NCBI GenBank assembly: GCA_046052125.1
Contig: JBJOMY010000003.1
Location: forward strand, 1 to 64,000
Direction of reading: 5' to 3'
Length of the DNA stretch: 64,000 nucleotides
Origin: Cyanobacteriota bacterium
GTDB lineage: Bacteria > Cyanobacteriota > Cyanobacteriia > PCC-6307 > Cyanobiaceae
In this document: piece by piece, positions 1-64,000 of the stretch
Layout: each line of letters begins with the position of its first letter
Position numbering within the stretch: the first letter of the stretch is position 1
Made by a program: the position numbers and the translations under genes
Notes under the pieces: model-generated
What the model saw: only the letters and a program-made list of their open reading frames with translations
Databases searched by the model: none
What the model was told of the DNA's origin: nothing

Positions 1-448
1 GAGAAGCCCGAGATGGAGAGTTGACCATCAGGGCTGGAGGAGCCTTTAAGGAGATCACCGGAGTGCTTACCGGAGTCCTCGTCGTAGATGAACTTTTCGC
101 TGTTATCGGTGAAGTTATCGTCAACGGGTTTGACGTTGATGTTCAGAGTGGACTGAACATTTTGTCCTGAGCCATCGGTAACGGTGTATGAGGCTTGAGG
201 AATGGGCCCGTTGTAGTTAGGAGCGGATTCAAAGTCGAACTTGCCATCTGAATAGATGGTGAGAGTGCCTTTGCCGGGGATGTTGAAGGGCTGCCCGAGG
301 GTGCCGGATTGTCCGTCAACGGAGAAGCCCGAGATGGAGAGTTGACCATCAGGGCTGGAGGAGCCTTTAAGGAGATCACCGGAGTGCTTACCGGAGTCCT
401 CGTCGTAGATGAACTTTTCGCTGTTATCGGTGAAGTTATCGTCAACGG
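1..448. repeat. 321-bp-period intragenic repeat (107-aa domain)
   Basis: 1-127 is identical to 322-448. Confidence 0.95.
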
Positions 449-1298
449 TAGTGATGTTGATTTTTAGCGTTGACTGATCAGTCGAGTAGCCATCAGTAAG
501 GGTGTAGTGTATGCTGGGTACTTGCCCGTTCCAGTTCGGTAGCGGCGTAAAGACGTAGTGGCCTACCGCGTCTATTGCAAATGTGCCGGCACCGGGGATT
601 TCAACTGGCTTGCCGCCCGGTGTGTGTACACCTGGATAGCCTTCGATGGTGAACTCTTTGAGTAGTAAAAGCTTCGCCTGGGATGTGAGCGGCTTTTCAA
701 TAACGGTTCCTGTGACGATCGAGTCTTCTTTCCCCGTACGTATTTCGTCTTCGTCGCTGATGGGCAGATGAACGTCCTGAGCGTTGCCCTTGCCATTGGT
801 TAGCCCCTGTCCTGCGCCCGTCGCACCAGTACCTGGCTTCCCGCCACCGCCACCTCCACCGCCCGAGCTGTCACCGCTGCCGCTGCTGCTTCCAGCGCCA
901 CCATTGCGAGGTTGTCCTGAGGAGGGTCCAGTCGCTGGATCGCTGGCGATTCCCGCTGCGCCGGCACCCATTCCGGCCATTGTGTCCTCAGCTACGCCAC
1001 CTCCAGCGCCACCACTGCCCAGTCCCGAGCCTGATGATGACGGGAAGGGTTCAAAGGTTGTCGACCACTCGGCCTTTCCCTGTCCGCCCCCCGTTTGGGG
1101 GGCGGCTTGGTGTCCGCTGACCCCGGCCTCTGGCGTGCTGTGCCGCCCACCCTCGGGGTTGGCCTCATGGGTCTCTTCGAATTGCTCCCTGCTGCCGTCA
1201 TGGAGGTTCTCCATGCCGAACATTCGCCGCAGCCGCCTCCCAACGCGGTTGGCGACAGAGTTCAAGGGATCACTGCCTTCACGACGATCGGAGGCCAT
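1..1298 (-). CDS. Large repetitive secreted adhesin (cadherin/Ig-like repeats), 5' portion; continues beyond window start
   Basis: Not in ORF track (no stop inside window). Manual translation from ATG at 1298: MASDRREGSDPLN...Gly-rich linker...YVFTPLPNWNGQVPSIHYTLTDGYSTDQSTLKINITTVDDNFTDNSEK; 107-aa repeat; divergent from a T1SS operon. Confidence 0.85.
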   Translation of the reverse strand, partial: MASDRREGSDPLNSVANRVGRRLRRMFGMENLHDGSREQFEETHEANPEGGRHSTPEAGVSGHQAAPQTGGGQGKAEWSTTFEPFPSSSGSGLGSGGAGGGVAEDTMAGMGAGAAGIASDPATGPSSGQPRNGGAGSSSGSGDSSGGGGGGGGKPGTGATGAGQGLTNGKGNAQDVHLPISDEDEIRTGKEDSIVTGTVIEKPLTSQAKLLLLKEFTIEGYPGVHTPGGKPVEIPGAGTFAIDAVGHYVFTPLPNWNGQVPSIHYTLTDGYSTDQSTLKINITTVDDNFTDNSEKFIYDEDSGKHSGDLLKGSSSPDGQLSISGFSVDGQSGTLGQPFNIPGKGTLTIYSDGKFDFESAPNYNGPIPQASYTVTDGSGQNVQSTLNINVKPVDDNFTDNSEKFIYDEDSGKHSGDLLKGSSSPDGQLSISGF

Positions 1299-1440
1299 GA
1301 GAGCTGAGGCACGTTGTCTCCAGCATGGCCATGCCGCTCCGGTTTGCCGCTTTTTTGGTGCAGAGCGCCACGAATCACTGCAATCCGCTGCTTTTGCCCA
1401 GCACTCTGCCTAGCTTCAACACAGATCAGCCTGGGGCGCA

Positions 1441-3063
1441 GTGGTTCAAGCCTGGTGGCAGCGTCTGAAGCGTATCTCTGGGGATCCGGGCATCCGTCCT
1501 GATCTTGACGACCCCACCATCCGTTTGGTGATTGCTGGATCAATCGCCATCAACCTTCTCGTTCTGGCGATCCCCCTCTACATCAACAGGATCTACACCT
1601 CCGTTCTGCCGCAGCAGGCCGGAGACAGCCTGGCCGTGATCACCCTGCTGCTGGCTGCCGTCTTGGTGCTCGATGTCGTCCTGAAGGGTCTGCGTGCCTG
1701 GATCCTCAGCTGGCTTGGCGCCTCCTCTGAGCATCGGCTCCGCTTGGGAGCCATTCGCTCCCTTCTTGGCAGTGATATTCCCAGTGTTCAAGCGCAACCG
1801 CTTCAGGCCCGCTTGGCCCAACTGCGAAGCCCGACTGCCTTACGCGGAATTTTTGAGCAGCAGTGGATCGTCAGACGAATTGATCTTCCCTTTGCGGCCG
1901 TCTATCTCTTCGTCTTGATGGTGATCGGTCATTGGCTGGTGCTGTTGCCCCTGCTCTTGGCCCCGCTCTTCATCCACTATGCCCATCAGGCGTCCCGGGA
2001 AATGCTCGCAGCGATCGAGCAGAAGCACGAGCTTGAAACCAGTCTCAACGAAACCCTGCACGCCAGCCTGCAGGGCGCCCCCACCATCAAAACCTTCAAT
2101 CTGGAGGGCTTTTTGGTGCGCCGGCTAGAGCCCTTGCAGGAGCGGCTTGCCCAAGCCGGATTTCGCCAGGAGGCCAGTACTGCCAGGCTCCAAAACCTCT
2201 CCGGTCTGTTTGCCCAACTCAATCAGCTGCTGATCGTCAGTTTTGGAGGTTGGATGGTGATTCACCAGGATCTTTCCAGCGGAGCCTTGGCCGCCTGCAC
2301 ACTCCTGAGTGGTCAGGTCACCATGCCACTGGGCAAGTTGTTTGCCGCCGAGGGCCAGCAAGCTGCTCAATGGCAAGCCAGCAGCGCCTACCAGGAACTG
2401 GAGCAACTCCCCCAGGAGCCCAACCTGCTTGTGGGGGAGGAGCCCCCGCTCAGCGGGACGCTGGAGCTTCCTCAATTCACCCTTCCGGAGCAGGGTTCAC
2501 TCGCCCTGGTTGGGGGAGATGTCAGCAGCTCCTCTGCCCTGCTCAATGCGATCACCGGTCTCGATGGTGATTTCCCCCGCGACGGGCGCTACGCGGGGCG
2601 TCCCCTGGAGAGCTATCAACGCTCCCTGTTGCGTCGCCGGCTCCGCTTGTTGGTCCCCAATCCGCAGCTCAGCACTGGGACCTTGCTCGACAATCTCACC
2701 AGCTTTCGCTCTGATCAGCTTGGCCCTGCTGCCGCTCAGCTCTGCAACCAGTGGGGCGTCTCCCCTTGGATCCAGGCTCTCCCGCGTGGCTACGACACGC
2801 CAATCGGTGAAAACCAAGACTTCCCCTTGAGCCGCAGTTTGCGCTTCCGACTCCAGGTTGTTGCGGCCTTGTTAGATCAGCCTGCCGTGCTGTTGCTCGA
2901 TACCTCCCAAGTCGCCCTGCCGGCATCTGAATTGCAGTGGTTCCTAGGGATCGACTGTGGGGCCTCCAAGCTGGTGGCCTTGGAGATGTGGCCCCCGGCG
3001 CTCCCAGCCACAATCCCGATCTTGCAGTGGAAGGCCAGTGAGCTTGTGGAGGTCCAGCAATGA
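1441..3063 (+). CDS. T1SS ABC transporter-like protein (ABC membrane domain, degenerate NBD)
   Basis: INLLVLAIPLY..IY..VLP and LSSGALAACTLL membrane motifs, LPRGYDTPIGE; Walker A/B eroded. Confidence 0.85.
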   Translation: MVQAWWQRLKRISGDPGIRPDLDDPTIRLVIAGSIAINLLVLAIPLYINRIYTSVLPQQAGDSLAVITLLLAAVLVLDVVLKGLRAWILSWLGASSEHRLRLGAIRSLLGSDIPSVQAQPLQARLAQLRSPTALRGIFEQQWIVRRIDLPFAAVYLFVLMVIGHWLVLLPLLLAPLFIHYAHQASREMLAAIEQKHELETSLNETLHASLQGAPTIKTFNLEGFLVRRLEPLQERLAQAGFRQEASTARLQNLSGLFAQLNQLLIVSFGGWMVIHQDLSSGALAACTLLSGQVTMPLGKLFAAEGQQAAQWQASSAYQELEQLPQEPNLLVGEEPPLSGTLELPQFTLPEQGSLALVGGDVSSSSALLNAITGLDGDFPRDGRYAGRPLESYQRSLLRRRLRLLVPNPQLSTGTLLDNLTSFRSDQLGPAAAQLCNQWGVSPWIQALPRGYDTPIGENQDFPLSRSLRFRLQVVAALLDQPAVLLLDTSQVALPASELQWFLGIDCGASKLVALEMWPPALPATIPILQWKASELVEVQQ

Positions 3064-5162
3064 TTGAACTTGCTCCTCTGTTTGAACGCCTCCGTCAGAG
3101 CGATTCCCCTTCAGCCCGCCTTCTGCCCGATCTCCTTGAGGCCTTGCGCTGGCCCGGTGAGGCCATTCAGCTCAGGAATGCCATCAGTGGCTCCCCCCAA
3201 TCGATGGATGGGGTGGATCTGATCAACACCCTGGCCAACCTCGGCTACCGCTGGACGGTCACCCCATTGAGCGGCCGGAGCCGGCAGGGTGAAGTGCAAC
3301 GGCTGGATTATCCGTTGGCGCTTCGCTCCGATGAAGCGAACTGGCAGCTCCAGCTGGTCCACTCCCCAGAGCAGCTTGCGGGTTTGTTGGCCCTCGATCG
3401 CACTGATTACGCCTACGAGTTTCGCTTTGAGCCAGAGCAGGCCGGCGAAAAACGTCAGTGGTTCCAAGCCCAGGTGCTCCGGTTCCGCGGTGGGATCACT
3501 GAGCTCTACGTGATCTCGCTGTTGATCAACCTGCTGGCGCTGGTGATGCCCTTTTACATCCGCGCCGTCTACAACATCGAGATTCCCGGCGGACAGGTCG
3601 GGGATTTGTTCCTCCTGCTTCCCTTCGCCATTAGCGCTGTCCTGTTGCAGATCTGGTTGACCCAGCGCCGGCAAGCCCGTTTGGCGGATCTGGGAGCAGA
3701 GCTCGATTTGCTGCTCAGCATTCGGGTGCTGGAGAAGGTGTTGCTACTCCGCTTGCCCCAGCTAGAGCGCTACACCCCGCTGACCTTGGCCAACCGCCTG
3801 CGCAGTTTCCAGGGTCTGCGGACCTATCTCACCGGACCGGTCGCCCTGGCGGCTCTGGACCTGCCCTTTATCGGCATCTTCTTGGTGGCCATCGCCGTGA
3901 TGAGTGTCCCCCTGATGCTCCTGACGGTGTTGATGGTGCTGGTCTGCTTCGGTGGGGTCTATCTGGTGGGGATGGCTGGCCGCGCTGTTCAACAGCCCCT
4001 GAGCCGGAACCCCTCCAACCTGGAGCCGATGCTCCTGGATCTCCTCCAGAACTTCGCCGATATCAAGCGCGCTGGTGGGGAGCGCCGCTGGTACAGCCGC
4101 CTGGAGGAGGCCTCCAGTGAATCGGTGATCCAAGGCCTTGGCCCGATCCGTCTCCAGCAACTGCTCGGAATCCTGACGGGTGAGTTTTCTCAGCTCACCG
4201 GTGCCCTGGTGCTTGCGACCGGAGCAGGCATCGCGATCGCAGGGAAATCCGGGATCGAGCTGGGCACCTTGATCGCCACGATGTTCTTTGTCTGGCGCGT
4301 CTTCCGGCCGATTCAGACTGCTTACCAGGCCCTGAGCCGCTGGTCCCAGATGCGGCCGAACCTGGAGCGTCTCAACCGCTTTATGGGGGCCTCTGAGGTG
4401 GAGCCGAGCACCAGCCTCAGCCAGCGCTGGGTGCTGCCGAACCCGCGGGGCGCTCTTGTGTTTAAGAACGTCACCCTGCGCTTGAACAATCTGCAGGAGC
4501 CGACGCTGGCTCAGTTCTCCCTGAAGGTTGCCCCAGGTCAGCTGATGGTGCTGAGCGGACCAGAGGGCTCCGGCACCTCGTCAGTGCTCCGCCTGATCAA
4601 CGCCCAGATCTCTCCTGGTAGTGGGGTCATCACATTGGATGGCTCTGATCTCCGGCAGATCCCTCTTGGGCAGCTGCGACAGGCCATTGGGTATCTGCCA
4701 GAGGATGCCGGGGTTTTTCCAGGCACCCTCCGAGAAAATCTCCTCTTGGCTGGACCCTTCCTAAGTGATCCTCAGTTGCAGGAGGCCCTCCGTTCACTGG
4801 CCCTCGATGAGCTCCTGTTGGGACCTGGATTGGATCGTTTGGTCTCGATGCAAGGCCCCCATGCGTTGCTCCCCCATCAGATCCAAGGCATCGCCCTGGC
4901 CCGTTTGCTCCTCGCCGACCCGTCCGTTCTGCTTCTGGATCAACCCCTTCGATCCCTGCAGCCGCAGAACCGCCGTGGCCTACTTGAGGTCTTGGCGGCA
5001 CGTCGCGGACAAGGCACAACCCTTGTGGTTGCAGATGCCCCAGAGATCCTTGAAATTGCCGATCAGATTGTCATCCTTCGGGAAGGATCCGTTGCATTTG
5101 CCGGCACTCCAGCTGACTTGATGGCCGCACAACAAAAAACAGCTTCCTCAAGGGCTGCTTAA
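3060..5162 (+). CDS. T1SS ABC transporter (HlyB/peptidase-domain type)
   Basis: ABC TM domain plus NBD (GPEGSGTSS, LLLDQP); start overlaps upstream stop (ATGA). Confidence 0.9.
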   Translation: MIELAPLFERLRQSDSPSARLLPDLLEALRWPGEAIQLRNAISGSPQSMDGVDLINTLANLGYRWTVTPLSGRSRQGEVQRLDYPLALRSDEANWQLQLVHSPEQLAGLLALDRTDYAYEFRFEPEQAGEKRQWFQAQVLRFRGGITELYVISLLINLLALVMPFYIRAVYNIEIPGGQVGDLFLLLPFAISAVLLQIWLTQRRQARLADLGAELDLLLSIRVLEKVLLLRLPQLERYTPLTLANRLRSFQGLRTYLTGPVALAALDLPFIGIFLVAIAVMSVPLMLLTVLMVLVCFGGVYLVGMAGRAVQQPLSRNPSNLEPMLLDLLQNFADIKRAGGERRWYSRLEEASSESVIQGLGPIRLQQLLGILTGEFSQLTGALVLATGAGIAIAGKSGIELGTLIATMFFVWRVFRPIQTAYQALSRWSQMRPNLERLNRFMGASEVEPSTSLSQRWVLPNPRGALVFKNVTLRLNNLQEPTLAQFSLKVAPGQLMVLSGPEGSGTSSVLRLINAQISPGSGVITLDGSDLRQIPLGQLRQAIGYLPEDAGVFPGTLRENLLLAGPFLSDPQLQEALRSLALDELLLGPGLDRLVSMQGPHALLPHQIQGIALARLLLADPSVLLLDQPLRSLQPQNRRGLLEVLAARRGQGTTLVVADAPEILEIADQIVILREGSVAFAGTPADLMAAQQKTASSRAA

Positions 5163-5189
5163 TCCTCCGCGCTTCCTCGGTTCCAACTC

Positions 5190-6560
5190 ATGAGTCTTTC
5201 TTCTCCCAATCCCCGCGATCTCAAGCCCACTAAAGCTGCATCAGAGGAGACCTCCATCTGGCGCATTGAAGCCGACGGGACTGACCAGGCGTTTGGGCAT
5301 GGCCGGCGCGGCGAGGCCCTCTCGTTGGAAGCCGGGCAGGTGCCACCCAACCTGCTGCGTTGGCTGAAGGGCGTAACCGCAGTCTTTGTGGGATCCCTCG
5401 CTGTTTCGGCGATCATCCCCATTCAGGATTACGTGGTGGCCTCAGGTGAAATTGAGCCCGCCGGGGAGATTCAGAAGGTGCAGCACCTCGAGGGGGGCAT
5501 CGTTCGCCAGCAGCTGGTCTCCGAGGGGCAACGGGTGAAGAAGGGCCAGGTGATGCTCAAGCTCGATGAGGGTGAGATCGGCTCCCAGGAGAATCAAACC
5601 GCCACGCGGATCACCAACCTCACCCTGGAGCAACGGGAGTTGCGACGGGCTCTTGGGCAGGAGGCGATGAACAGCAAGAAGCGCACGCCAACGGATCCCT
5701 CCCCTGAAGTGGCGAAGGCCTTTCAGGATCTTCAGCAGCAGAAGGCTCGCGACATCAGTCGGCAGATCACCTTGGCGGATCAACGCCTCGCCACCTTGCA
5801 GTCCAAGCGGCGTGAATATCTCGATGAGGTGGCGCTGCTCAAGCAGCAAACCAAGGCCTACGAATCCCTCGACCGCAGCGGGGCCATCCCCCACAACGAT
5901 GTGCTGGAGGCCGAGCGCCGCATCGCCTCCACCGAAACTCAGCTCGCTGAACTCGACGGGACGATCGCGGAAACGGAAACCCAGCGTTTTGAGCTGCGGG
6001 CCAAACTGCGCACCGAAACACTGGAGCAGTTAGCCAAGGTCACCAGCGAAAAGGCCGAACTGCAAAGTGTGCTTGGACGTCAACTCGGGGAACTTGATCG
6101 CCTCCAGGTGCGTTCCCCCGTTGATGGCATCGTGAAGAGCTACACGATCAAGACCATCGGCGGTGTGATCGCTCCTGGGAGCGTTGTCGCCGAAGTGGTC
6201 CCGATCGGACAGCGCCTCGAAGCCTTCACCCGTGTCAAACCCAAGGACATCGGCAATGTGCGCCTCGGACAGAAGGTTGAGGTGAAGGTTCAGGCCTATG
6301 ACTACAGCCGCTACGGCACCATTGCCGGCAAGGTCGATGCCATTTCAGCTGGAACATTCCAGGACGAGAAAACCGGGGAGCCTTACTACAAGGTTCGCGT
6401 GGCCCTTGACCGCGATTACGCCGGCAAGACCGTGGGCAAAAATCTGCTGGTGCCAGGGATGACCCTCACGGCCGACATCCTCACGGATCGCACCACCCTT
6501 CTGTTCTATTTGCTGGGTCCGATCCGCAAGGGCTTCGGCAATGCCATGCACGAGAGCTGA
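5190..6560 (+). CDS. HlyD-family T1SS membrane fusion protein
   Basis: VQHLEGGIV, VRSPVDGIV, YSRYGTI.G, LVPGMTLTADI motifs. Confidence 0.95.
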   Translation: MSLSSPNPRDLKPTKAASEETSIWRIEADGTDQAFGHGRRGEALSLEAGQVPPNLLRWLKGVTAVFVGSLAVSAIIPIQDYVVASGEIEPAGEIQKVQHLEGGIVRQQLVSEGQRVKKGQVMLKLDEGEIGSQENQTATRITNLTLEQRELRRALGQEAMNSKKRTPTDPSPEVAKAFQDLQQQKARDISRQITLADQRLATLQSKRREYLDEVALLKQQTKAYESLDRSGAIPHNDVLEAERRIASTETQLAELDGTIAETETQRFELRAKLRTETLEQLAKVTSEKAELQSVLGRQLGELDRLQVRSPVDGIVKSYTIKTIGGVIAPGSVVAEVVPIGQRLEAFTRVKPKDIGNVRLGQKVEVKVQAYDYSRYGTIAGKVDAISAGTFQDEKTGEPYYKVRVALDRDYAGKTVGKNLLVPGMTLTADILTDRTTLLFYLLGPIRKGFGNAMHES

Positions 6561-6599
6561 GTGCCATGGCGTCTTGTTATGCGCGCTTGTCGCCCCTTG

Positions 6600-6959
6600 C
6601 ATGGTCCTTTGCGCCACGGTTTCCAGTGACGCGCTGCTGAAGAGCCAATCGTCGCCGTCGATGGGGATCAACACATCCATCGGCCGCTCGATGGTCCCCA
6701 GTGCGTTGAACCCATCCAGCAAATTGGCGAGAGCTCCGCGGTTCTCTGCGTTTCTCTGAACGCGGAAGCGATCACGAATCTCGCGGATATGAATGGAACT
6801 CAGTGCCGATTGGATGGCTGCTTCAGTGCCGTCATCGCTCGCGTCGTCAATCACGAGGCATTGCCAGTACCACCTGGTTTGCTGCTCAGCGATCGACTGA
6901 ATGCATCGCTCAATCTAGGGGGCTGCATTTCCAGTGGTGACAACAAGGCTGAACTGCAT
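6600..6959 (-). pseudogene. Glycosyltransferase family 2, nonsense-mutated and truncated
   Basis: MQFSLVVTTGNAAP*IERCIQSI...VIDDASDDGT...IDGDDWL; in-frame TAG at 6915-6917; C-terminal half missing. Confidence 0.75.
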
Positions 6960-6975
6960 GGGTCTGGGTTGCGAT

Positions 6976-7168
6976 TCAGTCCGCACTCACCAACCCGCGC
7001 CGCAGCCCGATCACCGCTGCATGCGTTCGATCCCGCGCTTGGAGCTTGCCGAGGATGTTGCTGATGTGCGTTTTGATCGTCTCCGCCGATACATCGAGGG
7101 CTTCCGCCATTTCCTTGTTGGTGTAGCCGCGGGTGAGCCACTGCAACACGTCGTGCTCCCGCTCAGAG
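6976..7168 (-). pseudogene. LuxR/NarL-type HTH fragment truncated by IS
   Basis: Manual translation (L)SEREHDVLQWLTRGYTNKEMAEALDVSAETIKTHISNILGKLQARDRTHAAVIGLRRGLV; N-terminus cut at IS end 7169. Confidence 0.85.
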
Positions 7169-7466
7169 TGAGGTGGACTGGGTTTTCTGGACAGGCCCCA
7201 TCGTTAACCTCTGAGGCGGGGTACCGCCCCTGATCGGGGCTCCCACCAATGAGCAAGCGCCGCACCCACAGCCCTGAGTTCAAGGCCCGTGTCGCCATGG
7301 AGGCGATCAGTGGCCGCAAGACGATTCAGGAGATCGCCGCTGACCACGCCATCCACCCAATCCAAGTGAGCCAGTGGAAGCGGCAGCTTCTCGATGGCGC
7401 CAGTGAGCTATTCACCCGAGGTGACGTGACCCCCTTCATTGGTCCAGGTGCAATGAGAGTGGGTGG

Positions 7467-8273
7467 TCATGCAGCAGCTGCTTGAGCTGCCTCAAGGGGT
7501 GTACGCCCCTTGAGGGCCGAATGTGGCCTGAGGTTGTTGTACTCCCAGCGCCAGCGATTGGCCAAGACCTGGGCCTCAGCCACCGTGGCAAACAGTTCAG
7601 TGTTGAGGAACTCATCCCTGAACCGGCTGTTGAACGACTCAGCAAAGCCGTTCTGCCATGGGGAGCCTGGCTCGATATAGGCGGTTGTGGTGCCGCTGTC
7701 TTTGCACCAACGCCGCAGGGCGTGGGCGATGAATTCGGGGCCGTTGTCTGAGCGGACGAACGCCTGGGCCGGGTAGAGGCTGGTGAGTTCCTCAAGCACG
7801 GCCACCACATCCTTGGCCTTGCAACGCCGTCCCACGCGGATCGCCAGGCACAGACGGCTGTGCTCATCGATCACGTTCAGGAACTTCAGCCGCAGACCAT
7901 CAGCGGTGGCGTCGAACTGAAAGTCCATGGCCCAGACCTGATGCGGGTGCTCGGCTTGGTGACGCCGCACGGAGCCGTCGGCTGGACGAGCCCGCTTCTG
8001 CTTTCTCGGTGTAGGGCGCTGGAGCCCTTCCTCGCGCCAGAGGCGGTGCACCCGTTTGTGGTTCACCGTCCAGCCCTCTCGCCGCAGTACGCGGTATGCC
8101 ATCCGCCGGCCCCAGCGGATGTGCTCGGCTGCGATTTCCCGGAGACGACGCCGCAGCTTGGCTTCCTCAATGTCGACAACTTTGCCGGCATGTCGTTGCG
8201 TGCTGCGGTGTTGGCCCACCACCCTGCAGGCGAACCGCTCTGATACCCGGAACATGGCGCGCAGGGCCACCAC
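7467..8273 (-). CDS. IS3 transposase OrfB (rve/DDE)
   Basis: WAMDF, RSDNGPEF, PWQNGFAESFN; joined to OrfA via GGGAAAC -1 slippery site near 8303-8309. Confidence 0.95.
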   Translation of the reverse strand: MVALRAMFRVSERFACRVVGQHRSTQRHAGKVVDIEEAKLRRRLREIAAEHIRWGRRMAYRVLRREGWTVNHKRVHRLWREEGLQRPTPRKQKRARPADGSVRRHQAEHPHQVWAMDFQFDATADGLRLKFLNVIDEHSRLCLAIRVGRRCKAKDVVAVLEELTSLYPAQAFVRSDNGPEFIAHALRRWCKDSGTTTAYIEPGSPWQNGFAESFNSRFRDEFLNTELFATVAEAQVLANRWRWEYNNLRPHSALKGRTPLEAAQAAAA

Positions 8274-8296
8274 GGCCCTGCGACGTCGTTCCGGGC

Positions 8297-8575
8297 TCAG
8301 AAGTTTCCCTCCGCCAACTCCTTAAGCATCGCCTTCTCCAGTTCAGCCTCGGCCAGAAGCTTCTTGAGGCGGGCGTTCTCCTTCTCCAGTTGGGTGAGCC
8401 GCTTGGCTTCCTCGGCCTGCATCCCGCCGTACTGCTGCTTCCAGCGGTGATAGGTCGGCTGGGTGACCTCGATGGCGCGGCAGACATCGGCAACAGTCTT
8501 GCCCTGAGCGATCAGCTGCTCAGCGGTTTTGAGCTTGCGGATGATCTGCTCGGCTGTGTGGCGAATTCGTTTCAT
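8297..8575 (-). CDS. IS3 transposase OrfA
   Basis: MKRIRHTAEQII...TYHRWKQQYGGM...LEKENARLKKLLAE. Confidence 0.95.
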   Translation of the reverse strand: MKRIRHTAEQIIRKLKTAEQLIAQGKTVADVCRAIEVTQPTYHRWKQQYGGMQAEEAKRLTQLEKENARLKKLLAEAELEKAMLKELAEGNF

Positions 8576-8711
8576 GGTGAAGTCCCCGGCCCAGTCTGGC
8601 CGGATGAGGACTCTCATTCACCGTGGACCGATTTCCTGGGGCCACGTCAGAGGCACGAAGAGCAAGGACAAGGAGGAAGGCCAGGCAAAAGAGGCCGAGC
8701 TGCTCCAGCAG

Positions 8712-8738
8712 TACTGCTTCGCAGAAGCCTGACGGCTA
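8712..8738 (-). repeat. Very small dispersed insertion element, copy 1
   Basis: Reverse complement TAGCCGTCAGGCTTCTGCGAAGCAGTA; interrupts OrfA QQ(I)GKLQME. Confidence 0.7.
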
Positions 8739-9264
8739 CGGAAAGCTGCAGATGGAGCTGGAGTGGCTCAAAAAAAATCTCAGCTGCTCTGATGCCCGTG
8801 AACTGCGCAAGTTGGTCGATCACGACCACCCTGAGCTCAGCGTCAGCAGGCAATGCGCGTTGTTGGGTCTGCCCAGATCGACGCTCTATTACCGGCCGAT
8901 ATCGGTGCGTGAATCGACGCTGTGGATCATGGCCAGGATCGATGCGCTCTACCTGGAGGATCCCTGCAGCGGTAGCCGCCGGATGGTGGAGTACCTGGCC
9001 CGAGAAGGGATACCGATCAGCCGTGATCGGGTACGAAACCTTATGCGCCGCATGGGTTTACGGGCGATCTACCAGAAACCCCGCACCACCATTCCAGGTG
9101 ATCCATCAGAGCGCTATCCCTGTCTGGTGGATCTCCGGCTGGTCACGGTTGTGGATCAGGTCTGGGCCACCGACATCACCTACATCCCGCTGCAGAAGGG
9201 TTTCCTCTATCTGGTGGCGATCGTGGATCTCTTCTCCAGGAACGTGCTCAGCTGGAAGCTCTCG

Positions 9265-9290
9265 TAGCCCTTGGCTTCCGCGAAGCGGTA
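9265..9290 (+). repeat. Very small dispersed insertion element, copy 2
   Basis: TAGCCCTTGGCTTCCGCGAAGCGGTA; interrupts OrfB WKLS(N)SLD, adds in-frame TAG. Confidence 0.7.
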
Positions 9291-10489
9291 CAGCCTTGAC
9301 ACAGAGTTCTGCCTTAAGGCTCTGGAAATGGCGCTGGAGGGTGGCCGCAAACCAGAGATCTTCCACTCCGACCAGGGCTGCCAGTTCACCTCTTCTGACT
9401 TTGTGGCCAGGCTGCAGTCCGAGAAGATCAAGATCAGCTGGTCAGGCAGAAAGTGCTGCTACGACAACATCTTGGTGGAGAGGCTGTGGCGCACGGTCAA
9501 ATACGAGGAGGTCTATCTACCTGCCTATAGCGATGGCTGGGAGGCTGAGATCAGTCTGGCCCGATTCCTCTGGAGGTATTGCCATGTAAGGCCACATAGC
9601 TCTCTGGGAGGCAGAACTCCCCATGAGGTCTACACTGAAATTGAACCCTGTTCCTCCCGTCTGGAGTTAACGATGTCAGGGGCCAGAACCGTCCAATAAA
9701 AGGCACCCACCTCACACAAGGGCGTGTGCTCTCTGACACTGGCAGCCCTCTCACTGGCTCGGCGCCAAGGCAGCAGCTGGCGCCGCAAAGCGGTAATGGC
9801 CGATGGCATCACCACAGAGGGCCTAATTGTGTAGTCCAGCACACAATTCAGATAACAAAGTTGTGGGTGGTCAACAACTGTCGCGGCGCGCCCCATGGAC
9901 CCAGACCTCACGTACCCATGCAAACACTCCCTAGTGCCCACCTGACACAGCGGCAGCTTGGTGCCTTGCAAGTGTCGGCTACGACAACAACACCCCGAGC
10001 CTCTCTGAGGCTTAGCTCCCCGTTACCACGCCGAATAGGAGACTGATCAGGTTGCTGGGGTTGCGCTTCTCCTCTTTAGCGTGATGTTGCAGGCGCTGGT
10101 GGCCCAACAAACTGGCAGTGAAGATGATCGATTTCAGGAGTCGATGCAGGAATCATTCGCACACTAAGAATGGAATCAGCTAGTTGCTGTCTAGAGAAGA
10201 CATTCGCGAGTTTAATTCATGATGAACTCGCAACCCTTCTTGTGACGCAATCACTCTAATCAGGCTCTATGCTGCAAAGTTGCCCGCATCAGTCCAAGAA
10301 GACTTTGGCGATCAAAGCATTACTCCTGCAGGCATCCACAATCATTGCCTTGCAGATATCAAAACAGAATATATCAAGCGATAAGCTTCAGAAGCCACAA
10401 CCGAAGATTTGAGGATTAGAATGCTTTGTTATTGTGCTAAGCTTAGTAGACAAACAAGCAGCTGGTTCGCAGTCCGCGACGCAAGTAAC

Positions 10490-13240
10490 ATGATGCTACG
10501 CAAGAAACTAGATAATATTCTCGCCCTGATTGGACTGACTCTTCCAATGACTCTTGCGGCGGCGGCAAGAGCAGAGGTTGCCATATATAACCCCCAAACT
10601 ACTGGATCACCTGGAGGAACAGCCCTTGTGAGCGGCTCCCCATCCCCAGCCACATCCACCCCTAAGTGGCTGATGTTTTCCTCTGGAGATATTCCTAGCA
10701 GGGTTACAAACGTCACCCTCGTTTTAAACCCATATTCCACAAATCTATCGCAGACGCCACTGCCTCTTGCCACAAGCATTGGGGCATCAATATGGTCAGC
10801 AACAACCAATGGAGCAAGCGCGCTTCCCTTGTCCCCACTCACTGCAACAGAGCAACTCGACTTTACAATCAGTCAACCGAGACAGGTGTATACGTTTAAC
10901 TCACAATCCCTTGGCAGCGTTGGAGCATTCACCCTTCAACCCAATACCCCATATGGGCTACAGCTTTCAGGATTGATGTCCATTCAAACCAATGATCAGC
11001 CCAAATGGGGGTACACTGCAAATTCCGGAGTCGGCCTAAATCCAACCATTCCAATCGGCTTGAACGGTTTCTCTTATCTTGGCTTTGCGATCACCCAAAA
11101 TGATGGAACGATATGCAATGCATATGCATTAGTCAACACTTGCGGCGTAACAACTAACACAATCATCATAGAAGTAGAGCTTTTAGGTGTCACACCCGGC
11201 ATGACAACCAATGCCAGCAATCCTGCTAGCCCACTACTCGCTGGTGGAACAGTGCTTGTCGACCAGTCGGGAATATATTCTACTGATTACATCCTTGCGC
11301 CTTCAGGCGGAACGATTGACATCAACGGATTGACCTCAACTTTCAGTGGTGTGTTCTCGGGTGTCGGAGCCTTGACTATTACCAACACGGCCAACGGAGG
11401 GAGCACCACGCTGACAGGTATCAGCACCTACGCAGGGGCGACATCGGTTAGTTCCGGCGCCAAGCTATTGGTCAATGGTTCCATCAAGTCATCCTCTGGG
11501 TTGACCATCATGTCTGGCGGCACCATCGGTGGTAGTGGTCAGCTCCCAGCAACCACCATCGCCAGTGGCGGGGTGATCTCTCCCGGTAACTCCATCGGGA
11601 CACTAACCATCCATGGCAACACCAGCCTTGACGGGGGCATACTTCATATAGAGCTGCAGGGCCCCCAGAACGACAAAATTATGGTCACTGGCAACGTTTC
11701 ACCCTTCACCGGAACGGCGACCTTCAGCTCGTTTGGTGGCGGCACAGCCTGGCCAGGTTTGAACTATTCAGTCCTCACGGCCAACGCCAGTTTTCCTTTT
11801 GCAACCTCGTCCTCATTGACGATCGATCAAAGCCAGATCACTCAATCGGCTCTTCTGCAGTTGGGTACAACACTGATCCAGGATGCTGATGGCAATCCAC
11901 GCACCTTTGATGTGCAGTGGTGGCCCAACAACGGCAGAGGTGCCGCTACCTCTGCCATGGAGGCGTTGGGTGCAGTTAATGGCAATACCCGTACAGCCTC
12001 TCAGTTCTTTGATAGCGCCTTTAACCGCTTGGCCGCTGCCTCAGCTGGGAACATTAATGCCACCGGTGTTGAAATTGGAGCAACAGGCTTCACCGCGGAT
12101 CAGGCAACGGCTGCTGGTTTAACACCAGGTTTCGTCAATCGGATGGCGGCCCTTCTAGCGATTCCAGACGGAGTAAGGCTGAAACAAGCGATGAGTTCCA
12201 TCACACCGCAGTCTTATGCCGCTTTTCAGAGTGTGGGCCTTAATGCTCTACGTCTTCAACGCGAAACGGTAAACAGCCAGGCCGGCAACTGCCAACATAC
12301 AGGCTGGAACATTAATGACTCCGGCAGCGGTAATGACAAGAAAGACTCATTACGCGACAAGGGCAAAGTGCCTATCTGCGCTTTTGCCACCGGCGGAAAT
12401 GCCAGCTCTACCATCAACAGCAGCGGTGGTCTGAGCGGCTACGACAGCGCCATCGCTGGAGGCTTCTTTGGCGTTGAATTTCAGCCCAGTGCGCAGTGGA
12501 TCGTTGGAACAGCCTACGGCTATGGCAGTGCTGGCCTCAGCGATCTGGGGGCTAGCTCCAACACTGTCTCCTCCACACTTAACAGCATTTCGCTTTACAG
12601 CGTGTACAAGCCTGATCCGCGCTGGAACATCAAAACTCTGATTGGATACACCAATGCCATCGTCAACGGTCAGCGCAATCTGATTGCCATTGGCAACGGT
12701 TCTCCTATATCGGGCGACACCACCGGCAATGGGTACACCGCTGCAGTCTTAGCGAGTTACGCCATACCGCTCACAAAGCCCGCAGAACCGGTTGCTATTG
12801 TGCTCAAGCCCCAGCTTGGTTTGGCTTACGGCTCCTACCAGCAGAACGGCTTCAGTGAAAAGGGAGATAGCACTATGAACCTAAACGTCGACTCACACAC
12901 CAGTCAGAGCCTGCTTGGCACTATCGGGGCTGAGCTTGTGGCTGCCATACCGTTAAATCAGAACAACAGCCAACTGCTCAAGACGCGCCTGGGTATTGCC
13001 TACCAGGTCGATGCCTTCGCAAATAGCAACGACAACACCTCCATAAGTGCGACATTGCCAGCAGCCAGCGCAAATCTCACCACGAATAGCCTGGGTCGGG
13101 GTGTCAATGACATCACCGTCAGCGGAACCCTGGAGTACATCGTTGCGTCCAATGCATCGCTGTACGCCACGGCTTCCTACGAGGCATTCTCCACAGGCAA
13201 CCAGTTTGCCTACGGTGGCGGCGTCAAGATCAGTTTTTGA
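10490..13240 (+). CDS. Autotransporter (passenger plus C-terminal beta-barrel)
   Basis: Signal peptide ending AARA, Gly/Thr-rich beta-helix repeats (ISPGNSIGTLTI), barrel ending YGGGVKISF; lower GC. Confidence 0.92.
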   Translation: MMLRKKLDNILALIGLTLPMTLAAAARAEVAIYNPQTTGSPGGTALVSGSPSPATSTPKWLMFSSGDIPSRVTNVTLVLNPYSTNLSQTPLPLATSIGASIWSATTNGASALPLSPLTATEQLDFTISQPRQVYTFNSQSLGSVGAFTLQPNTPYGLQLSGLMSIQTNDQPKWGYTANSGVGLNPTIPIGLNGFSYLGFAITQNDGTICNAYALVNTCGVTTNTIIIEVELLGVTPGMTTNASNPASPLLAGGTVLVDQSGIYSTDYILAPSGGTIDINGLTSTFSGVFSGVGALTITNTANGGSTTLTGISTYAGATSVSSGAKLLVNGSIKSSSGLTIMSGGTIGGSGQLPATTIASGGVISPGNSIGTLTIHGNTSLDGGILHIELQGPQNDKIMVTGNVSPFTGTATFSSFGGGTAWPGLNYSVLTANASFPFATSSSLTIDQSQITQSALLQLGTTLIQDADGNPRTFDVQWWPNNGRGAATSAMEALGAVNGNTRTASQFFDSAFNRLAAASAGNINATGVEIGATGFTADQATAAGLTPGFVNRMAALLAIPDGVRLKQAMSSITPQSYAAFQSVGLNALRLQRETVNSQAGNCQHTGWNINDSGSGNDKKDSLRDKGKVPICAFATGGNASSTINSSGGLSGYDSAIAGGFFGVEFQPSAQWIVGTAYGYGSAGLSDLGASSNTVSSTLNSISLYSVYKPDPRWNIKTLIGYTNAIVNGQRNLIAIGNGSPISGDTTGNGYTAAVLASYAIPLTKPAEPVAIVLKPQLGLAYGSYQQNGFSEKGDSTMNLNVDSHTSQSLLGTIGAELVAAIPLNQNNSQLLKTRLGIAYQVDAFANSNDNTSISATLPAASANLTTNSLGRGVNDITVSGTLEYIVASNASLYATASYEAFSTGNQFAYGGGVKISF

Positions 13241-13521
13241 GCAAACACCTCGATCCGCCCTATCGCGTCTGAGCAGAGTAGCTATTCCTAAGAGGGCCGC
13301 ATAAAAGGTGCTTGGAGGGTTCTTCAAGACACCTTGGGGTGCGCAGCAATGGGGATGATGTGGATCTCGGAGTTTGGTCCAGGGGCTATTTCATCGCCAA
13401 TGGTTACACCCAGGTTCGCCCGCTGAAAGCAGAACCTTTTTGATGTAGGGGGAGCGGGAGCATTCCCATGAATAACTCCCAGCTCTCCGTCATGGCTGCA
13501 GCGATGCCGCTGCGTCAAGGG

Positions 13522-13716
13522 TCAGTCGCTGGATCGCTCAAGGATGTAGGCGATCAAGCCGGAGAGGCTGCGCCCTTCCTCATCGGCGCGGCGCCCCAGG
13601 CGCTGCCGGAGCATCCAGGGCATCGTTATCGTGACCCGCTGCGGTCTGCGTTGGAGCAGATCCATGCGCGCAGTAGGGGCTGACGACGGCTTCTGCCGTC
13701 CGTAGAACGTAGTCAT
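13522..13716 (-). CDS. Small ribbon-helix-helix protein
   Basis: RVTITMP...ADEEGRSLSGLIAYILE; paralog of 46083-46295. Confidence 0.7.
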   Translation of the reverse strand: MTTFYGRQKPSSAPTARMDLLQRRPQRVTITMPWMLRQRLGRRADEEGRSLSGLIAYILERSSD

Positions 13717-13853
13717 CAGTTCAATTCACAGTTGGACTGGTCACGGGATCGGCCGTTGGCGCGGCGCGGTCCCACCCACAGAACTTACGCGGCGGGATGC
13801 TGCTTGCCTGCAGCGAGGGCTACAGGCAGAGTTGCGCGAACGATTGATGCCTC

Positions 13854-14117
13854 ATGCGCGCGTCTCTGTTCTCTGCTGCCGTAGCTCTGATCGCTCTGGC
13901 GTCACTGGCTGGGGCCGGCGCCCAAAGCATGATGGATCAAAGGGTGATGGCGAAGTGCTCTGCCGCGATGCAGGCGGACTTCGACAAGGCTGGCAAGACC
14001 CCGCCCGCCGGCCTGATCCAGCAGACCTGCAGATGCGTCGTTCAGCAGTTGGACGCGACGCACAACATCGAGGTGGCTAAAAACATCTGCAGGCAGCAAG
14101 CCCAAGCTGGAATGTGA
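13854..14117 (+). CDS. Small secreted Cys-containing protein
   Basis: Signal peptide ending AGA, 4 Cys including CRC. Confidence 0.75.
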   Translation: MRASLFSAAVALIALASLAGAGAQSMMDQRVMAKCSAAMQADFDKAGKTPPAGLIQQTCRCVVQQLDATHNIEVAKNICRQQAQAGM

Positions 14118-14547
14118 GAGGAGCGCCGCTGTCCGGCGCTGCTGCCATCGCCCGCTCCTCTAGCTACCCGTGGGCAATGGGATCGACTTTCCTGCCGACT
14201 GACGGCTGCTGAGCGACATCGCCGTGGCTCTGGACCTCGAGCCGAGCGATCCGGCGGTGATAGCAGCCTTCGATCGGCTGGTGCTTCGCGGTCAGCTGGT
14301 GCCGTTTGTGCCGGGTTGGTGGGAGCTGATGGGGTGGAGCATCCGCGACCTAGAGCATGTGGTGCGCGCTGCTGCCCGCTTGTATCCCGACCCCTGAGGC
14401 TTTTTGCCAGCAAGTACGCCAAAGCCCCGGGTTGCGTCAGCCGGGCGTGATCAGAAGCGCATCGGGGAGGCGCGGCTACACCTGCCTGACGAGCTTTCTG
14501 TCCAACCTCTGTCCAACCGGGGGAAGTGTCGAAACCCTGAGAAGTCA

Positions 14548-14590
14548 ATCGGGGCGACAGGATTCGAACCTGCGACCTAGTGCTCCCAAA
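14548..14590 (-). other. att site: 3' half of tRNA-Pro(UGG), left boundary of element 1
   Basis: Reverse complement TTTGGGAGCACTAGGTCGCAGGTTCGAATCCTGTCGCCCCGAT (anticodon loop, T-arm, acceptor 3' strand); identical to 47918-47960. Confidence 0.93.
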
Positions 14591-14674
14591 GAGCTGACAG
14601 GGGGTTGGCCGTATTTGGCATTTCTAGTGATAGCAAGGGATCTCGGCGACGCTGTCCTGCCTTGTCAGGCCTGT

Positions 14675-14705
14675 TTGCGCACATTTTGCGCACATCTTGC
14701 GCACA
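14675..14705 (+). repeat. Three tandem TTGCGCACA repeats, putative integrase arm sites
   Basis: TTGCGCACAtt TTGCGCACAtc TTGCGCACA; same motif twice at 47834-47853. Confidence 0.75.
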
Positions 14706-14741
14706 TTTGGCCCATGCTGGTCTTGGCTGCTCCGGTGACCC

Positions 14742-15980
14742 ATGCCGTCTGTCCGTTTTGAGGAGCCCTGGGTGCCAGGGTTTCGCAGCGCGGTGCGCAC
14801 CTCGACGGCCGAGGGCTGGAGTGTGCGTGAGCACCGTGGTGGCATGCGACTCCAGGTGCGTCATGCCGCCGGCTCGATGCAGACCGTGTCGCTGCCATTT
14901 GATTGGGCGCGCCGCTCCACCGGCGATGCCTTGGTGCGGATACGAAACATCTATTCCCTTGTGGAGGAGGGGCATTCGATTCGCTCCGCGGCTGATCTGC
15001 TGGAGGGAAAGGCACCGGCCACGTTGAAGCCGTGGCGGGATGCTGCGGAGCGGTTTCGTGAGCAGAAGATCCTTCACGGCAATGCCATCAAGCCGAGCAC
15101 CTGGGAGAAGAACTACGAGCCGGTGATTGCCATGGCTGTTGAGCTGTTGAGCAGTCATCGGGCGCCTGGTCGGCCCGATGATCTTTTGGACCAGTGCATC
15201 CGCGAGTGGGAGCCTGGCAGTCGGGCGCGGCAGATCCGAGCCCAGAGCCTCAGTCAGTTCCTGCGCTACTGCGTTGAGCGCGAATCCTTTCCGGACCTGT
15301 GGAGTCCGCCGGCTGATCTGCGCTCCCACGTTGGGGTGAAACCTGCCAATGGATCGCCAAGCCGTAAAGGGGATCCACTCACCGATCAGCAGATCATCGA
15401 TTTGCTTGCTGCTTTGCCGGATGACGAAGCCGGCCGGCGTTGGAGTGATGCCATTCGCCTGTGCAGTGAGCTGGGCCTGCGGCCGATTGAGTTGCTGCAC
15501 CTCTCTGTGCGCCGCGATCCCAGTAGCCGGGAATTTCATTGGTGGTGTGGCTACAGCAAGCGCAGTGGCGGCGGGGCCACAGAGCCGCGTCGCTTGGAGT
15601 CCCTGCCGCTGATTGATCAAAACGGTGAGGTGCAGCAGTGGGATCTGCTCAATCGCTGGCTCACCGGCGGCATCACCCTCCCTCCTCTGGAGAGTGGAAA
15701 TGGTGCCGCTGAATGCCTCAAGACCTACCTGAACCGGCAGAAGGCCTGGGTGCAGTTGAAGGTTGTGATGGCGGCAGCCGGTGAACGACTGGTTCCTTAC
15801 AGCTTCCGCCACAGCTACAGCCTGCGCTGCCACCAGCGAGGGATTGACGGCGGCTCAGCGGCAGCGGCGATGGGACATTCCTATGAGGTGCATTGCCGCT
15901 CCTACCCATGGGCGTCTGAGGCCGGCGTCGTGGCTGCGTTCAAACGCGCCAGGGCTCAGGCCGCACCAATTCAGGGCTGA
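14742..15980 (+). CDS. Tyrosine recombinase/integrase
   Basis: GLRPIEL, YSFRHSY, MGHS, C-terminal Tyr; adjacent to att. Confidence 0.93.
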   Translation: MPSVRFEEPWVPGFRSAVRTSTAEGWSVREHRGGMRLQVRHAAGSMQTVSLPFDWARRSTGDALVRIRNIYSLVEEGHSIRSAADLLEGKAPATLKPWRDAAERFREQKILHGNAIKPSTWEKNYEPVIAMAVELLSSHRAPGRPDDLLDQCIREWEPGSRARQIRAQSLSQFLRYCVERESFPDLWSPPADLRSHVGVKPANGSPSRKGDPLTDQQIIDLLAALPDDEAGRRWSDAIRLCSELGLRPIELLHLSVRRDPSSREFHWWCGYSKRSGGGATEPRRLESLPLIDQNGEVQQWDLLNRWLTGGITLPPLESGNGAAECLKTYLNRQKAWVQLKVVMAAAGERLVPYSFRHSYSLRCHQRGIDGGSAAAAMGHSYEVHCRSYPWASEAGVVAAFKRARAQAAPIQG

Positions 15981-15983
15981 GCA

Positions 15984-16334
15984 TCAGGGCTGACCAGGAT
16001 CTTTGCCGCTGACTGAACTTCCCAAAGCGAGCCCAGCCAGGATGCTCAGTCCTTGCTTCACCGCGTCATCAATCCGCCCCTGGGGGCGTGTGCAGAACTG
16101 AGCCACAGAGTGCTCGGGCGTTGATCCGGTGGAGGGCTGCCCTGGTGCATCGGGATCCACAACGTCACCCCGTCCAGCGACCTCATCCACCCGCCGCTCC
16201 ACTGCCGGTAACCCATGCATCCGCACATACAACCAGCTCAAGGCCGTGCAGTTGAGCAGGTCAAAGGCGAGCGTGGCTCCCTGGAAGCCAAGGATCCCGG
16301 TGGAGATCCAGACCACCAGACGGCGGGAATCCAT
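15984..16334 (-). CDS. Hypothetical membrane protein
   Basis: Hydrophobic N- and C-terminal segments, ATG start. Confidence 0.65.
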   Translation of the reverse strand: MDSRRLVVWISTGILGFQGATLAFDLLNCTALSWLYVRMHGLPAVERRVDEVAGRGDVVDPDAPGQPSTGSTPEHSVAQFCTRPQGRIDDAVKQGLSILAGLALGSSVSGKDPGQP

Positions 16335-16391
16335 GGAGGGTGATGACGAACAGCTCCAAAGGGTTCCGAGGCTCGTCGGCGGGCTTCTTGT

Positions 16392-17426
16392 TCAGCCCCT
16401 GTAGCGGAAGGCAAACACCCCGCCCTCAAGCCTCACCCGGATGTCGCCATCGTCGTCTTCTGCCCATTGAGCTTCGTAGCGGCTGCCGTTGAGCAGTACC
16501 TCGGCGCTCTTGTCCTCCCAAAGGACAACAGTGCGGGTCAAACCACCGGGCTCAACCACATCAAACACGGTGTGGCCGTTGACGTTCTTGCGGGAAGTGA
16601 CGGCACAGCGGAAGCCCTCGAGGCGCTCGGCATCCCGCTCCATCTGGAACCAACAGGTGGCACCGCTCGCGATACCCGTGCCTGGGTTGCTGGGGTTGAA
16701 GGGGGTTTCAGGCGCTGGATTGGAGGGTGGGGCGTTCTGGGCCACCGGATTGGCGAGGAAACCTTGGATCACCGAGGAGGCCACCGCGAAGTTCAGGCCT
16801 TCGCTGTCGGTGAGCTTGAAGGTGGCCACCCCGACCACACAGCCGGTGCGGTCAAGCACCGGCCCGCCAGAGTTCCCCGGGTTAATCGGAGCATCGATCT
16901 GCAGGATCTCGCCGTCATCGCGCAGGCTGCTCACCACACCGCGGGTGAGGCTGAACTCCAGGCCCTTGGGAGCGCCGATCGCCACGATGTCGGCTCCCAC
17001 ATTGGGCTTGGCGCCCTTGAGCTCGAGAGGCTTGCCCCGCAGGCCCTTGACTTCGAGCAGGGCCAGGTCGGCCTGGGGTGATCGGCCGCCGGCGTCACTG
17101 AGCACAGCGGCAGCGTCCTGGCCGCCATCGGCCCACTTCACCGTGGCTGAGCTGCTGCCATCCACCACGTGGGAGTTGGTGAGCAGGAGCGTGTTGCCGT
17201 CCTGGTGACGCACCACGAAGGCACTGCCCTCTCCACCATCGGTCTTAACCACCGCAACACCCTGTTTTGCACCGCTGAACAGGGCTTCTGTTGAGAGGTT
17301 CTGATTGCTGCAGGGCGGCGCTTCTGGCACCGGGATGCGTGCCTGCTGTTGGGGTTGACAGCCTGCAGCGAGAACGGCTGCGGTCAGTGCCCATCGAAAC
17401 CCTGCTGTTGTGAGTCGCCGTGCCAT
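16392..17426 (-). CDS. Trypsin-like (S1C/HtrA-like) serine protease, probable lipoprotein
   Basis: LTNSHVV, DLALL, INPGNSGGP triad; lipobox-like LAAGC. Confidence 0.9.
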   Translation of the reverse strand: MARRLTTAGFRWALTAAVLAAGCQPQQQARIPVPEAPPCSNQNLSTEALFSGAKQGVAVVKTDGGEGSAFVVRHQDGNTLLLTNSHVVDGSSSATVKWADGGQDAAAVLSDAGGRSPQADLALLEVKGLRGKPLELKGAKPNVGADIVAIGAPKGLEFSLTRGVVSSLRDDGEILQIDAPINPGNSGGPVLDRTGCVVGVATFKLTDSEGLNFAVASSVIQGFLANPVAQNAPPSNPAPETPFNPSNPGTGIASGATCWFQMERDAERLEGFRCAVTSRKNVNGHTVFDVVEPGGLTRTVVLWEDKSAEVLLNGSRYEAQWAEDDDGDIRVRLEGGVFAFRYRG

Positions 17427-17542
17427 CGCAAGGCATCCGAGTCCTTCTATAGACATAGGCAGGAGCAAGCGGTGTTGCCATCACCCAGATCGGGGATGTG
17501 CAACGGCAGCCGGAACCCTCAGAAGTTCTCTGCTTCTGACGC

Positions 17543-18583
17543 ATGCCACTCACCCCTGAGGGCTGGACCCTGCTCAAAACCTGGGAGGGTTGCCGTTTGA
17601 GTGCCTATCCCGACCCCGCCAGTGGCGGTGCTCCCTGGACCATCGGCTATGGCCACACCGGGCCAGATGTTGTTCCTGGCCTGACGATCAAGCAGCAACA
17701 GGCCGATGCTTTTCTGCAAAAAGATGTGGCTGATGCCGCCAGCGCCATAGAGCGGCTCCTGCCGGGTGTTTCGCTGCTGCCACGCCAACGTGATGCGCTG
17801 ATCAGCTTCTGCTTCAACGTGGGAGTTGGTGCCCTGGAAGCGTCCACCCTGCGCAAACGATTGCTCGCGGGGGAATCAACTGCGCTCGTCCTCAAAGAAG
17901 AGCTGCCGCGGTGGTGCAAAGGCCCCCACGGCCCGGTGGAAGGCCTCAAGAAACGCCGCGCTGCAGAAATAGCCCACGCCACAGCCGCCGGGCAGGCAAA
18001 GGCAACACCCACATCGCAGCAGGGGTTGATCCAACTGGCGGTGCCCTATCTGAGCCAGAACGACAGCGTCACCGGCCAGGGCAGCCGGATGTGTTTCTCC
18101 TCCACCTGCGCCATGGCTGCCGCCTTCCTCAAGCCCGGCTGCCTCAAGGGATCCGGCCAGCTCGACGATCAGTACCTCGCGCTGGTGCAGCGCCATGGCG
18201 ACACCACCGACGCCGACGCCCAGGTGGCAGCACTCCGGAGCCTTGGATTGGAAGCCCGCTTCCGGATCGATGGCCGCATCGATTCCTTGATCGAGCAGCT
18301 CAAGCGGGACATTCCATGCCCAGTTGGTTGGCTGCATAAGGGTTCAGTGGCTTCTCCCACCGGCGGCGGCCATTGGAGCCTGGTGATCGGCTGGGATCCA
18401 GCCACCCGCCAGCTGCTGATGCATGACCCCAATGGGGAGGCAGATCTGGTGAATGGCGGGTACGTGAACCAGGCCATCAACGGCGGCCAAAACCTGCGTT
18501 ATTCCGAGCACAACTGGAGCCGGCGTTGGCAGGTGGAAGGACCTGGCAGCGGCTGGTGGATTCAGATCACCCCAATCGGTTGA
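17543..18583 (+). CDS. GH24 phage-type lysozyme fused to C39-like peptidase domain
   Basis: EGCRLSAYPD..WTIGYGHT, GLKKRRAAE; VPYLSQND..CFSSTCAM..GHWSLVIG..HDP. Confidence 0.9.
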   Translation: MPLTPEGWTLLKTWEGCRLSAYPDPASGGAPWTIGYGHTGPDVVPGLTIKQQQADAFLQKDVADAASAIERLLPGVSLLPRQRDALISFCFNVGVGALEASTLRKRLLAGESTALVLKEELPRWCKGPHGPVEGLKKRRAAEIAHATAAGQAKATPTSQQGLIQLAVPYLSQNDSVTGQGSRMCFSSTCAMAAAFLKPGCLKGSGQLDDQYLALVQRHGDTTDADAQVAALRSLGLEARFRIDGRIDSLIEQLKRDIPCPVGWLHKGSVASPTGGGHWSLVIGWDPATRQLLMHDPNGEADLVNGGYVNQAINGGQNLRYSEHNWSRRWQVEGPGSGWWIQITPIG

Positions 18584-18648
18584 AGGAAGGCGCGATGGAT
18601 CAGACGGGACGAACGGGGGAACTCTTCAAACAGTTCACCGTTCGCGCC

Positions 18649-18816
18649 ATGACCCGCACCCCAACGCTGGCCACCATCCCGCTCCACAGCCATCACCACG
18701 TGCGTCAGGGCCTGGAAGCTCAGTTACGCCAATGCTGGGCGATGTACGCAGCGCTTCCAACAGAAGCGAACCGTTATCAACTGGTGCGGCTGGAGCGTCT
18801 GCTCATGGAGATCTGA
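18649..18816 (+). CDS. Small hypothetical protein
   Basis: MTRTPTLAT...RYQLVRLERLLMEI, followed by terminator. Confidence 0.55.
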   Translation: MTRTPTLATIPLHSHHHVRQGLEAQLRQCWAMYAALPTEANRYQLVRLERLLMEI

Positions 18817-18878
18817 GCCACAGATGATCGAGCGGCACCGTTAGACCGCAACTGCAGACGATGACACCTGCAATCAAG

Positions 18879-18905
18879 AGGAGGTCTGAGGAGGCCTCCT
18901 TTTTT
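18879..18905 (+). terminator. Intrinsic terminator
   Basis: AGGAGGTC-loop-GGCCTCCT plus T-run. Confidence 0.6.
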
Positions 18906-18983
18906 AGTGGCTGCGAGCAATCCAAGAAACATCGCAGCGAAGACCGCTGAGAGTTACTCTCGGCAAAGATCTTTCTAGACAAG

Positions 18984-19349
18984 ATGCTCACCGGTTCTGA
19001 TCTGCTCGCCAAAGTCAAAGAGTTGGGCGATGTCTCCAAATCCGATCTGGTGCGCAGCTGCGGCTACGTGAGCACCAAGAAGGATGGTGGCGAGCGTCTG
19101 AACTTCACCGCCTTCTATGAAGCCCTGCTCGAGGCCAAGGGTCTTAGCCTCGGTAACGATGGCGTGGGTCGCGGCAAAGGCGGTCGCAAGCTCAGCTACG
19201 TGGCAACAGTGCAGGGCAACGGCAACCTGTTGATCGGCAAGGCCTACACCGCCATGCTCGATCTCAAGCCCGGTGATGAGTTTGAAATCAAGCTCGGCCG
19301 GAAGCAAGTGCGCCTGATCCCCGCAGGTGGTGTGGATGAGGAGGAGTGA
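18984..19349 (+). CDS. Cyanobacterial AbrB-like transcriptional regulator
   Basis: LTGSDLLAKVKEL, CGYV, VQGNGNLLIGKAYT, PGDEFEIKLGRK. Confidence 0.9.
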   Translation: MLTGSDLLAKVKELGDVSKSDLVRSCGYVSTKKDGGERLNFTAFYEALLEAKGLSLGNDGVGRGKGGRKLSYVATVQGNGNLLIGKAYTAMLDLKPGDEFEIKLGRKQVRLIPAGGVDEEE

Positions 19350-19585
19350 TTTCAACGCGACTGCAAGAGCAGCTGCAATTCAGTGGCTCTTCTCGCAATA
19401 ACCACCAGAGCAGAACCAATTTAATTGGTTCGAAAGGGATGGAGACACGGAAGCTTCTGAGTGGCTCCATGGACAAAAGAGACCCAAGCCCCAGATCAAT
19501 AGCGAGCAGGAATAAGGAAGCAGAAAGATTTAACCCTCGGTACCAATCCATGCCCCGTGCGAGGGGAACAGCTAAGGATTGCGGG

Positions 19586-22282
19586 CTATAGGTAATTCTT
19601 ATAGAGCTGAAACAAATAGGTCATTCTGGCAGCCTCAGATTCAAACTTGAGACTGCCGTATGCCTTGTCTACCACTCGATCTAATGCCTGATGAGCTTTG
19701 CTGAGAATGGCCGGCATTGTAAGGGGATCGTAGAGCTGGGCAAGACTTGAACCCGGAAATGAAGCACGAGCATCCAGAAGCGCCTGAGCGGCTGTCTCTA
19801 CAGCTTGTTTCTGCTTCTCGCCAGGATTAAGCGGCCAGGGGAAGTTGTTGTAGACGATGCCCACGGAATAGCGATAGTCACTCTTGAGCCGGCCGCATAC
19901 AGTGCGCATCCAGGCATTGTGCATTAGCGAAGAGAGTATGCCAAAATGATATAGAGTTGCATTTGGAAGTACCTTGACCAGATTGCTGCACATCGTTGGC
20001 GGGTTCTCAAATCCGATGGGTAAATAGTATCGCCGTTCTGAGGAGGCTTCAGGAATGACCAGGAAAGAACTAGTAGGAAAGTTTTCTACATGAAAACGCG
20101 TTGGAGTGGATGCAAGCTTCTGAGTCGGTTTACTTTTGCTTGCTAGTCGAAATTGCTGCACAGCCTTAACTCTTTTTAGTGCTTCAGGCATGGCCTGCAG
20201 TTGAGCTGGCGAGCAGTCGCCGAGCCATAGGCACCATCGCTCATAGCCGTTGAGAAACTCATGGGCTCCGATCCAGCGATGAAAGCAAGGTGTGGCCAAG
20301 GGCTCCAGCTGAAGAAATAAATCACGTTCTTCGCGAGTGAAGAGATAATGACCTCCATCTATTGGTTTATTGCCAATCGCAATGTGCGGCACTGCGCAGA
20401 GGGGCTTGCTGCGGTTGAACAATGTGAGACTTGGCCCGTCCACAAGGTACGGATTAATTGTCTTAGCCTGGCTTCGCAATGGCTCGCCTTTAATGTCATC
20501 GTAGGAAAACAGCCATTTAGGTGTTATGTCTTCTGCTCCAAAACCCACGATTACACAATGAACGGCGGCCTTGCCTCGCGCTTCATTGCTCCAGCAGAAC
20601 GTTCGATGAGCAAAGAAGATATTCATACCCTGTTGCAGAATCCAGCTCCAGAGCACTCCAACCTGTTCGCCCTGGCAAATAGAGTTGGTAGAAACGAAAG
20701 CACAGCGGCTTTCACTACCAGCAATGAATCTTGCTGCCTTAACATACCAGGCCGCCACAAAATCAAGAAGCCCCGAATTCTTGATACCTCCGAACACAAT
20801 GGCTACATCGGCTTTCTGTTCGACACTTAAGAACTTGGCCCCCACAAAAGGGGGGTTGCCCATCACATAGCTGAATCGGCCAGAAGGAAGCAGAGTCGCC
20901 CAGTCGCATCTAAGTGCATTGCCATGCAGGATCGTGCTGCTGGCCTTAAGTGGGATACGGGCAAAATACATACCGAACTCTTCAGAGATCAACAGATTCA
21001 TCTGATGATCCATCAACCAGAGAGCCACCTGCGCGATTTGCGAGGGAAACTCCTCGATCTCAATGCCGTAGAACTGATCAACATTCAAGCAAATCAACTG
21101 ACTCACATCCAGCACTAACTGGTCCGAGCGGATCAAATGCTTTAGTACTTCTAGCTCCAGCAAGCGCAATTCTCTGTACGCAATGACCAGGAAATTTCCA
21201 CATCCACAGGCAGGATCTAGAAATTTCAGCTCTCTTAGTCGCTGATGGAACTCTGTGAGCCGTTTTGTCTGTCCCTTCACCTTCTCAAACTCTTCCCACA
21301 GTTGATCAAGGAACAGCGGCTTAATCAACTTGAGTATGTTGGCCTCGCTGGTGTAATGGGCACCTAAGTTCCGGCGGGCCGTGCGATCCATGATCGACTG
21401 GAACAATGAGCCAAAAATTGCCGGAGAGATCCGCCCCCAATCCAGCGCGGTGCTATCGAGCAATCCCTGGCGCATGCGTGCATCGAAACTAGCGTGAGGC
21501 AAAATCTCCGCAAATAGCAATCCATTCACATAGGGGAAAGCTGCGAGTTGCTCATCGAGATTCTTTAGGCGCTGATCAGGTGCTGTGTTCAAGACCTGAA
21601 ACAATCCACTGAGCTGCGCGGCCAGATCACTGCCATCTTCCTCAGTGCGCTGTTCAATAAACTCCTGAAACTGCTGCCTCTCGAAGATCCCTGTATCTTC
21701 AGCAAATAAGCAGAAGAGAAGTCGTACCAGATAAAGCTCCAGCTGATGTCCTTCGTAGCCCACCTCCTTCATTTGATCATGAAGGCAGCCCATAGCTTCG
21801 GCTGCCTGGATGTTGACCGGATCCTGCTCGCGAATTCGATGCCGCTGATAGCCAGCGATGAAGCCAAAAAGCTTCACGTTTTTATAAAAGTCTCTAAGAG
21901 CAAACTCATGCTGCTCATTTTCCTCCAAGTCGTAAAGACGAAATCTGCCAAAGTCTGAAACGAGGATGTATCTTGGCAGATCACGTTCGGCAATCCCTGG
22001 AAAATAATCGAGGGCTTGAGTGTATGCGCGATCGAGATCCTTGCCCCGAGACTTGTGCTCAACTAGTAGTGTTCCCTTCCAGAAAAGGTCGATAAACCCT
22101 CGTCGATCCCCCAGCTTTTTTACGGGCTCTTCAAACGAAGCTACCCGCTTGCGGCTGATACCAAAAACATAGAAGAAGCCATCCCAGAATGATTTCGCCT
22201 CAGCTTCCTCTGAGGTCTCATCTGCCCATTCTTTTGAGAAAGACAGTGCCCTGCTCTTGATCTCATTCCAACTAATGGGCAT
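19586..22282 (-). CDS. MmeI-like Type IIL/IIG restriction-methyltransferase
   Basis: IDLFWKGTLLVEHKS nuclease motif, GAHYT, FLDPACGCGNF, NPPF, C-terminal TRD (KSDYRYS, LYDPLTMP); low GC. Confidence 0.92.
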   Translation of the reverse strand: MPISWNEIKSRALSFSKEWADETSEEAEAKSFWDGFFYVFGISRKRVASFEEPVKKLGDRRGFIDLFWKGTLLVEHKSRGKDLDRAYTQALDYFPGIAERDLPRYILVSDFGRFRLYDLEENEQHEFALRDFYKNVKLFGFIAGYQRHRIREQDPVNIQAAEAMGCLHDQMKEVGYEGHQLELYLVRLLFCLFAEDTGIFERQQFQEFIEQRTEEDGSDLAAQLSGLFQVLNTAPDQRLKNLDEQLAAFPYVNGLLFAEILPHASFDARMRQGLLDSTALDWGRISPAIFGSLFQSIMDRTARRNLGAHYTSEANILKLIKPLFLDQLWEEFEKVKGQTKRLTEFHQRLRELKFLDPACGCGNFLVIAYRELRLLELEVLKHLIRSDQLVLDVSQLICLNVDQFYGIEIEEFPSQIAQVALWLMDHQMNLLISEEFGMYFARIPLKASSTILHGNALRCDWATLLPSGRFSYVMGNPPFVGAKFLSVEQKADVAIVFGGIKNSGLLDFVAAWYVKAARFIAGSESRCAFVSTNSICQGEQVGVLWSWILQQGMNIFFAHRTFCWSNEARGKAAVHCVIVGFGAEDITPKWLFSYDDIKGEPLRSQAKTINPYLVDGPSLTLFNRSKPLCAVPHIAIGNKPIDGGHYLFTREERDLFLQLEPLATPCFHRWIGAHEFLNGYERWCLWLGDCSPAQLQAMPEALKRVKAVQQFRLASKSKPTQKLASTPTRFHVENFPTSSFLVIPEASSERRYYLPIGFENPPTMCSNLVKVLPNATLYHFGILSSLMHNAWMRTVCGRLKSDYRYSVGIVYNNFPWPLNPGEKQKQAVETAAQALLDARASFPGSSLAQLYDPLTMPAILSKAHQALDRVVDKAYGSLKFESEAARMTYLFQLYKNYL

Positions 22283-22428
22283 AGGGCTCACTCTGAATTT
22301 GACTAGAAAGCATTTGTTGTATTCTAATCGCGGTGCCGAATAGCCGCCATGCAGCAACCCTTGTTTGGGGTCACTAATGCATTGTTAGCTTTGAGGTGCT
22401 AACGCTGGAGATGAGCGGCGAGTAGGCG

Positions 22429-22851
22429 TCACTTCACGCTATGTACGGTCAGCCAGGCCAACGCAAGAACGATTAAAGCGATCGGCAAGTAGTACATGAC
22501 GAGCGTTCCTGAGAGCATTGCACCAACCCATGTATTACGGGGCTGCCTCTTGAACTTGCGCGTGTCCATTGAGAAGTCAATCTGCACTTCGTCGAGTGTG
22601 CGCACATGATCGTAAAGAGCTCGAAAACATCGCTCTTGTGCGAGGAAGTACCCGGCGAGAGTCCAAAACACAAGCAATGGAAAGTAAGCGAGCATGACGT
22701 AAATTGTATTGGCGTCCTTCGCTGCTAGAGCAAACAGCGCGGCGATGAGAGTAACAGTCCACCCCTTCAGCAGAAATAGGTTCCCCGCCATGCGGTTGAT
22801 AGTCGTTTGCAGGAACTCAAGGTGCTTGTGCTTGTCGCTGTACTGGCGCAT
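22429..22851 (-). CDS. TIR-associated membrane protein (about 3 TM), putative defence effector
   Basis: KHLEFLQTTINRMAGNLFLLKGWTVTLIAALFAL...ERCFRALYD; alternative GTG start at 22878 overlaps TIR stop. Confidence 0.8.
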   Translation of the reverse strand: MRQYSDKHKHLEFLQTTINRMAGNLFLLKGWTVTLIAALFALAAKDANTIYVMLAYFPLLVFWTLAGYFLAQERCFRALYDHVRTLDEVQIDFSMDTRKFKRQPRNTWVGAMLSGTLVMYYLPIALIVLALAWLTVHSVK

Positions 22852-22874
22852 GAGTATCGACGTGTCTTTGGGGG

Positions 22875-23315
22875 TCACCGGCCAGCGGCCCTCGCTGCTT
22901 CCTCGATCCACTCCCCCATATTGTTGAAGCCATCGTCCTTCTTCCAGAGGTAGAACTTGTACCCCTTGGGGATTTCCCCGCATCGATAGGACGTATTGCC
23001 GTCAAAATCTTTGATTTTGCTGACGTCTATCCCTAGCAGGCCATTTCCTCTGGCGATGCTCTGTTCGATCTCGTATTTGACCCATCGACTTGAACAGGTC
23101 TTGGCGCCCACAAGGACCACGGTGACAGATGTGTTCAGCAGCTGTCCGTCAATCCAACGCTTGATTGCGGAATCGCCTTGCCGTTTGATTGACTCAAAGT
23201 CAGCGGCATCTACAAAGCCAGCGGCCTGGCGCCCCTGGGTCACCCAGCTATTGCGAACGACCATCGCGCGGGATACATCGAGGTACTTGAAGCTGAAGAA
23301 AACGCGTCTAGCCAA
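22875..23315 (-). CDS. TIR-domain protein (ThsB/MTH538-like, DUF1863)
   Basis: RRVFFSF, IKRWID.QL..TSVTVVLVG, RWVKYEI with catalytic Glu. Confidence 0.92.
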   Translation of the reverse strand: MARRVFFSFKYLDVSRAMVVRNSWVTQGRQAAGFVDAADFESIKRQGDSAIKRWIDGQLLNTSVTVVLVGAKTCSSRWVKYEIEQSIARGNGLLGIDVSKIKDFDGNTSYRCGEIPKGYKFYLWKKDDGFNNMGEWIEEAARAAGR

Positions 23316-23791
23316 TTTTGACTTTGCATTCGTAACTGACTATCAAATTCTAGCGTTGCTCTTGTTCGGCGCTAGGGGCGGTGTCTTGTATGCCGTAACA
23401 CCACTTAAAACGTCAGTGTAAGCCCTCTCAAGCCCATCTGAGTCCACCTGGAAAGGATAAACACACTCAGGCATTTTCCTGGGAGGCCTTTTCTCTGCTG
23501 GGCGAGGATCTTGCCCGGCTCCGCAGAAGCTACTTCAAAGCAGATCTGCCTGGCTTGGGACACCCGCTGGTTCAAGGCGAGCAACAAGCGTGAGTCTTAG
23601 TAGATTCATCTCGATGTGACCGAGCTAATCCTGAATGGTGAGGATGTCGGATCCAAGTCTCAGCACATGGCTAGTAAAACAGCGCCCGAATTTAAGGCAG
23701 CTAGCCAGGTTGGAGATCCCAGTCCTTCGGTCGGCGTCTTTAGCTATGCGCTAAATCACATTTGGGTCGAGGTGGTGTCTGTCGCTCCTGC

Positions 23792-24082
23792 TCACCTCTC
23801 CTTCAGCATCACCCCCTCCCTAAGCATGGTGACCCGATCCACCGCCACCTGCTCCACCGTTAGGTGGCTGCGGCGGAGTTCCTGCACCAGGGCACACTCA
23901 AGCTGCTCTCCTTCCAGCCAGGCTGGGACCCACTGGGTTCGGCTCATGGACAGCCAAGCCGGCCAACGCTCGGTCACGGTGTCACCGGCGGTGGTTCCCG
24001 CCACCCAGACCGTGGCGGTCTCGCCTTGCTGCAGCACGCGGTAGTGCACTCGCAGCTTGTTGTGGGGGAGGGTTGCGTTCAT
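23792..24082 (-). CDS. Hypothetical protein
   Basis: ATG overlaps Nif11 gene stop. Confidence 0.6.
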   Translation of the reverse strand: MNATLPHNKLRVHYRVLQQGETATVWVAGTTAGDTVTERWPAWLSMSRTQWVPAWLEGEQLECALVQELRRSHLTVEQVAVDRVTMLREGVMLKER

Positions 24083-24276
24083 CCCTGAGCCGCCTGCTCC
24101 TGTTCCAGCTGCTCCTCCTCCCATGCACGCTGCAGATCGATCCGCGTGATCCGATAACCGAGGCGCCGTGCCGCAAGGATCAGCTCCTTGCGTGAGCGGC
24201 AGTGCTTGAGCGCTCGTTGCAGGGCGGCGTCAGCCTCCACATCGTCCACAAAACGCTCCAGCTCGGACCAGCTCAT
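24079..24276 (-). CDS. Nif11-like leader peptide family protein
   Basis: MSWSELERFV..VEADAALQ..L...ELILAARRLGY.IT..DL. Confidence 0.85.
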   Translation of the reverse strand: MSWSELERFVDDVEADAALQRALKHCRSRKELILAARRLGYRITRIDLQRAWEEEQLEQEQAAQG

Positions 24277-24373
24277 CGGAGGGAACGCCCTGGGTCTCTC
24301 ACCATGCCAAGGGTGTCTGAGCTGCGCCAGGTTCCGTGGAACACACTGCGCCAGACCCAGCGTCAGCGCTGAG

Positions 24374-24417
24374 AAAACCGGCCGGGAGACCGGCCGGCGG
24401 GAGGCGGAGCCTCCCGA
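24374..24417 (-). terminator. Tandem hairpins with T-run
   Basis: CCGGCCGG-GAGA-CCGGCCGG and CGGGAGGC-GGA-GCCTCCCG downstream of 24424-24639. Confidence 0.5.
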
Positions 24418-24423
24418 GCTGGC

Positions 24424-24639
24424 TCAGATCACCGAGACGGTGGTGCCTTTACGGCCCTGGAAATAACGGGCCATCGCATAGGCACTTTCAGCGGGGATCA
24501 GGCGGAGCTTTTTGACCGGCTTGCCGCGGCGACCGATCGGGGTGGTGATCCGCTCATGGCCATAGGCCTTGATGCCATCGGGATAGGTGTGCAGCACCAG
24601 GAAGCGGATCTCGCAGCAGGGAGCGGTGGGGCGTGCCAT
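24424..24639 (-). CDS. Small basic hypothetical protein
   Basis: MARPTAPCCEIRFLVLHTYPDG... Confidence 0.65.
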   Translation of the reverse strand: MARPTAPCCEIRFLVLHTYPDGIKAYGHERITTPIGRRGKPVKKLRLIPAESAYAMARYFQGRKGTTVSVI

Positions 24640-25103
24640 GGAAGGAAAAGGCGTAGAACACCCCGACCGAGGCCCGCTGGGGCAGAGGCGGCAAGGACTG
24701 CGCAGCAGCCCGGCCTGATCCTTGCCGCCTCTGACGCAGTGGGCACGCTGGGAGGGTCCACGCCGCTTCCATGGCACGCGCCGCCGCGGCTGTGTGGTGA
24801 GCCGAGCGCTGGTGCGGACCGTCAGGGGGGATCCAGGCCGGCGGGTGTTGGCGGATCACCAAGGGTGAGCAGTCCGCAAGATGCATCCCACCGGCTCCAG
24901 GCGCACCGCAAGAAGCGCCGCGCCGGGCACCTCCAGGATCGCCCCTGGTCAAGGGCTGACGCGAGGCGAGCTGACTGGTTGGTTTGGCGCGATCGCCCCG
25001 GCGGTGCCGGTGCTCACCGCGCATCGGCGGATGGACTCGCCCCTTGACTGGCGGGGCGGTCCTGAAGGCGTCCCGTCGCTGCGCCGTAGGGCGTCAGAGC
25101 GTC

Positions 25104-25379
25104 ATGGCTACGCATGTTCTGGGGTATGGCCCCGAGGATCCGGTTGGTCTGGTGGAGTCTTGCTATCGGGCCGTGGAGTGGATCCTTGCCACCCATGCCG
25201 CCAAGGGGGCATTGATCCCCAGGCCCTGGATCGATCACCCCTATGGGGAGGAGGAGATCACCCTGCTCGAGGAGGAGCTGCTGCCAGCGATGGCGGTGTT
25301 CCTCGCTCGGGTTGATGCGATTGATCGGGCGATTGAGGCTGATCAGGAGCTCGAGGTGGCTGCCCACCAGGCCCGCTGA
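25104..25379 (+). CDS. Hypothetical protein
   Basis: MATHVLGYGPEDP...; diverged copy of its 3' end at 27520-27608 keeps the frame and stop. Confidence 0.75.
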   Translation: MATHVLGYGPEDPVGLVESCYRAVEWILATHAAKGALIPRPWIDHPYGEEEITLLEEELLPAMAVFLARVDAIDRAIEADQELEVAAHQAR

Positions 25380-25494
25380 GGGCCAGGCCGGCGGTGGCCG
25401 GCCTTTTCTGCTGCTCCCGTAGCCACGTCAGCCGGGCGGACAGCAGGGTTTCCTCTCAGGAGTGCAGCCGCTGAAGGGATGCTTCCCAACACGG

Positions 25495-27198
25495 TTAAAC
25501 GACCGCAGACTCGTGGATACATCGAACCGAAACATGTTCGGCATCGACTCCTGCCTGGATCACTAGACCGCCGAGTCGCAGATCTCCGCTTGCACTGGAT
25601 CCAGCCAGCAGGGAGCCCAAACTCTGCTGCGCACCAAGAACACTCCCTTCCGGCAGCTCTAAGCCAAAGAACCCACAGAGCTGCTCCAGGCTGGTGTTCG
25701 CATGGAAGCTGAGCTGCAGATCGGGCTGAATTACAGGCGGTTCAGGATCGGGCTCAAACAAGCGATTGATCAAGGGTTCCAGGCTCATCCGCATCGCCAC
25801 GAAGACATGATCACCGGGCATCAACAGCGTTGTGCCCCGAGGCATGACCACGTCGCGCCCACGCACGATCAGCGAGACAACAACGCCGTCCGGTAAAGCC
25901 AAATCACGCAATCTCTGCCCCGCGACGTAGGTGCGAGGTTTAACCGTGTAGTCAAGGATTTCCCCATCCACCTGCCGCAGGGCGTTGATCTCAACAGACA
26001 GGGCTGGGGTGGGATCGGCCGGGCGACCGATGTTGAGCCAGCGAGCCACCAAGGGCAGCGACCAACCCTGGGTGATCGCGGAGACGAGCACCACAAAGAA
26101 CACCGCATTGAAGATCAGCTGGCTCTGTGGCACGCCGGCCATCAGCGGGAAGGTGGCCAATGTGATCGGTACGGCTCCTTTCAGCCCAACCCAGGAGAGG
26201 AAGGTGAGCTCACGGCGGCGAAACCGAAACGGCCAGGCGGACGTCCACACAGCCAGGGGCCTGGCAATGAGGATGAGCACGATCGCAATCAGCAGTCCTT
26301 CCCAGGCCACTGCCAGTAGCCGGCTGGGAAAGCTGAGCAGACCCAACATCACAAACAACACGATCTGTCCCAACCAGGCGATTGCGTCGTGGAAGGAAAA
26401 GATGCCGCGCCGGAACACGATCGAGCTGCTGCCCAACACGATCCCGGCGATATAAACCGCCAAAAATCCACTGCCACCGAGCACCGCTGCCACGCCAAAG
26501 GCCACCAGGCCAAAGGCGAGCGCCAGCAGTGGGTAGAGGCCTGGATAAGCGAGATTGATGCGGTTGATCGCTGTTGTGGCCAAGCGGCCAACACCGAGGC
26601 CCGCGAGTGCTCCCACACCGAATTGGGTGAGAAATAACGCCAGTAATTCCTGGGTGCTATCGGCACCACCGGTGATGATTTGGATCAGCCCCAGGGTGAG
26701 AAAAATCGCCATCGGATCATTGGATCCGCTTTCCACCTCAAGCGTGGAGGTCAATCGATCCGGCAGTTTCAACCCGCTGGTGCGGAGCACGGAAAACACA
26801 GCCGCCGCATCGGTGGAGCCCACGATGCTGCCCACCAAGAGGCCCTGCAGCAGAGGGAGTTTGAGCACCCACGCGGCGGCCAGGCCCGTGAGCAGTGAAG
26901 TGATCAGTACGCCCAGGGTGGAGAGGGCCATGGCTGGACGCCATACCCGCTTAACGGCGGCCAATGAGGTGCGCAGGCCGCCGTCGAACAGGATCAACGC
27001 CAGAGCAACGCTGCCAACGCTGTTGGCCAGGTCGTAGTTCTCAAATGGAATCCTGCCGAGCCCCTCGGAACCGGCAAGCATTCCGACGGATAAGAACAGA
27101 ACCAGAACGGGAACACCTAGCCGGGCCGAGAATTTGCTGGATGCAATCCCAAGCAGCAAAAAGATGCCCGCTGCCAGGATGGCGAGGTTGATAAACAC
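25495..27198 (-). CDS. nhaP2: K+/H+ antiporter (NhaP2/CvrA family) with RCK_C domain
   Basis: ILFDGGL, GSTDAAAVF, EVESGSNDP, WVGLKGAVPI.LA. Confidence 0.92.
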   Translation of the reverse strand: MFINLAILAAGIFLLLGIASSKFSARLGVPVLVLFLSVGMLAGSEGLGRIPFENYDLANSVGSVALALILFDGGLRTSLAAVKRVWRPAMALSTLGVLITSLLTGLAAAWVLKLPLLQGLLVGSIVGSTDAAAVFSVLRTSGLKLPDRLTSTLEVESGSNDPMAIFLTLGLIQIITGGADSTQELLALFLTQFGVGALAGLGVGRLATTAINRINLAYPGLYPLLALAFGLVAFGVAAVLGGSGFLAVYIAGIVLGSSSIVFRRGIFSFHDAIAWLGQIVLFVMLGLLSFPSRLLAVAWEGLLIAIVLILIARPLAVWTSAWPFRFRRRELTFLSWVGLKGAVPITLATFPLMAGVPQSQLIFNAVFFVVLVSAITQGWSLPLVARWLNIGRPADPTPALSVEINALRQVDGEILDYTVKPRTYVAGQRLRDLALPDGVVVSLIVRGRDVVMPRGTTLLMPGDHVFVAMRMSLEPLINRLFEPDPEPPVIQPDLQLSFHANTSLEQLCGFFGLELPEGSVLGAQQSLGSLLAGSSASGDLRLGGLVIQAGVDAEHVSVRCIHESAVV

Positions 27199-27616
27199 AA
27201 TGCGAACGAGCTAGCGCCGGGCCAAAGCGCTTTCTGATGGCTTGGAGAGACTTTAGATCGGTTCTCTGATGAGCCTGGTGCGCCGTGAATCCAGGCGCAC
27301 ACTCACAAGTGCCGTTGCATCTGCCCACGAGCGGGGCCAGGCCTTAAGGAGCGGATCCCGGGATGCAAGGCCAACCAGCCGAGCACCCCAAGAAAACCAA
27401 GGAGGAGAAGGGCAATCCAATCATTCTTTTTCAGCATGACTAGATGCGTGGGCTTGTCACTGTCACAGCTGCCTCGATCTGGAGTGGCAGCAATCATTCT
27501 CCAACGCGGGAATCAGGTCATTGAGGCCAGTCAGGACGCTGCGGTGGCAGCTCATCAGGCCCGTTGAGGGGTAGGCAAGCCATTGCCGGCCTTTTCTGGT
27601 GCTCCCGTTGGGCGGG

Positions 27617-28525
27617 TCAAGCAGCAGCGCTCTGCGCCAGGAAGCCCTCAATCCAGCGCTGATGGCGGCTGGTGGTGATCAACCCCGCCAGGGATGGCAC
27701 GGCATCAGGCACCTGGAAGGCAGCGCGAAAGCCCCTGGAGAAGGCCTCGAGTTGAGCAGCGGGCAGAGCCTTGATCTGCTCCTGTAGCCGGGTGATGGCG
27801 GCAGGTTGAAGGGGAGCATCAGTCATCCCAGAACTGGGATGTTTGGTTCCGCTGGGAACAGGGGCCGATGGGGCGGCAGCTGCGCTGCTCACCTGGCGCT
27901 GCTGCTTGTCGTAGAGCGCAAGGCCAAAGGGGTTCCCGAAGGTCATCAGCGCCCGCTTGGTGGCATCGGTTTCGGCTTCCTTGAGAGCCGATTCATGGGC
28001 CAGTCCCAGGTCAGCATCGATGCCATGGCCAGCTCCGGAGCCCTCACGGATGAGGGTGCGGTTGCCGGCGGTGATGGTGATACGCACGCGGGCGATGTAG
28101 GTCACGCCCCAGCCGCTTTTGCGATCACGGCCCACGCTCTTGGCGCCGATCTGGCGCTCGTGTTCGGCCACACAGCGGCTGATCAGGGTGGAGCGCTCCC
28201 AGCCGTCAAAACCAAAGATGCGGTTGGCTTCTGCAATCACCTGCCAACCCTCGAGGTAGCTCACGCGGCTACGGCCCTGCTCCCGCTGGCGCACGTTGGC
28301 GCGATCGAGCGGAGCCGAAAGCGCCGCCACCTGCCGCTCACTAAATCCGGCGGTGCCGGAGGCACTTTCTCGATGGGCTGTTGCAGGTACGGGCGCGGGT
28401 TGAGCAGCGGTTTCCTGGCTCAGGGATTCGCGCAGCAACTGAAGCGTTGATGGCGGCCGATTGGATGCGCTGCGGCGAACGAGAGCCGAGTGAGTAGTGG
28501 CTGTTGCTGTGGATGTGATGGCCAT
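27617..28525 (-). CDS. Rad52/Rad22-family single-strand annealing protein
   Basis: YLEGWQVIAEANRIFGFDGW, REGSGAG, ALKEAETDATKRAL..FGN..GL.LYDK. Confidence 0.92.
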   Translation of the reverse strand: MAITSTATATTHSALVRRSASNRPPSTLQLLRESLSQETAAQPAPVPATAHRESASGTAGFSERQVAALSAPLDRANVRQREQGRSRVSYLEGWQVIAEANRIFGFDGWERSTLISRCVAEHERQIGAKSVGRDRKSGWGVTYIARVRITITAGNRTLIREGSGAGHGIDADLGLAHESALKEAETDATKRALMTFGNPFGLALYDKQQRQVSSAAAAPSAPVPSGTKHPSSGMTDAPLQPAAITRLQEQIKALPAAQLEAFSRGFRAAFQVPDAVPSLAGLITTSRHQRWIEGFLAQSAAA

Positions 28526-28608
28526 GGTGAGGAATCGAGTGTGTGTGGAGTGAGGAAAGAAAGTGGGGCCCGCCACTGCAAAACCCCATTGCGAAGGGGC
28601 CTATGGCC

Positions 28609-29262
28609 TCAGGTGATGGACCAGTGGCGGCGTTTGATAAGGCGTGCGCCGGGGATGGCGGTTGAGGAGAGGGAGAAGGCGAGGTGAGCGGCTTCTGCTT
28701 TGGGGAGGCCGGAGGTGGCGGTGGATATGAGGGAGCGAATGCGGGCCTTGATCGAGGTTTTGTTGGGCGTGGTGGTGGTTTGGGTGGTTAGGAGGTCTGG
28801 GGGGAGGAGATCGGGGTCATCGATCTCGATGGCTTCTGTGGTGCGGGATGTGAGGTGGTGATCGGTGAGGTGATGGGAGGTGGCGGAGGGATCGAGGCGG
28901 GAGAGCAAGTGGATGAGGGTGGATTCGAGGGCATCAGCGCGGTTGTCTTCTCGCTTGGCCAGGGCTGAGAAGCGCTTGGATTGCGAGGAGTGGTAGCTGG
29001 CTTCTGCGCGCAGGCGTTCGATCACCCAGCAGGTGGCATCGGCCTTGCGGATGAAGGCCTCGCGTTTGTCGTCCTCCAGGGCCAGGGATTCCTCGAGATC
29101 GGCAATGGCCAGTGCGCGTTCGTCGTCGTCCTCGGTGTCGAGGCGCTCAGAGAGACGGGCGATCCAGTGGGTTTCAGCCTGGAGATCAGTGCCGAGCTCC
29201 CAGAGGGTGGGCAGCTGCGGGGTATCGGCCGGAGGGGTGGTGACGGGAATGGCAACAGACAT
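28609..29262 (-). CDS. Siphovirus Gp157-like protein
   Basis: Coiled coil, IEIDDPDLLP, PNKTSIK, IPGARL; next to annealing gene. Confidence 0.7.
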   Translation of the reverse strand: MSVAIPVTTPPADTPQLPTLWELGTDLQAETHWIARLSERLDTEDDDERALAIADLEESLALEDDKREAFIRKADATCWVIERLRAEASYHSSQSKRFSALAKREDNRADALESTLIHLLSRLDPSATSHHLTDHHLTSRTTEAIEIDDPDLLPPDLLTTQTTTTPNKTSIKARIRSLISTATSGLPKAEAAHLAFSLSSTAIPGARLIKRRHWSIT

Positions 29263-29337
29263 GTGTGTGGGTGTGAGGAGGATCAGTGGGTTGAAAGGTG
29301 GGGCTCCGGCGAGCGAGCAGAGCCCCATCGCAAGCGG

Positions 29338-29832
29338 CTACGCCGCTGCCGCTGCGGCGATTTCGATCACCTCGATCGGGATGGCGGAACGCCGGCTGAG
29401 GCGGCGGGCCTGCTCCACCAGGGAGGCAGTGCCGCGGGAACCGGGGAAGGCGATCACGAGGAGGCCAGCGCCCAGGGGGAGAGCGGAGGCCAGATCGAGG
29501 GAGCGCTCGAGCATCTGGCGATTGCGGATCGGGCCAGCGGCGCGGCCGTGCTGCTGCCAGGCAGCGGGGCAGGCGATCTGGGGCCAGCCGAGCTGATCGG
29601 CGGCAGCGGAAATGGCCTGATCCGCGCCGCGAGCACCGCCATGAAAGAGCGATTGCACCAAGCGGCCACGGGAGGCGCTGAGCAGATGGGTGGCAATCAG
29701 CTCAGAAGGCCAGGTGAGATCACGACCACCACCGGCCACGATCACCAGCTGGCCACTGCCAGGGAGAAACAACGAGCTGAATAAAGCAGCAGCAGGTGGC
29801 GCCAATGCGGCGGCCTGGGTGAGTGAAAGCAT
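29338..29832 (-). CDS. SLOG/YspA-like protein (DUF2493)
   Basis: VAGGGRD, HGGARGAD, AGPIRNRQM, AFPGSRGT. Confidence 0.85.
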   Translation of the reverse strand: MLSLTQAAALAPPAAALFSSLFLPGSGQLVIVAGGGRDLTWPSELIATHLLSASRGRLVQSLFHGGARGADQAISAAADQLGWPQIACPAAWQQHGRAAGPIRNRQMLERSLDLASALPLGAGLLVIAFPGSRGTASLVEQARRLSRRSAIPIEVIEIAAAAAA

Positions 29833-29916
29833 GGAAAGAAAAAGAGCACAGAAGGATTTCTTTCAAGGGCTCCGGCAACAGCGGAGGCCATCCCTTGATC
29901 ACCTCTTCATTGTATC

Positions 29917-29930
29917 AGTACGGGCGTACT
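29917..29930. promoter_or_regulatory. Cyanobacterial LexA (SOS) box
   Basis: AGTACGGGCGTACT palindrome (AGTAC-N4-GTACT) upstream of SLOG-Gp157-Rad52 genes. Confidence 0.7.
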
Positions 29931-30327
29931 ATGCGCCAGGTGAGACGGCGCCATGGGCGCCCTCTTCTTGAATCTTTATGGCGCTAGTTCTGGACGCCTG
30001 GGGCATCAGCAGTGCGGCAACTCTTCTAAGTGCCGAGCTCTCATCGAGTGCCCGGAATGCAGCCACCACAGCCGCTTCCAGGAGCTTGCAACAGGCCCCA
30101 AAGCGCCGGGCCACCGCAGCCGCGGGAGGACGCTGTGCGTAACGAACCAATGCCACACTTCCCGGCGGCGGCAAGGACACAAGAGATCACGCGAGCGCCA
30201 GGGCCGGTGTCCGCGCAGCGGCTACACCGGCTCGCGAAGCCCTGGCGCCGTGTGACATCCTGAATCACCTGCCGCCGGGTGGCGATTAAGAGCTAAGGGC
30301 TAACCCAGCCTGTCGGAAATCAGAAGC

Positions 30328-32001
30328 TCAAGTTTCTGAGAATGTGGTGAACACTGACGCCGGCTCAAGCACCTCCAACAACGCCTGCAATTCCGCCTGA
30401 GGATCCCGCTGCAACAGAGCGACCACATCCGGTCCGGGGTCTACGGCCTGTGCGATTGCTGCACCCACAGCTCCCGGTAGTTCCCCCACCAGCTGCAACG
30501 CCATCGAGGCAATGGAGCCATCAACGGCCACCAGCGCCAGGCTGCTCAGCCACTCCAACGCCAAACGGCACGCGGGGTCCTGCAGAGAGAGGCAGCCGAG
30601 CAGGTCACGGCACTCGGGTGCATGGATGAACAACCGCAGGGCGCGGTGCTCAGCCCGCTGGCGGGCCGTGGCGGCACAGGCCTCGATCAGGGCAACGATG
30701 CTCTGGGGCATGGCCCGGGTAGCAGTTGTTTGGTCGCTCTGACCCCGCAATGCATGGTTCAAGCGTTGCTCAGCTGAGCGGCGCAACACCCCATCGGGCA
30801 GTTGCTCCATCAAGGCCTGTCCGGCCTGCTCGATGGCCTGAAGAGTTTCAAGCGCTGGCTCACCACTGCTCATCGCCAGTGGAGCCAGAAGCCGATCCAG
30901 TCGCCACTCCAGCCAATGCCTGGCTGAGGCGATCAAACCCGCAATAGACGTTGGCCCCTGAGCCCGGAGCAAGCCGTCGGCATCTTGCCCCTCGGGCAAC
31001 TGCACCACCGAGGCGCTCAACCCACCAGCCACCAGCTGCGGCTGCAACTGTTCGAGCAGCTTCTCCGTAGCGGCCTGCCCCGCGCCATCGCCGTCGAGGG
31101 CGATCAAAAGGTGCTTCATGCCCTGGCGCCGGAGCAGCTGCAGCTGCAACGCCGACACGCTCGTGCCCAGGCAGGCCACCGCATGGGTGAAACCAGCCTG
31201 GTGAAGCTGGATCACATCCAGGGGGCCCTCCACCAACAGCGCGGTGCCTTGCTTGCGGATCGCCTCTGCGGCTTGATCCAGGCCAAACACCAGACCGTTG
31301 CGTTGGAAGAGCAAGTCCCCAGTGCTGTTGCGGTACTTGGGCTCTTGGCGACCTATGGCCCGGCCGCAGAAGCCCACGGTCTGGCCTGAGGCGTCGTTGA
31401 GGGGAATCGTCAGCCGGCCGCCGGCGACACCCAGCTGCCAAGCGATTGCCGTCTCGGCGCTGATGCCACGGGAGCGGAGGTAATCGGCAGCGGCACCGCC
31501 CTGCTCCAGCTCCTGCAACAGGGCCTGGTGGAACTGGGTCCGCTGCTCCATGCGCTGCGCCATCAACTGGCGCCGTTCGCGCCACTCCCGCTCAAAGCGC
31601 GCCTGCGCCTCCGGATCACCTTCCGCCACGCTCACGCCGGTGCGGCGCGCCAGATCGAGCACCGCTTCTTGAAAGCTCAGGCCCTGCCGGTCCTGCAACC
31701 AACCGATGGCATCGGTTCCCTTCCCGCACACAAAGCAATGCACGCGGTTACGGCTTGGGCTCACGGATAACGAGGGATGGCGATCGTCGTGCCAGGGGCA
31801 ACGGGCCACGAACTCCCGGCCACTCTTCTTGAGTTCAGTGGGCCCAAAGAGATCGGTGATCTGGGCCCGCTCGCGCACGCTCTCGAGCACCGCCGGCGTA
31901 AGAAGCCCAGCCGGGCGCCCCGAAGGGTGTCCACTGGGTGCGCGGCGGGTCGCTCCAGCAACAACCCTACGAAAAGCAGCTTTGCCGTTGCTCATAGGCA
32001 C
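30328..32001 (-). CDS. DnaG-type DNA primase
   Basis: CPWH...CFVC zinc finger, PKYRNS, TOPRIM LVEGPLD and ALDGDGAG. Confidence 0.92.
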   Translation of the reverse strand: MPMSNGKAAFRRVVAGATRRAPSGHPSGRPAGLLTPAVLESVRERAQITDLFGPTELKKSGREFVARCPWHDDRHPSLSVSPSRNRVHCFVCGKGTDAIGWLQDRQGLSFQEAVLDLARRTGVSVAEGDPEAQARFEREWRERRQLMAQRMEQRTQFHQALLQELEQGGAAADYLRSRGISAETAIAWQLGVAGGRLTIPLNDASGQTVGFCGRAIGRQEPKYRNSTGDLLFQRNGLVFGLDQAAEAIRKQGTALLVEGPLDVIQLHQAGFTHAVACLGTSVSALQLQLLRRQGMKHLLIALDGDGAGQAATEKLLEQLQPQLVAGGLSASVVQLPEGQDADGLLRAQGPTSIAGLIASARHWLEWRLDRLLAPLAMSSGEPALETLQAIEQAGQALMEQLPDGVLRRSAEQRLNHALRGQSDQTTATRAMPQSIVALIEACAATARQRAEHRALRLFIHAPECRDLLGCLSLQDPACRLALEWLSSLALVAVDGSIASMALQLVGELPGAVGAAIAQAVDPGPDVVALLQRDPQAELQALLEVLEPASVFTTFSET

Positions 32002-33695
32002 TCCACGCCGGGGTAGAGGTCGCTGCCGATGAACAGGTGCCTGGCCTCGTCCGCTTCCAGGTAGCAGTGGGCCCGGTCCATGCGGATCGTGGTTTTGCTG
32101 CAGTCGTCTTCTCCGCTCATCTGGCCATGGCGGAACTTGCCGTGGTGGATCTCGAGCACACCCGGTTTGGGCTTGCTGAATTCATCCAGCTTGGGCCGAT
32201 CGATCAGCCAAACGGCGGAGGCATAACGCTCCAGCTCGGATGTGCCCGCCAGGTGGGAGACATCGGGGCCGGTGGGGTTGCCGTAGGCGCCGCGGTTCAG
32301 CTGCGCCACCACAAAAATGTCGAGTTCACAGCGGCCGGCCAGGGCCTTGATCGCCGTTGCCCGGGCCGCCAATTCAGCGGTGGTGTTACTGCCAAAACCT
32401 GGCGTGGGACCCATGGCATGGAAGTGATCGAGCACCACCGCCGCCAGCTCGGGATGAGCGCTCTTGCAGTCCTCTACCAAAGCCGCCAGTTCCTCCACCG
32501 TGGCAGCGAAGTGCGATTGGTAGAGCACCCGGCCCATCCGCTGGCCGTTGGGGGCAATGCTTTGTTCGAACTGAGCAGAGAGCTGGTTGAGGTGCTCGAA
32601 ATCACGGCCCTCAATCACCTCACCGCGGCCCTCCAGTTCATTGGCTGAGTAGCGCGGCGTGAACACCCCGCTGGCACGGCGGCAGTAGTTGGCCAGTAGC
32701 CGTGCACCGATGGCGCGGCGGCTGAGCTCACAGGAGAGCACCAGAACAGAAGCGCCGTTGATGGCCAGGCCCATGGCGGCGGCGATGCCCACGGTGGTTT
32801 TGCCCACGCCGGACTTGGCAGCCAACACCCAGGTGCTGTCGCCAGTCCCGGGCAGGACGCCGCCACGCATGTCGATATCCAGTGAGGGAATCCCCGTGGA
32901 GATCGGCTTGGGGCGTTGCTCTGCCGGGAGGGAAGCCAGCGCCAAACACTCGCGCCTGGCATCGGCCTCGCTGCAGACCTTGAAGCTCTGGCGATAACGC
33001 CCTGCGGTGATCGAGGTGGCGTCATTGAGCAGCTGACGGCAGCTCTCCAGTTCGCCATCGATGCCGCAGTCGATCTGCTCACGCGCCAGGAGCTTGCGCA
33101 GCCCTGGATAGAACAGAGCTCTGGCCTTGGCGCTCTGGAACAGCCGGCAGGCGATTTTGAAGTCGAGCTCGGGATGGATCAGTCCGTCATCACCCCAGGC
33201 GATCACCTCCGAGAGGGATTCCTCCATCTGCAGGAGAGAGCCGCGAAAACGGCCTTCCAGGGCCCGTTGCCGCACGTCTTCTCGGATGGCGTTGGCGTTC
33301 AGCACATCAATGTCACGCCGGCCGCGGAACAGCTCGTCGATCTCCAACGCGAGGGCCCGCAGCCCCGGCTGGGTCCAGATGGAGCCGGGCACCACCTCGT
33401 CAAAGCGCAGGCCAATGGCGCGGCGGAACAGGCCCCAGCGTTCGCGCTGGTCGTCGGTTCCAACCAACACCGCTGCAAGCAGATTCTTTTCGTGCTCTGC
33501 CAGCGAGTGATCCGCAGGCACCTCTGGGACCTCGGCCGCCATCAGGCCAGCGGCGGTCTCAATGAAAACCCCCTGAACGATCATCCGTTGGATCAGCGCA
33601 GGATCGAAGCCACCGGGGATGGTGCTGGTTTGCTCCGCCTGCTTGGGCTCGGTGTCAGCGACGCCGGCAGTGGGTTGGGTAATGGAGTCAGTCAT
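31992..33695 (-). CDS. DnaB-like replicative helicase
   Basis: ISTGIPSLD, AKSGVGKT, LSCEL, VVLDH, VAQLNR, K.RHG. Confidence 0.88.
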   Translation of the reverse strand: MTDSITQPTAGVADTEPKQAEQTSTIPGGFDPALIQRMIVQGVFIETAAGLMAAEVPEVPADHSLAEHEKNLLAAVLVGTDDQRERWGLFRRAIGLRFDEVVPGSIWTQPGLRALALEIDELFRGRRDIDVLNANAIREDVRQRALEGRFRGSLLQMEESLSEVIAWGDDGLIHPELDFKIACRLFQSAKARALFYPGLRKLLAREQIDCGIDGELESCRQLLNDATSITAGRYRQSFKVCSEADARRECLALASLPAEQRPKPISTGIPSLDIDMRGGVLPGTGDSTWVLAAKSGVGKTTVGIAAAMGLAINGASVLVLSCELSRRAIGARLLANYCRRASGVFTPRYSANELEGRGEVIEGRDFEHLNQLSAQFEQSIAPNGQRMGRVLYQSHFAATVEELAALVEDCKSAHPELAAVVLDHFHAMGPTPGFGSNTTAELAARATAIKALAGRCELDIFVVAQLNRGAYGNPTGPDVSHLAGTSELERYASAVWLIDRPKLDEFSKPKPGVLEIHHGKFRHGQMSGEDDCSKTTIRMDRAHCYLEADEARHLFIGSDLYPGVECL

Positions 33696-33769
33696 GGCCT
33701 GCTTTGGGAAGAACAGGGCTGGTGGGGTTGCTGTTGCGGGGGGCCGTGCCCCTGTGGCTCTCGGGCCGA

Positions 33770-34825
33770 TCAGTGCTGTCTGGGGGGCTGGCTGAATTGC
33801 TCGGCGGCGGCGCCGGGTCTGCCTTCTCCCTGGGCCTCGAGCAGCTCTGCCAACCGCTGCTTCTCGCAGCGATCGAGCTTGGCGGCCTCGATCCCCCGGC
33901 CATGCCAGTGATCGCGGTTCCAAAAGAGCAGCCGGTTGGCTTTGTTCAGATCGCTCTCCTGCGTGCCCGGTGCAACCCCTTGGCCCACTCCTGGAGTGTT
34001 CCCACCGATGCCGCCGTTGAGCCGCCCGCTGTAAGCACCCCAGGCAAAAACGTGCCAGTGCTCCACGCCCCGGCCCTCTGAGCCGCGATCGACCTTGAGC
34101 AACACACCGGCGCAGTGAGCACCGCTCCGCCCTTGTGGGTACTCGCTGCGCCAGAACTCGGGCATTCCCCGTAGCGCCCGGATCAACACGGCCTCGAATG
34201 CCTCTGTGCCACCGGCGTGGCGGATCGCCTGGCGCAGGCGGCTGCCCAACACCGTGCCCGTGGGTGTGTACGTCGGCCAGGTCTGCGGTTTGTGCTGGTT
34301 GTAGATGGCGGCGAACTGAGCAATCAGCGGGTTCACCGCAGGGCTGCGCTCGGGTGCTGTTGAGGGTTCCGATGGCGCCTTAGTGATCACTCGGGGCTGA
34401 ACAACGGCGCTGACTCGCTCCTCGCGGGCGCTTGGAATCGCAACGGCTGACTGCAGTGGCGGCAGAGGCGCCTGCGGTTCGCAGTCCTGCTCATCGGGCT
34501 CGGCGGCATCGCCCTCCGTAGGCCCAGAAGCCAGCGTCACCGTGGTGCCGTTGGCATCACTGCGGAAGCGCAGCCAACCGAGAGCCTGCAGGTCATCGAG
34601 ATCCGCTTTCAGCAACCGCGGTTGCACAAACCAGGCGGCTCCCAGATCTCTGAGAGTCACGCGTACATCTCGGCTCCCGCGGCTGCGCCATTGCAGGTAG
34701 CCGTAGAGCTGAGCCACCCGCAACACCCGTCCGGGTCGCAACGATCCCTGCCGCTCATCGCTGAGTGTTTGCAGGGCTCGATGGGTCTGGCGGATGGCCT
34801 CGTTACGGATGCAGAAGAACTGCAC
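33770..34825 (-). CDS. Putative replication initiator (N-terminal winged HTH)
   Basis: LYGYL...VTLRDLG...LDDLQALGWL pattern; first gene before helicase and primase, next to iterons. Confidence 0.55.
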   Translation of the reverse strand: MQFFCIRNEAIRQTHRALQTLSDERQGSLRPGRVLRVAQLYGYLQWRSRGSRDVRVTLRDLGAAWFVQPRLLKADLDDLQALGWLRFRSDANGTTVTLASGPTEGDAAEPDEQDCEPQAPLPPLQSAVAIPSAREERVSAVVQPRVITKAPSEPSTAPERSPAVNPLIAQFAAIYNQHKPQTWPTYTPTGTVLGSRLRQAIRHAGGTEAFEAVLIRALRGMPEFWRSEYPQGRSGAHCAGVLLKVDRGSEGRGVEHWHVFAWGAYSGRLNGGIGGNTPGVGQGVAPGTQESDLNKANRLLFWNRDHWHGRGIEAAKLDRCEKQRLAELLEAQGEGRPGAAAEQFSQPPRQH

Positions 34826-34984
34826 GGTGTGATCAGGAGGACCAGCTCCTGACGAGCTGCGGGAGGCTACTGACCGTGCTCTTGTTGTCCGGAGAAAGCA
34901 GCCCTGCAGGCCACGGCGCTGCTATCTCGCCAGGGGCTTCTGATCTGCCTGATTTTTTCCCAAAAGGCCGGCTGTTGGTTTGCG

Positions 34985-35167
34985 TCTTGGTCTTTGGTTT
35001 TGGATTGATTCTCTAAAACCTTTGAGAGATATAGATGTGCTGCACGGGGTGCATCACCACTGAGGCACCGGGTGCAGCAGTCACTGATGCACGGGATGCA
35101 GCACTCGCTCGCAGGCATCAGGCAAGAGACCGATGCATGGGGTGCTGCAGCTGATGCTCCCCGTGCA
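34985..35167. other. Putative replication origin of element 1
   Basis: AT-rich tract then TGCACGGGGTGCA(G/T)CA-like repeats at 35041, 35064, 35088, 35134 and inverted at about 35152. Confidence 0.6.
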
Positions 35168-35226
35168 TCACAGGCCACCGCCATAACCCAGTTCGATCCG
35201 GCGGCGCAACCGTGGAAACCCGGGGA

Positions 35227-36186
35227 ATGCTCGCGGCAGTTGCGCCCTTCCCCATGCCCCCTCGTCATGCCCCTGTGGCAAGCAGCGTTCGCTCTTGGCT
35301 AAACACCTCCTCTGCTCATCGCCCCTTGTGCGAGCGCACGGTGATGGAGCTCTCCCGCCGCATTCAGCGCTGGCAAACGCATCCGGATGGCCCGGCCCAT
35401 GCCCCCAAGCCGGTGCGCCGCAGTGCCCTGCGGGCGCGTGAACAGCTGGTGCGCCACAACCTCGGCCTGGTGGCTCACACCTGGAATCGCCATCGCTGCA
35501 GCCTCCCTGCCCACGACGACACCACTGCCGATGCCCTGCAGGAAGGAGCACTAAATCTGATGCGCGCCGCTGAGAAGTTTGATGCCAGCAAGGGCTATTG
35601 CTTCTCCACCTACGCCGTCTTTTGGGTGCGGCGGGGCTTTGCGGAATTCGAGCAACGCTTTAAGCGGCCGATTCGCTTCCCGGCCGAGAAAGCGGCGGTG
35701 GTGCTCAAGGCACTGCGCCTCAGCCAGGAGTATCTAGCCAACACAGGGTCCGAGCCTGATCTGGAGTGGCTGGCAGCGCAGCTGACGTTCAGGCGCAAAC
35801 CACTCAGCCCCGAGAAGTTGGCTGAGTTCATCCGTCAGTGGGAGGCCACCCGTACCGGTTCTCTGGAGGCCGCAGACGATGACACAGAAGAGCGCGCACG
35901 CTCATCACGCCTGGATCAGGCCTCATTGCGCCAGGCCATCGAGCAACAACAGACAGACACGCCCGATCCACAACACTCCGCCCTGCCGCAGTTGATGGAC
36001 TGCCTGGAGGAGCGTGAATACCGCCTGATTCGCAATCGCTACCTACGCCGCCCGCCTCTGAGCCCTTCTCAGCTCAGGCGGTCCATGGGTGGCATGGAAC
36101 CGGAGCAACTCAAGCAGCTGGAAGTACAGGCCCTCGAGAAGATGCGCCAGGCCGCCGATCAGCTCGGCGACGAGTTCGCAGCCTGA
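35227..36186 (+). CDS. Sigma-70 family factor (RpoD-like, MGE type)
   Basis: LVRHNLGLV, DALQEG..L.RAAEKFD.SKGY.FSTYA.FWVR; region 4-like C-terminus. Confidence 0.88.
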   Translation: MLAAVAPFPMPPRHAPVASSVRSWLNTSSAHRPLCERTVMELSRRIQRWQTHPDGPAHAPKPVRRSALRAREQLVRHNLGLVAHTWNRHRCSLPAHDDTTADALQEGALNLMRAAEKFDASKGYCFSTYAVFWVRRGFAEFEQRFKRPIRFPAEKAAVVLKALRLSQEYLANTGSEPDLEWLAAQLTFRRKPLSPEKLAEFIRQWEATRTGSLEAADDDTEERARSSRLDQASLRQAIEQQQTDTPDPQHSALPQLMDCLEEREYRLIRNRYLRRPPLSPSQLRRSMGGMEPEQLKQLEVQALEKMRQAADQLGDEFAA

Positions 36187-36306
36187 ATCATCCCCAGCGC
36201 TCTAACCCCAACACAACGCCCAGGGGCAACTCACCTCTGGGCATTTGTGCTGCTGTGGTGCAACTCGTCTGCGCGTTGCTACAGCGAGGAAGCGCCGATT
36301 CGCGGC

Positions 36307-37089
36307 ATGACACCCAACGAGATCCGCACCACGCTGCTCAGCCAGAAGCAGCGGGTTGCAGAAGCCGCCCAGGGCTGGACGGTGGTGAGCTGTAGCCCCG
36401 ACAACGAACTCACCGCCATGGCGGCATTGCTGGTGCCCAACTGCAGCCTGGCCTGTGGATCCATTGCTGAACTGCTCGCGGAATTACCCCTGGAGCTGGA
36501 GCAGCTCCTAGTGATCTGCGACGACGCGCTCCCTGATGGCGGCGTGGTGGAGCTGATGCGCCAGCTACGAGAAGCCCGGTCTCAAGCAACCTGTCGCTTT
36601 CTGGTGTATCTCCCCAAAAGCACGGCCCAGCCAAGGCTCGAGCAACTCCTGGCCCATGGAGCCGATGCCCTCTGTTGCCGCAGCAGCGGGGGCAGTGGCG
36701 CTGTGCTCAGCGCCTTAGTGCAAGCCCTCAATGGCATGCAGAGCGTGGATGGAGCCTTCCGGCAACGCCTGAAACGATCACGCCGCTGCACGGAACAGCC
36801 AGCGCTCAGCTCTAAGGAACTGGAGCTCATTCACCTACTGGCAAGGGGGCACAACGGCCCCCAGATCGCTGCCCTGCGGCGCAAGCGCTGCGACAGTATC
36901 CGCCATCAGCTCAGCGTGATCTACCGGAAGACTGGTGTGAAGGGACAACGCGGACTGATTGCCTGGGCCCTCGCCCATGGTGTGATCAGGCCGCTGGATC
37001 TTGAGCCATCAGCTCCTGGACAGGAGCTAGGCGAACAGACCTGCGTGGCAGGTGGCAGCAAGCACCGGAGCCAGCCAACACATCACTGA
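36307..37089 (+). CDS. LuxR-HTH regulator with atypical receiver-like domain
   Basis: LPDGGVVEL, LSSKELELIHLLARG..IA..IYRKTGV. Confidence 0.75.
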   Translation: MTPNEIRTTLLSQKQRVAEAAQGWTVVSCSPDNELTAMAALLVPNCSLACGSIAELLAELPLELEQLLVICDDALPDGGVVELMRQLREARSQATCRFLVYLPKSTAQPRLEQLLAHGADALCCRSSGGSGAVLSALVQALNGMQSVDGAFRQRLKRSRRCTEQPALSSKELELIHLLARGHNGPQIAALRRKRCDSIRHQLSVIYRKTGVKGQRGLIAWALAHGVIRPLDLEPSAPGQELGEQTCVAGGSKHRSQPTHH

Positions 37090-37441
37090 GCCGTTCGGCG
37101 CCCAAGAGTGCATCGAGCTCAATGATCTGCACCGCCTCGCGCTGCCTTGGCAGCCAACCGGCGAGCAGGCGCCGATCACCCAGGGGCAGTGGCTGGGGGA
37201 GCTCAAGCCGTTGGCCGAGGAACGGCAACCAGAGCTCGATGCCATCGCTCTCGCGCCAGGGCTCAAAGCTGGCCACCTCCACCAGCTGCTTGAGCGTGGT
37301 TTCGCCGTAGCTGAGGGAGGTGAGATACATCACGTCCTTGAGTTGCTCGGCCTCAAGGGGAAGCGGCATCCAGAAGCCGCGATCGGCGGCGTTCTCGATC
37401 GCATCGCGGTGGTGGTGGGTGAGCAGAACCTTGGTGGTCAT
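36986..37441 (-). CDS. Hypothetical protein
   Basis: ATG start, protein-like composition. Confidence 0.6.
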   Translation of the reverse strand: MTTKVLLTHHHRDAIENAADRGFWMPLPLEAEQLKDVMYLTSLSYGETTLKQLVEVASFEPWRESDGIELWLPFLGQRLELPQPLPLGDRRLLAGWLPRQREAVQIIELDALLGAERLSDVLAGSGACCHLPRRSVRLAPVQELMAQDPAA

Positions 37442-37952
37442 GGCGGTCAGGAATCACTGCACCGGTTCTGGCTTTGAGGGGCCCAGCTCCACCGCCCACA
37501 GCTGTGGGCTCACTTACCCCACAGGTGTGGGATTGGAAGGCCACAGGTGTGGGATGAGCGTTGGCATGCAGATGGCGACGTCCTGTCGCGATGAGGGTTT
37601 TCACGGATCCGTCTGTGGCTGAGGAGTGCCATTCCCTCAGGCTTTCTTCCAGCGCCCCGCCACCCAACGCAGCCCCAATCCCACCGCAAAGGGGGCTCTG
37701 CCCCCCTCGGAACCCTATGGGGAGTTGCCTGAGATTCATGCCTGATGTTGTTCGCGCTGGAGCCATCGGCGCTCTGATGGCGGTGGTGGTGCAGGCGTGT
37801 CAGCCGACACCGCTCGGTGCGATGGTGCGCGGGGCGTTTGTGGTGCCGGCCTATGCCACCAGATCGGCTGGAGTCACTGGGATTCAGAGCAACGCCGGTA
37901 GCCTCCCGCACCTGCAAAATCCTGCATGCCAAAACGCTGCCTGCGCCGCCCG

Positions 37953-38366
37953 ATGACCAGCGCTCAGCGGGCGTTTGCCTGCGAGCACCTGGGCCTGGCG
38001 CATCAACAGGCACACCGCTTTGCCCGCCGTTGGTCGATGGCGGTTGATGACCTGATCGGCCCTGCTTACGAGGGCCTGTGCAAAGGAGCGATTGGCTTTG
38101 ATCCAACGCTGGGTCATCGCCCGTCCAGCTACCTCGTCCCGAAGGTGAAGGGCGAATTGCTGCACCACCTGCGCGATACGGGCTTCTCGCTGCGCATCAG
38201 CCACCGGCTGCGAGAGCTGTGGATCAAAGCCCGCAGATTGGTGGCTCAAGGTCTCAGTGATCAACAGATCGCAGCGGCGTTGGACGTACCGCTGGAGCGC
38301 TGGCTGGATTGTCGCCGCGCCTGCGGACAACGGCCGCTGCCATTGCACGAAGTCGAGCGCGATTGA
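37953..38366 (+). CDS. Short SigF-like sigma factor (regions 2-3 only)
   Basis: EHLGLA, DDLIGPAYEGL.K....FDP, GELLHHLRD; 137 aa. Confidence 0.8.
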   Translation: MTSAQRAFACEHLGLAHQQAHRFARRWSMAVDDLIGPAYEGLCKGAIGFDPTLGHRPSSYLVPKVKGELLHHLRDTGFSLRISHRLRELWIKARRLVAQGLSDQQIAAALDVPLERWLDCRRACGQRPLPLHEVERD

Positions 38367-38467
38367 GCGCAGACGTTGTTGTCAATGTCGGAACCCTTAG
38401 GGGTCCATTCGATCACCGCCCAGTTTTCACAGGCACCGCCAGTAGCCTCCCGCACCTGCACTGTTTT

Positions 38468-39640
38468 ATGGGTTCAGCCAAACACCGCCAACAACCAGCC
38501 CGTCATCTCCCAGGCCGGGGTCCAACACCGGCCAGCACCAATGATCAAGACCGCGAACTCCTGCAGTTCAACGTGCGTCTGGCCAAGGCCCGCCAGGCCC
38601 AGGCCGACACCAACCGGATCGAACGCAAGGCCTTCCGCGAGCACGCCCGCGTGGAGAACGCCGTTGCCGCATACACCCGTGAGCTGTGCGCTCTGCTTGA
38701 TGAGCATGGGTTCACCAAGAACATCAAGCTCGCCCCCATCCCGGAGGGTGGCGATTCGGTGTTGATCGTGCAGCTCAGTGATCTGCACTTCAACGAGCGC
38801 GTTGAACTCCCTTCCAACCGGTACAACTTCACCGTCGCCGCGCAACGGTTGCGCAAGCTCGCCCAGCGAGTGAAGCAACTGGGCGCAAGCTATGGCGCCC
38901 GCAAGGTGGTGGTGGCCTGTCTGGGGGATTTCCTCAACAGCGATCGCCGCCTCGATGAGCTGCTCAGCAACAGCACCAACCGCTCCCGCGCCACGCTCTT
39001 GGCGGTGGACATCCTGCGGGCCTTTCTGCTCGATCTACGTGAACAGTTCCAGGTCGAGGTGTACGGCATCACGGGCAATGAAAGCCGCGTGAACAAAGAG
39101 CTCGGCTGGAGTGATGAGCTGGCCACCGACAGCTACGACCTGATGATCTACGAGATCCTCAAGCGCGGCTTTGCCGGCACAGGTGGCATCGCCTTTTGCG
39201 GCTTCCGGGCCAATGAGCTGTTGTTTGAGGTGATGGGCCGAACGTTCCTGTGCCTGCACGGCCACCAGATCGGAGCGAACGTGCAGAAGTCCGTGCAGGA
39301 AATCGCCGGAAAGTACGCCGCCCAAGGCATCACGGTGGACTACACGCTGTTCGGCCACCTGCACGCCAGCGCCATCGGCGACTACCACGCCCGCAATGCC
39401 TCGCTGGTGGGCAGCAACGCGTACTCCGAGGCGGGACTGAACTTCTGCAGCAAGGCGGCCCAGAACGTTCACATCGTGACCGGTGCGAAAGGCACGGGCG
39501 CCATTGATGGCGTGAAGGTCGACCTGCAGGACGTCACTGGCATTGAGTCCTATCCCTTTGCCGCCGAATGGGAGGCCTATTGCCCCAAGAGCGAACGCAA
39601 ACTCCACACCCCTTCTGTCGTTTATCAGGTTGTCGTCTGA
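38468..39640 (+). CDS. Calcineurin-like metallophosphoesterase (phage type)
   Basis: SDLH, LGD, GNE, HGH, GHLH motifs. Confidence 0.85.
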   Translation: MGSAKHRQQPARHLPGRGPTPASTNDQDRELLQFNVRLAKARQAQADTNRIERKAFREHARVENAVAAYTRELCALLDEHGFTKNIKLAPIPEGGDSVLIVQLSDLHFNERVELPSNRYNFTVAAQRLRKLAQRVKQLGASYGARKVVVACLGDFLNSDRRLDELLSNSTNRSRATLLAVDILRAFLLDLREQFQVEVYGITGNESRVNKELGWSDELATDSYDLMIYEILKRGFAGTGGIAFCGFRANELLFEVMGRTFLCLHGHQIGANVQKSVQEIAGKYAAQGITVDYTLFGHLHASAIGDYHARNASLVGSNAYSEAGLNFCSKAAQNVHIVTGAKGTGAIDGVKVDLQDVTGIESYPFAAEWEAYCPKSERKLHTPSVVYQVVV

Positions 39641-40005
39641 TGTGCACCTCCACTTCCAGCTGCAGTGTCAATCAAGCCGCTGAGCTCCAAAGCGCCCTGC
39701 TCCAGGCGATCACAGGCCTCACCCAACTGGTGAGCCAACTTTCAAGCCAGTTCCCCATCAGCCAAACCGCCATTCCGGCAGCAGAGCCCTGGATGGAGGA
39801 GCAGGGCGCCGCTGGAGCGAAAACCCATTCACCGCGCTGCGTGCCCAACCTCAGCCCCCTCTGGGATGAGCTTTCAGTCGTGGAGCTCCGCTCCCTTCTA
39901 CGGAGCTACCCGATCGATCGCACCTCCCTGCCCGCTGCCATCGAACGTCTGCGCCGCTCCGAACTCATCGAAGCCCTCAACCAGATCCAGGCAATGACCC
40001 TCTGA
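39640..40005 (+). CDS. Hypothetical protein
   Basis: Start overlaps upstream stop. Confidence 0.6.
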   Translation: MCTSTSSCSVNQAAELQSALLQAITGLTQLVSQLSSQFPISQTAIPAAEPWMEEQGAAGAKTHSPRCVPNLSPLWDELSVVELRSLLRSYPIDRTSLPAAIERLRRSELIEALNQIQAMTL

Positions 40006-40049
40006 GGCGCCTGGCGCCCTCGTCACTCCATACCCAGTCATTCACGCCT

Positions 40050-40529
40050 ATGACCGCAACCCTCGCCACCACCACCAATCCCGCCGCCCTTGGCGAACCC
40101 ACCCCCGGATCCCCGGAAGCTCTTTTGCTCCTGGCCAACGCTGGAGTGCTCCCCGCCAGTGCCGGCACAGAAGACCCACGCTTTTCCGCTGACGCCATCA
40201 CCAGCTGCGTCTCCCGCCTGCTCGAGGTGAAGCAACAACAGGAGCTCCTCGCCAATGAGCAGAAAGAACTGAACGAACAGCTGCGCCTGGCTCATCTGCG
40301 CGGTGATCTACTCACCCTCCTGCCCGCCGGTAAAGACGGCAACGGTTACCAGATCACCCCAGATCTCGTGCTCAACCGCCGCCCTGGCCGCAAGCAGTGG
40401 AGCTACTCGATTGATTGCAAAGCGATCGAATGCCAGCTGAAGGCGCGGCAGAGCTACGAACAGCAGAGCGGCCTGGCCAGCTACAGCGTGGGGGCGGCGT
40501 TCTGGGAGGTGCGGGCTGGGAAGGGCTGA
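40050..40529 (+). CDS. Hypothetical coiled-coil protein, homolog of 60896-61270
   Basis: Shared K.QQ.EL, PGR..(W/Y), IE.QLKA, FW.(V/I)RA pattern. Confidence 0.7.
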   Translation: MTATLATTTNPAALGEPTPGSPEALLLLANAGVLPASAGTEDPRFSADAITSCVSRLLEVKQQQELLANEQKELNEQLRLAHLRGDLLTLLPAGKDGNGYQITPDLVLNRRPGRKQWSYSIDCKAIECQLKARQSYEQQSGLASYSVGAAFWEVRAGKG

Positions 40530-40556
40530 GAGGCGCTCAGCCATCCCGACACCACA

Positions 40557-40586
40557 AGAGCCCTGGGTCACGGCCCGGGGCTTTTT
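40557..40586 (+). terminator. Intrinsic terminator
   Basis: AGAGCCCTGGGTC-AC-GGCCCGGGGCTTTTT. Confidence 0.7.
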
Positions 40587-40658
40587 GCTGCAACCCAACA
40601 GCGCCGGGACAGAGGTCAACTTGCCTATGGCTAGGACACAGGCAAGTACTCCAAAGCC

Positions 40659-40820
40659 ATGGGCCTGCTCTACGAACTCATCGTCGACACCGAGGACGGC
40701 ACCACCACCGTTCAAGTGGAAGCCAACAGCAAGGAAGAAGCTCTCGAGAGTGCTCAGGAGCTTTACCCCGGTTGCCGACTGGCGCTTGTGAAGCCTGCAG
40801 CAGGGGAGCAAAAGGTCTGA
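40659..40820 (+). CDS. 53-aa small protein (not in ORF track)
   Basis: MGLLYELIVDTEDGTTTVQVEANSKEEALESAQELYPGCRLALVKPAAGEQKV. Confidence 0.6.
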   Translation: MGLLYELIVDTEDGTTTVQVEANSKEEALESAQELYPGCRLALVKPAAGEQKV

Positions 40821-41004
40821 GTCATGAAGGCCCGATCAATCACCGCAAAGCAGTACCCGAGGGTCATTGGTGAATCCGGTTGGAATCGAACTGGCGTGAC
40901 AGTGGTCGATTTCAAGGATGGGAGCTGTCAGCAGTTCTCCGCACTTCAAACGAAAAACAGCCACGCCATGATCAGCAGTAAGAGCAAACCCTGCTGTTGT
41001 GTTG

Positions 41005-41793
41005 ATGAGCCCCAACCCACCTGTGCTGTTTGTGGGACATGGTTCACCGATGTTTGCCCTCGAACCTGGTGCAGCTGGTGAAGCCCTCGTCGCGCTTGGC
41101 AAGGAACTGCCTATTCAACGGGCGGTGCTTGTGATCAGCCCGCACTGGGAGACGAGCATTCCCACCGTCAGCACAGCTTCGCGGCTGGAGACGATTCACG
41201 ATTTCGGCGGATTTGATTCCCGTCTGTACGAGATGAACTACGCCGCGAGCGGAAGCCCTCACGCGGCGCAGGAGGTGATCACAGCACTGCAGGCCGCTGG
41301 TTTGTCGGCTCTCGCTGATGACAGCAGGGGCTTAGATCACGGGGCATGGGTGCCTTTGCGCTACCTCTTCCCCACCCCCGAGGTGCCGATCGTGCCGTTA
41401 TCGATCCAACATCAGGCCGGCGCCCTGCATGCCTATCGGGTTGGGCAAGCACTGGCGTCCTTGAGGGACCAGGGTTGGTTGATCGTGGCCTCAGGAAACA
41501 TCACCCACAACCTCAGTGACTGGCGAGAGGCCTATCGGGGTGCAGCCCTGAACACCGACTACGCGCAGCGCTTTTCCGATTGGGTCCACCAGCAACTAAT
41601 CAACAAGCAGGTGGATGCTTTGCTCGCGTATCGCGAGAACCAGCCCGATGGCGAGCGTGCCCATCCCCGCGACGAACATCTGCTGCCCTTCTTCACAGCT
41701 CTGGGAGCTGCAGATTCTGACAGCCAAGTCACAGTGGTTCACCGCGGGATCAGAGACCACGTGATTGCAATGGACAGCTATATGTTTCATTGA
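41005..41793 (+). CDS. DODA/YgiD-type extradiol ring-cleavage dioxygenase (LigB family)
   Basis: LFVGHGSP, ISPHW, GLDHGAWVPL, SGNITHNL, AHPRDEHLLP. Confidence 0.92.
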   Translation: MSPNPPVLFVGHGSPMFALEPGAAGEALVALGKELPIQRAVLVISPHWETSIPTVSTASRLETIHDFGGFDSRLYEMNYAASGSPHAAQEVITALQAAGLSALADDSRGLDHGAWVPLRYLFPTPEVPIVPLSIQHQAGALHAYRVGQALASLRDQGWLIVASGNITHNLSDWREAYRGAALNTDYAQRFSDWVHQQLINKQVDALLAYRENQPDGERAHPRDEHLLPFFTALGAADSDSQVTVVHRGIRDHVIAMDSYMFH

Positions 41794-41819
41794 CTTCTTG
41801 CAGCCAACCTTGATGGCGA

Positions 41820-42527
41820 CTAAAGCAACTCAAAGAGCAATAGATCGGCACCCTCAGTCCCAGCCCTGAAAAGCTCAAGGGTGCCTGCACCGAAACCCAA
41901 ACCATCCCCTGGCCGCAGAGGATGGCCGTCGGCCTCACCACTGCCACCAATCATCTGGATCCAGCCTCGGCTGCCGCTAGCCAACGCCAGGCTGAGTGAT
42001 TGAGCGGCCGGAGGCTGAGCCCTCCAGAGCCGAGCCTGACTCTGAATGGCCATCGCACCATCTGCCTGATCCGGATCCAGCAAGAGCGTCCAACTGGCTC
42101 CAATGGAAAAGCGTTTCTGCTCATAGACCGGCTTGGAGCCCTTGCAGCTGGGTTCAATCCAGATCTGCAGGAGCCGACAAGGCTGATCGCTTTCATTGAT
42201 CTCGCTGTGCACCACACCGGTGCCTGCACTCACGCGTTGCACCTCACCAGCGGATAGCACCTCGGAGTGCCCCATCGAATCACGGTGCATGAGTTGGCCC
42301 TCGACCATCACCGTGACAATTTCCATGTCCTGATGAGGATGCATCCCGAAACCAGAGCCCGCTGCGATGGTGTCGTCATTGATCACCCGCAATGCCCCGA
42401 AGCCCATCCAGGCCGGATCGACATGGCCAGCGAAGGAAAAGCTGTGCCAGCTGTTGAGCCAGTCGAGCCTGCTGTGAAAGCGCTCGGCGGATGGACGGAA
42501 TACCAGGTCAGTGGCTGTGGCAGTCAT
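41820..42527 (-). CDS. Pirin family protein
   Basis: HSFSF, GFGMHPHQDMEI, AGTGVVHSE, LLQIWI. Confidence 0.93.
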   Translation of the reverse strand: MTATATDLVFRPSAERFHSRLDWLNSWHSFSFAGHVDPAWMGFGALRVINDDTIAAGSGFGMHPHQDMEIVTVMVEGQLMHRDSMGHSEVLSAGEVQRVSAGTGVVHSEINESDQPCRLLQIWIEPSCKGSKPVYEQKRFSIGASWTLLLDPDQADGAMAIQSQARLWRAQPPAAQSLSLALASGSRGWIQMIGGSGEADGHPLRPGDGLGFGAGTLELFRAGTEGADLLLFELL

Positions 42528-42585
42528 GGTTGAAGACCTTGAATGCAACGTGGCAGGTGATCAGTGCAGAGGGTTTGTTCAAGGA

Positions 42586-42855
42586 TCAAGCCCAAAATTT
42601 CCACCAGGAGCGCTTGGGAGTTGGAGCGGCATCGATCATGGTGTGGCTGCCATCGCAGAAAGGACCGTTGCCCGACGCACCGCAATTGCACAGATAGACG
42701 GTCTTAGCGGCCTCCAGCTTGAGGATGTGCGGTGTGGCGTCCGTTCCCTGGTGACTGCCGTCGCAGTAGGGACCGTTCTTGCTCAGGCCGCAGGTGCAGA
42801 GGGCATGGTTGCCAGCGGGCAGATTGTGGACGGCAGGATGGGATGGTGTGCTCAT
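42586..42855 (-). CDS. CDGSH iron-sulfur domain protein (two motifs)
   Basis: CTCGLSKNGPYCDGSH and CNCGASGNGPFCDGSH. Confidence 0.93.
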   Translation of the reverse strand: MSTPSHPAVHNLPAGNHALCTCGLSKNGPYCDGSHQGTDATPHILKLEAAKTVYLCNCGASGNGPFCDGSHTMIDAAPTPKRSWWKFWA

Positions 42856-42963
42856 CGGTACGCAGGCTTGGTGGACGCGATTGGCGCCCTGCAATCGTGC
42901 GCTGGGGGCCTGCAGCTCCACAAGAGCGCACTTCAAAGTGGGTTGGTGACTAGGAGGTAACCC

Positions 42964-43317
42964 ATGAACCAGGGCAACGGTTTCCAGGACACGCTTGAGC
43001 ACGGCAACTGCAAGGCGGAACTGGCTCTGCGGGTGATCCAGGGGCGCTGGAAACTCCTGATCCTGCGGGAGCTCATCGAAGGAGTGCGGCGCTTCTCCGA
43101 TCTGCAGCGTGCCCTGGCAGACGTTCAGCAGGGTGTCAGTCAGAAGGTGCTCACCGCTCAGCTGCGGGAGCTGGAGGCTGATGGTGTGGTGGTACGCACG
43201 GTGTATCCCGAAGTGCCCCTACGGGTGGAGTACAGCCTCAGCGAGCTAGGACGTGAACTGGTGCCTGTTCTGGAGAGCCTCCACGCCTGGGGAGACAAGA
43301 TCCAGCCTGCGAGTTAG
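42964..43317 (+). CDS. HxlR-family winged-helix regulator
   Basis: GRWKLLIL, RFSDL, LRELEADG, RVEYSL. Confidence 0.93.
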   Translation: MNQGNGFQDTLEHGNCKAELALRVIQGRWKLLILRELIEGVRRFSDLQRALADVQQGVSQKVLTAQLRELEADGVVVRTVYPEVPLRVEYSLSELGRELVPVLESLHAWGDKIQPAS

Positions 43318-44227
43318 ACCAAGCTGTTGAAACTTCAGAAAGACGCAATTGGCTGCCATCAACCTTCAGTGTCACAGAAAATCTGATTTTGCATAGGTTC
43401 CAGAGAATGATCTTGGTTGGAACACATCCAATGCGGTCACCATGACTCCTCCTTAGCACATGTAATCAAAGGCACCATCGTGCGTATTCAAACGCTCAGC
43501 AGAAAGAGGGGATTGCAACCGCACATGGTCGCATTGCATCAAGCGCCGATCGCGCGATTAGCCCAGACTGACTGCGGTTCATTGCCACCGAATTCATGAT
43601 CCGCCTCCATGGTGATCGCAACAGCTTGATTGCCGCACTTTTACTTCATTGGAGTGAGCATCAGATTGGCCTACCGCTGTCGCGAGAGGATGTGATGCCA
43701 AAACGAAAAGACCATCGGCTCAGTACCAGTCAGCGCCATTGACCGGGCTGCTCAAGTACATCTCTACAAAGACAGGTATCAGCCATTGGCGCCCAACCAA
43801 AAACCCCCGAGCAGCGCCCGAGGGTCATCGATCAATCACGAACATTCCAATGGCTTGTGGTCGTTGAAGCTGCTGGCGGTGGCACCTGGGGCCGAACGTT
43901 CCAGGTGTGGGGTGGTTGGTTCTCCTGGGGCACCTGAGGTGGTGCAAACGGAGTGTCGATCAGTCAGGCGCACGAGGTGAGAACCAGCCCAAAGGCTGTT
44001 CTCCTGCCCGGCTGAACGACCCGCCCACGGTTGGGTGAAGACTGTTGGAGCAGGGGCCTGCAGTCAGCGTTGCTTCTGTTGCTGCTGGGGTGGGGTATCG
44101 GCCATCGGTGGCTCCTCCCCGGGTTGATGGGTACAGCATCGCCACTCCCCAAGGGTCAGGGCAATCGGGATTTACACGCATTGCCTTGCCCGATGAACAG
44201 GAGCAACGTGGTTGATTTGGCCCTTTT

Positions 44228-44533
44228 TCAGCGCCAAAGCACCATCTGCGGCGGCTGCGGTGGTCGCCATTGCGGGGAGCAGGGTGTCCAGCCCTCAGTG
44301 CGGCGTTGGCGCCACAGCTCAACGGCCTTCTCACGGCTCAGCTGTTGGCGCCGTTTGAGCAACGGCGCGGCTTGATCCCTCAGCCACTCACCGCTGGTCA
44401 CCTCCAGCTCCTGCTGCCAGCGATGCCAGATCACCGGCTTGAAATGCAGCACCCGGCGGCCATCAGTGAGCCAGGCCTCAGCTGGGCAGGACGGGATGCG
44501 CTGCCCTTGTCCCTGCCCGTTGGGCACCCACAT
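44228..44533 (-). CDS. DUF1651-like protein
   Basis: WL.DG..VLHFKP, PLLKRR..L....A..LW.....GW....PQW. Confidence 0.7.
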   Translation of the reverse strand: MWVPNGQGQGQRIPSCPAEAWLTDGRRVLHFKPVIWHRWQQELEVTSGEWLRDQAAPLLKRRQQLSREKAVELWRQRRTEGWTPCSPQWRPPQPPQMVLWR

Positions 44534-44546
44534 GCTTCTGCCCGCC

Positions 44547-44840
44547 TCAGCCCACCTCCGGCGCCCAGCCCCGCTGACGAGCCATGTCATCAGTCCAGCC
44601 CTGGCAGCGGCGGATCAGATGCTCACCCTGGGCGATCAGGCCCTGGTGCAGCTGACAGGTGAGCAGAGGAATGCAATGCGGCCCGGCGTGATGGCGAAAC
44701 CAGTGGCAGGTCATGCAGACCTTGCGGCTGCGGCTGGGGCGCAGCACGTCCTGCTCGAGATAAGGCCAGGCCTCGCAGTCACCTGCAGCCTCAACCGCGG
44801 CAGCCACAGAGCGATCCGAGCTTGAACGGGAGAGCACCAT
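44547..44840 (-). CDS. Small Cys/His-rich protein
   Basis: CMTCHWF...TCQLHQGLIAQGEHL..RC; LexA box upstream. Confidence 0.75.
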   Translation of the reverse strand: MVLSRSSSDRSVAAAVEAAGDCEAWPYLEQDVLRPSRSRKVCMTCHWFRHHAGPHCIPLLTCQLHQGLIAQGEHLIRRCQGWTDDMARQRGWAPEVG

Positions 44841-44859
44841 CACCAAAACCCCATGCATG

Positions 44860-44873
44860 CGTACACCTGTACT
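44860..44873. promoter_or_regulatory. Cyanobacterial LexA (SOS) box
   Basis: AGTACAGGTGTACG on minus strand fits RGTAC-NNND-GTWCB. Confidence 0.7.
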
Positions 44874-44920
44874 AGCAGGGATTGGGTTGGTTGGCGCGGG
44901 TATGCGGGGCCGTGATTTCC

Positions 44921-44958
44921 AAAAAGAGCCCCGGGCCATGGGCGCCCGGGGCTCTTTG
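44921..44958. terminator. Strong hairpin, possible bidirectional terminator
   Basis: AAAGAGCCCCGGGC-loop-GCCCGGGGCTCTTT. Confidence 0.55.
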
Positions 44959-44995
44959 CATCAGCGGGACCTTGGCTGCCCGCTTCTCCACGTTC

Positions 44996-45387
44996 ATGGC
45001 TCACACCCGCTGCCTTGTGCAAGAGCTGTTGGAACCCTTTGGGGCCTCACGCCAACTCCTTTGCTTCTCTTCTTTCAACGCATCACCACCTTCATCCGTT
45101 CACTGTTCAAGCGAGAGACCAATTGCTCCTCTGCACTGCGCGGCCTGCCTGACCAACAGGACCACGCCCTGGCTGCCTTTGAGCAGGGTGACTGGCTCGC
45201 TGAGCTGGAGCTCCTGCAGCTCGCCAACGCCCTGCAGCGCAGTGCCATCACCCGTGGCGGCTACGACGGCCGCGCGTTTGATCTGATGGTCGCCATCGCC
45301 GATGTGCTCGAGGCCGATCACGGCTGGAGTTTTGAGCAAGCCGATGGCTGGCTCGAGCGAATGGGGCTCTACGAACAGGAATTCTAA
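44996..45387 (+). CDS. Hypothetical protein, 5' end uncertain (possible frameshift)
   Basis: C-terminus AIADVLEADHGWSFEQADGWLERMGLYEQEF is conserved in the copy at 47263-47360. Confidence 0.55.
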
Positions 45388-46082
45388 AAAAGCAATGCAG
45401 AATGCTCCTTCCAGCTTCAAATCAACTGCGATTCAGTGTCAGTGGCATCAATGTGCACTCGAGAAGTGGGAGTAACGAGGCGATATGGGCTTATTCTGCT
45501 GCATGCCTGCATTCCTAACTGGCGATAACGTCGAACTAGTGAGAATGGGAGGAGAAAGCAACAGCATGATCACGCTGATCCAGAGAGCATTCCATGTGTT
45601 GCCATCGACTATGCTAATTCCCTATGTGATGTATGAGCATACGAGGAACATGTCTGCGCCTCATTTACCGTTAGGCCCAAGCGGAGAAAGGGGCGGCATC
45701 GCTCTCGAACGCACCACAGAAGACACGCGGATGAAGATCGCAATCAGGTTGCATGAATAGTCGACACACTGAAGTTCGGGCCCCGCAAGCCAGTCGGTGA
45801 CCTTGGGCTGCCAATCATGCATGTATGACTCGCCGCCTGTAGGACCTCAGGGGCTCTGAACGGTTTGGCAGCCCTGTAGACAGCGGCGAAAGCCGCTATC
45901 CGCACCTGCCGCATGTGTGAGCAAAGAGGACGGCCAGAACTGAATCTAGAATCAAAAGATACGATAAACCTAGTCAAGAATCGGGCTGGACCGCGCCAAT
46001 TGCTTGGGACGATCTAGCCCGATTTTATTCGAGTCAGCCTGTACAGGTAGAACTCATAACTACACTTAGGCGTCTGACTGCC

Positions 46083-46295
46083 TTACGCATTCTCGGCACG
46101 ACCTCCAGGCAAAGAGTCTTTGAGTGCATTCTCAATGAGGTATGCCGCGAGGTTGCTTAGAGAACGTCCTTCTCCGGTGCTTCGCTTCTCCAGCGAGCTA
46201 AAGACAGTAAATGGGATCGTGATCGTCAGACGCTTTGGTGCGCGCCTCTGGAAGTGGTGAGCTTGTCGAATGCTGTTGCTGTCGCCGTAGACCAC
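46083..46295 (-). CDS. Ribbon-helix-helix protein
   Basis: RLTITIP...EGRSLSNLAAYLIE. Confidence 0.7.
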   Translation of the reverse strand: MVYGDSNSIRQAHHFQRRAPKRLTITIPFTVFSSLEKRSTGEGRSLSNLAAYLIENALKDSLPGGRAENA

Positions 46296-46526
46296 GGGTG
46301 ACTCCTGTGGCGGACCTCTTCATTATCTCTTCCACTGCGACCGTAAGACAAGAAATGCGACCAGAAGGCGAAGGAGTCACGCGAATAATGTTGTTTTATT
46401 TTCGCTTCGAAAAATCAAATTCACCGCGCATCAAGATGGGACTTTGTGCGCAATAATCTGCTAGTAAGCGACTGATGAACCACTCAGTTCTGCAGGTCAG
46501 ATAGCATCGCGAATGGCTTGACAGTG

Positions 46527-46763
46527 TTACCGATCAGCCTGAAGTTCTCGGTCGAGCATTTCAAGGATAATTTCGTCTATCGACCGACCAGTTAGCGCAG
46601 CTTTTTGTTGAAGAACAGCAAGCAGTTCTCCAGGGAGGTTGATCTGAAGCTTTTGCGGCATCCGCTCGGGATCCAAGCGCCAATCGCTATCAGGCTGCTC
46701 CATTGTGATCCTTTTCGGATGTGGATGTTTCTGTGGCATCACAAATGACCAATCCGTAGGCAC
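46527..46763 (-). CDS. Ribbon-helix-helix protein
   Basis: KLQINLP...AALTGRSIDEIILEML; start probably near 46703. Confidence 0.6.
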   Translation of the reverse strand: MPTDWSFVMPQKHPHPKRITMEQPDSDWRLDPERMPQKLQINLPGELLAVLQQKAALTGRSIDEIILEMLDRELQADR

Positions 46764-46890
46764 CGATTGAATTTAGGTAATCCTTGATTGCGTCATCAAT
46801 GACTTCATTCAGGCGCTTGTGATCGCGTATCGAGACCAGGCGCAGGGCCATGTGATCCTTCTCGTCCAGTGCAATGGTCAGGCGTGGCAT
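46690..46890 (-). CDS. Ribbon-helix-helix protein
   Basis: MPRLTIALD...LNEVIDDAIKDYL. Confidence 0.65.
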   Translation of the reverse strand: MPRLTIALDEKDHMALRLVSIRDHKRLNEVIDDAIKDYLNSIGAYGLVICDATETSTSEKDHNGAA

Positions 46891-47380
46891 CGCACCGAGA
46901 TCTCAGACGGCAAGAGTTAATAAATGCTAGCCAGATCTTTGTGCATAGTTTCACTAATGCGGATCTGCACTCCAGTGCAGAGGCACTGCGCCGTCGTGGT
47001 GTTTGTTTTCTGGGACGAGGTGCCGCAGTGGCCCCCAAGAACACTCTGGTGAACGGAGGCCCCGGTCACGTGTGGTGAATCGACAGCAGATCTGTGGGGG
47101 CTATGAAGTCCATAGCGCACTCTCTGGCGGTTGCAGTTTTCACCCCCGTGTTGAGGTCTTCAGCCTCGATCGTGCTTCGGCCCTCCAGATGCCCACCGTT
47201 GTCGATGGTCAGCGGTCCGACGAGCCAAGGTGGTTAATCAGATTCCACCAATTGGCCGCTGTTCGCCATCGCCTACGTGCTCGAGGCTGATCACGGCTGG
47301 AGCGTTGAGCAATCCGATGCCTGGCTCGAGCGCATGGGGCTCTGGGAGGAGGAGTTCTGAGCAAGCGTTCTCCGCTGGGT

Positions 47381-47677
47381 TCAGCGAAGGCTTCTGCGCA
47401 CCGGCTGGCTCCGGTGCGTTTTTTGTGGCGTTTGTGCGCTCATATGGCTGGGCTCCAGTAGGTGCGCGGAGCGTGCCGTGGCCTCGCTCATCACCGCCTG
47501 GCACTGCTCCAGGTGGTACTGGACGGGTGAGTTGGGACTGGGGAACTTGCGGCGCCAGTGCTGACCAGGTTGAAACAGGCCGGACGCGCGCCAGCGGGCC
47601 AAGGTGCGCTCGCTGACCCCCAGCTGGTCGCGGGCCTCTCTGGCGGTGGCCCAGGCGCAATGACGGGTCGATTCCAT
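47381..47677 (-). CDS. Excisionase-like HTH protein
   Basis: TAREARDQLGVSERTLARWR.SG..PGQHW; beside right att. Confidence 0.75.
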   Translation of the reverse strand: MESTRHCAWATAREARDQLGVSERTLARWRASGLFQPGQHWRRKFPSPNSPVQYHLEQCQAVMSEATARSAHLLEPSHMSAQTPQKTHRSQPVRRSLR

Positions 47678-47833
47678 AGGCGGGATGCAGGTGTGCCCCC
47701 GAGGGGCTGGTCATGCATCCGATCGCGTGGATCCGATGCGTTGGAGGCTACCCGCGCTGCCCTGTCCAACCCTGTCCAGCCCCTTCCCGGCAGGTCCTGA
47801 TTTGGGGTCTATCGGGCCCCTTCGGGCGAGTTT

Positions 47834-47853
47834 TTGCGCACATCTTGCGCACA
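47834..47853 (+). repeat. Two TTGCGCACA repeats, putative arm sites
   Basis: Same motif as 14675-14705. Confidence 0.75.
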
Positions 47854-47917
47854 ATTGCCCAAAACAGGGCATGAAAAAGGGCTCTCAGAATCCCTGAGAA
47901 CCCTTGCGCTGGAATGG

Positions 47918-47960
47918 ATCGGGGCGACAGGATTCGAACCTGCGACCTAGTGCTCCCAAA
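47918..47960 (-). other. att site: 3' half of tRNA-Pro(UGG), boundary of elements 1 and 2
   Basis: Exact 43-bp copy of 14548-14590. Confidence 0.93.
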
Positions 47961-48091
47961 TCCGAAAATTGGCGTTTTGGGAAGACGGCGGCTGTTGCTA
48001 GCCTTCTGGCTGTAAACCCTTGCTGTCACTGGCTTTTGGGCTGCCAGCGCGTGCCTGGTTCTGCCCAGATTTGACCGGTTTTGGCAGGGGT

Positions 48092-48114
48092 CATCTCACA
48101 TGCCATCTCACATG
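48092..48114 (+). repeat. CATCTCACATG tandem repeat, putative arm sites of element 2
   Basis: CATCTCACATG-C-CATCTCACATG at integrase start. Confidence 0.55.
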
Positions 48115-49344
48115 GGGCGACCACCAACCTGGGACCAAGTGCTTCGGGCAGGGGTGATTCACAGCCTGTCCCAGCGGGGCACCCATAGCGGCTGGTCGGT
48201 GGCCAATCACCGTGGTCGTGCTCGCTTGAACCTCACTCAGGCTGCAGCAGGCGGTCGCCGCAGGCAGATCCTCCTGCCACTGGTATGGAACGCCGACCAG
48301 ATGGACGCCATTCGCGATGTGGTGCTGGCGATCCATGAAGCGCACCAAGCTGGTGCGCCCATCGACCAGGCGGTTGCCCAGGCCTGCGCACCTGCCGCTG
48401 AGGAGAGTGTGCCTGAGCTCAGCGATGTCCAGCGCCATGTGGATTGGGCTGTGTTGATCGAGCGCTTTCGGCAGCACAAGCTCTCCAGTGGAGCGATCAA
48501 ACCCAGCACCTGGGGCAACACCTATGCCGGCCGCATGGCTGCGATCCACAAAGCTGCTACGGCTGTACCCCCACCGCTCAATGCCCGTCAGCTCTTGGAC
48601 CGCTTGGTTGCGCCTGTCAAAGAACACCCTGGGACTCGGGGACGGCAGCTGTTGGTTCAACAGACAGCCGCTCTGCTGCGTTGGAGCATCGACAATGATT
48701 TGCTGCCGATGCACTGGGCTCCGCCGCTCAACCTTGCTGGTTATGTCGGCCGACGGCGCGATGCGCGACCTGTCACTACTCCCCTTGCTGTTCCCCATCT
48801 TCTTGAGGTGGTGGCCTCAATCCCCGATCCACGTTGGAGGCTTGCCTTCCAATTGATGGCCGCCTACGGATTGAGGCCTGAGGAGCTTCAACATCTGGAA
48901 CACCGCGGAGGGCGGCTGTGGTGCACCTTCGAGAAGACAACACCGAAGGGCAAAACCCGACCCCGCCCGCTGCGGCTGTTGCCGTCTGATCAGTGGGCTG
49001 TGCCTTGGCAACTGGAGTCGGTCTACGACAGGCAAGCGATGCCGCCGATGCGCCCAGGACACGGAGCTGAGGATCTACGCACGTACATGCGGCGACGCGC
49101 TGCCTGGGAAGAACTCCGGCAGCGCTACGAAGCTGAAGGGGAAAAGCTGGTCCTCTACTCCTGCCGCCATGGCTACGCCCATCGCGCCCACGTGATCTGT
49201 GAGCTCCCCCCGAAGGTGGTCGCTGCCGCAATGGGGCATTCGGTGGAGACGCACCTGGCGGCCTATAGCCGTTGGTGTGGGGATGACGTGGTGGATGACG
49301 CTTTCAGCAAAGCGGCCCAACGGCTCAGTGGCATGACGTCCTGA
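48100..49344 (+). CDS. Tyrosine recombinase/integrase
   Basis: YGLRPEEL, YSCRHGY, MGHS, Tyr; paralog of 14742-15980 (shared AIKPSTW). Confidence 0.93.
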   Translation: MPSHMGRPPTWDQVLRAGVIHSLSQRGTHSGWSVANHRGRARLNLTQAAAGGRRRQILLPLVWNADQMDAIRDVVLAIHEAHQAGAPIDQAVAQACAPAAEESVPELSDVQRHVDWAVLIERFRQHKLSSGAIKPSTWGNTYAGRMAAIHKAATAVPPPLNARQLLDRLVAPVKEHPGTRGRQLLVQQTAALLRWSIDNDLLPMHWAPPLNLAGYVGRRRDARPVTTPLAVPHLLEVVASIPDPRWRLAFQLMAAYGLRPEELQHLEHRGGRLWCTFEKTTPKGKTRPRPLRLLPSDQWAVPWQLESVYDRQAMPPMRPGHGAEDLRTYMRRRAAWEELRQRYEAEGEKLVLYSCRHGYAHRAHVICELPPKVVAAAMGHSVETHLAAYSRWCGDDVVDDAFSKAAQRLSGMTS

Positions 49345-49362
49345 GCCTGCTGCTGTGCAGGC

Positions 49363-50271
49363 CTACTGCTCGCCGGTTGGCTTGATGTACCCGGTGTCGA
49401 TCAGAAAGGCCCGCAAGGCTTCCGGGAAAGAGCTGTAGACGATTTCCCGCCCCAGGCACTTGCCGTTGTCATCGAGTTCGCCCTTGCATTCCTTCAACCC
49501 CCAGTCTGAGGAGGCGTCGTAACGCTGGGTCATGCGATCCCAGCCGTCATACAGCTCGCCCACCAGCGCCTTGTTGGCGACGTAACCGGCCAGAAAGCCA
49601 TTGGGTGATTCAGGGTTCTTCTGTTGGAACCAGTCGGCCATGCGCTGCAGGTTGCGGCGATGAAGTGGTTTGAACTCAGGCCGATGGGACACATCCACAA
49701 AGGCATCGCCCTGCAGCTGCCAGATGCGGGCAGGTGCGGTGCTGCAGGCGTAGCAGGCAAAGCGATAGAGGAACCGGTTATCGACATCGACGATCAGGAA
49801 GCGGCCATTCCGCAACGGGTCCTCTGCTGGTGAATCACCCCCGTCGAACGGCCCGAGTGTCACCTCTCGCCAGGTCTGCCCGCTGCGATCGCTTGTGAGC
49901 ACCTGGATCTGATTGCAGCAGTGCGCACCTCCGGTGAAGGACGAGAGCAGAACTTCGGGGTAGGGGTTCTCCGGATCCATTTCTGCGATCTGGACCACCG
50001 CAGCCGGACTGCCGCCCCATTTCTCGGCGCCAACGAGGCGACCTACTTCGTTGCCATTCACACGAACTACAGCCACCGGCTGGAGCACGTTCGATCCGGA
50101 CTCGTTGATCCGCCGCTGCTGCTGAGCGTTCACCTCCACAGCGCCGCTGCGCAACGAACCGCTCATGCGGTTGTTTTGGTAGTCCATCTTCAGGACCTGG
50201 GCGACAGCCGGACTGCCGCAGAGGGCCCCCACTCCGAGCAGGACGGCAATGAAACGAGCTCGCAAAGACAC
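49363..50271 (-). CDS. Secreted hypothetical protein
   Basis: Signal-like N-terminus, FTGGAHCC motif; start uncertain. Confidence 0.7.
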   Translation of the reverse strand: MSLRARFIAVLLGVGALCGSPAVAQVLKMDYQNNRMSGSLRSGAVEVNAQQQRRINESGSNVLQPVAVVRVNGNEVGRLVGAEKWGGSPAAVVQIAEMDPENPYPEVLLSSFTGGAHCCNQIQVLTSDRSGQTWREVTLGPFDGGDSPAEDPLRNGRFLIVDVDNRFLYRFACYACSTAPARIWQLQGDAFVDVSHRPEFKPLHRRNLQRMADWFQQKNPESPNGFLAGYVANKALVGELYDGWDRMTQRYDASSDWGLKECKGELDDNGKCLGREIVYSSFPEALRAFLIDTGYIKPTGEQ

Positions 50272-50332
50272 CAGGCAAGAGACAGGCCGCTCTCCCGAAC
50301 CGTAGGAAGAGCGGCCGCGCCTGCAACCCCGC

Positions 50333-50569
50333 TCACTGCTTGAGATGGCGGCGGCTCCAGCCTGTGATCGAGGCCTCGATGTTCTCCCCATGCCACTGCA
50401 GGGGCCCTTTGCCTTCGGTGCAGCCCCAGCGGCGGAAGTGCTTGCCGGGTTGCAGCACCCCGCGTAGCCGCAGCTGACGCAGGGTTTCGCGGCTGATGCC
50501 GAGCAGCTCACAGGCCTCAGCTGTGCTGATCCAGACCCGCTGGCGGGTGGTCGTGACCTGGGTTTCCAT
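50333..50569 (-). CDS. Excisionase-like HTH protein
   Basis: WISTAEACELLGISRETLRQLR..G.L.PGKHF. Confidence 0.78.
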   Translation of the reverse strand: METQVTTTRQRVWISTAEACELLGISRETLRQLRLRGVLQPGKHFRRWGCTEGKGPLQWHGENIEASITGWSRRHLKQ

Positions 50570-51375
50570 CAGCTCCCCGCCAGCTGCGCGCAGCAGCGCT
50601 GGAGGGTGTCGACCAACCAGCTGCGGCGGTAGCTCTTGACCTGGCGAGGTGCCCCGTCAACAAACTGTTGGCGACAAGGGGGTTCTTTACCGAACTCCTC
50701 GCGGTAAGCCCTGGCCACGAGCTTGCCCGCGGCGCAGAACTGGCTGCGCGGCAGCGCTTGTTGGAACACCTCCAGCCAGGCATCTCCCAAGGTGAGCTCC
50801 TCGTCAGTGGGCGCACCGGGCAGCAACCCAGCACTGGCGGTGAGCACGTTGCTGCGGACGATGTCCTTGAACAGAAGCTGGTCGCGTTGATCCAGGCCGC
50901 CCAGCCGCTCGAACAGATTGATGCTCCGCTCCACCAGGGCAATCACGTCGGCTTCCCGGATCCGAGCTGGAGGGGTCTCGACGGGAGTCGGTTGGGCCTG
51001 CTGGACGCTCTCCAGGAACCAGCCATCCATCCACACCGCGAACGGCGCACTGATCCAGCGGGCCAGGTCGACAGCGACCTGGGGATGAACCCAGGTGCCG
51101 CCACCACCGGCGCCGCCTGAGCGGGACTCAACAAGGGCGTGGACGGAAATTCCGGCCACGCTCTCCAGCGCATCCAGATAGTGCTGGCACCGGTCGGACT
51201 CGCGGTAGTCCTTCCAGCGTTTGCCATTGGCCTTGCACATGGCCGTGGCATTCACGTAGCCATCGCTGGTGCGCCGAGAGATCGGGGTGCCGTTCCAGGA
51301 ACGGGAGACCAGAGCCTGCTGACTCAGCAGAGCGACAGTTGCGGAGGGATGGGACGACGTTGTTGTGGTGTTCAT
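50569..51375 (-). CDS. KilA-N domain protein
   Basis: DGYVNATAMCKANGK.W..Y, GTWVHP.VA.DLARWIS..FAVW. Confidence 0.92.
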   Translation of the reverse strand: MNTTTTSSHPSATVALLSQQALVSRSWNGTPISRRTSDGYVNATAMCKANGKRWKDYRESDRCQHYLDALESVAGISVHALVESRSGGAGGGGTWVHPQVAVDLARWISAPFAVWMDGWFLESVQQAQPTPVETPPARIREADVIALVERSINLFERLGGLDQRDQLLFKDIVRSNVLTASAGLLPGAPTDEELTLGDAWLEVFQQALPRSQFCAAGKLVARAYREEFGKEPPCRQQFVDGAPRQVKSYRRSWLVDTLQRCCAQLAGS

Positions 51376-51662
51376 CGGTCTGAGCTCGGTGAAATGGGCT
51401 GGGCCCCACTGGCGGCGACGCCGGCTGCTGGGGGGAAAGGGCTGTTGGTGCTGACCGCTTGCAGCCGCGGTGGCACGGGGCCAGCGATCACCAGCAGCAG
51501 GGTGCTCAGCTGAAACAGCAGCCCCACCAGCACCAGCAAGCGCAGAGCGGTGAGGCTGTTGACCGTGACGGCGACGGTTGTGGGCCGGCGGGTGCGGCAG
51601 AACGCCGGAAGCTGGGGGCGGCGCCCAGCGCCGCCGTTGCTGACCAAGTGAGGAGCAGCCAT
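51372..51662 (-). CDS. Small membrane protein
   Basis: Hydrophobic segment; overlaps both neighbours' start/stop. Confidence 0.5.
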   Translation of the reverse strand: MAAPHLVSNGGAGRRPQLPAFCRTRRPTTVAVTVNSLTALRLLVLVGLLFQLSTLLLVIAGPVPPRLQAVSTNSPFPPAAGVAASGAQPISPSSDR

Positions 51663-52231
51663 CAGAAGGCGGCCTCCTCGTCGTCATCCACAACCCAGCC
51701 CCCTCCAGCGCTGTAACCCTCCTGTTCCTCGAAGCCATCGGTGGGATCGACCTGCTCGTAGGGAACGAACTCGACGACCTGGACGGCACGGGGCTGGAAG
51801 GTCATGCCGCAGCCGTTTTCGCCATCCCAGTCGTAGATGTCGAAGGCCAGGACGACCTTGGAGCCGTTGCCGATGGCGGCCCCATCCCAGGGCTGCTTTT
51901 TGGCATCGACGATGCGGGGCCCCTCAGACAGGGAGCCGTCGCGCCGCTGGAACTGCGGCACCTTGAAGCGCACCGCGGTGAGCTCGCTGGGCTTTTCCTT
52001 ATCCGGCTTCCAGGGGAAGCCCTTTTCGGCGCGGCGCTTGCGACTGCCATGCAGAGCAATGAACTGGTCCTCCATCGCCAGCAGGAAGGACTGCGCCGTT
52101 TGGTCACTGTTGGGAAGCAGCAGATCGCAGGTCCAGGCCTTGGGTTTGCTCTTGTCGAGCTGATGCCTTGGGGTGATCAGGTGGGCCCAGCGCACTTCGG
52201 CGAGGGGTGTGCGGAAGATCGTCTTAGCCAT
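51662..52231 (-). CDS. T7 gp2.5-like single-stranded DNA-binding protein
   Basis: IGNGSKV, AVQVVEFVPY, acidic tail ending in Phe. Confidence 0.85.
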   Translation of the reverse strand: MAKTIFRTPLAEVRWAHLITPRHQLDKSKPKAWTCDLLLPNSDQTAQSFLLAMEDQFIALHGSRKRRAEKGFPWKPDKEKPSELTAVRFKVPQFQRRDGSLSEGPRIVDAKKQPWDGAAIGNGSKVVLAFDIYDWDGENGCGMTFQPRAVQVVEFVPYEQVDPTDGFEEQEGYSAGGGWVVDDDEEAAF

Positions 52232-52460
52232 GGGTTGACTCGGGATGAACGGTGGACGAGAGGGGTTGATCGAATGGGGCCAGCGGCGGCAGGCCAAGGC
52301 GCTCGCGCAGCAGGTGATGCACGGCGCCGCTGGCCGAGAGGTTGCGGGCCTCCATCAGCTCACGGACCTGCAGGTAGACGTCGGTACGCACCTGGGTCTG
52401 GATGACATGGCGACCGGCCCGGGAGCGGGGCTGCTCGCCATAGCGACGGGGCCTGCTCAT
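52224..52460 (-). CDS. Small RHH-like DNA-binding protein
   Basis: VIQTQV...NLSASGAVHHLL. Confidence 0.55.
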   Translation of the reverse strand: MSRPRRYGEQPRSRAGRHVIQTQVRTDVYLQVRELMEARNLSASGAVHHLLRERLGLPPLAPFDQPLSSTVHPESTHG

Positions 52461-53176
52461 GACTGGGCGGGCGCCTGAGCGCCTTCGAACTCCTCGAGGA
52501 AGCGGTCGATGAAGGCGCTGTGCTGGTGCTGGGTGATGCGATCACCGATCGAGCGGGCATTGCGCGGCACTTGGAAGTGCTCACGAAACGCCGTGGTCAG
52601 CTCACGCCGAGCGGCCTGGGGAAGGGCCAGGATGCGCTGGTGCGTGGCCTCGATCTCCTGGGCCGTGAGTGGCTCCAGAGCGACATCTCCGCCACCGGTG
52701 CCTGCACAGATCTCGGATGCCTCAACAGAGGACGTCTTCGCCGGCAGAGCGGGACGTTGCTCACATGCAGAAGCAAGTTCAGCGCTAGAGCTTGCCTCAG
52801 GCTCTACAGGCATAGCCTGCCTGGTCAAAGGAATGCCCAGCAGCATGGCCAGCATCCAGCCGGAGGCCTGAAGCGGGTCGTCGACCTCGTCGGCCCACTC
52901 TTCACTGCTGACCTCGGCGCCACCGGCGTGCATCACCGTGACCCGCAGCTTGTGGCGGCCACGGATGTCGACCAGCTGGCTGCTGAAGGCAATGCCTTGG
53001 GCAAACGCCGGCCTGGCCGCTTCGACCACGGCGGCCAGGTCAAGGGACGGAACAGCCTGCACCTGTTCCTGGAAGGAGGCCAAGGCGGCCGTGAGGGCGC
53101 GCTCGGCGCTGCCTTTTTCGCCGAGCAACTCAAGGGCGCCGGCTGGCACGTCTGCGCGTGCGGGGATCTGCGTCAT
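52457..53176 (-). CDS. Divergent ERF-like protein with conserved C-terminal module
   Basis: AALASFQ, L.AVVEAARP....GIAFSQ, MHAGG; C-terminal FQVP module. Confidence 0.55.
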   Translation of the reverse strand: MTQIPARADVPAGALELLGEKGSAERALTAALASFQEQVQAVPSLDLAAVVEAARPAFAQGIAFSSQLVDIRGRHKLRVTVMHAGGAEVSSEEWADEVDDPLQASGWMLAMLLGIPLTRQAMPVEPEASSSAELASACEQRPALPAKTSSVEASEICAGTGGGDVALEPLTAQEIEATHQRILALPQAARRELTTAFREHFQVPRNARSIGDRITQHQHSAFIDRFLEEFEGAQAPAQS

Positions 53177-53260
53177 GGCATCAGGGTGTCGGGCTCGTGC
53201 CCGCTGGCCTGAGCTTAGCGGCTTTCTAACGCGAGCCGCAATCGGTTGGCGTCCTCGGAC

Positions 53261-54004
53261 TTATCCGGGTTCCTTCCTGCGTCGCCGGGTGGCCGGCTTG
53301 GGCGCTCCCGCCGGGTCGTCGGCTTCCCAGGCTCGGATCCACTGGTCAGGAAGGAACTGCTCGTCTTGCACCCAGAGTTGCGCCAGTTCGGAAGTGGAGT
53401 AGTCGTCGAGGGCCAGGACCTCTCGAAAACGCTTGCGGTACATCTCCGGCACCGACGCGGCGAGCTGCTCCAAGGCATCGGTGACGTCGGCGTCGCGCGT
53501 TCTGATCACACGACGTACATGGCGCCTCCAGTTCTGACAGAGATCCTCTGCTTCTTTCGACGAGAACGTGGGAGAGAGAACTGCCTGGTAAGTCTCTGGG
53601 ACGGCCAGATATCCGATGTAGCAGCTCCAGAAATCAACGGCATCCCAGGGTTTTCCATCGTTGCCCCGTAATGGCTCTGCATATTCGAGCTGTTCTCGAA
53701 TGCGCTGGGATTTGACCCCTTCCAGTCGTCGATTGCTATCCAGCAACCTTCGGTTCAGTTCTTCGAGCTGGAAAAAAGCTTTCTGGCGCAGCTCGCCAGC
53801 CTTGCCCTGCTCGATGACTGAAAGGTTGCCGTAGGAGATCACCTCAAACTTCGCTTCCGCGCCCCACTCACAGGCGGTGTACTGGGTCCAGCCGTTGCGG
53901 CGGCGCCAGTTCAACAGCATCTTCCCGAAGGCTCGGCGCGACTCCTGCTGCCAGTCGAGGACGGCCTGGTAGGAGCGCCCTGTCAGGTCCATGTCGTATG
54001 TCAT
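53261..54004 (-). CDS. XRE-type HTH protein, possible repressor
   Basis: FGKML..WRRRNGWTQ...NLSVIEQGK. Confidence 0.65.
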   Translation of the reverse strand: MTYDMDLTGRSYQAVLDWQQESRRAFGKMLLNWRRRNGWTQYTACEWGAEAKFEVISYGNLSVIEQGKAGELRQKAFFQLEELNRRLLDSNRRLEGVKSQRIREQLEYAEPLRGNDGKPWDAVDFWSCYIGYLAVPETYQAVLSPTFSSKEAEDLCQNWRRHVRRVIRTRDADVTDALEQLAASVPEMYRKRFREVLALDDYSTSELAQLWVQDEQFLPDQWIRAWEADDPAGAPKPATRRRRKEPG

Positions 54005-54047
54005 AGCCCGATTCTACGGCCTGCTTGCCATTGCAAGCCAGAGCCTG

Positions 54048-54227
54048 TCAAGACTTGGCGGCATGGATTGAGTGGTTCACCGGCTCGGCCAGCAGCTGTT
54101 TGACCTGCTGGCCGCTCAGGATCCGGCCCGTCTGAGCCTGGAAGCGCAGGGCCAGCGTGTACGGGTGTGCACCGGGATGACGGCGAGCGAGCGCCTGCAG
54201 CTGCCGGCTGAGCTCATGCCGGATCAT
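54048..54227 (-). CDS. Small hypothetical protein
   Basis: ATG overlaps VRR-NUC stop. Confidence 0.55.
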   Translation of the reverse strand: MIRHELSRQLQALARRHPGAHPYTLALRFQAQTGRILSGQQVKQLLAEPVNHSIHAAKS

Positions 54228-54601
54228 GCCGTTTGCTCTCCGACGGCGCTCAACGTCAGGACTGCCTCGGCCTGTTGAACCGAGCGGCAAACGGCAGCAA
54301 GGCCGCCGAGCTCTTGCACCGCCCGCAGGAAGGCGCGCTGCTCAGGGCTGACGATCCCGCAGTTCGTCTTGATCTCCAGTGCAACGAACTGAGCGATCTG
54401 GTGGCCGACCAGTTCAGGCGTGATCTCCAGCGAGCGCAGACCGATCAGATCGCTGCTGCCCTTGCACAACCCGAAGCGCACGAAGCACCCCTGCTGGTCG
54501 ACCAAGGCGCCGGTGTTGTTGCGCCAGAGCCGCACCGGTCCGCGGCCGCAGGCCAAGCGGATGCGCTGCTGGATCTCGTGTTCGCTGGGGGAGGAGGCCA
54601 T
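54224..54601 (-). CDS. VRR-NUC domain nuclease
   Basis: SEHEIQ..I, GSSDLIG, ALEIKT, EQRAFL. Confidence 0.88.
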   Translation of the reverse strand: MASSPSEHEIQQRIRLACGRGPVRLWRNNTGALVDQQGCFVRFGLCKGSSDLIGLRSLEITPELVGHQIAQFVALEIKTNCGIVSPEQRAFLRAVQELGGLAAVCRSVQQAEAVLTLSAVGEQTA

Positions 54602-54634
54602 GCCTCCTTTTGCCGGGCAGGGCGAAGGGGACGA

Positions 54635-55057
54635 TCAGCGCACGTCCCAGGGATTGATCACCTCCAGCCCGATCTCGGCAAAGTCGGCCACGTTTCTTGT
54701 GGCCAGGGGAGCGCCATGGGCCAGCGCCGTGGCCGCGATCACCGCATCCGCTGTCGCCATCGGTCGGGCCAGCCATTCCCGCCGCTGCAGCAGTTCGCCG
54801 TACCAGTGGGCTGCCTCACTGGTGAAGGGCCAAATTCGGCCCGCAAATAATTCGGTCGCCAGCGCATCCCAGCTCTGCTGCAGTTGCTGCTTCCGGCGGC
54901 CATCCGGCAGCCGCGAGAGACCGTGCAGGATTTCAGCTTCGTTCATGGCCGTGATCGCCACTGCCTCTGGATCAAGGCCATTGGCCCAGGCCAGCACCCG
55001 CGGTTCCGGCTGCAGCCGCATCAGCTCTGAGATCACATTGGTATCCAGCACGATCAC
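54635..55057 (-). CDS. vapC: VapC/FitB PIN-domain toxin
   Basis: IVLDTNVISE, DAVIAATA, LATRN..DF. Confidence 0.93.
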   Translation of the reverse strand: MIVLDTNVISELMRLQPEPRVLAWANGLDPEAVAITAMNEAEILHGLSRLPDGRRKQQLQQSWDALATELFAGRIWPFTSEAAHWYGELLQRREWLARPMATADAVIAATALAHGAPLATRNVADFAEIGLEVINPWDVR

Positions 55058-55104
55058 CGCAAACTCCTTTCCTGTGGTGCCTGATCTCCCGAGGTTTCCG
55101 CTTC

Positions 55105-55362
55105 CTATTCGCCCTCAAACTGCGCGGGGATAGGCAGGGATGATCTTGCTGGCAGCTCCAGCTCCACGCCACCGAGCTGGGCGAAGTGCTCATGGATGCG
55201 AGTGCCCAGGCCCTTGCCTCCAGCGACAGGCTGCCGGGCTTCGATGGCGGTGCGAAGGATCGTGCGGGCTTCCTCCTCCATGGATCGTCCATGGCGCGCG
55301 GCCTGAATGCGCAGCTGCGCTTTGGTGCGCTCGTCGAGGTTGCGGATGGTGAGGGTGGCCAC
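55105..55362 (-). CDS. FitA-like RHH antitoxin
   Basis: MATLTIRNLD....LR.QAARHGRSMEEEAR.IL. Confidence 0.9.
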   Translation of the reverse strand: MATLTIRNLDERTKAQLRIQAARHGRSMEEEARTILRTAIEARQPVAGGKGLGTRIHEHFAQLGGVELELPARSSLPIPAQFEGE

Positions 55363-55436
55363 GGACGACTCCCGCTTGCACTGACAGCATTGCAGTCAAC
55401 GCTAAGGCCTCTGGCGGCTGCTCGCTTGCCCAGTGA

Positions 55437-56870
55437 TTACGTGCTGCGCTGCCGTGCTGCCCAGACGTGGCGGGCCCAGCCGGGCTTGTAGCCGCGTTCC
55501 TGCTCCCGCTGCAGCAAGTCCTCGAAGGTGCGGCAGCCGGCGGCCGGGTGCGTCCGGCGTGGTCGGGCCTGCTGGAGCTGGGGGCGGTGCCGATCCGACC
55601 CGCTGATCTCGACTAGTTCACCCTCAAGCAGTTGGAGCCCACGGCGCTGCTCATCGCGGTCCTCGGCAAGAAATAGGTGGCCGCAGTCGGGGCAGACCTG
55701 TGCGGCACTGGGGCAGCTGCAGAAGCAGACCGGGCAGTCCTTGATCGGAATCGAGACGCCCTCCCGGCGGCGGCGGCCAGACAGGTTCCACGCGCGCTCA
55801 TCGGTGGGCAGGCCGTGGCGATGGGCGTTGCCGACGTGATCGAGGATCACCGCCTCCTGCTTGCCCGGTGCGGGACGCAGGGCCCGGCCGACCATCTGTA
55901 AATAGAGGCTCAGGGAAGCGGTGGGGCGCATCAGGATCGCGCCGCCCACTGAGGGGATGTCAGTGCCCTCGGAAATGATCATGCAGCTGGTGAGCACCTC
56001 CACCTCCCCGGTGCCGAGCCCGGCGATCAAGCGTTTGCGCTCCTCGGCTGACGTGCCGCCATTCACTGACGCGGCCCTGATCCCCGCAGCGCGGAAGGCG
56101 CCAGCCATCTGCTCGGCGTGCTGGATGGTGCAGCAAAAGCAGATGGCGGTACTGGGGTGCAGCCGGCGGCGGTAGTGCGACACCGCATCACCGATCGCGG
56201 CCCGGTCCCCGAAGGCGCGCGCCGCCTGCTCGAGGTCGTACTCGCCCATCCGCTGTTGGAGTTCGGGACCCTGCCCCTTGCTGTTCCTGGCACCTGGCCA
56301 GGAGAAGACCTTGGGCCGGGCCAGCCAGCCCTGCTCCACCAGCCAGGCCGCAGAGGGCCCCAGCACCAGGGCCTCGAAAAAGCCGCCGGCTTCCACGCCG
56401 AGCCCCTTGCCATCGAGGCGTTCGGGCGTGGCGGTCTTGCCGATCAGATGCGCCTCTGGCCAGGTGTTGATGATCCGGCCCCAGACGTTGCCGGCGACCA
56501 AGTGGTGGGCTTCGTCCTGAATGATCAGATCCGGGCCCGGCAGCTGCCTCAGCCGCCGGGCCACGGTCTGCACTGAGCCCACTGCTACCTGACGGTCCTG
56601 CAGCGTGTGACCGGGGGCGATCACATCGGGCTCAAGCCCCCAGGCCCGAACGGTGCCCGTGAGCTGCTCGATCAGCTCGGCCCGGTGGGCCAGCACCAGC
56701 ACCTTCCTGCCCTTACGGGCAGCGCCGCGGGCGATGGCGCCGATGGTCTGGCCTTTGCCCGCGCCGGTCGGCATGACGGCGCAGACCCGCTGGTGGACCT
56801 TGAGGGCCGCGCGGAGATCGGCCAGCAACTGCAGCTGGTAGTCGCGCAGAACGATTGACGGCATTGGCAC
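55437..56870 (-). CDS. SF2 DEAH helicase with C-terminal Zn ribbon (phage RadD-like)
   Basis: PTGAGK, DEAH, TATP, QMVGRALR, CPVC..CPDC. Confidence 0.92.
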   Translation of the reverse strand: MPMPSIVLRDYQLQLLADLRAALKVHQRVCAVMPTGAGKGQTIGAIARGAARKGRKVLVLAHRAELIEQLTGTVRAWGLEPDVIAPGHTLQDRQVAVGSVQTVARRLRQLPGPDLIIQDEAHHLVAGNVWGRIINTWPEAHLIGKTATPERLDGKGLGVEAGGFFEALVLGPSAAWLVEQGWLARPKVFSWPGARNSKGQGPELQQRMGEYDLEQAARAFGDRAAIGDAVSHYRRRLHPSTAICFCCTIQHAEQMAGAFRAAGIRAASVNGGTSAEERKRLIAGLGTGEVEVLTSCMIISEGTDIPSVGGAILMRPTASLSLYLQMVGRALRPAPGKQEAVILDHVGNAHRHGLPTDERAWNLSGRRRREGVSIPIKDCPVCFCSCPSAAQVCPDCGHLFLAEDRDEQRRGLQLLEGELVEISGSDRHRPQLQQARPRRTHPAAGCRTFEDLLQREQERGYKPGWARHVWAARQRST

Positions 56871-56969
56871 CAGATCGAGCGGGACGACTGCTAGCCGCTC
56901 GCCTTCTTTGGCTCAGGCTAGCGAGGCATGGCCAAAGCTATTAGGCTGCAGATCACGAGCAATGGCCTG

Positions 56970-57173
56970 ATGCCCGACTACGCCCTGCCGGTGAGTGTCT
57001 CGATCACCCAGCAGCAACTCGCCTGGCTGGATGCCCGCAGGCGTCACGGCTCCCTCAGTCGCTCGGCGGCACTGCGGCAGGTGCTGGATGCCGCCATGGA
57101 CCGCGAACTCTTGCTGGACAGACCGGATCGGGCATCACCGAATCCCGCCGCGACCTCAACAGCGAGCAGGTGA
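56970..57173 (+). CDS. CopG/RHH regulator
   Basis: VSVSIT....AWLD.....LSRSAALRQVL. Confidence 0.7.
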   Translation: MPDYALPVSVSITQQQLAWLDARRRHGSLSRSAALRQVLDAAMDRELLLDRPDRASPNPAATSTASR

Positions 57174-57183
57174 GCTGGAATCC

Positions 57184-59811
57184 ATGGCCTCTGATGCCAT
57201 TGCTGCGGCCCAGGGCCGCTGGCCGGAGATCCTGGCTGCCCTGGCGGGACTGAGCGGCGAGCAGCTCAGCAATCGCCATCAACCCTGCCCGCTCTGCGGC
57301 GGGAGGGATCGCTACCGCTTTGACGACAAGGACGGCAGCGGCTCCTGGTTCTGCAACCAGTGCGGCGGCAAGGACCAGCGCGGCGGCGCTGGCTCCGGCA
57401 TCGACCTGCTGATGCGCCGGCAGGGCTGGAGCTTTGTGGAGGCCGCCCGGCAGGTGGAGGCCTTCCTTGGCCTGGTGCCTGATCACCAGGGCACCAGTGC
57501 CGGCAGGGCCACCAGCCGAAACGGCAAGCCCTGGCGGATGCCCGAGAAGCCTCCCGCCGATGCCCAGCCTCCGCCGTTGAACCGCGGGGCCACCGCCCAG
57601 TGGGCCTACCGCAATAGCTCCGGGGAAGTGCTGTTCTGGATCCAGCGGATCCGGCTGCGCAGCGGCGGCAAAGCCTTCCTGCATCGCGTCTGGCTGGACG
57701 GGGACTGGCATCGCCCCAGCCGCCGCGACGCCTTCACCTGCGACTGGCCCACCCCCAGGCCGCTTTACGGACTGCCGGATCTGCTGCAGCGCCCCAACGC
57801 TCCGGTGCTGGTGGTGGAAGGGGAGGGCACCGCCGATGCGGCCGCCTGTCTGTTTCCGCAGCACGTGATGCTCACTTGGGCCAACGGCGCCAAGGCGATC
57901 GCCAAGGCGGACTGGACGCCGCTGGCCGGCCGCTCGGTGACGCTCTGGCCCGATGCCGATGCCGCGGGCCTGGAAGCCATGCAGAGCCTGGCCGCCCTAC
58001 TGCACCCGCTCGACTGCCAACTGCAATTGGTGGCCCTGCCAGCTGACCTGCCCCAAGGCTGGGACCTGGCCGATGCCGACTGGACACCCCGGCAGGCCGC
58101 CCGACAGCTGGCGAAAGCAGCCCAGCCATGGAGCCCCGCTGACGCGGGTGCTGCTGGCGATGGCGCTGCTGCTCCGCCAGTGACAGCGCCTGCTGCACCC
58201 CCAAGCCCGGGCACGCCTTTTCAGTGCCTTGGCTACGACGCGGACGCGAACTTCTATCAACCCGGCAGCACCGGTCAGGTGATCCGCCTGCCCCGGGGTT
58301 GCCACACCGCCACCCACCTGGTGGCCCTGGCACCACTGGAGTACTGGGAGAGCCTCTACCCCAGCCGCACCGGTGTGAACTGGCCGGCAGCAGCCAGTGA
58401 TCTGCACAAGAGCTCGGCCGCGATGGGGATCTTTGCGGTGGAGCGCATCCGCGGCCGCGGGGCCTGGTGGGATGAGGGCCGCACCGTGCTGCACCTCGGT
58501 GATCGCCTGATCACCCCCGATGGGGAGCACCCGATCACCAAACCCTTCCGCTCGCGGCACATCTACCAACGCCTCAAGCGCCTGGAGGGGCCCTGCGGCG
58601 TAGAGCCTCTGACCGTGCAGGAGGCGGCCGTGATCGTGGGCATTGCCAACCGTTTCCGCTGGGAGGTGCCGGCTTCCGGCACCCTGCTCCTGGGCTGGGT
58701 GGTGCTGGCTCCGATCTGCGGAGCCCTGCGCTGGCGGCCCCACCTCTGGCTCACCGCTGGTGCCGGCTCAGGCAAGAGCCAGATCCTCGATCGCTTCGTG
58801 GCGCCGCTACTCGGCGATTTGAGCCTGGTGGTGGTGGGCGCGACCACAGAAGCCGGCCTGCGCCAGACCATCTGCTGCGATGCCGTGCCGGTGGTTTTCG
58901 ATGAGGCGGAGAGCAACGAGAAGGGCGACCAGCAAAGGATGCAGGCGATCCTCTCGCTGGCGCGGGTGGCCAGCAGCGAGAGCAGCGCCGAGATGCTTAA
59001 GGGTTCCCCCAGCGGTGATGTGAGCCGCTACCGGGTGCGCTCGATGTTCCTGATGTCATCGATTGCCACGGCCCTCAAGCAGGGGGCTGACAAGAGCCGC
59101 TTCGCGCAGCTGACCCTGCGCAGCCCCACCGAAATGGGCAAGGAGGAGCGGGAAGTGCACTGGCAGAGCCTCGATCGCGATCTCGAACGCCACATCACTC
59201 CGGAGCTGGCGCGGCGGTTGATCGCCCGCACCGTGTCCTTGATCCCGGTGATCCGCCAGTCGGTTGTGGTGTTCTCCGCTGCGGCGGCACGGCACTTCGA
59301 CTCCCAGCGCCTCGGCGATCAGTACGGGACCTTGATGGCCGGAGCCTGGTCGCTGCTCAGTGATGCGGTGCCCACCCAGGAGGAGGCGGAGCAGTGCATC
59401 GCCTGCCACGACTGGGAGAGCTACAGCCAGAGCACTGAAGTGCCGGATGAGGCCCGCTGCATCCAGACGATCCTGCAGCGGCAGGTGCGGGTGGAGACCG
59501 ACGACAAACCCGTCACCCGCACCGTCGGCGAGCTGGTGGAGCTGGCCGCCTGCCATGCCAGTTGTATTGACGTGAGCGCGGGTTTGGCCGCCCAGACTCT
59601 CGGCCGCCATGGCCTGCGGGTGGATCAGGAGCGGCTGCTGGTGAGCAACACCGCCAAGGCGATTGAGCAGTTTCTTGCTGATACCGCCTGGCAGAACAGC
59701 TGGCCGGTGGTGCTGCTGCGCCTGACTGGTGCGCAACGGGCCGGACCGGTGCGCTTCTGTGGCGCCGGCATGGTCAGCCGTGCGGTCGCCATTCCCCTGG
59801 GCGAGCTGTAA
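57184..59811 (+). CDS. P4-alpha-like primase-helicase (Zn-binding, TOPRIM, P-loop helicase)
   Basis: GRWPEIL, CPLCGGRDRYRFDD..G.GSWFCNQC, VVEGE, WPDADAAG, GAGSGKS, FDEAE. Confidence 0.9.
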   Translation: MASDAIAAAQGRWPEILAALAGLSGEQLSNRHQPCPLCGGRDRYRFDDKDGSGSWFCNQCGGKDQRGGAGSGIDLLMRRQGWSFVEAARQVEAFLGLVPDHQGTSAGRATSRNGKPWRMPEKPPADAQPPPLNRGATAQWAYRNSSGEVLFWIQRIRLRSGGKAFLHRVWLDGDWHRPSRRDAFTCDWPTPRPLYGLPDLLQRPNAPVLVVEGEGTADAAACLFPQHVMLTWANGAKAIAKADWTPLAGRSVTLWPDADAAGLEAMQSLAALLHPLDCQLQLVALPADLPQGWDLADADWTPRQAARQLAKAAQPWSPADAGAAGDGAAAPPVTAPAAPPSPGTPFQCLGYDADANFYQPGSTGQVIRLPRGCHTATHLVALAPLEYWESLYPSRTGVNWPAAASDLHKSSAAMGIFAVERIRGRGAWWDEGRTVLHLGDRLITPDGEHPITKPFRSRHIYQRLKRLEGPCGVEPLTVQEAAVIVGIANRFRWEVPASGTLLLGWVVLAPICGALRWRPHLWLTAGAGSGKSQILDRFVAPLLGDLSLVVVGATTEAGLRQTICCDAVPVVFDEAESNEKGDQQRMQAILSLARVASSESSAEMLKGSPSGDVSRYRVRSMFLMSSIATALKQGADKSRFAQLTLRSPTEMGKEEREVHWQSLDRDLERHITPELARRLIARTVSLIPVIRQSVVVFSAAAARHFDSQRLGDQYGTLMAGAWSLLSDAVPTQEEAEQCIACHDWESYSQSTEVPDEARCIQTILQRQVRVETDDKPVTRTVGELVELAACHASCIDVSAGLAAQTLGRHGLRVDQERLLVSNTAKAIEQFLADTAWQNSWPVVLLRLTGAQRAGPVRFCGAGMVSRAVAIPLGEL

Positions 59812-60088
59812 CGAGCAGCCGTCACAAACGGGCCGGACATAACAGCAGCGGTAACGCCCAGATCAACTGCCCCGCAACTGATCTGGGCCTCTGTAACGCT
59901 GTAACGCTCCAGGGATCCGATAGAGCCCCCTATGAAATCAAAGGCACATGCACACCTGCTCAACCAGTCACTGCTGCTTGCTAAAGCTTCTATCTCTGAA
60001 AAAGGGTTACAGCGTTACAGCCACCCCTAGAAGCTTCTGCCTGCCGGCCCTCTCGGCTGTTACGGCGATCGTCACGCCGCGTCACAGC
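59806..60088. other. Putative replication origin of element 2
   Basis: GTAAC iterons left, GTTAC right; perfect 15-bp IR 59891-59905 / 60006-60020 around a more AT-rich spacer. Confidence 0.7.
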
Positions 60089-60098
60089 TGAAACGGTC

Positions 60099-60791
60099 AT
60101 GGTCACCACCACTTCCACCTGGCTTGATCCCATCCCCGGCCTCTGGCGGGACGAGGAAGCCCATCGCTACTGGCTGGGCGATCACCTGTTTCCGGTATCG
60201 ATCACCGGCGTGCTGGCCCATGGCCTGAGCGAGACCGCCAAACGGGCGATCGAGGCCAAGCGCCCGATCTGGGAGCCGCGCGGCACCACGGTGCATGCCG
60301 CTCTGGAGCACTACAGCCAGGCCCGCTTCCTGGTGGGCAAGAGCGCCAGCGAGGCCCTGCTGGATGCCGAAACCATGCCAGGCCACCACCAGTACCGCGA
60401 CTGGATCCTGCCGCTGCTGCAGCTGCCTCTCTGGGATGAGGTGGAGGTGATCGCCAGCGAACGGCTCACTTGCTGCCTCACCCGCAACATCGCCGGCGCC
60501 TTTGATGGGGCCTATGTCTCACCGGCACTGAGCGAACGCCACGGCCAGCCGGTGCGGGTGCTCTACGACCTCAAGACCCTCTCGGCCCATGGCCGGCCCT
60601 ATTCCACCGCCGCCCAGCTGGGCGGCTACATGGTGCTAGAGGCCGCGCAGGGGAACCACTACGAGCTGGGCCAGACGATCTGGAGCAAGCCAGGGGAGGC
60701 GTTCACCAGCAGCTTTTACAGCCGTGAGCAGTGCCTGGCGGCCTGGGCTGCGGCCTGGAGCCGTTACTGCCTGAGCCACCGACCCTTCTGA
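60099..60791 (+). CDS. PD-(D/E)XK nuclease-like phage protein
   Basis: SITGVL, RGTTVH, ASE, AGAFD, YDLKT, QLGGY. Confidence 0.75.
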   Translation: MVTTTSTWLDPIPGLWRDEEAHRYWLGDHLFPVSITGVLAHGLSETAKRAIEAKRPIWEPRGTTVHAALEHYSQARFLVGKSASEALLDAETMPGHHQYRDWILPLLQLPLWDEVEVIASERLTCCLTRNIAGAFDGAYVSPALSERHGQPVRVLYDLKTLSAHGRPYSTAAQLGGYMVLEAAQGNHYELGQTIWSKPGEAFTSSFYSREQCLAAWAAAWSRYCLSHRPF

Positions 60792-60895
60792 TCACCCAGG
60801 CATCCGCGAGGCATATCGGGACATTGGCTCGTGACGCAGAGCCGCTAGATTGAGCAGGCTCGGAAATGTCCGGGCTCTCGATCTGGTGACCTCGG

Positions 60896-61270
60896 ATGGC
60901 GAACTTCCTGCTCGCTGCTGCAACTCCTGCGCCCCCCGCAGAGGCGGCCGATCTCGAGGCCCTGCTCGATGCCGTCACCACGATCAAGGCCCAGCAGAAG
61001 GAGCTGGAGCAGCAACTGGAGCCCCTGCTGGAGGCCCTCAACGCGGCGATGGCAACCGGCCAGCTGGATCCAGCCTTCTTGCACAACAACTGGGCATTCG
61101 CCCACAGCCCCGGACGGCTGAGCTACGACTTCCCGCCGGCGGTGCAGCAGATCGAGCAGCAGCTCAAGGCCGCCAAGGACAGCGCGATCCAGCAAGGCAG
61201 CGCAACCGAAAAGCGCGGCAAACCCTTCTGGACCATCCGTGCACCCAAGACGCCGGCACTGCCGTTCTGA
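60896..61270 (+). CDS. Hypothetical coiled-coil protein
   Basis: Homolog of 40050-40529. Confidence 0.7.
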   Translation: MANFLLAAATPAPPAEAADLEALLDAVTTIKAQQKELEQQLEPLLEALNAAMATGQLDPAFLHNNWAFAHSPGRLSYDFPPAVQQIEQQLKAAKDSAIQQGSATEKRGKPFWTIRAPKTPALPF

Positions 61271-61274
61271 GCCC

Positions 61275-61796
61275 ATGGCGCAGCACTTCCGCCCAAGCAG
61301 CGCCGCTGATCCGGTGGAAGAGCTGCGCGCTGCCGCCAGCGCAGAAGACGACAACGGCCAGCCGCTGTATGAGCCCACCGACCCCGCCCGGCCGATCGGC
61401 CATGCCAACCCCCCGCGCCGCACGCGGGGCCTGGCCTTGCAGCCACCCCCTCGGCCCTCGCGTTTGGAGGTGGAGCGGCGTGTGGCAGAAGCGCAGCTCT
61501 GGATCGCCCAGCGCATTCCGCTGGCACTGATCGCCGAAAAAGCTCGTGAAAGCTGGGGGGTGAAGAACACCCAGACGATCAATCGCTACCTCAACCTGGC
61601 CCGCGAGCGGATGGTGGAGGAGCTGATCAGCGACCGGCGCCGCCACCAGGCCGAGCAGATCTTTGCCCTCAATGACTGCGCTCGGCGGGCGATGGATGCT
61701 GAGCAGTTCTCAGCTGCAGTCGGCGCCTTTCGCGTGATTGCGGAGATCGGCGGACTGCTGCGCGCACCACTCAAAGCGCCGGAGGCCAAGAGCTGA
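61275..61796 (+). CDS. Putative terminase small subunit
   Basis: HTH-like helical protein whose stop overlaps the TerL start. Confidence 0.55.
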   Translation: MAQHFRPSSAADPVEELRAAASAEDDNGQPLYEPTDPARPIGHANPPRRTRGLALQPPPRPSRLEVERRVAEAQLWIAQRIPLALIAEKARESWGVKNTQTINRYLNLARERMVEELISDRRRHQAEQIFALNDCARRAMDAEQFSAAVGAFRVIAEIGGLLRAPLKAPEAKS

Positions 61797-63418
61797 TGGC
61801 TGGGCTGTTGCTGGATCCAGCCGCTGACCGCTGGGCCGACTGGGGCCTGCTGGATGGTCCTGATTCAGACCGCCAGCCGAACGGCCCCCAGGCCCACCAG
61901 GCCTTCCGTGATTTCATCGTGGCCGCTTATCCCGGCTACGCCTTCCATAACTGGGCCGAGCGCCTGATCGCCCTGCTGCAGCGCGTGGCCGATGGCGAGC
62001 TCAACCGCCTGATCGTCTGCTGCCCACCCAGGCTGGGCAAATCGCTACTGGTCTCCAAGCTCTTCCCGGCCTACTGGGTGAGCCGCTACCCCACGCGCTT
62101 CTGCGCGATCGCCTCCTATTCGGCGGAGCTGGCCTATGCCCATAGCCGTGAGGCGCGGCACTACTACCGCGCCGTCGGTCACCCCCTCTCGAAGGACTCC
62201 ACCGCCGTTGGCAACTGGCTGACGCCCGAACGGGGCGGCTGCATCGCTGCTGGTGTGCGCGGGCCCTTCACCGGCAAGGGCTACGCGCTGGGGATCATCG
62301 ATGACCCCTACAAGGGTCCAGAAGACGCCAACTCCGCCGGGCAACGCCAGAAGCTGATCGAGTGGTTTCAGTCTGTCTGGCTCACCCGCGCTGAACCAGG
62401 GGTGAACGGCAGTGCTGGAGCCGCCCAGGTGGTGGTGCTGACCCGCTGGCACCAGGACGACCTGATCGGCTGGCTGCTGGAGCAGGAATGCGGTGATGCC
62501 CCGCAGCAGTGGCAGGTGCTGAATCTGCCGGCGATTGCTGAACCGCCCCAGCTACAGATCAAGTTCCCGGCCACCTGCACCATCGAGCCGGACTGGCGCC
62601 AGCCCGGTGAGCCGCTCTGCCCAGAGCGTTTCCCGCTGGCGGAGCTCGAGCAGATCCGCATTCGCGCCGGCAGTTACTGGTGGAACGCGCTGTACCAGCA
62701 GCGCCCCTCACCGGCAGAGGGCCTGCTGTTCCAACGCGCTTGGATCCGCTCCACAGCGGGCACCCCTGCTCCAGACGGCCGGGCGGCGCAACGGTCCTTT
62801 GCGGCGGTGGTGCTCAGTTGTGATCTGAGTTTCAAGGGGGGAGCGGAGAACGACTACTGCGGCTTCTGCCTGCTCGGCCTGCTGCCTGATCGGGAGGCCC
62901 GCCACCCGGTGGCGCAGGCCAGGGCAAGGGGTGAGCAGCTTCACCCCAGTGCCGCCCGGGTGCGCTCACCGGCCGAACCGCAGGCAGGCGTTGTCCACAG
63001 GATTGAGGTGATCTGGAGCCAGCACCACCGCCTCGACCTGCCGGGGGTGGTCAACTTCCTCGGCCAAACCCTGGCGTCGCTGGGTCAAGGCCAAAGCCCT
63101 GATGCCGTGCTGATCGAGGACGCCGCCAATGGTCCGGCCGTCTGCCAGTTGCTGCAACGCCAGATTCCTGGCCTGATTGCTGTGCGACCCACCGGCAGCA
63201 AGGTGAGCCGCGCCCATGCCGTGGCTCCGTTGCTTGAGGCCGGCCAGCTGGCCTTTCGCAGCGGCAACGAGGCCCTGGTCAGCGAGCTGCTGGGTTTTCC
63301 AAATGCAGCCCATGACGACCTTGTGGATGCCTTCTGCCAGGGCGTGATCTGGCTGCAGAGCCAGCACTGGCGCAGCCAGGGCAAGGCCACGCCACGGCCA
63401 TTGCTGTTTTCCCGCTGA
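61796..63418 (+). CDS. terL: Terminase large subunit
   Basis: PPRLGKS, IIDDPYK, TRWHQDDL, ALYQQRP, IEDAANG, HDDLVDA. Confidence 0.92.
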   Translation: MAGLLLDPAADRWADWGLLDGPDSDRQPNGPQAHQAFRDFIVAAYPGYAFHNWAERLIALLQRVADGELNRLIVCCPPRLGKSLLVSKLFPAYWVSRYPTRFCAIASYSAELAYAHSREARHYYRAVGHPLSKDSTAVGNWLTPERGGCIAAGVRGPFTGKGYALGIIDDPYKGPEDANSAGQRQKLIEWFQSVWLTRAEPGVNGSAGAAQVVVLTRWHQDDLIGWLLEQECGDAPQQWQVLNLPAIAEPPQLQIKFPATCTIEPDWRQPGEPLCPERFPLAELEQIRIRAGSYWWNALYQQRPSPAEGLLFQRAWIRSTAGTPAPDGRAAQRSFAAVVLSCDLSFKGGAENDYCGFCLLGLLPDREARHPVAQARARGEQLHPSAARVRSPAEPQAGVVHRIEVIWSQHHRLDLPGVVNFLGQTLASLGQGQSPDAVLIEDAANGPAVCQLLQRQIPGLIAVRPTGSKVSRAHAVAPLLEAGQLAFRSGNEALVSELLGFPNAAHDDLVDAFCQGVIWLQSQHWRSQGKATPRPLLFSR

Positions 63419-63439
63419 GGCGACTCCCCCCTGTTTTTG

Positions 63440-63970
63440 ATGAGCACCCCACTACACGCCCGCCGCCCCAAGCCCCAGCAGGCCACTGCTCGCGTGACGA
63501 CAACAGGCCGAGCACGCGGGCCATTGCGTTCACCCCATGCCACTGCTGATGCCTTGGTGGTGGAGCACCTGCCCTTTGCCGCGAAGGTGGCGGCCAATTA
63601 CGCACGCCGCACTGGTCATCCCAAGGAAGATCTGGAGCAGCTGGCCGCGATCGGGCTGATCAAAGCCTCACGTCGCTACGACATTCACCGCCCGGGCCGC
63701 AGTCCAAACCACTTCATTGCCTACGCCAGGCCGTTCGTGAACGGCGAGATCACCCATTACCTGCGTGACAAGGGGTTCTTGATTTCCGTACCGGGCCGCT
63801 GGCGGGAGCTGCATGTGCGGGGACAAAAACTTCTCAGAGAAGGGGTTGAATCCCATGAAATCCCGCAACGGCTGGGGCTCTCGCCTGATCGCTGGGCTGA
63901 GATCCTTCAGGCCTGTTGTGTGCAGGTAGTGGCGATGGGGACTCGACAAGTGGAGGAGTCATTGGGGTGA
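63440..63970 (+). CDS. Short SigF-like sigma factor (regions 2-3 only)
   Basis: EHLPFA, EDLEQLAAIGLIKA..RYD, GEITHYLRD; 176 aa. Confidence 0.82.
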   Translation: MSTPLHARRPKPQQATARVTTTGRARGPLRSPHATADALVVEHLPFAAKVAANYARRTGHPKEDLEQLAAIGLIKASRRYDIHRPGRSPNHFIAYARPFVNGEITHYLRDKGFLISVPGRWRELHVRGQKLLREGVESHEIPQRLGLSPDRWAEILQACCVQVVAMGTRQVEESLG

Positions 63971-64000
63971 TTATGATTTTCAGTAACTACCCAGAACAGA

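Follow-up and report, generated by a model that had tools for sequence, protein, structure and literature searches.

Element 1, a segment of ~33.4 kb at positions 14548-47960 of the window (the whole 64,000-nt stretch that was analyzed), probably belongs, as an intact representative, to a conserved family of capsid-less islands that derive from phages and integrate and replicate themselves. It is not a singular object: it shares its array with at least one other element, and its backbone is collinear in 7/7 related regions compared. This backbone comprises ~20 genes, including a SLOG-Gp157-Rad52 operon, dnaG-dnaB with a putative initiator, sigma factors, a phosphoesterase and an endolysin. On our best reading, the island is large, self-replicating and apparently SOS-wired through LexA-type boxes, tycheposon-like or satellite-like, and furnished with exchangeable cargo cassettes; we infer that it is excised, amplified and transferred from cell to cell.

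Borders, integration and lysis genes

Element 1 lies between exact 43-nt direct repeats (14548-14590 and 47918-47960), which match each other at 43/43 positions; in 100 shuffles, a 25-nt core of the repeat never matched by chance. Read on the opposite strand, the repeat is a tRNA 3' end. Its left copy, attL, corresponds to the 3' end of tRNA-Pro, and its right copy is both attR of element 1 and attL of element 2, a neighbor (47961-113269) that encodes a phage head. The window holds no whole tRNA and no Rfam match. A third exact 43-nt copy (C3:113227-113269), 65 kb downstream of element 1, overlaps the tRNA-Pro(tgg) gene c[113228,113301], which places element 1 in a tandem array. The left arm carries 3.2 copies of TTTGCGCACAT (14674-14708), with a partner copy at 47832-47873; the right arm carries 2.3 copies of CCCTGTCCAA (47760-47782) and the repeat TTGCGCACATCTTGCGCACA (47832-47855). 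The exact att repeats and matching arm repeats of the first-pass annotation are thus both present.

It had also placed an integrase and Xis at opposite ends of the element, and this arrangement holds, though matches to curated models are weak for both. The 412-aa tyrosine integrase (14742-15980, plus strand) matches PHROG_1 (E 5.7e-13) and, below the Pfam cut-off, Phage_integrase (E 3.9e-4); R247, R356, H379 and Y388 are conserved in an alignment with two other integrases. It is 58% identical to the integrase of a tRNA-Pro element in genome G299 and 34% identical to that of element 2. The Xis-like HTH_17 protein (47381-47677, minus strand) has a Pfam match at E 2.5e-4 and matches PHROG excisionase families at ~1e-4.

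Next to the integrase, a small conserved protein, hydrophobic over an N-terminal stretch (15984-16334, minus strand), shows an excess of third-codon-position substitutions and matches no PHROG or Pfam family. Its homologues adjoin the endolysin in G299 and in C1a, a copy in the same genome as element 1. The endolysin itself (17543-18583, plus strand), the lysozyme-peptidase of the first-pass annotation, combines Phage_lysozyme (Pfam E 6.5e-36) with a C39-like peptidase (Peptidase_C39_2), matches PHROG endolysins and has homologues in G299 and C1a. Between them lies an accessory trypsin-like (HtrA-like) serine protease (16392-17468, minus strand; Pfam Trypsin_2, E 1.6e-26), which has no match at the corresponding position of G299. 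An AbrB-like transcriptional regulator (18984-19349, plus strand; Pfam PF14250, E 3.6e-29) has nine copies in the genome.

A conserved backbone for replication, recombination and regulation

The recombination operon (27617-29832, minus strand) encodes SLOG/YAcAr (29338-29832; Pfam E 1.5e-8), a Gp157/Gam-like protein (28609-29328; E 1.3e-13) and a Rad52-type annealase (27617-28576; E 7.3e-40). PHROGs also match these genes, in agreement with the earlier calls of Gp157-like and Rad52-like genes, and their order is collinear in 7/7 related regions and in element 2. Further along the same strand are a DnaG-type primase (30328-32001) with a Pfam zinc ribbon and Toprim domain (PHROG_6444, E 6.4e-101) and a DnaB-family helicase (31992-33923; Pfam DnaB_C, E 1.3e-16; PHROG_19), whose true start is probably later than annotated, relatives being ~566 aa long. 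The next gene (33770-34825, minus strand) encodes a putative replication initiator with a winged-helix N-terminus, a disordered linker and a conserved C-terminal domain. It matches no Pfam, PHROGs or NCBIfam family, and its 232 homologues are all unnamed. In its AlphaFold model the N-terminal domain (pLDDT 62-88) adopts a helix/wing topology, with winged-helix fold matches that are all weak (E >= 0.03). We assign it as an initiator because of this fold and its position, upstream of dnaB-dnaG and beside an origin-like region (34945-35171) in which an AT-rich tract precedes five iterons of ~20 nt (TGATGCACGGGGTGCAGCA; 35038-35171). The layout of AT-rich tract and iterons is kept in six related copies, and the iteron sequence varies with the type of initiator. 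Of the initiator-DnaB-DnaG module beside iterons proposed in the first-pass annotation, the helicase, primase and iterons are present, and the family-less initiator is putative. As had been proposed, element 1 is an integrative element that has defined borders, looks intact and brings a replicon of its own.

Facing this operon, the plus strand encodes two sigma factors, both of which had been predicted and are recovered by Pfam (Sigma70_r2) and PHROG models: an RpoD-family protein (35212-36186; PHROG_351, E 8.4e-30; NCBIfam cyanobacterial RpoD) and a short SigF-like protein (37926-38366; PHROG_36098, E 1.5e-33) that is 34% identical to the sigma factor of element 2. The gene between them (36247-37089, plus strand) is coding by the codon-position test. 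We rejected it as a full sigma factor; it encodes a regulator with a LuxR/PedR-like HTH at its C-terminus (PHROG_3282, E 7.8e-6; NCBIfam LIC13292/PedR matches over residues 183-247).

A 151-aa backbone protein (36986-37441, minus strand), with a third-position substitution excess, is 65-95% identical in seven copies and has no PDB, Pfam or Atlas family. After a calcineurin-like phosphoesterase of phage type (38309-39640, plus strand; the 'exonuclease' family PHROG_284, E 3.1e-53) come two conserved proteins (39568-40005 and 40050-40529, plus strand), both of which codon-position analysis supports as coding; the second has 89-94% identity across seven copies and 270 unnamed homologues, and its AlphaFold model (pLDDT 59.7) is not usable. 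A DUF1651 protein (44228-44590, minus strand; Pfam E 4.5e-9) and a 130-aa protein supported by the codon-position test (44547-44939, minus strand) have homologues in other copies and in element 2, and the same test supports a 176-aa gene (44857-45387, plus strand). A small gene of ~91 aa (25107-25379) has 76-93% nucleotide identity in 7/7 copies, with substitutions peaking at the third position of the plus-strand frame; the minus-strand ORF 25014-25367 was rejected as a shadow of this frame. In the 159-aa backbone protein, substitutions at the three codon positions number 73/34/360. Such concentration at third positions indicates that the backbone genes are under purifying selection.

The island carries two sites that fit the consensus we take to be that of a LexA box, both predicted beforehand and both conserved across copies, against 0.19 matches expected by chance in the window. 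Candidate box 1 (AGTACGGGCGTACT, 29917-29930) lies upstream of the recombination operon and is perfect in 3/3 copies of the same genome and 4/5 relatives; the 2.64-Mb genome has four perfect LexA-type sites, three of which are the box 1 position in the three element copies. Candidate box 2 (CGTACACCTGTACT, 44860-44873) overlaps the start of the 176-aa gene and recurs beside it in C1b, G168 and G299. The genome encodes lexA, and the site upstream of recA, CGTACGCCTGTACT, has one mismatch.

Exchangeable cargo and capsid-less relatives

The cargo is arranged as cassettes, with imperfect direct repeats on either side. A segment of low GC (0.518; 19000-24000) contains a MmeI-type IIG restriction-modification enzyme (19586-22357, minus strand) with five MmeI Pfam domains (PADLOC REase_MTase_IIG, E 0), followed by a candidate two-gene defense system, PDC-M50 (22429-23315, minus strand), with an A gene and a TIR/ThsB-like B gene (PADLOC PDC-M50A, E 5.9e-49; ThsB1, 1.4e-56; PDC-M50B, 8.7e-46; Pfam ThsB_TIR). 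A Na+/H+ exchanger with a TrkA-C domain (25495-27198, minus strand; Pfam E 1.4e-55) is flanked by 97-nt imperfect direct repeats (25324-25420 and 27512-27608); it has no match in the seven related regions, where the ~91-aa gene abuts rad52. Another cassette (40813-43837), bounded by 64-nt imperfect direct repeats, holds four Pfam-recognized genes: a LigB-type dioxygenase (40999-41793, plus strand), a pirin (41820-42548, minus strand), a CDGSH protein (42586-43002, minus strand) and an HxlR regulator (42964-43317, plus strand). Metagenome contigs bridge this cassette in 3/4 runs. The last, of low GC (45393-47260), lies between 107-nt repeats (45287-45393 and 47260-47366) and carries three minus-strand ribbon-helix-helix genes (46083-46295, 46527-46763 and 46690-46890; Pfam RHH_5 and RHH_1; PHROG Arc-like); a metagenome contig from one run connects 45327 to 47330. 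The cargo cassettes are missing from relatives, which carry other cargo (nuclease, helicase, methyltransferase).

Two further copies of the backbone are found in the same genome, one at tRNA-Lys and one near tRNA-Met, and it recurs in 16/300 other genomes of the family. Its helicase is found in 17/301 family genomes, including this one (G000), where it is present three times, and in 10/17 other genomes of the genus. Two relatives are bounded by att sites: one of 37.4 kb at tRNA-Pro (G299) and one of 46.5 kb at tRNA-Lys (G000). The latter, also capsid-less, keeps the backbone genes in the same order, at 49-95% protein identity, and differs in target tRNA, initiator type, cargo and an integrase placed beside the tRNA (33% identity over 133 aa).

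The first-pass annotation had recognized no virion, packaging or conjugation gene, and our searches returned the same answer. Pfam recognized no head, packaging, tail or relaxase family in 183 ORFs (70 aa or longer), and PHROGs likewise gave none among 142/230 ORFs of at least 55 aa. Those 183 ORFs also held no relaxase, T4SS or T4CP family by which an ICE or IME would be recognized. No terS, capsid-redirecting or interference gene and no pac/cos site was recognized in element 1, and the 28 unexplained ORFs, the largest of 351 and 280 aa, yielded no packaging/hijack module of a PICI-like element with PHROGs or at Pfam E <= 1. A structural protein among the small ORFs could conceivably escape PHROGs and Pfam. 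Head, packaging and tail PHROGs were absent from 137 ORFs of four relatives and 50 ORFs of two paralogues in the same genome; a structural module between the backbone genes of relatives, which had been named in advance as the mark of a deleted prophage, was thus seen in none of the six.

Relation to known elements and possible mode of transfer

The nearest phage homologues belong to the cyanosiphoviruses S-CBS2, S-CRES1-3 and P-SS2. Identities are 40% for the S-CBS2 endolysin, 38% and 33% for the DnaG primases of P-SS2 and S-CBS2, 25% for cyanosiphovirus DnaB, 34% for S-CBS2 rpoD with the RpoD-like sigma factor, 36% for S-CBS2 gp077 with the short sigma factor, and 47-51% for the phosphoesterases of S-CBS2 and S-CRES. 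Element 1 and these phages alike have a divergent helicase operon that faces the sigma-factor operon. The phages, 71-108 kb long, encode terS/terL, portal, head and tail genes, whereas element 1 encodes none of these and has an integrase, att sites and cassettes of cargo in their place. One could regard element 1 as the decaying remnant of an S-CBS2/P-SS2-like prophage at tRNA-Pro that lost its structural module and is now immobile: for six of its proteins, the best phage homologue comes from S-CBS2, S-CRES or P-SS2, and the S-CBS2 small sigma factor comes after terS-terL, while in element 1 nothing recognizable precedes it and 37510-37950 has no coding periodicity. We consider this very unlikely, given that the capsid-less layout is common to 7/7 related regions at three tRNAs with integrases 32-58% identical, that the backbone is under purifying selection between identical att sites, and that neither a structural pseudogene nor a PHROG head/tail fragment, as a defective prophage might retain, was found. 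A one-off deletion is not supported, as the backbone recurs capsid-less.

Tycheposons, described from Prochlorococcus (Hackl et al., bioRxiv 10.1101/2020.12.28.424599), offer another parallel. As far as that account goes, element 1 shares with them integration at tRNA 3' ends with full and partial tRNA copies in tandem arrays, a tyrosine recombinase (here with R/R/H/Y) and excisionase, its own primase and DnaB-type helicase, cargo, and a possible link to DNA damage; like the cargo-type members, it has no recognized capsid, plasmid-transfer or conjugation machinery. The preprint gives tycheposons and PICIs as 10-20 kb, and describes for tycheposons an integration module of ~1 kb and a replication module of 2-4 kb. 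At 33.4 kb, in a family of 33-46 kb, element 1 exceeds this small size, has a conserved backbone of ~20 genes and, relative to the modules described there, adds sigma factors, the Rad52-Gp157-SLOG operon, an endolysin, an iteron origin and LexA-type boxes. Its host belongs to a different genus. Tycheposon hallmark genes are assigned to one gene-sharing cluster defined on Prochlorococcus elements; the helicase of element 1 returned 0 matches when sought in several further genera of its family, so that close kinship with tycheposons is not favored. Phage satellites (PICI, cf-PICI, P4-like, PLE, PICMI and marine VEIMEs) likewise are phage-derived, with their own integrase and replicon and no full virion set, and element 1 is in tandem with a head-encoding element. 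At the sizes given in PMC9618062 (8-18 kb for known satellites, <5-16.8 kb for VEIMEs), element 1 is two to four times larger, and it has no recognized terS, capsid-size-redirecting, other packaging or interference gene.

In element 2, genes for TerL, portal, scaffold and major head protein are recognizable, and no tail gene is. As the helper that had been proposed, it could donate heads at most; 10/17 genomes with the backbone lack a homologue of its terminase. In both arrays of this genome the backbone element is in tandem with a head-encoding element, and in four other genomes with both the two lie on different contigs. IMG/VR viral contigs contained no relatives of the 159-aa backbone protein or the helicase, and so give no sign of element 1 in virus fractions. 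This absence, together with the tRNA arrays, the integrase, primase, helicase and cargo, and the lack of a packaging gene, would suit a cargo-type island that never uses capsids, excising and replicating on stress and spreading in membrane vesicles or, once cells have lysed, as free DNA; tycheposons are reported from vesicle and viral fractions, and mitomycin C induces their hallmark genes (bioRxiv 10.1101/2020.12.28.424599). We hold this to be unlikely, since a replicon of 33-46 kb that includes a phage recombination operon, an endolysin and two sigma factors is far more phage-like than the tycheposon modules of that account. Domestication without transfer, in which the replicon and sigma factors only amplify and express defense genes in the host under phage attack or DNA damage, would be in keeping with the type IIG and PDC-M50/TIR cargo, the LexA-type boxes and the alternative nuclease, helicase and methyltransferase cargo of relatives. 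It is highly improbable: target tRNA and integrase differ between copies, and one genome contains three of them, which indicates repeated movement, and exact att repeats and intact integrase and Xis genes have been kept.

For the mobile, capsid-less island that we favor, DNA damage would relieve LexA at the two conserved candidate boxes, the integrase and Xis would cut the island out of the chromosome, and the winged-helix protein would open the iteron origin to DnaB and DnaG. The island's own genes, and perhaps those of a helper, would be driven by its sigma factors. Copies would exit after lysis, most likely in heads from another element or an S-CBS2-like cyanosiphovirus, vesicle export being less likely. 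Element 1 is one of a conserved family of islands in its genus, and it carries defense and ion-transport genes.

A tandem array of two elements at tRNA-Pro

Element 1, the capsid-less island at 14548-47960, lies within the window, the 64-kb start of contig C3 in its source genome (G000; 2.64 Mb, 64.7% GC, 10 contigs, with a tmRNA of the permuted type). The exact att repeats reported by the first-pass annotation were recovered as 43-nt direct repeats at both ends (14548-14590 and 47918-47960), and the 25-nt core of the repeat had 0 recurrences in 100 shuffles. Read as its reverse complement, the repeat matches the T-arm and acceptor end of a tRNA. Inside the window, ARAGORN found no tRNA and Rfam no RNA family; the tRNA sits beyond it, and a whole-genome search located a third exact att copy at C3:113227-113269, inside tRNA-Pro(tgg) c[113228,113301]. 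The locus is therefore a tandem array of element 1 (33,413 bp), element 2 (47961-113269, 65,309 bp) and the tRNA.

A Rad52-Gp157-SLOG recombination block of element 2 abuts the tRNA, which prompted us to consider one composite element split at about 30.3 kb. We rejected this reading since each element has matched arm repeats at both ends, of the TTTGCGCACAT type in element 1 (14674-14708 and 47832-47873) and of the CATCTCACATGC type in element 2 (48092-48114 and about C3:113177-113201). The two integrases are only 32-34% identical, and elements 1 and 2 are separate elements with one common att site. Public metagenome runs were used as assembled contigs, and unitigs break at the 43-nt repeat; an apparent 'go-back' joint from 48115 to 47919 in run X4 was discarded as a junction, being explained by the arm repeat present at both ends of element 2.

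The left flank (9001-14547) matched the genome only through IS copies and short stretches. The contig starts with a 159-nt direct repeat (1-159 and 322-480, 94% identical). A type I secretion set (two ABC transporter genes plus one of the HlyD family) precedes IS3-type transposase genes (1441-6560 and 7249-9264), and the IS copy at 9001-9714 is 98.6% identical to one on contig C1. An autotransporter beta-domain (Pfam E 1.5e-31) is present in a 943-aa protein (10409-13240) encoded in a low-GC (0.52) segment; such cargo is unusual in picocyanobacteria. Nearer attL are an RHH_5 gene (13525-13716, minus strand), two copies of TCTGTCCAACC at 14497-14518, like the repeats at 47760-47782 inside the right end of element 1, and a tail, ccctgagaagtca, that also precedes the att copy at the tRNA. 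The segment 13525-14547 may be the right end of another, decayed element, with the contig beginning inside the array. All elements inspected, at Pro, Lys and Met sites alike, carry a short CCCTGA(G/A)AA motif immediately inside the end nearest the tRNA (window 14535-14547 and 47893-47901; C3:113214-113226; C1 about 738190 and 182205). This motif may be a common site for a recombination protein or host factor.

A capsid-less backbone shared by related islands

Gene content was established with Pfam, applied to 183 ORFs that overlap 13000-50600 and are 70 aa or longer, with PHROGs, applied to 142 of 230 ORFs (55 aa or longer) lying within element 1, the other 88 being mostly covered by Pfam-confirmed genes, and with PADLOC and NCBIfam. 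Together these recovered every gene listed by the first-pass annotation and bore out its statement that no structural, packaging, relaxase or T4SS gene can be recognised: there was no match to the PHROG 'head and packaging' or 'tail' categories (142 ORFs), nor to relaxase or type IV secretion families in Pfam (183 ORFs). One Pfam tail-tip match was rejected, covering 12 residues at E 0.0025, below the family cut-off. The longest ORFs left unexplained in element 1 are those of the putative initiator (351 aa) and of an HTH regulator (280 aa), and there is therefore no room for a hidden terminase or portal.

Real genes were told from shadow ORFs by a codon-position substitution test against relatives. 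By this test, the 151-aa gene at 36986-37441 (minus strand) is real and its plus-strand partner a shadow, and the 'ORF' at 25014-25367 shadows a gene of about 91 aa on the plus strand. Profile searches with three backbone proteins lacking annotation against PDB sequences gave nothing below E 0.1. The AlphaFold model of the 159-aa protein had a pLDDT of 59.7, and in the ESM Atlas the 151-aa protein matched solely unnamed cyanobacterial clusters and the 176-aa protein had no usable match. Between 29700 and 38500, a promoter scan gave no sigma-70-like site, and the number of terminator-like sites did not exceed chance. For two element 1 proteins, the named homologues belong to Synechococcus sp. 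strains.

The helicase of element 1 occurs in 17 of 301 sampled family genomes (G000 included; 10/17 other genomes of the genus), with three copies in G000. We compared 44 element 1 proteins by tblastn with seven regions (one each in G168, G069, G236, G299 and G218, and two on G000 C1) and found a single collinear backbone in all seven, its blocks parted by variable gaps. The backbone starts with a small gene, rad52, gp157 and the SLOG gene, continues through dnaG, dnaB and the initiator, then sigma, the HTH regulator, the 151-aa protein, a small sigma, a phosphoesterase and two proteins without assigned function, and ends with DUF1651 and the 176-aa protein. The G299 copy spans 37.4 kb between 47-nt repeats at tRNA-Pro, with an integrase 58% identical to that of element 1, while a G000 copy on C1 spans 46.5 kb between 37-nt repeats at tRNA-Lys, with an unrelated integrase adjoining the tRNA; the third G000 copy lies near tRNA-Met. 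In the related copies, G000 paralogues included, the gaps between backbone blocks are occupied by genes for two-component systems, cation efflux proteins, transposases, nucleases, helicases and methyltransferases.

A structural module amid these backbone genes in close relatives would have marked element 1 as a deleted prophage, as the first-pass annotation pointed out. We scanned six copies with PHROGs, taking from the relatives 137 ORFs that were 150 aa or longer and coding-like in composition (G299 41, G168 43, G069 27, G236 26; 24 ORFs of G218 were left out) and 50 of 74 such ORFs from the paralogues in G000, where the 24 omitted were backbone genes or shadows and 7 border-spanning ORFs were dropped. 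None of the six copies (137 + 50 ORFs) contained a head, packaging or tail family. Across these six copies, the capsid-less layout is a family trait, not a deletion.

The best phage matches of element 1 proteins are cyanosiphoviruses: the primase is 38% identical to that of P-SS2 and 33% to that of S-CBS2, the phosphoesterase 47-51% to those of S-CBS2 and S-CRES1-3, and the endolysin, sigma factors and helicase 40%, 34-36% and 25%, respectively, to cyanosiphovirus homologues. The order in S-CBS2 is terS-terL, a small sigma factor, then the primase and the phosphoesterase; element 1 has kept the sigma-phosphoesterase pair, whereas the terminase genes are absent. The segment 37510-37950, upstream of the small sigma factor, corresponds to the position of terS-terL in S-CBS2. 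It is conserved among copies, has no coding periodicity in either long ORF, and may be non-coding or regulatory.

Putative origin, LexA-type boxes and cargo slots

Between the divergent initiator-dnaB-dnaG and sigma operons lies an AT-rich tract followed by five copies of a ~20-nt motif (iterons). Six related copies have this layout, with a near-identical AT-rich box and iterons that vary with the initiator type. G168 and G069 have the element 1 iteron, and their initiators are 62-74% identical to that of element 1; G299 and the C1 copy C1b (54%) have a second type, common to both; and G218 and G236 each have their own. The 351-aa protein itself has 232 unnamed homologues and no Pfam domain. 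Its AlphaFold model (41-sequence alignment) predicts with confidence a helix and wing domain at the N-terminus (pLDDT 62-88), then a disordered linker and a poorly predicted C-terminus, and Foldseek returned weak winged-helix regulator matches only (E >= 0.03). From its position, the co-variation of the iterons and the predicted DNA-binding fold, we infer that it is a putative replication initiator.

We take AGTACNNNNGTACT to be the cyanobacterial LexA box. G000 has four perfect sites, and 17 at one mismatch or better. Three of the four belong to the three G000 element copies, where each is found some 170 nt upstream of the SLOG gene. At the same place the box is perfect in G168, G069, G299 and G218 and has one mismatch in G236 and in the element 2 copy of the SLOG operon. 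The fourth perfect site (C4:331960) is outside any element copy. G000 also has CGTACGCCTGTACT upstream of recA, and a lexA gene with a related GTAC-N4-GTAT site upstream. The second box, CGTACACCTGTACT (44860-44873), overlaps the start of the 176-aa gene and recurs beside this gene in C1b, G168 and G299. Both LexA boxes proposed by the first-pass annotation are thus present and, judged against this assumed consensus, conserved in place across copies, which supports putative LexA control of element 1.

Three cargo blocks sit between imperfect direct repeats of backbone sequence: a Na+/H+ exchanger (family D3), a LigB-pirin-CDGSH-HxlR set (D5) and a ribbon-helix-helix (RHH) set (D2). The related regions lack these blocks. 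Logan contigs from four studies, mapped on 40000-56000, joined across the D5 block from 40791 to 43790 (runs X3 and X4) and from 40529 to 43794 (X4 and X9), and across the RHH block from 45327 to 47330 (X9). In those runs, element 1-specific cargo was far shallower than element 2 (2-6 versus 77-190 in X5), and therefore element 2 relatives occur without element 1; stretches that these runs leave uncovered were given no weight. GC content is about 51-52% where the restriction-modification and PDC-M50 genes lie and in the RHH segment, against 64% for the backbone.

Head-encoding neighbours and known mobile elements

Element 2 (65.3 kb) has a helicase and primase of its own and also encodes an integrase, an HTH protein, a KilA-N protein, two sigma factors, TerL (61796-63418), a portal, a scaffold, a collagen-like fibre and a major head protein. 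The TerL, the portal and the head protein resemble those of S-CBS2. No tail genes (tape measure, tube, sheath, baseplate) were found among 60 ORFs of 64-82 kb. Its distal part carries defence-like genes and then a second Rad52-Gp157-SLOG operon adjoining tRNA-Pro. A likely defence island (C3:82795-85926 and L002:1926-5907, L002 being a piece of the rest of element 2) includes a 1043-aa ORF, along with three large genes that have matches to PHROGs 12629, 2668 and 34860 (methyltransferase-like), and farther along an OLD/ABC-type ATPase and an Abi-like gene pair.

A second array lies at tRNA-Lys (C1:619356-738292), where a 72.4-kb relative of element 2 with head genes is followed by the 46.5-kb capsid-less sibling of element 1 (att copies at 619356, with 1 mismatch, 691736 and 738256). 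In G000, each of the two head-encoding elements thus has a capsid-less element as its tandem neighbour at a common att site, and the two families have sigma, SLOG-Gp157-Rad52, DUF1651 and endolysin modules in common. One reading, which we consider improbable, is a layered piracy, in which capsid-less replicons would be packaged into heads from tail-less, head-only elements, these would need cyanosiphovirus tails, and the phage-type sigma factors of the replicon would activate the late genes of the head donor. Several results speak against a fixed partnership of the two: the element 2 terminase is found in 65 of 301 genomes and in only 7 of the 17 with the backbone, and where both occur in other genomes they are on separate contigs. 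In addition, scans of IMG/VR viral contigs gave no relatives of the 159-aa protein (searched with an alignment) or of the helicase. For the element 1 family, residence beside head-only elements suggests a possible route into particles. TerL homologues reach up to 4 per genome in those 65 genomes; to our knowledge prophages are reputedly rare in picocyanobacteria, and hence this spread is surprising.

Element 1 has the features described for cargo-type tycheposons (bioRxiv 10.1101/2020.12.28.424599), namely a tRNA att site, arrays, a recombinase, a primase and helicase, cargo and no capsid, but it is two to three times larger than the elements described there, and its conserved core is far larger and phage-like. 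PICI-type satellites (PMC9618062) have a packaging or interference module, none of which is recognisable in element 1, and an 8-18 kb range, which element 1 exceeds. We found no account of this backbone in a literature search whose reach was limited for subscription journals and preprint supplements; mentions of related islands in Synechococcus were generic only. Element 1 is a large new form of tycheposon- or satellite-type element, for which a putative origin, SOS-type operators and cargo slots are defined. The first-pass annotation, which had read it as an SOS-inducible element released by lysis or vesicles or packaged by a helper such as element 2, stands in its observation and in part of its interpretation.

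Picocyanobacteria are regarded as lacking plasmids, conjugation and, mostly, prophages. This family is a concrete, testable candidate vehicle for genomic-island movement in these organisms: 33-46 kb, multi-copy and predicted to be self-replicating, with an identifiable putative origin, conserved SOS-type operators and swappable cargo slots that hold defence, ion-transport and redox genes. Its initiator types may set compatibility groups. Altogether, the family widens the tycheposon concept, bringing in elements that are much larger and more phage-like, from Synechococcus/Cyanobium lineages of estuaries and fresh water.

Follow-up and report, generated by a model that had tools for sequence, protein, structure and literature searches.

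Among the Thoeris systems, the closest designs to the locus described here are those with membrane effectors. Yirmiya et al. (10.64898/2025.12.03.692087) predicted 29 Thoeris types and verified types V-XI. According to this preprint, types II, V, VII and X use membrane effectors, and the combination of a TIR protein with a membrane-only effector was verified experimentally as types V, VII and X. Type V consists of ThsB and ThsF, a DUF2270 protein (PF10028) that spans the membrane with three helices and lacks a separate sensor domain. In the published model seven ThsF protomers form a channel, with basic pockets where they meet, and the trigger of ThsF is 3'cADPR. The TIRs of type V cluster with those of type I, and the B. 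cereus group is the source of one verified type V system. Type VII has a SLATT membrane effector, ThsH, which responds to canonical cADPR and for which oligomerisation on binding was proposed, and the type X effector is an ion channel (10.64898/2025.12.03.692087). A separate body of work lists the PDC systems as 145 untested candidates found via 'guilt by embedding' (Payne et al., bioRxiv 10.1101/2024.01.29.577857).

We analysed a pair of genes in the DNA of a cyanobacterium of the family Cyanobiaceae. The window, meaning the whole stretch of DNA that was analysed, is 64,000 nucleotides long (positions 1 to 64,000 of contig JBJOMY010000003.1), and the features considered below are the following.

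22875-23315, minus strand: TIR gene, encoding a ThsB-type protein of 146 aa whose initial M is encoded by TTG.
23070-23072, minus strand: GAG codon of Glu82 in the WVKYEI motif of the TIR, the predicted catalytic residue, aligned with the Glu of solved ThsB.
22429-22851, minus strand: membrane-protein gene, encoding 140 aa from its ATG, of the PDC-M50A family, with three predicted transmembrane helices.
22654-22656, minus strand: codon 66 of the membrane protein, GCC for Ala, whereas nearly all relatives have an Asp here.
19586-22357, minus strand: MmeI-like type IIG restriction-modification gene, encoding 923 aa with five MmeI Pfam domains.
19419-23786, no strand: low-GC island of about 4.4 kb that holds the TIR/membrane pair and the restriction gene.

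To establish what kind of TIR the window encodes, we compared the protein with domain models and solved structures. It matched Pfam PF08937 (ThsB_TIR) at 3.1e-22 and 79.3 bits, against a cut-off of 21.2, and the PADLOC ThsB model PDLC00431 at 7.5e-57. The best solved-structure matches were 9b7d ('cyclic ADP-D-ribose synthase ThsB1') and 6lhy, both at E 3.5e-31 over residues 1-136, and a manual count of the alignment gave 65 identical residues among the 136 aligned. We take both structures to be the type I ThsB of Bacillus cereus. Glu82 of the TIR aligns with the Glu of RWVRYEI in 9b7d and 6lhy, which is presumably the catalytic residue of ThsB. The N-terminus, MARRVFFSF, agrees with that of homologs. 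One feature of Thoeris, a ThsB-type TIR domain with a predicted catalytic Glu, is present in the window's TIR.

The gene for the membrane protein follows the TIR gene directly. Its longest frame begins at 22983, inside the TIR gene. Past the TIR stop, the frame reaches its first ATG at 22851, a start that yields 140 aa and leaves a gap of 23 nt between the two genes. An alternative GTG start in the same frame lies at 22878 and overlaps the TIR stop as GTGA (22875-22878). We favour the ATG because 140-aa homologs cover the query fully, and keep the GTG as the alternative; a homolog that is 97% identical (P0003, 149 aa) has the length that the GTG would yield. A Kyte-Doolittle scan over 19 residues at a time found three hydrophobic segments, at about 25-44, 49-71 and 109-140. 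Residues 1-30 contain 5 Lys and Arg and residues 71-111 contain 8, suggesting that the N-terminus is inside and the C-terminus outside. An AlphaFold2 monomer model, built from an alignment of 76 family sequences, placed helices at 5-46, 50-85 and 115-138 with a mean pLDDT of 95.8, and in it the two long helices, 5-46 and 50-85, run on from the membrane into the cytoplasm.

Searches with this protein and its model returned little beyond a generic fold. Nothing was found over the cut-offs in Pfam or NCBIfam, and no ligand-binding domain was recognised. Foldseek of the monomer model against the PDB gave no match at E<=0.001, and the best VIA-align wide score (Z 9.3) was to long helical hairpins and coiled coils only, such as ESCRT-III, which is below the meaningful level for helical proteins. 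In the ESM Atlas the nearest clusters do not share a Pfam family, and the closest that does have a common one, 8xMP at 0.85, is a lead only. A 4-copy complex prediction from the 76-sequence alignment scored 0.24 against a mark of 0.42, in a run without controls, and weighs neither for nor against oligomerisation. The first-pass annotation, made from the letters and their reading frames, had described a ThsB-like TIR with the WVKYEI Glu, followed at once by a protein of about 140 aa with about three transmembrane helices and no recognisable ligand-binding domain, in a low-GC cassette with an MmeI-like gene. The domain, structure, hydropathy and model comparisons above bear out the description of both proteins, and the motif that it proposed for the family, KHLEF..RMA.N.F..KGW, equals the family consensus, KHLExIQxVIxRMAxNSFLLKGW. 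The cassette was also read correctly, as the GC profile and the five MmeI domains attest.

The first-pass annotation had also presented the pair as new, and here it did not hold up. PADLOC-DB v2.0.0 lists both proteins as the candidate system PDC-M50. The membrane protein matched four PDC-M50A models in total, with PDLC04686 at 2.5e-49 (residues 6-133 on model positions 4-130 of 134), and the TIR matched PDC-M50B (PDLC04688) at 6.1e-46 over residues 2-143. PDC-M50 is defined by a match to the A model and a match to the B model adjoining the A gene, and both are present in the window: each protein matches over nearly its whole length, the genes are adjacent on one strand, and we found no difference from PDC-M50 in the features compared. 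Judging by its name, PDC-M50 presumably originates in the Payne et al. preprint, whose main text does not use that name. The term 'PDC-M50' occurred in no paper text searched, and we found there no published mechanism or test of the system. A cold-seep paper tested other PDC systems, M50 not being among them. The pair does match a described system, in that it is a catalogued candidate, and what the catalogue offers is an untested candidate; its design, moreover, matches that of published Thoeris types with membrane effectors, since a TIR with a membrane effector was already verified in types V, VII and X.

We then compared the pair with the individual Thoeris types. Like type V, the window holds a two-gene operon in which a ThsB-type TIR accompanies a small three-helix effector without a separate sensor domain. 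The window's TIR is close to solved type I-like ThsB, in keeping with the clustering of type V and type I TIRs, and under a relaxed alignment the order of motifs in the membrane protein is co-linear with DUF2270 (R..NW/GW, helix 1, helix 2, FL.xE.R.(F/Y)R). Unlike ThsF, the window's protein had no match to the Pfam model PF10028 at E<=1. Further, PDC-M50 is absent from the PADLOC systems reported for 6354 genomes of the B. cereus group (survey and supplements), from which a verified type V system came.

We also examined DUF2270 more widely. A search of 301 genomes of the phylum returned no DUF2270, nor did the genome of the window contain a match at E<=0.001. When the 76 family members were searched against Pfam, 19 matched PF10028 weakly and 21 matched DUF3278 weakly. 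Only one of the 76 (P0228) reached the PF10028 cut-off, at 25.2 bits against 25, with an alignment that spans helices 1 and 2 and the one after them, and none of its relatives among the 119 listed carried PF10028. Our reference set, drawn from 401 genomes of Pseudomonadota, comprised 22 canonical DUF2270 genes. An hhalign comparison of the family with these 22 proteins gave a probability of 5.7%, which is not significant, and local HMM searches between the families reached only about 13-15 bits. No convincing TIR lay within 1.5 kb of the 22 genes, the sole match having E 0.008. DUF2270 was also present at 4 loci in viral contigs, three of them from giant-virus bins, and in the literature searched the term 'DUF2270' occurred only in the Yirmiya preprint. 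On this sequence evidence, it is possible that the effector is a distant relative of ThsF.

The remaining types are less similar in their effectors. Type VII likewise combines a TIR with a small membrane effector, and SLATT domains, which also occur in CBASS, are like the present family in being fused to SLOG. Unlike SLATT, which has two helices, the PDC-M50A protein has three; it had no match to the SLATT Pfam models at E<=1, and SLATT was not among the 25 families most often matched by the 76 members, which matched 18 others besides. As for types I and II, the TIR is shared, with its Glu aligned to that of solved ThsB, whereas the effectors are not. Neither the SIR2-SLOG effector ThsA of type I nor the Macro-TM effector of type II was found, the effector here being a bare membrane protein. 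The window's genome (2.64 Mb, 10 contigs, 99.96% complete) has one ThsB_TIR and no match anywhere to SIR2_2 (PF13289) or to Macro (PF01661), the latter being positive in 8 of 14 control genomes. It also gave no match to SLOG cluster 2 (PF18163), a weak blank, as the control genomes were silent too. Of the first-pass reading of the locus as Thoeris-like without ThsA, the TIR/membrane pair and the blanks for SIR2_2 and Macro stand, and the blank for SLOG cluster 2 adds little.

If the two genes work together, they should be found together. We scanned genomes, one per species, for relatives of the membrane protein and sought a TIR beside them by tblastn with the window's TIR. Relatives were encoded at 47 genome loci in Pseudomonadota, Gemmatimonadota, Planctomycetota, Chloroflexota, Myxococcota, Actinomycetota and Patescibacteria, and a same-strand TIR gene adjoined the relative in 42 of these. 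Two of the five loci without a TIR (L018 and L040) lie at contig ends. The other three have a broken membrane gene: in L033 it is cut short and continues as an integrase-like tail, in L042 it is degenerate and in L047 it is frameshifted. The median gap between the aligned TIR and membrane segments was 73 nt. The gene order was TM-TIR in 25 loci, TIR-TM, as in the window, in 8, and TIR-TM-TIR in 9; several TIRs for one effector fit the Thoeris pattern. The pairing extended to more divergent relatives. Viral contigs carried a TIR detectable by tblastn in 17 of 31 loci, and Pfam TIR domains lay beside the relative in 8 more (L088, L089, L095, L100, L102 and L105, with L101 and L107 weakly). The TIR of L088 is part of a 706-aa Roc-COR-TIR protein. 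Metagenome contigs had a TIR in 17 of 26 loci. We conclude that the TIR and the membrane protein form a widely conserved two-gene module and that their pairing is not due to chance; the co-occurrence proposed from the single locus recurs across genomes.

Other genes near the pair were more variable. In one viral contig (L098) a prokaryotic-STING protein stands in place of the TIR. In about 16 loci, mostly from named Burkholderiales-type sources, two TIR_2 proteins and one SLOG cluster 3 protein are encoded upstream as a further set. Other upstream gene families are common to some related loci, and two of these, c9 and c10 of L018, L021 and L027, likely form a type I restriction system, a reading made from sequence only. 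We also considered the MmeI-like gene as a third component of the system and rejected this, as none of 82 related loci (47 genome, 31 viral-contig and 4 viral DUF2270 loci) carries an MmeI-like gene. It is a neighbour in the island, outside the TIR system.

The tight linkage of the genes, the possible translational coupling through the GTGA overlap and the very small size of the effector would also suit direct gating, an option named in the first-pass annotation. Here the two proteins would work much as a toxin-antitoxin pair does: the TIR would attach to the membrane protein and keep it shut or open it, and no signal would diffuse between them. A conserved interface of this kind is hard to reconcile with the diversity of the partner TIRs, which are 28-83% identical to the window's TIR and include TIR_2 and, in viral contigs, Roc-COR-TIR forms. 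The predicted catalytic Glu is also kept, and Pfam searches of 12 longer relatives of the membrane protein turned up no TIR-membrane fusion. We consider direct gating, for which the surrounding genes offer no support, very unlikely.

The same 12 longer relatives were informative in another way. One of them (P0147, 378 aa) has Pfam SLOG cluster 2 at 10-198 followed by the membrane domain at 246-371, and a second (P0140, 362 aa) appears by sequence likeness to have the same layout, with no Pfam family found in it. A third (P0186) joins an 8xMP membrane domain to a PDC-M50A-type membrane domain. When P0147 was used to scan metagenomes, only its membrane part was matched, at 26 loci, and no full fusion locus was recovered. 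In one locus (L125) a separate SLOG-like gene lies near a TM-TIR pair. The SLOG fusions place the membrane domain as the output of a nucleotide-sensor domain, and although rare, they support a role for it as the effector.

This bears on the opposite arrangement, in which the membrane protein would sense or anchor, for example at envelope damage or phage DNA entry, and the TIR would be the effector that depletes NAD+. Such an arrangement has precedents, in that stand-alone bacterial TIRs are known as NADase effectors according to the preprint (10.64898/2025.12.03.692087), and it would be compatible with a membrane protein in which no ligand-binding domain is recognised. The window's TIR, however, is of the ThsB signal-making type, and the SLOG fusions put the membrane domain downstream of a nucleotide sensor. 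Moreover, in 9 of the 47 genome loci two different TIRs flank one membrane protein, which fits several sensors feeding one effector, and in the verified systems of like design it is the membrane protein that kills (10.64898/2025.12.03.692087). We therefore regard a TIR effector with a membrane sensor as quite unlikely, and retain the reading in which the TIR would signal to the membrane protein.

We next asked which parts of the membrane protein are conserved, and whether the window's copy retains them. The family is large, with relatives in 2218 clusters at 90% identity and at least 3865 representatives at 50% identity (E<=0.001). In the 76-sequence alignment the invariant or near-invariant positions were H10, L11, Q15, R20, S25, F26, K29, W31, F62, W63, L65, D66, L70, E73, R77, L79, Y80 and S114. 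The window's protein keeps all of these except position 25, which is Leu throughout its close subclade, and position 66. Among 390 aligned family sequences position 66 is Asp in nearly all, and Ala occurs only in the window's protein (P0002) and its near-identical homolog P0003. The codon, GCC, differs from the Asp codon GAC by a single base. As Ala replaces a near-invariant Asp in helix 2, the window's copy may be altered, weakened or differently gated.

The rarity of Ala66, found in those two near-identical sequences of 390, together with the broken membrane genes of L033, L042 and L047, raises the question of whether the window holds a decaying or silent remnant, the family being a defence system and this copy inactive through Asp66Ala. 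Both reading frames in the window are nevertheless intact, and the near-invariant residues other than 66 are kept save for the subclade's Leu at 25. In addition, near-identical DNA was present in sequencing runs, 13 of which held at least half of the sampled words of the locus; two of these are possibly the source sample. Contigs from runs of other studies, one (X3) with 5 differences in 1101 bases and another (X5) with 2 differences, both cover codon 66 and leave it unchanged, and for this reason we consider Ala66 stable in the lineage. Taken together, we find it unlikely, if somewhat less so than the two alternatives above, that the window's copy is such a remnant.

The genomic setting of the pair points to a foreign origin. 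GC content is 0.49-0.53 across 19500-23500, compared with 0.62-0.67 on either side. The MmeI-like gene, which shares this stretch, scored 1199.5 bits with PADLOC REase_MTase_IIG. In a DNA search of 12 same-genus genomes, 19419-23786 was unmatched among the matches listed, which fell in the flanks only (query 510-2419 and 6788-9001, at least 22 more matches existing), and the matches listed likewise included no second match within the window's own genome. Of 301 genomes of the phylum, 7 encode a member of the membrane-protein family, the window's genome being one of them, and no member was found in 13 further genomes from its taxonomic family. The closest genome-borne pair (L009) is in a betaproteobacterial bin, with a TIR 83% and a membrane protein 74% identical to those of the window. 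The drop in GC, the absence of listed matches in same-genus genomes and the rarity of the family in the phylum, with its kinship to the betaproteobacterial pair, indicate that the island was acquired horizontally. A promoter and terminator scan of 22200-23800 gave nothing above chance. Metatranscriptome contigs from two runs contain exact matches to the TIR gene, of 194 and 151 bases, DNA carry-over being possible, and contigs of those two runs gave no cover of the membrane gene.

The conserved pairing, the SLOG fusions, the match to ThsB, the PDC-M50 listing and the precedent of the published Thoeris types lead us to read the pair as Thoeris-type defence. We consider it probable that the locus is a two-gene Thoeris-type anti-phage module in which a nucleotide signal from the TIR opens or assembles the membrane protein, so that the infected cell dies or arrests. 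We also counted for the defence reading the setting, a low-GC, strain-specific island beside a restriction enzyme in a genome with no SIR2_2 or Macro match, as well as the three hydrophobic helices and the confident monomer model, and counted against it the marginal likeness to DUF2270, the lack of a ligand-binding domain, the generic helical-hairpin fold and Ala66. In the proposed mechanism the TIR would be both sensor and signal maker, converting NAD+ on infection into an ADP-ribose-derived messenger. This messenger would presumably be a cyclic ADPR isomer; given how closely the window's TIR resembles solved type I ThsB, our first guess is 3'cADPR. The 140-aa protein would be the effector, its N-terminus probably inside, followed by three transmembrane helices and a C-terminus outside. 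A putative basic binding site could be formed by H10, Q15, R20, K29, E73, R77 and Y80, conserved polar residues predicted to lie on the cytoplasmic side, in the N-terminal helix and in the part of helix 2 that extends from the membrane. Binding of the ligand would cause the membrane protein to assemble or open and breach the membrane, and phage growth would be stopped by death or arrest of the cell.

A more specific proposal, which we put forward tentatively and hold to be possible rather than probable, is that PDC-M50A is a self-contained receptor and pore of 140 residues, distinct from ThsF and ThsH. On this view the family, which is almost always found beside a TIR gene, would define an additional Thoeris type that might use a signal of its own, and the Asp66Ala of the picocyanobacterial lineage would be a natural variant at a gating residue.

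The concept of a TIR signalling to a membrane effector is already published, and the present locus adds a member and detail at the level of the family rather than a new principle. The family is very large and spans many phyla, and the papers searched hold no experiment on PDC-M50A. If the proposed mechanism is true, these proteins would be among the smallest known receptor-effectors of bacterial nucleotide signalling, with about 70 cytoplasmic residues reading the TIR product and three helices doing the killing, and they would be a small system in which to study how membrane effectors are opened by signals derived from ADP-ribose. For the organism, the island means that a freshwater picocyanobacterium has acquired a foreign defence island that combines restriction with what we propose to be abortive infection.

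The membrane-protein gene of the window departs from its family at one residue. Codon 66 (window 22654-22656) encodes alanine, where nearly all of 390 aligned relatives have aspartate. Among these relatives, Ala66 is common only to the window copy and one homolog that is 97% identical to it, and the variant is retained in near-identical metagenome contigs. In the reading frame of this gene there is also a GTG codon that overlaps the stop codon of the TIR gene as GTGA (window 22875-22878). This GTG could serve as a translationally coupled alternative start, giving a product of 149 aa rather than 140 aa.

The low-GC island that carries the TIR-membrane protein pair also holds a restriction-modification gene, and one of its flanks contains a short open reading frame:

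window 19586-22357, MmeI-type IIG restriction-modification gene, complete, with all five MmeI Pfam domains
window 18984-19349, 121-aa open reading frame in an island flank

An internal methionine lies after the first 25 listed codons of the MmeI-type open reading frame, and may be the true start of the gene. Both flanks of the island (window 18984-19349 and 24045-25420) are multi-copy, with many copies at 70-93% identity in the window's own genome and in genomes of the same genus. By its sequence, the 121-aa open reading frame looks like an AbrB-type protein.

Relatives of the membrane gene were found in other settings. At L033:5965-6513, the relative has no third helix and reads into a tail resembling the C-terminus of a tyrosine recombinase, which suggests disruption by a mobile element. 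On a viral contig (L088:184-2785), a 706-aa Roc-COR-TIR protein is encoded directly upstream of the relative. At L098:3986-5433, the gene after the relative encodes not a recognisable ThsB but a protein of 347 aa that carries a prokaryotic STING domain (PF20300, 2.6e-09).

The membrane domain, PDC-M50A, also occurs joined to other domains. In protein P0147 it is fused to an N-terminal Pfam SLOG cluster 2 domain, and P0140 has a SLOG-type N-terminal part by sequence likeness to P0147 only. This layout resembles a ThsA-like effector, but a membrane output replaces the SIR2 domain of ThsA. The predicted 351-aa protein P0186 combines PDC-M50A with an 8xMP "octameric membrane protein" domain (PF24838, 1.6e-27), which could reflect either a genuine fusion or a gene call that merged two genes.

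In some related loci, the region upstream of the TIR-membrane protein pair encodes three further proteins as a conserved set, two of the TIR_2 type, with lengths of about 167 and 378 aa, and one of SLOG cluster 3 (PF18180, 1.7e-57):

L007:2819-5107, TIR_2/TIR_2/SLOG cluster 3 set

The set recurs in about 15 further loci, including L011, L013, L019, L020, L024, L029, L031 and L036. Together, the pair and this upstream set form a larger multi-TIR cluster.
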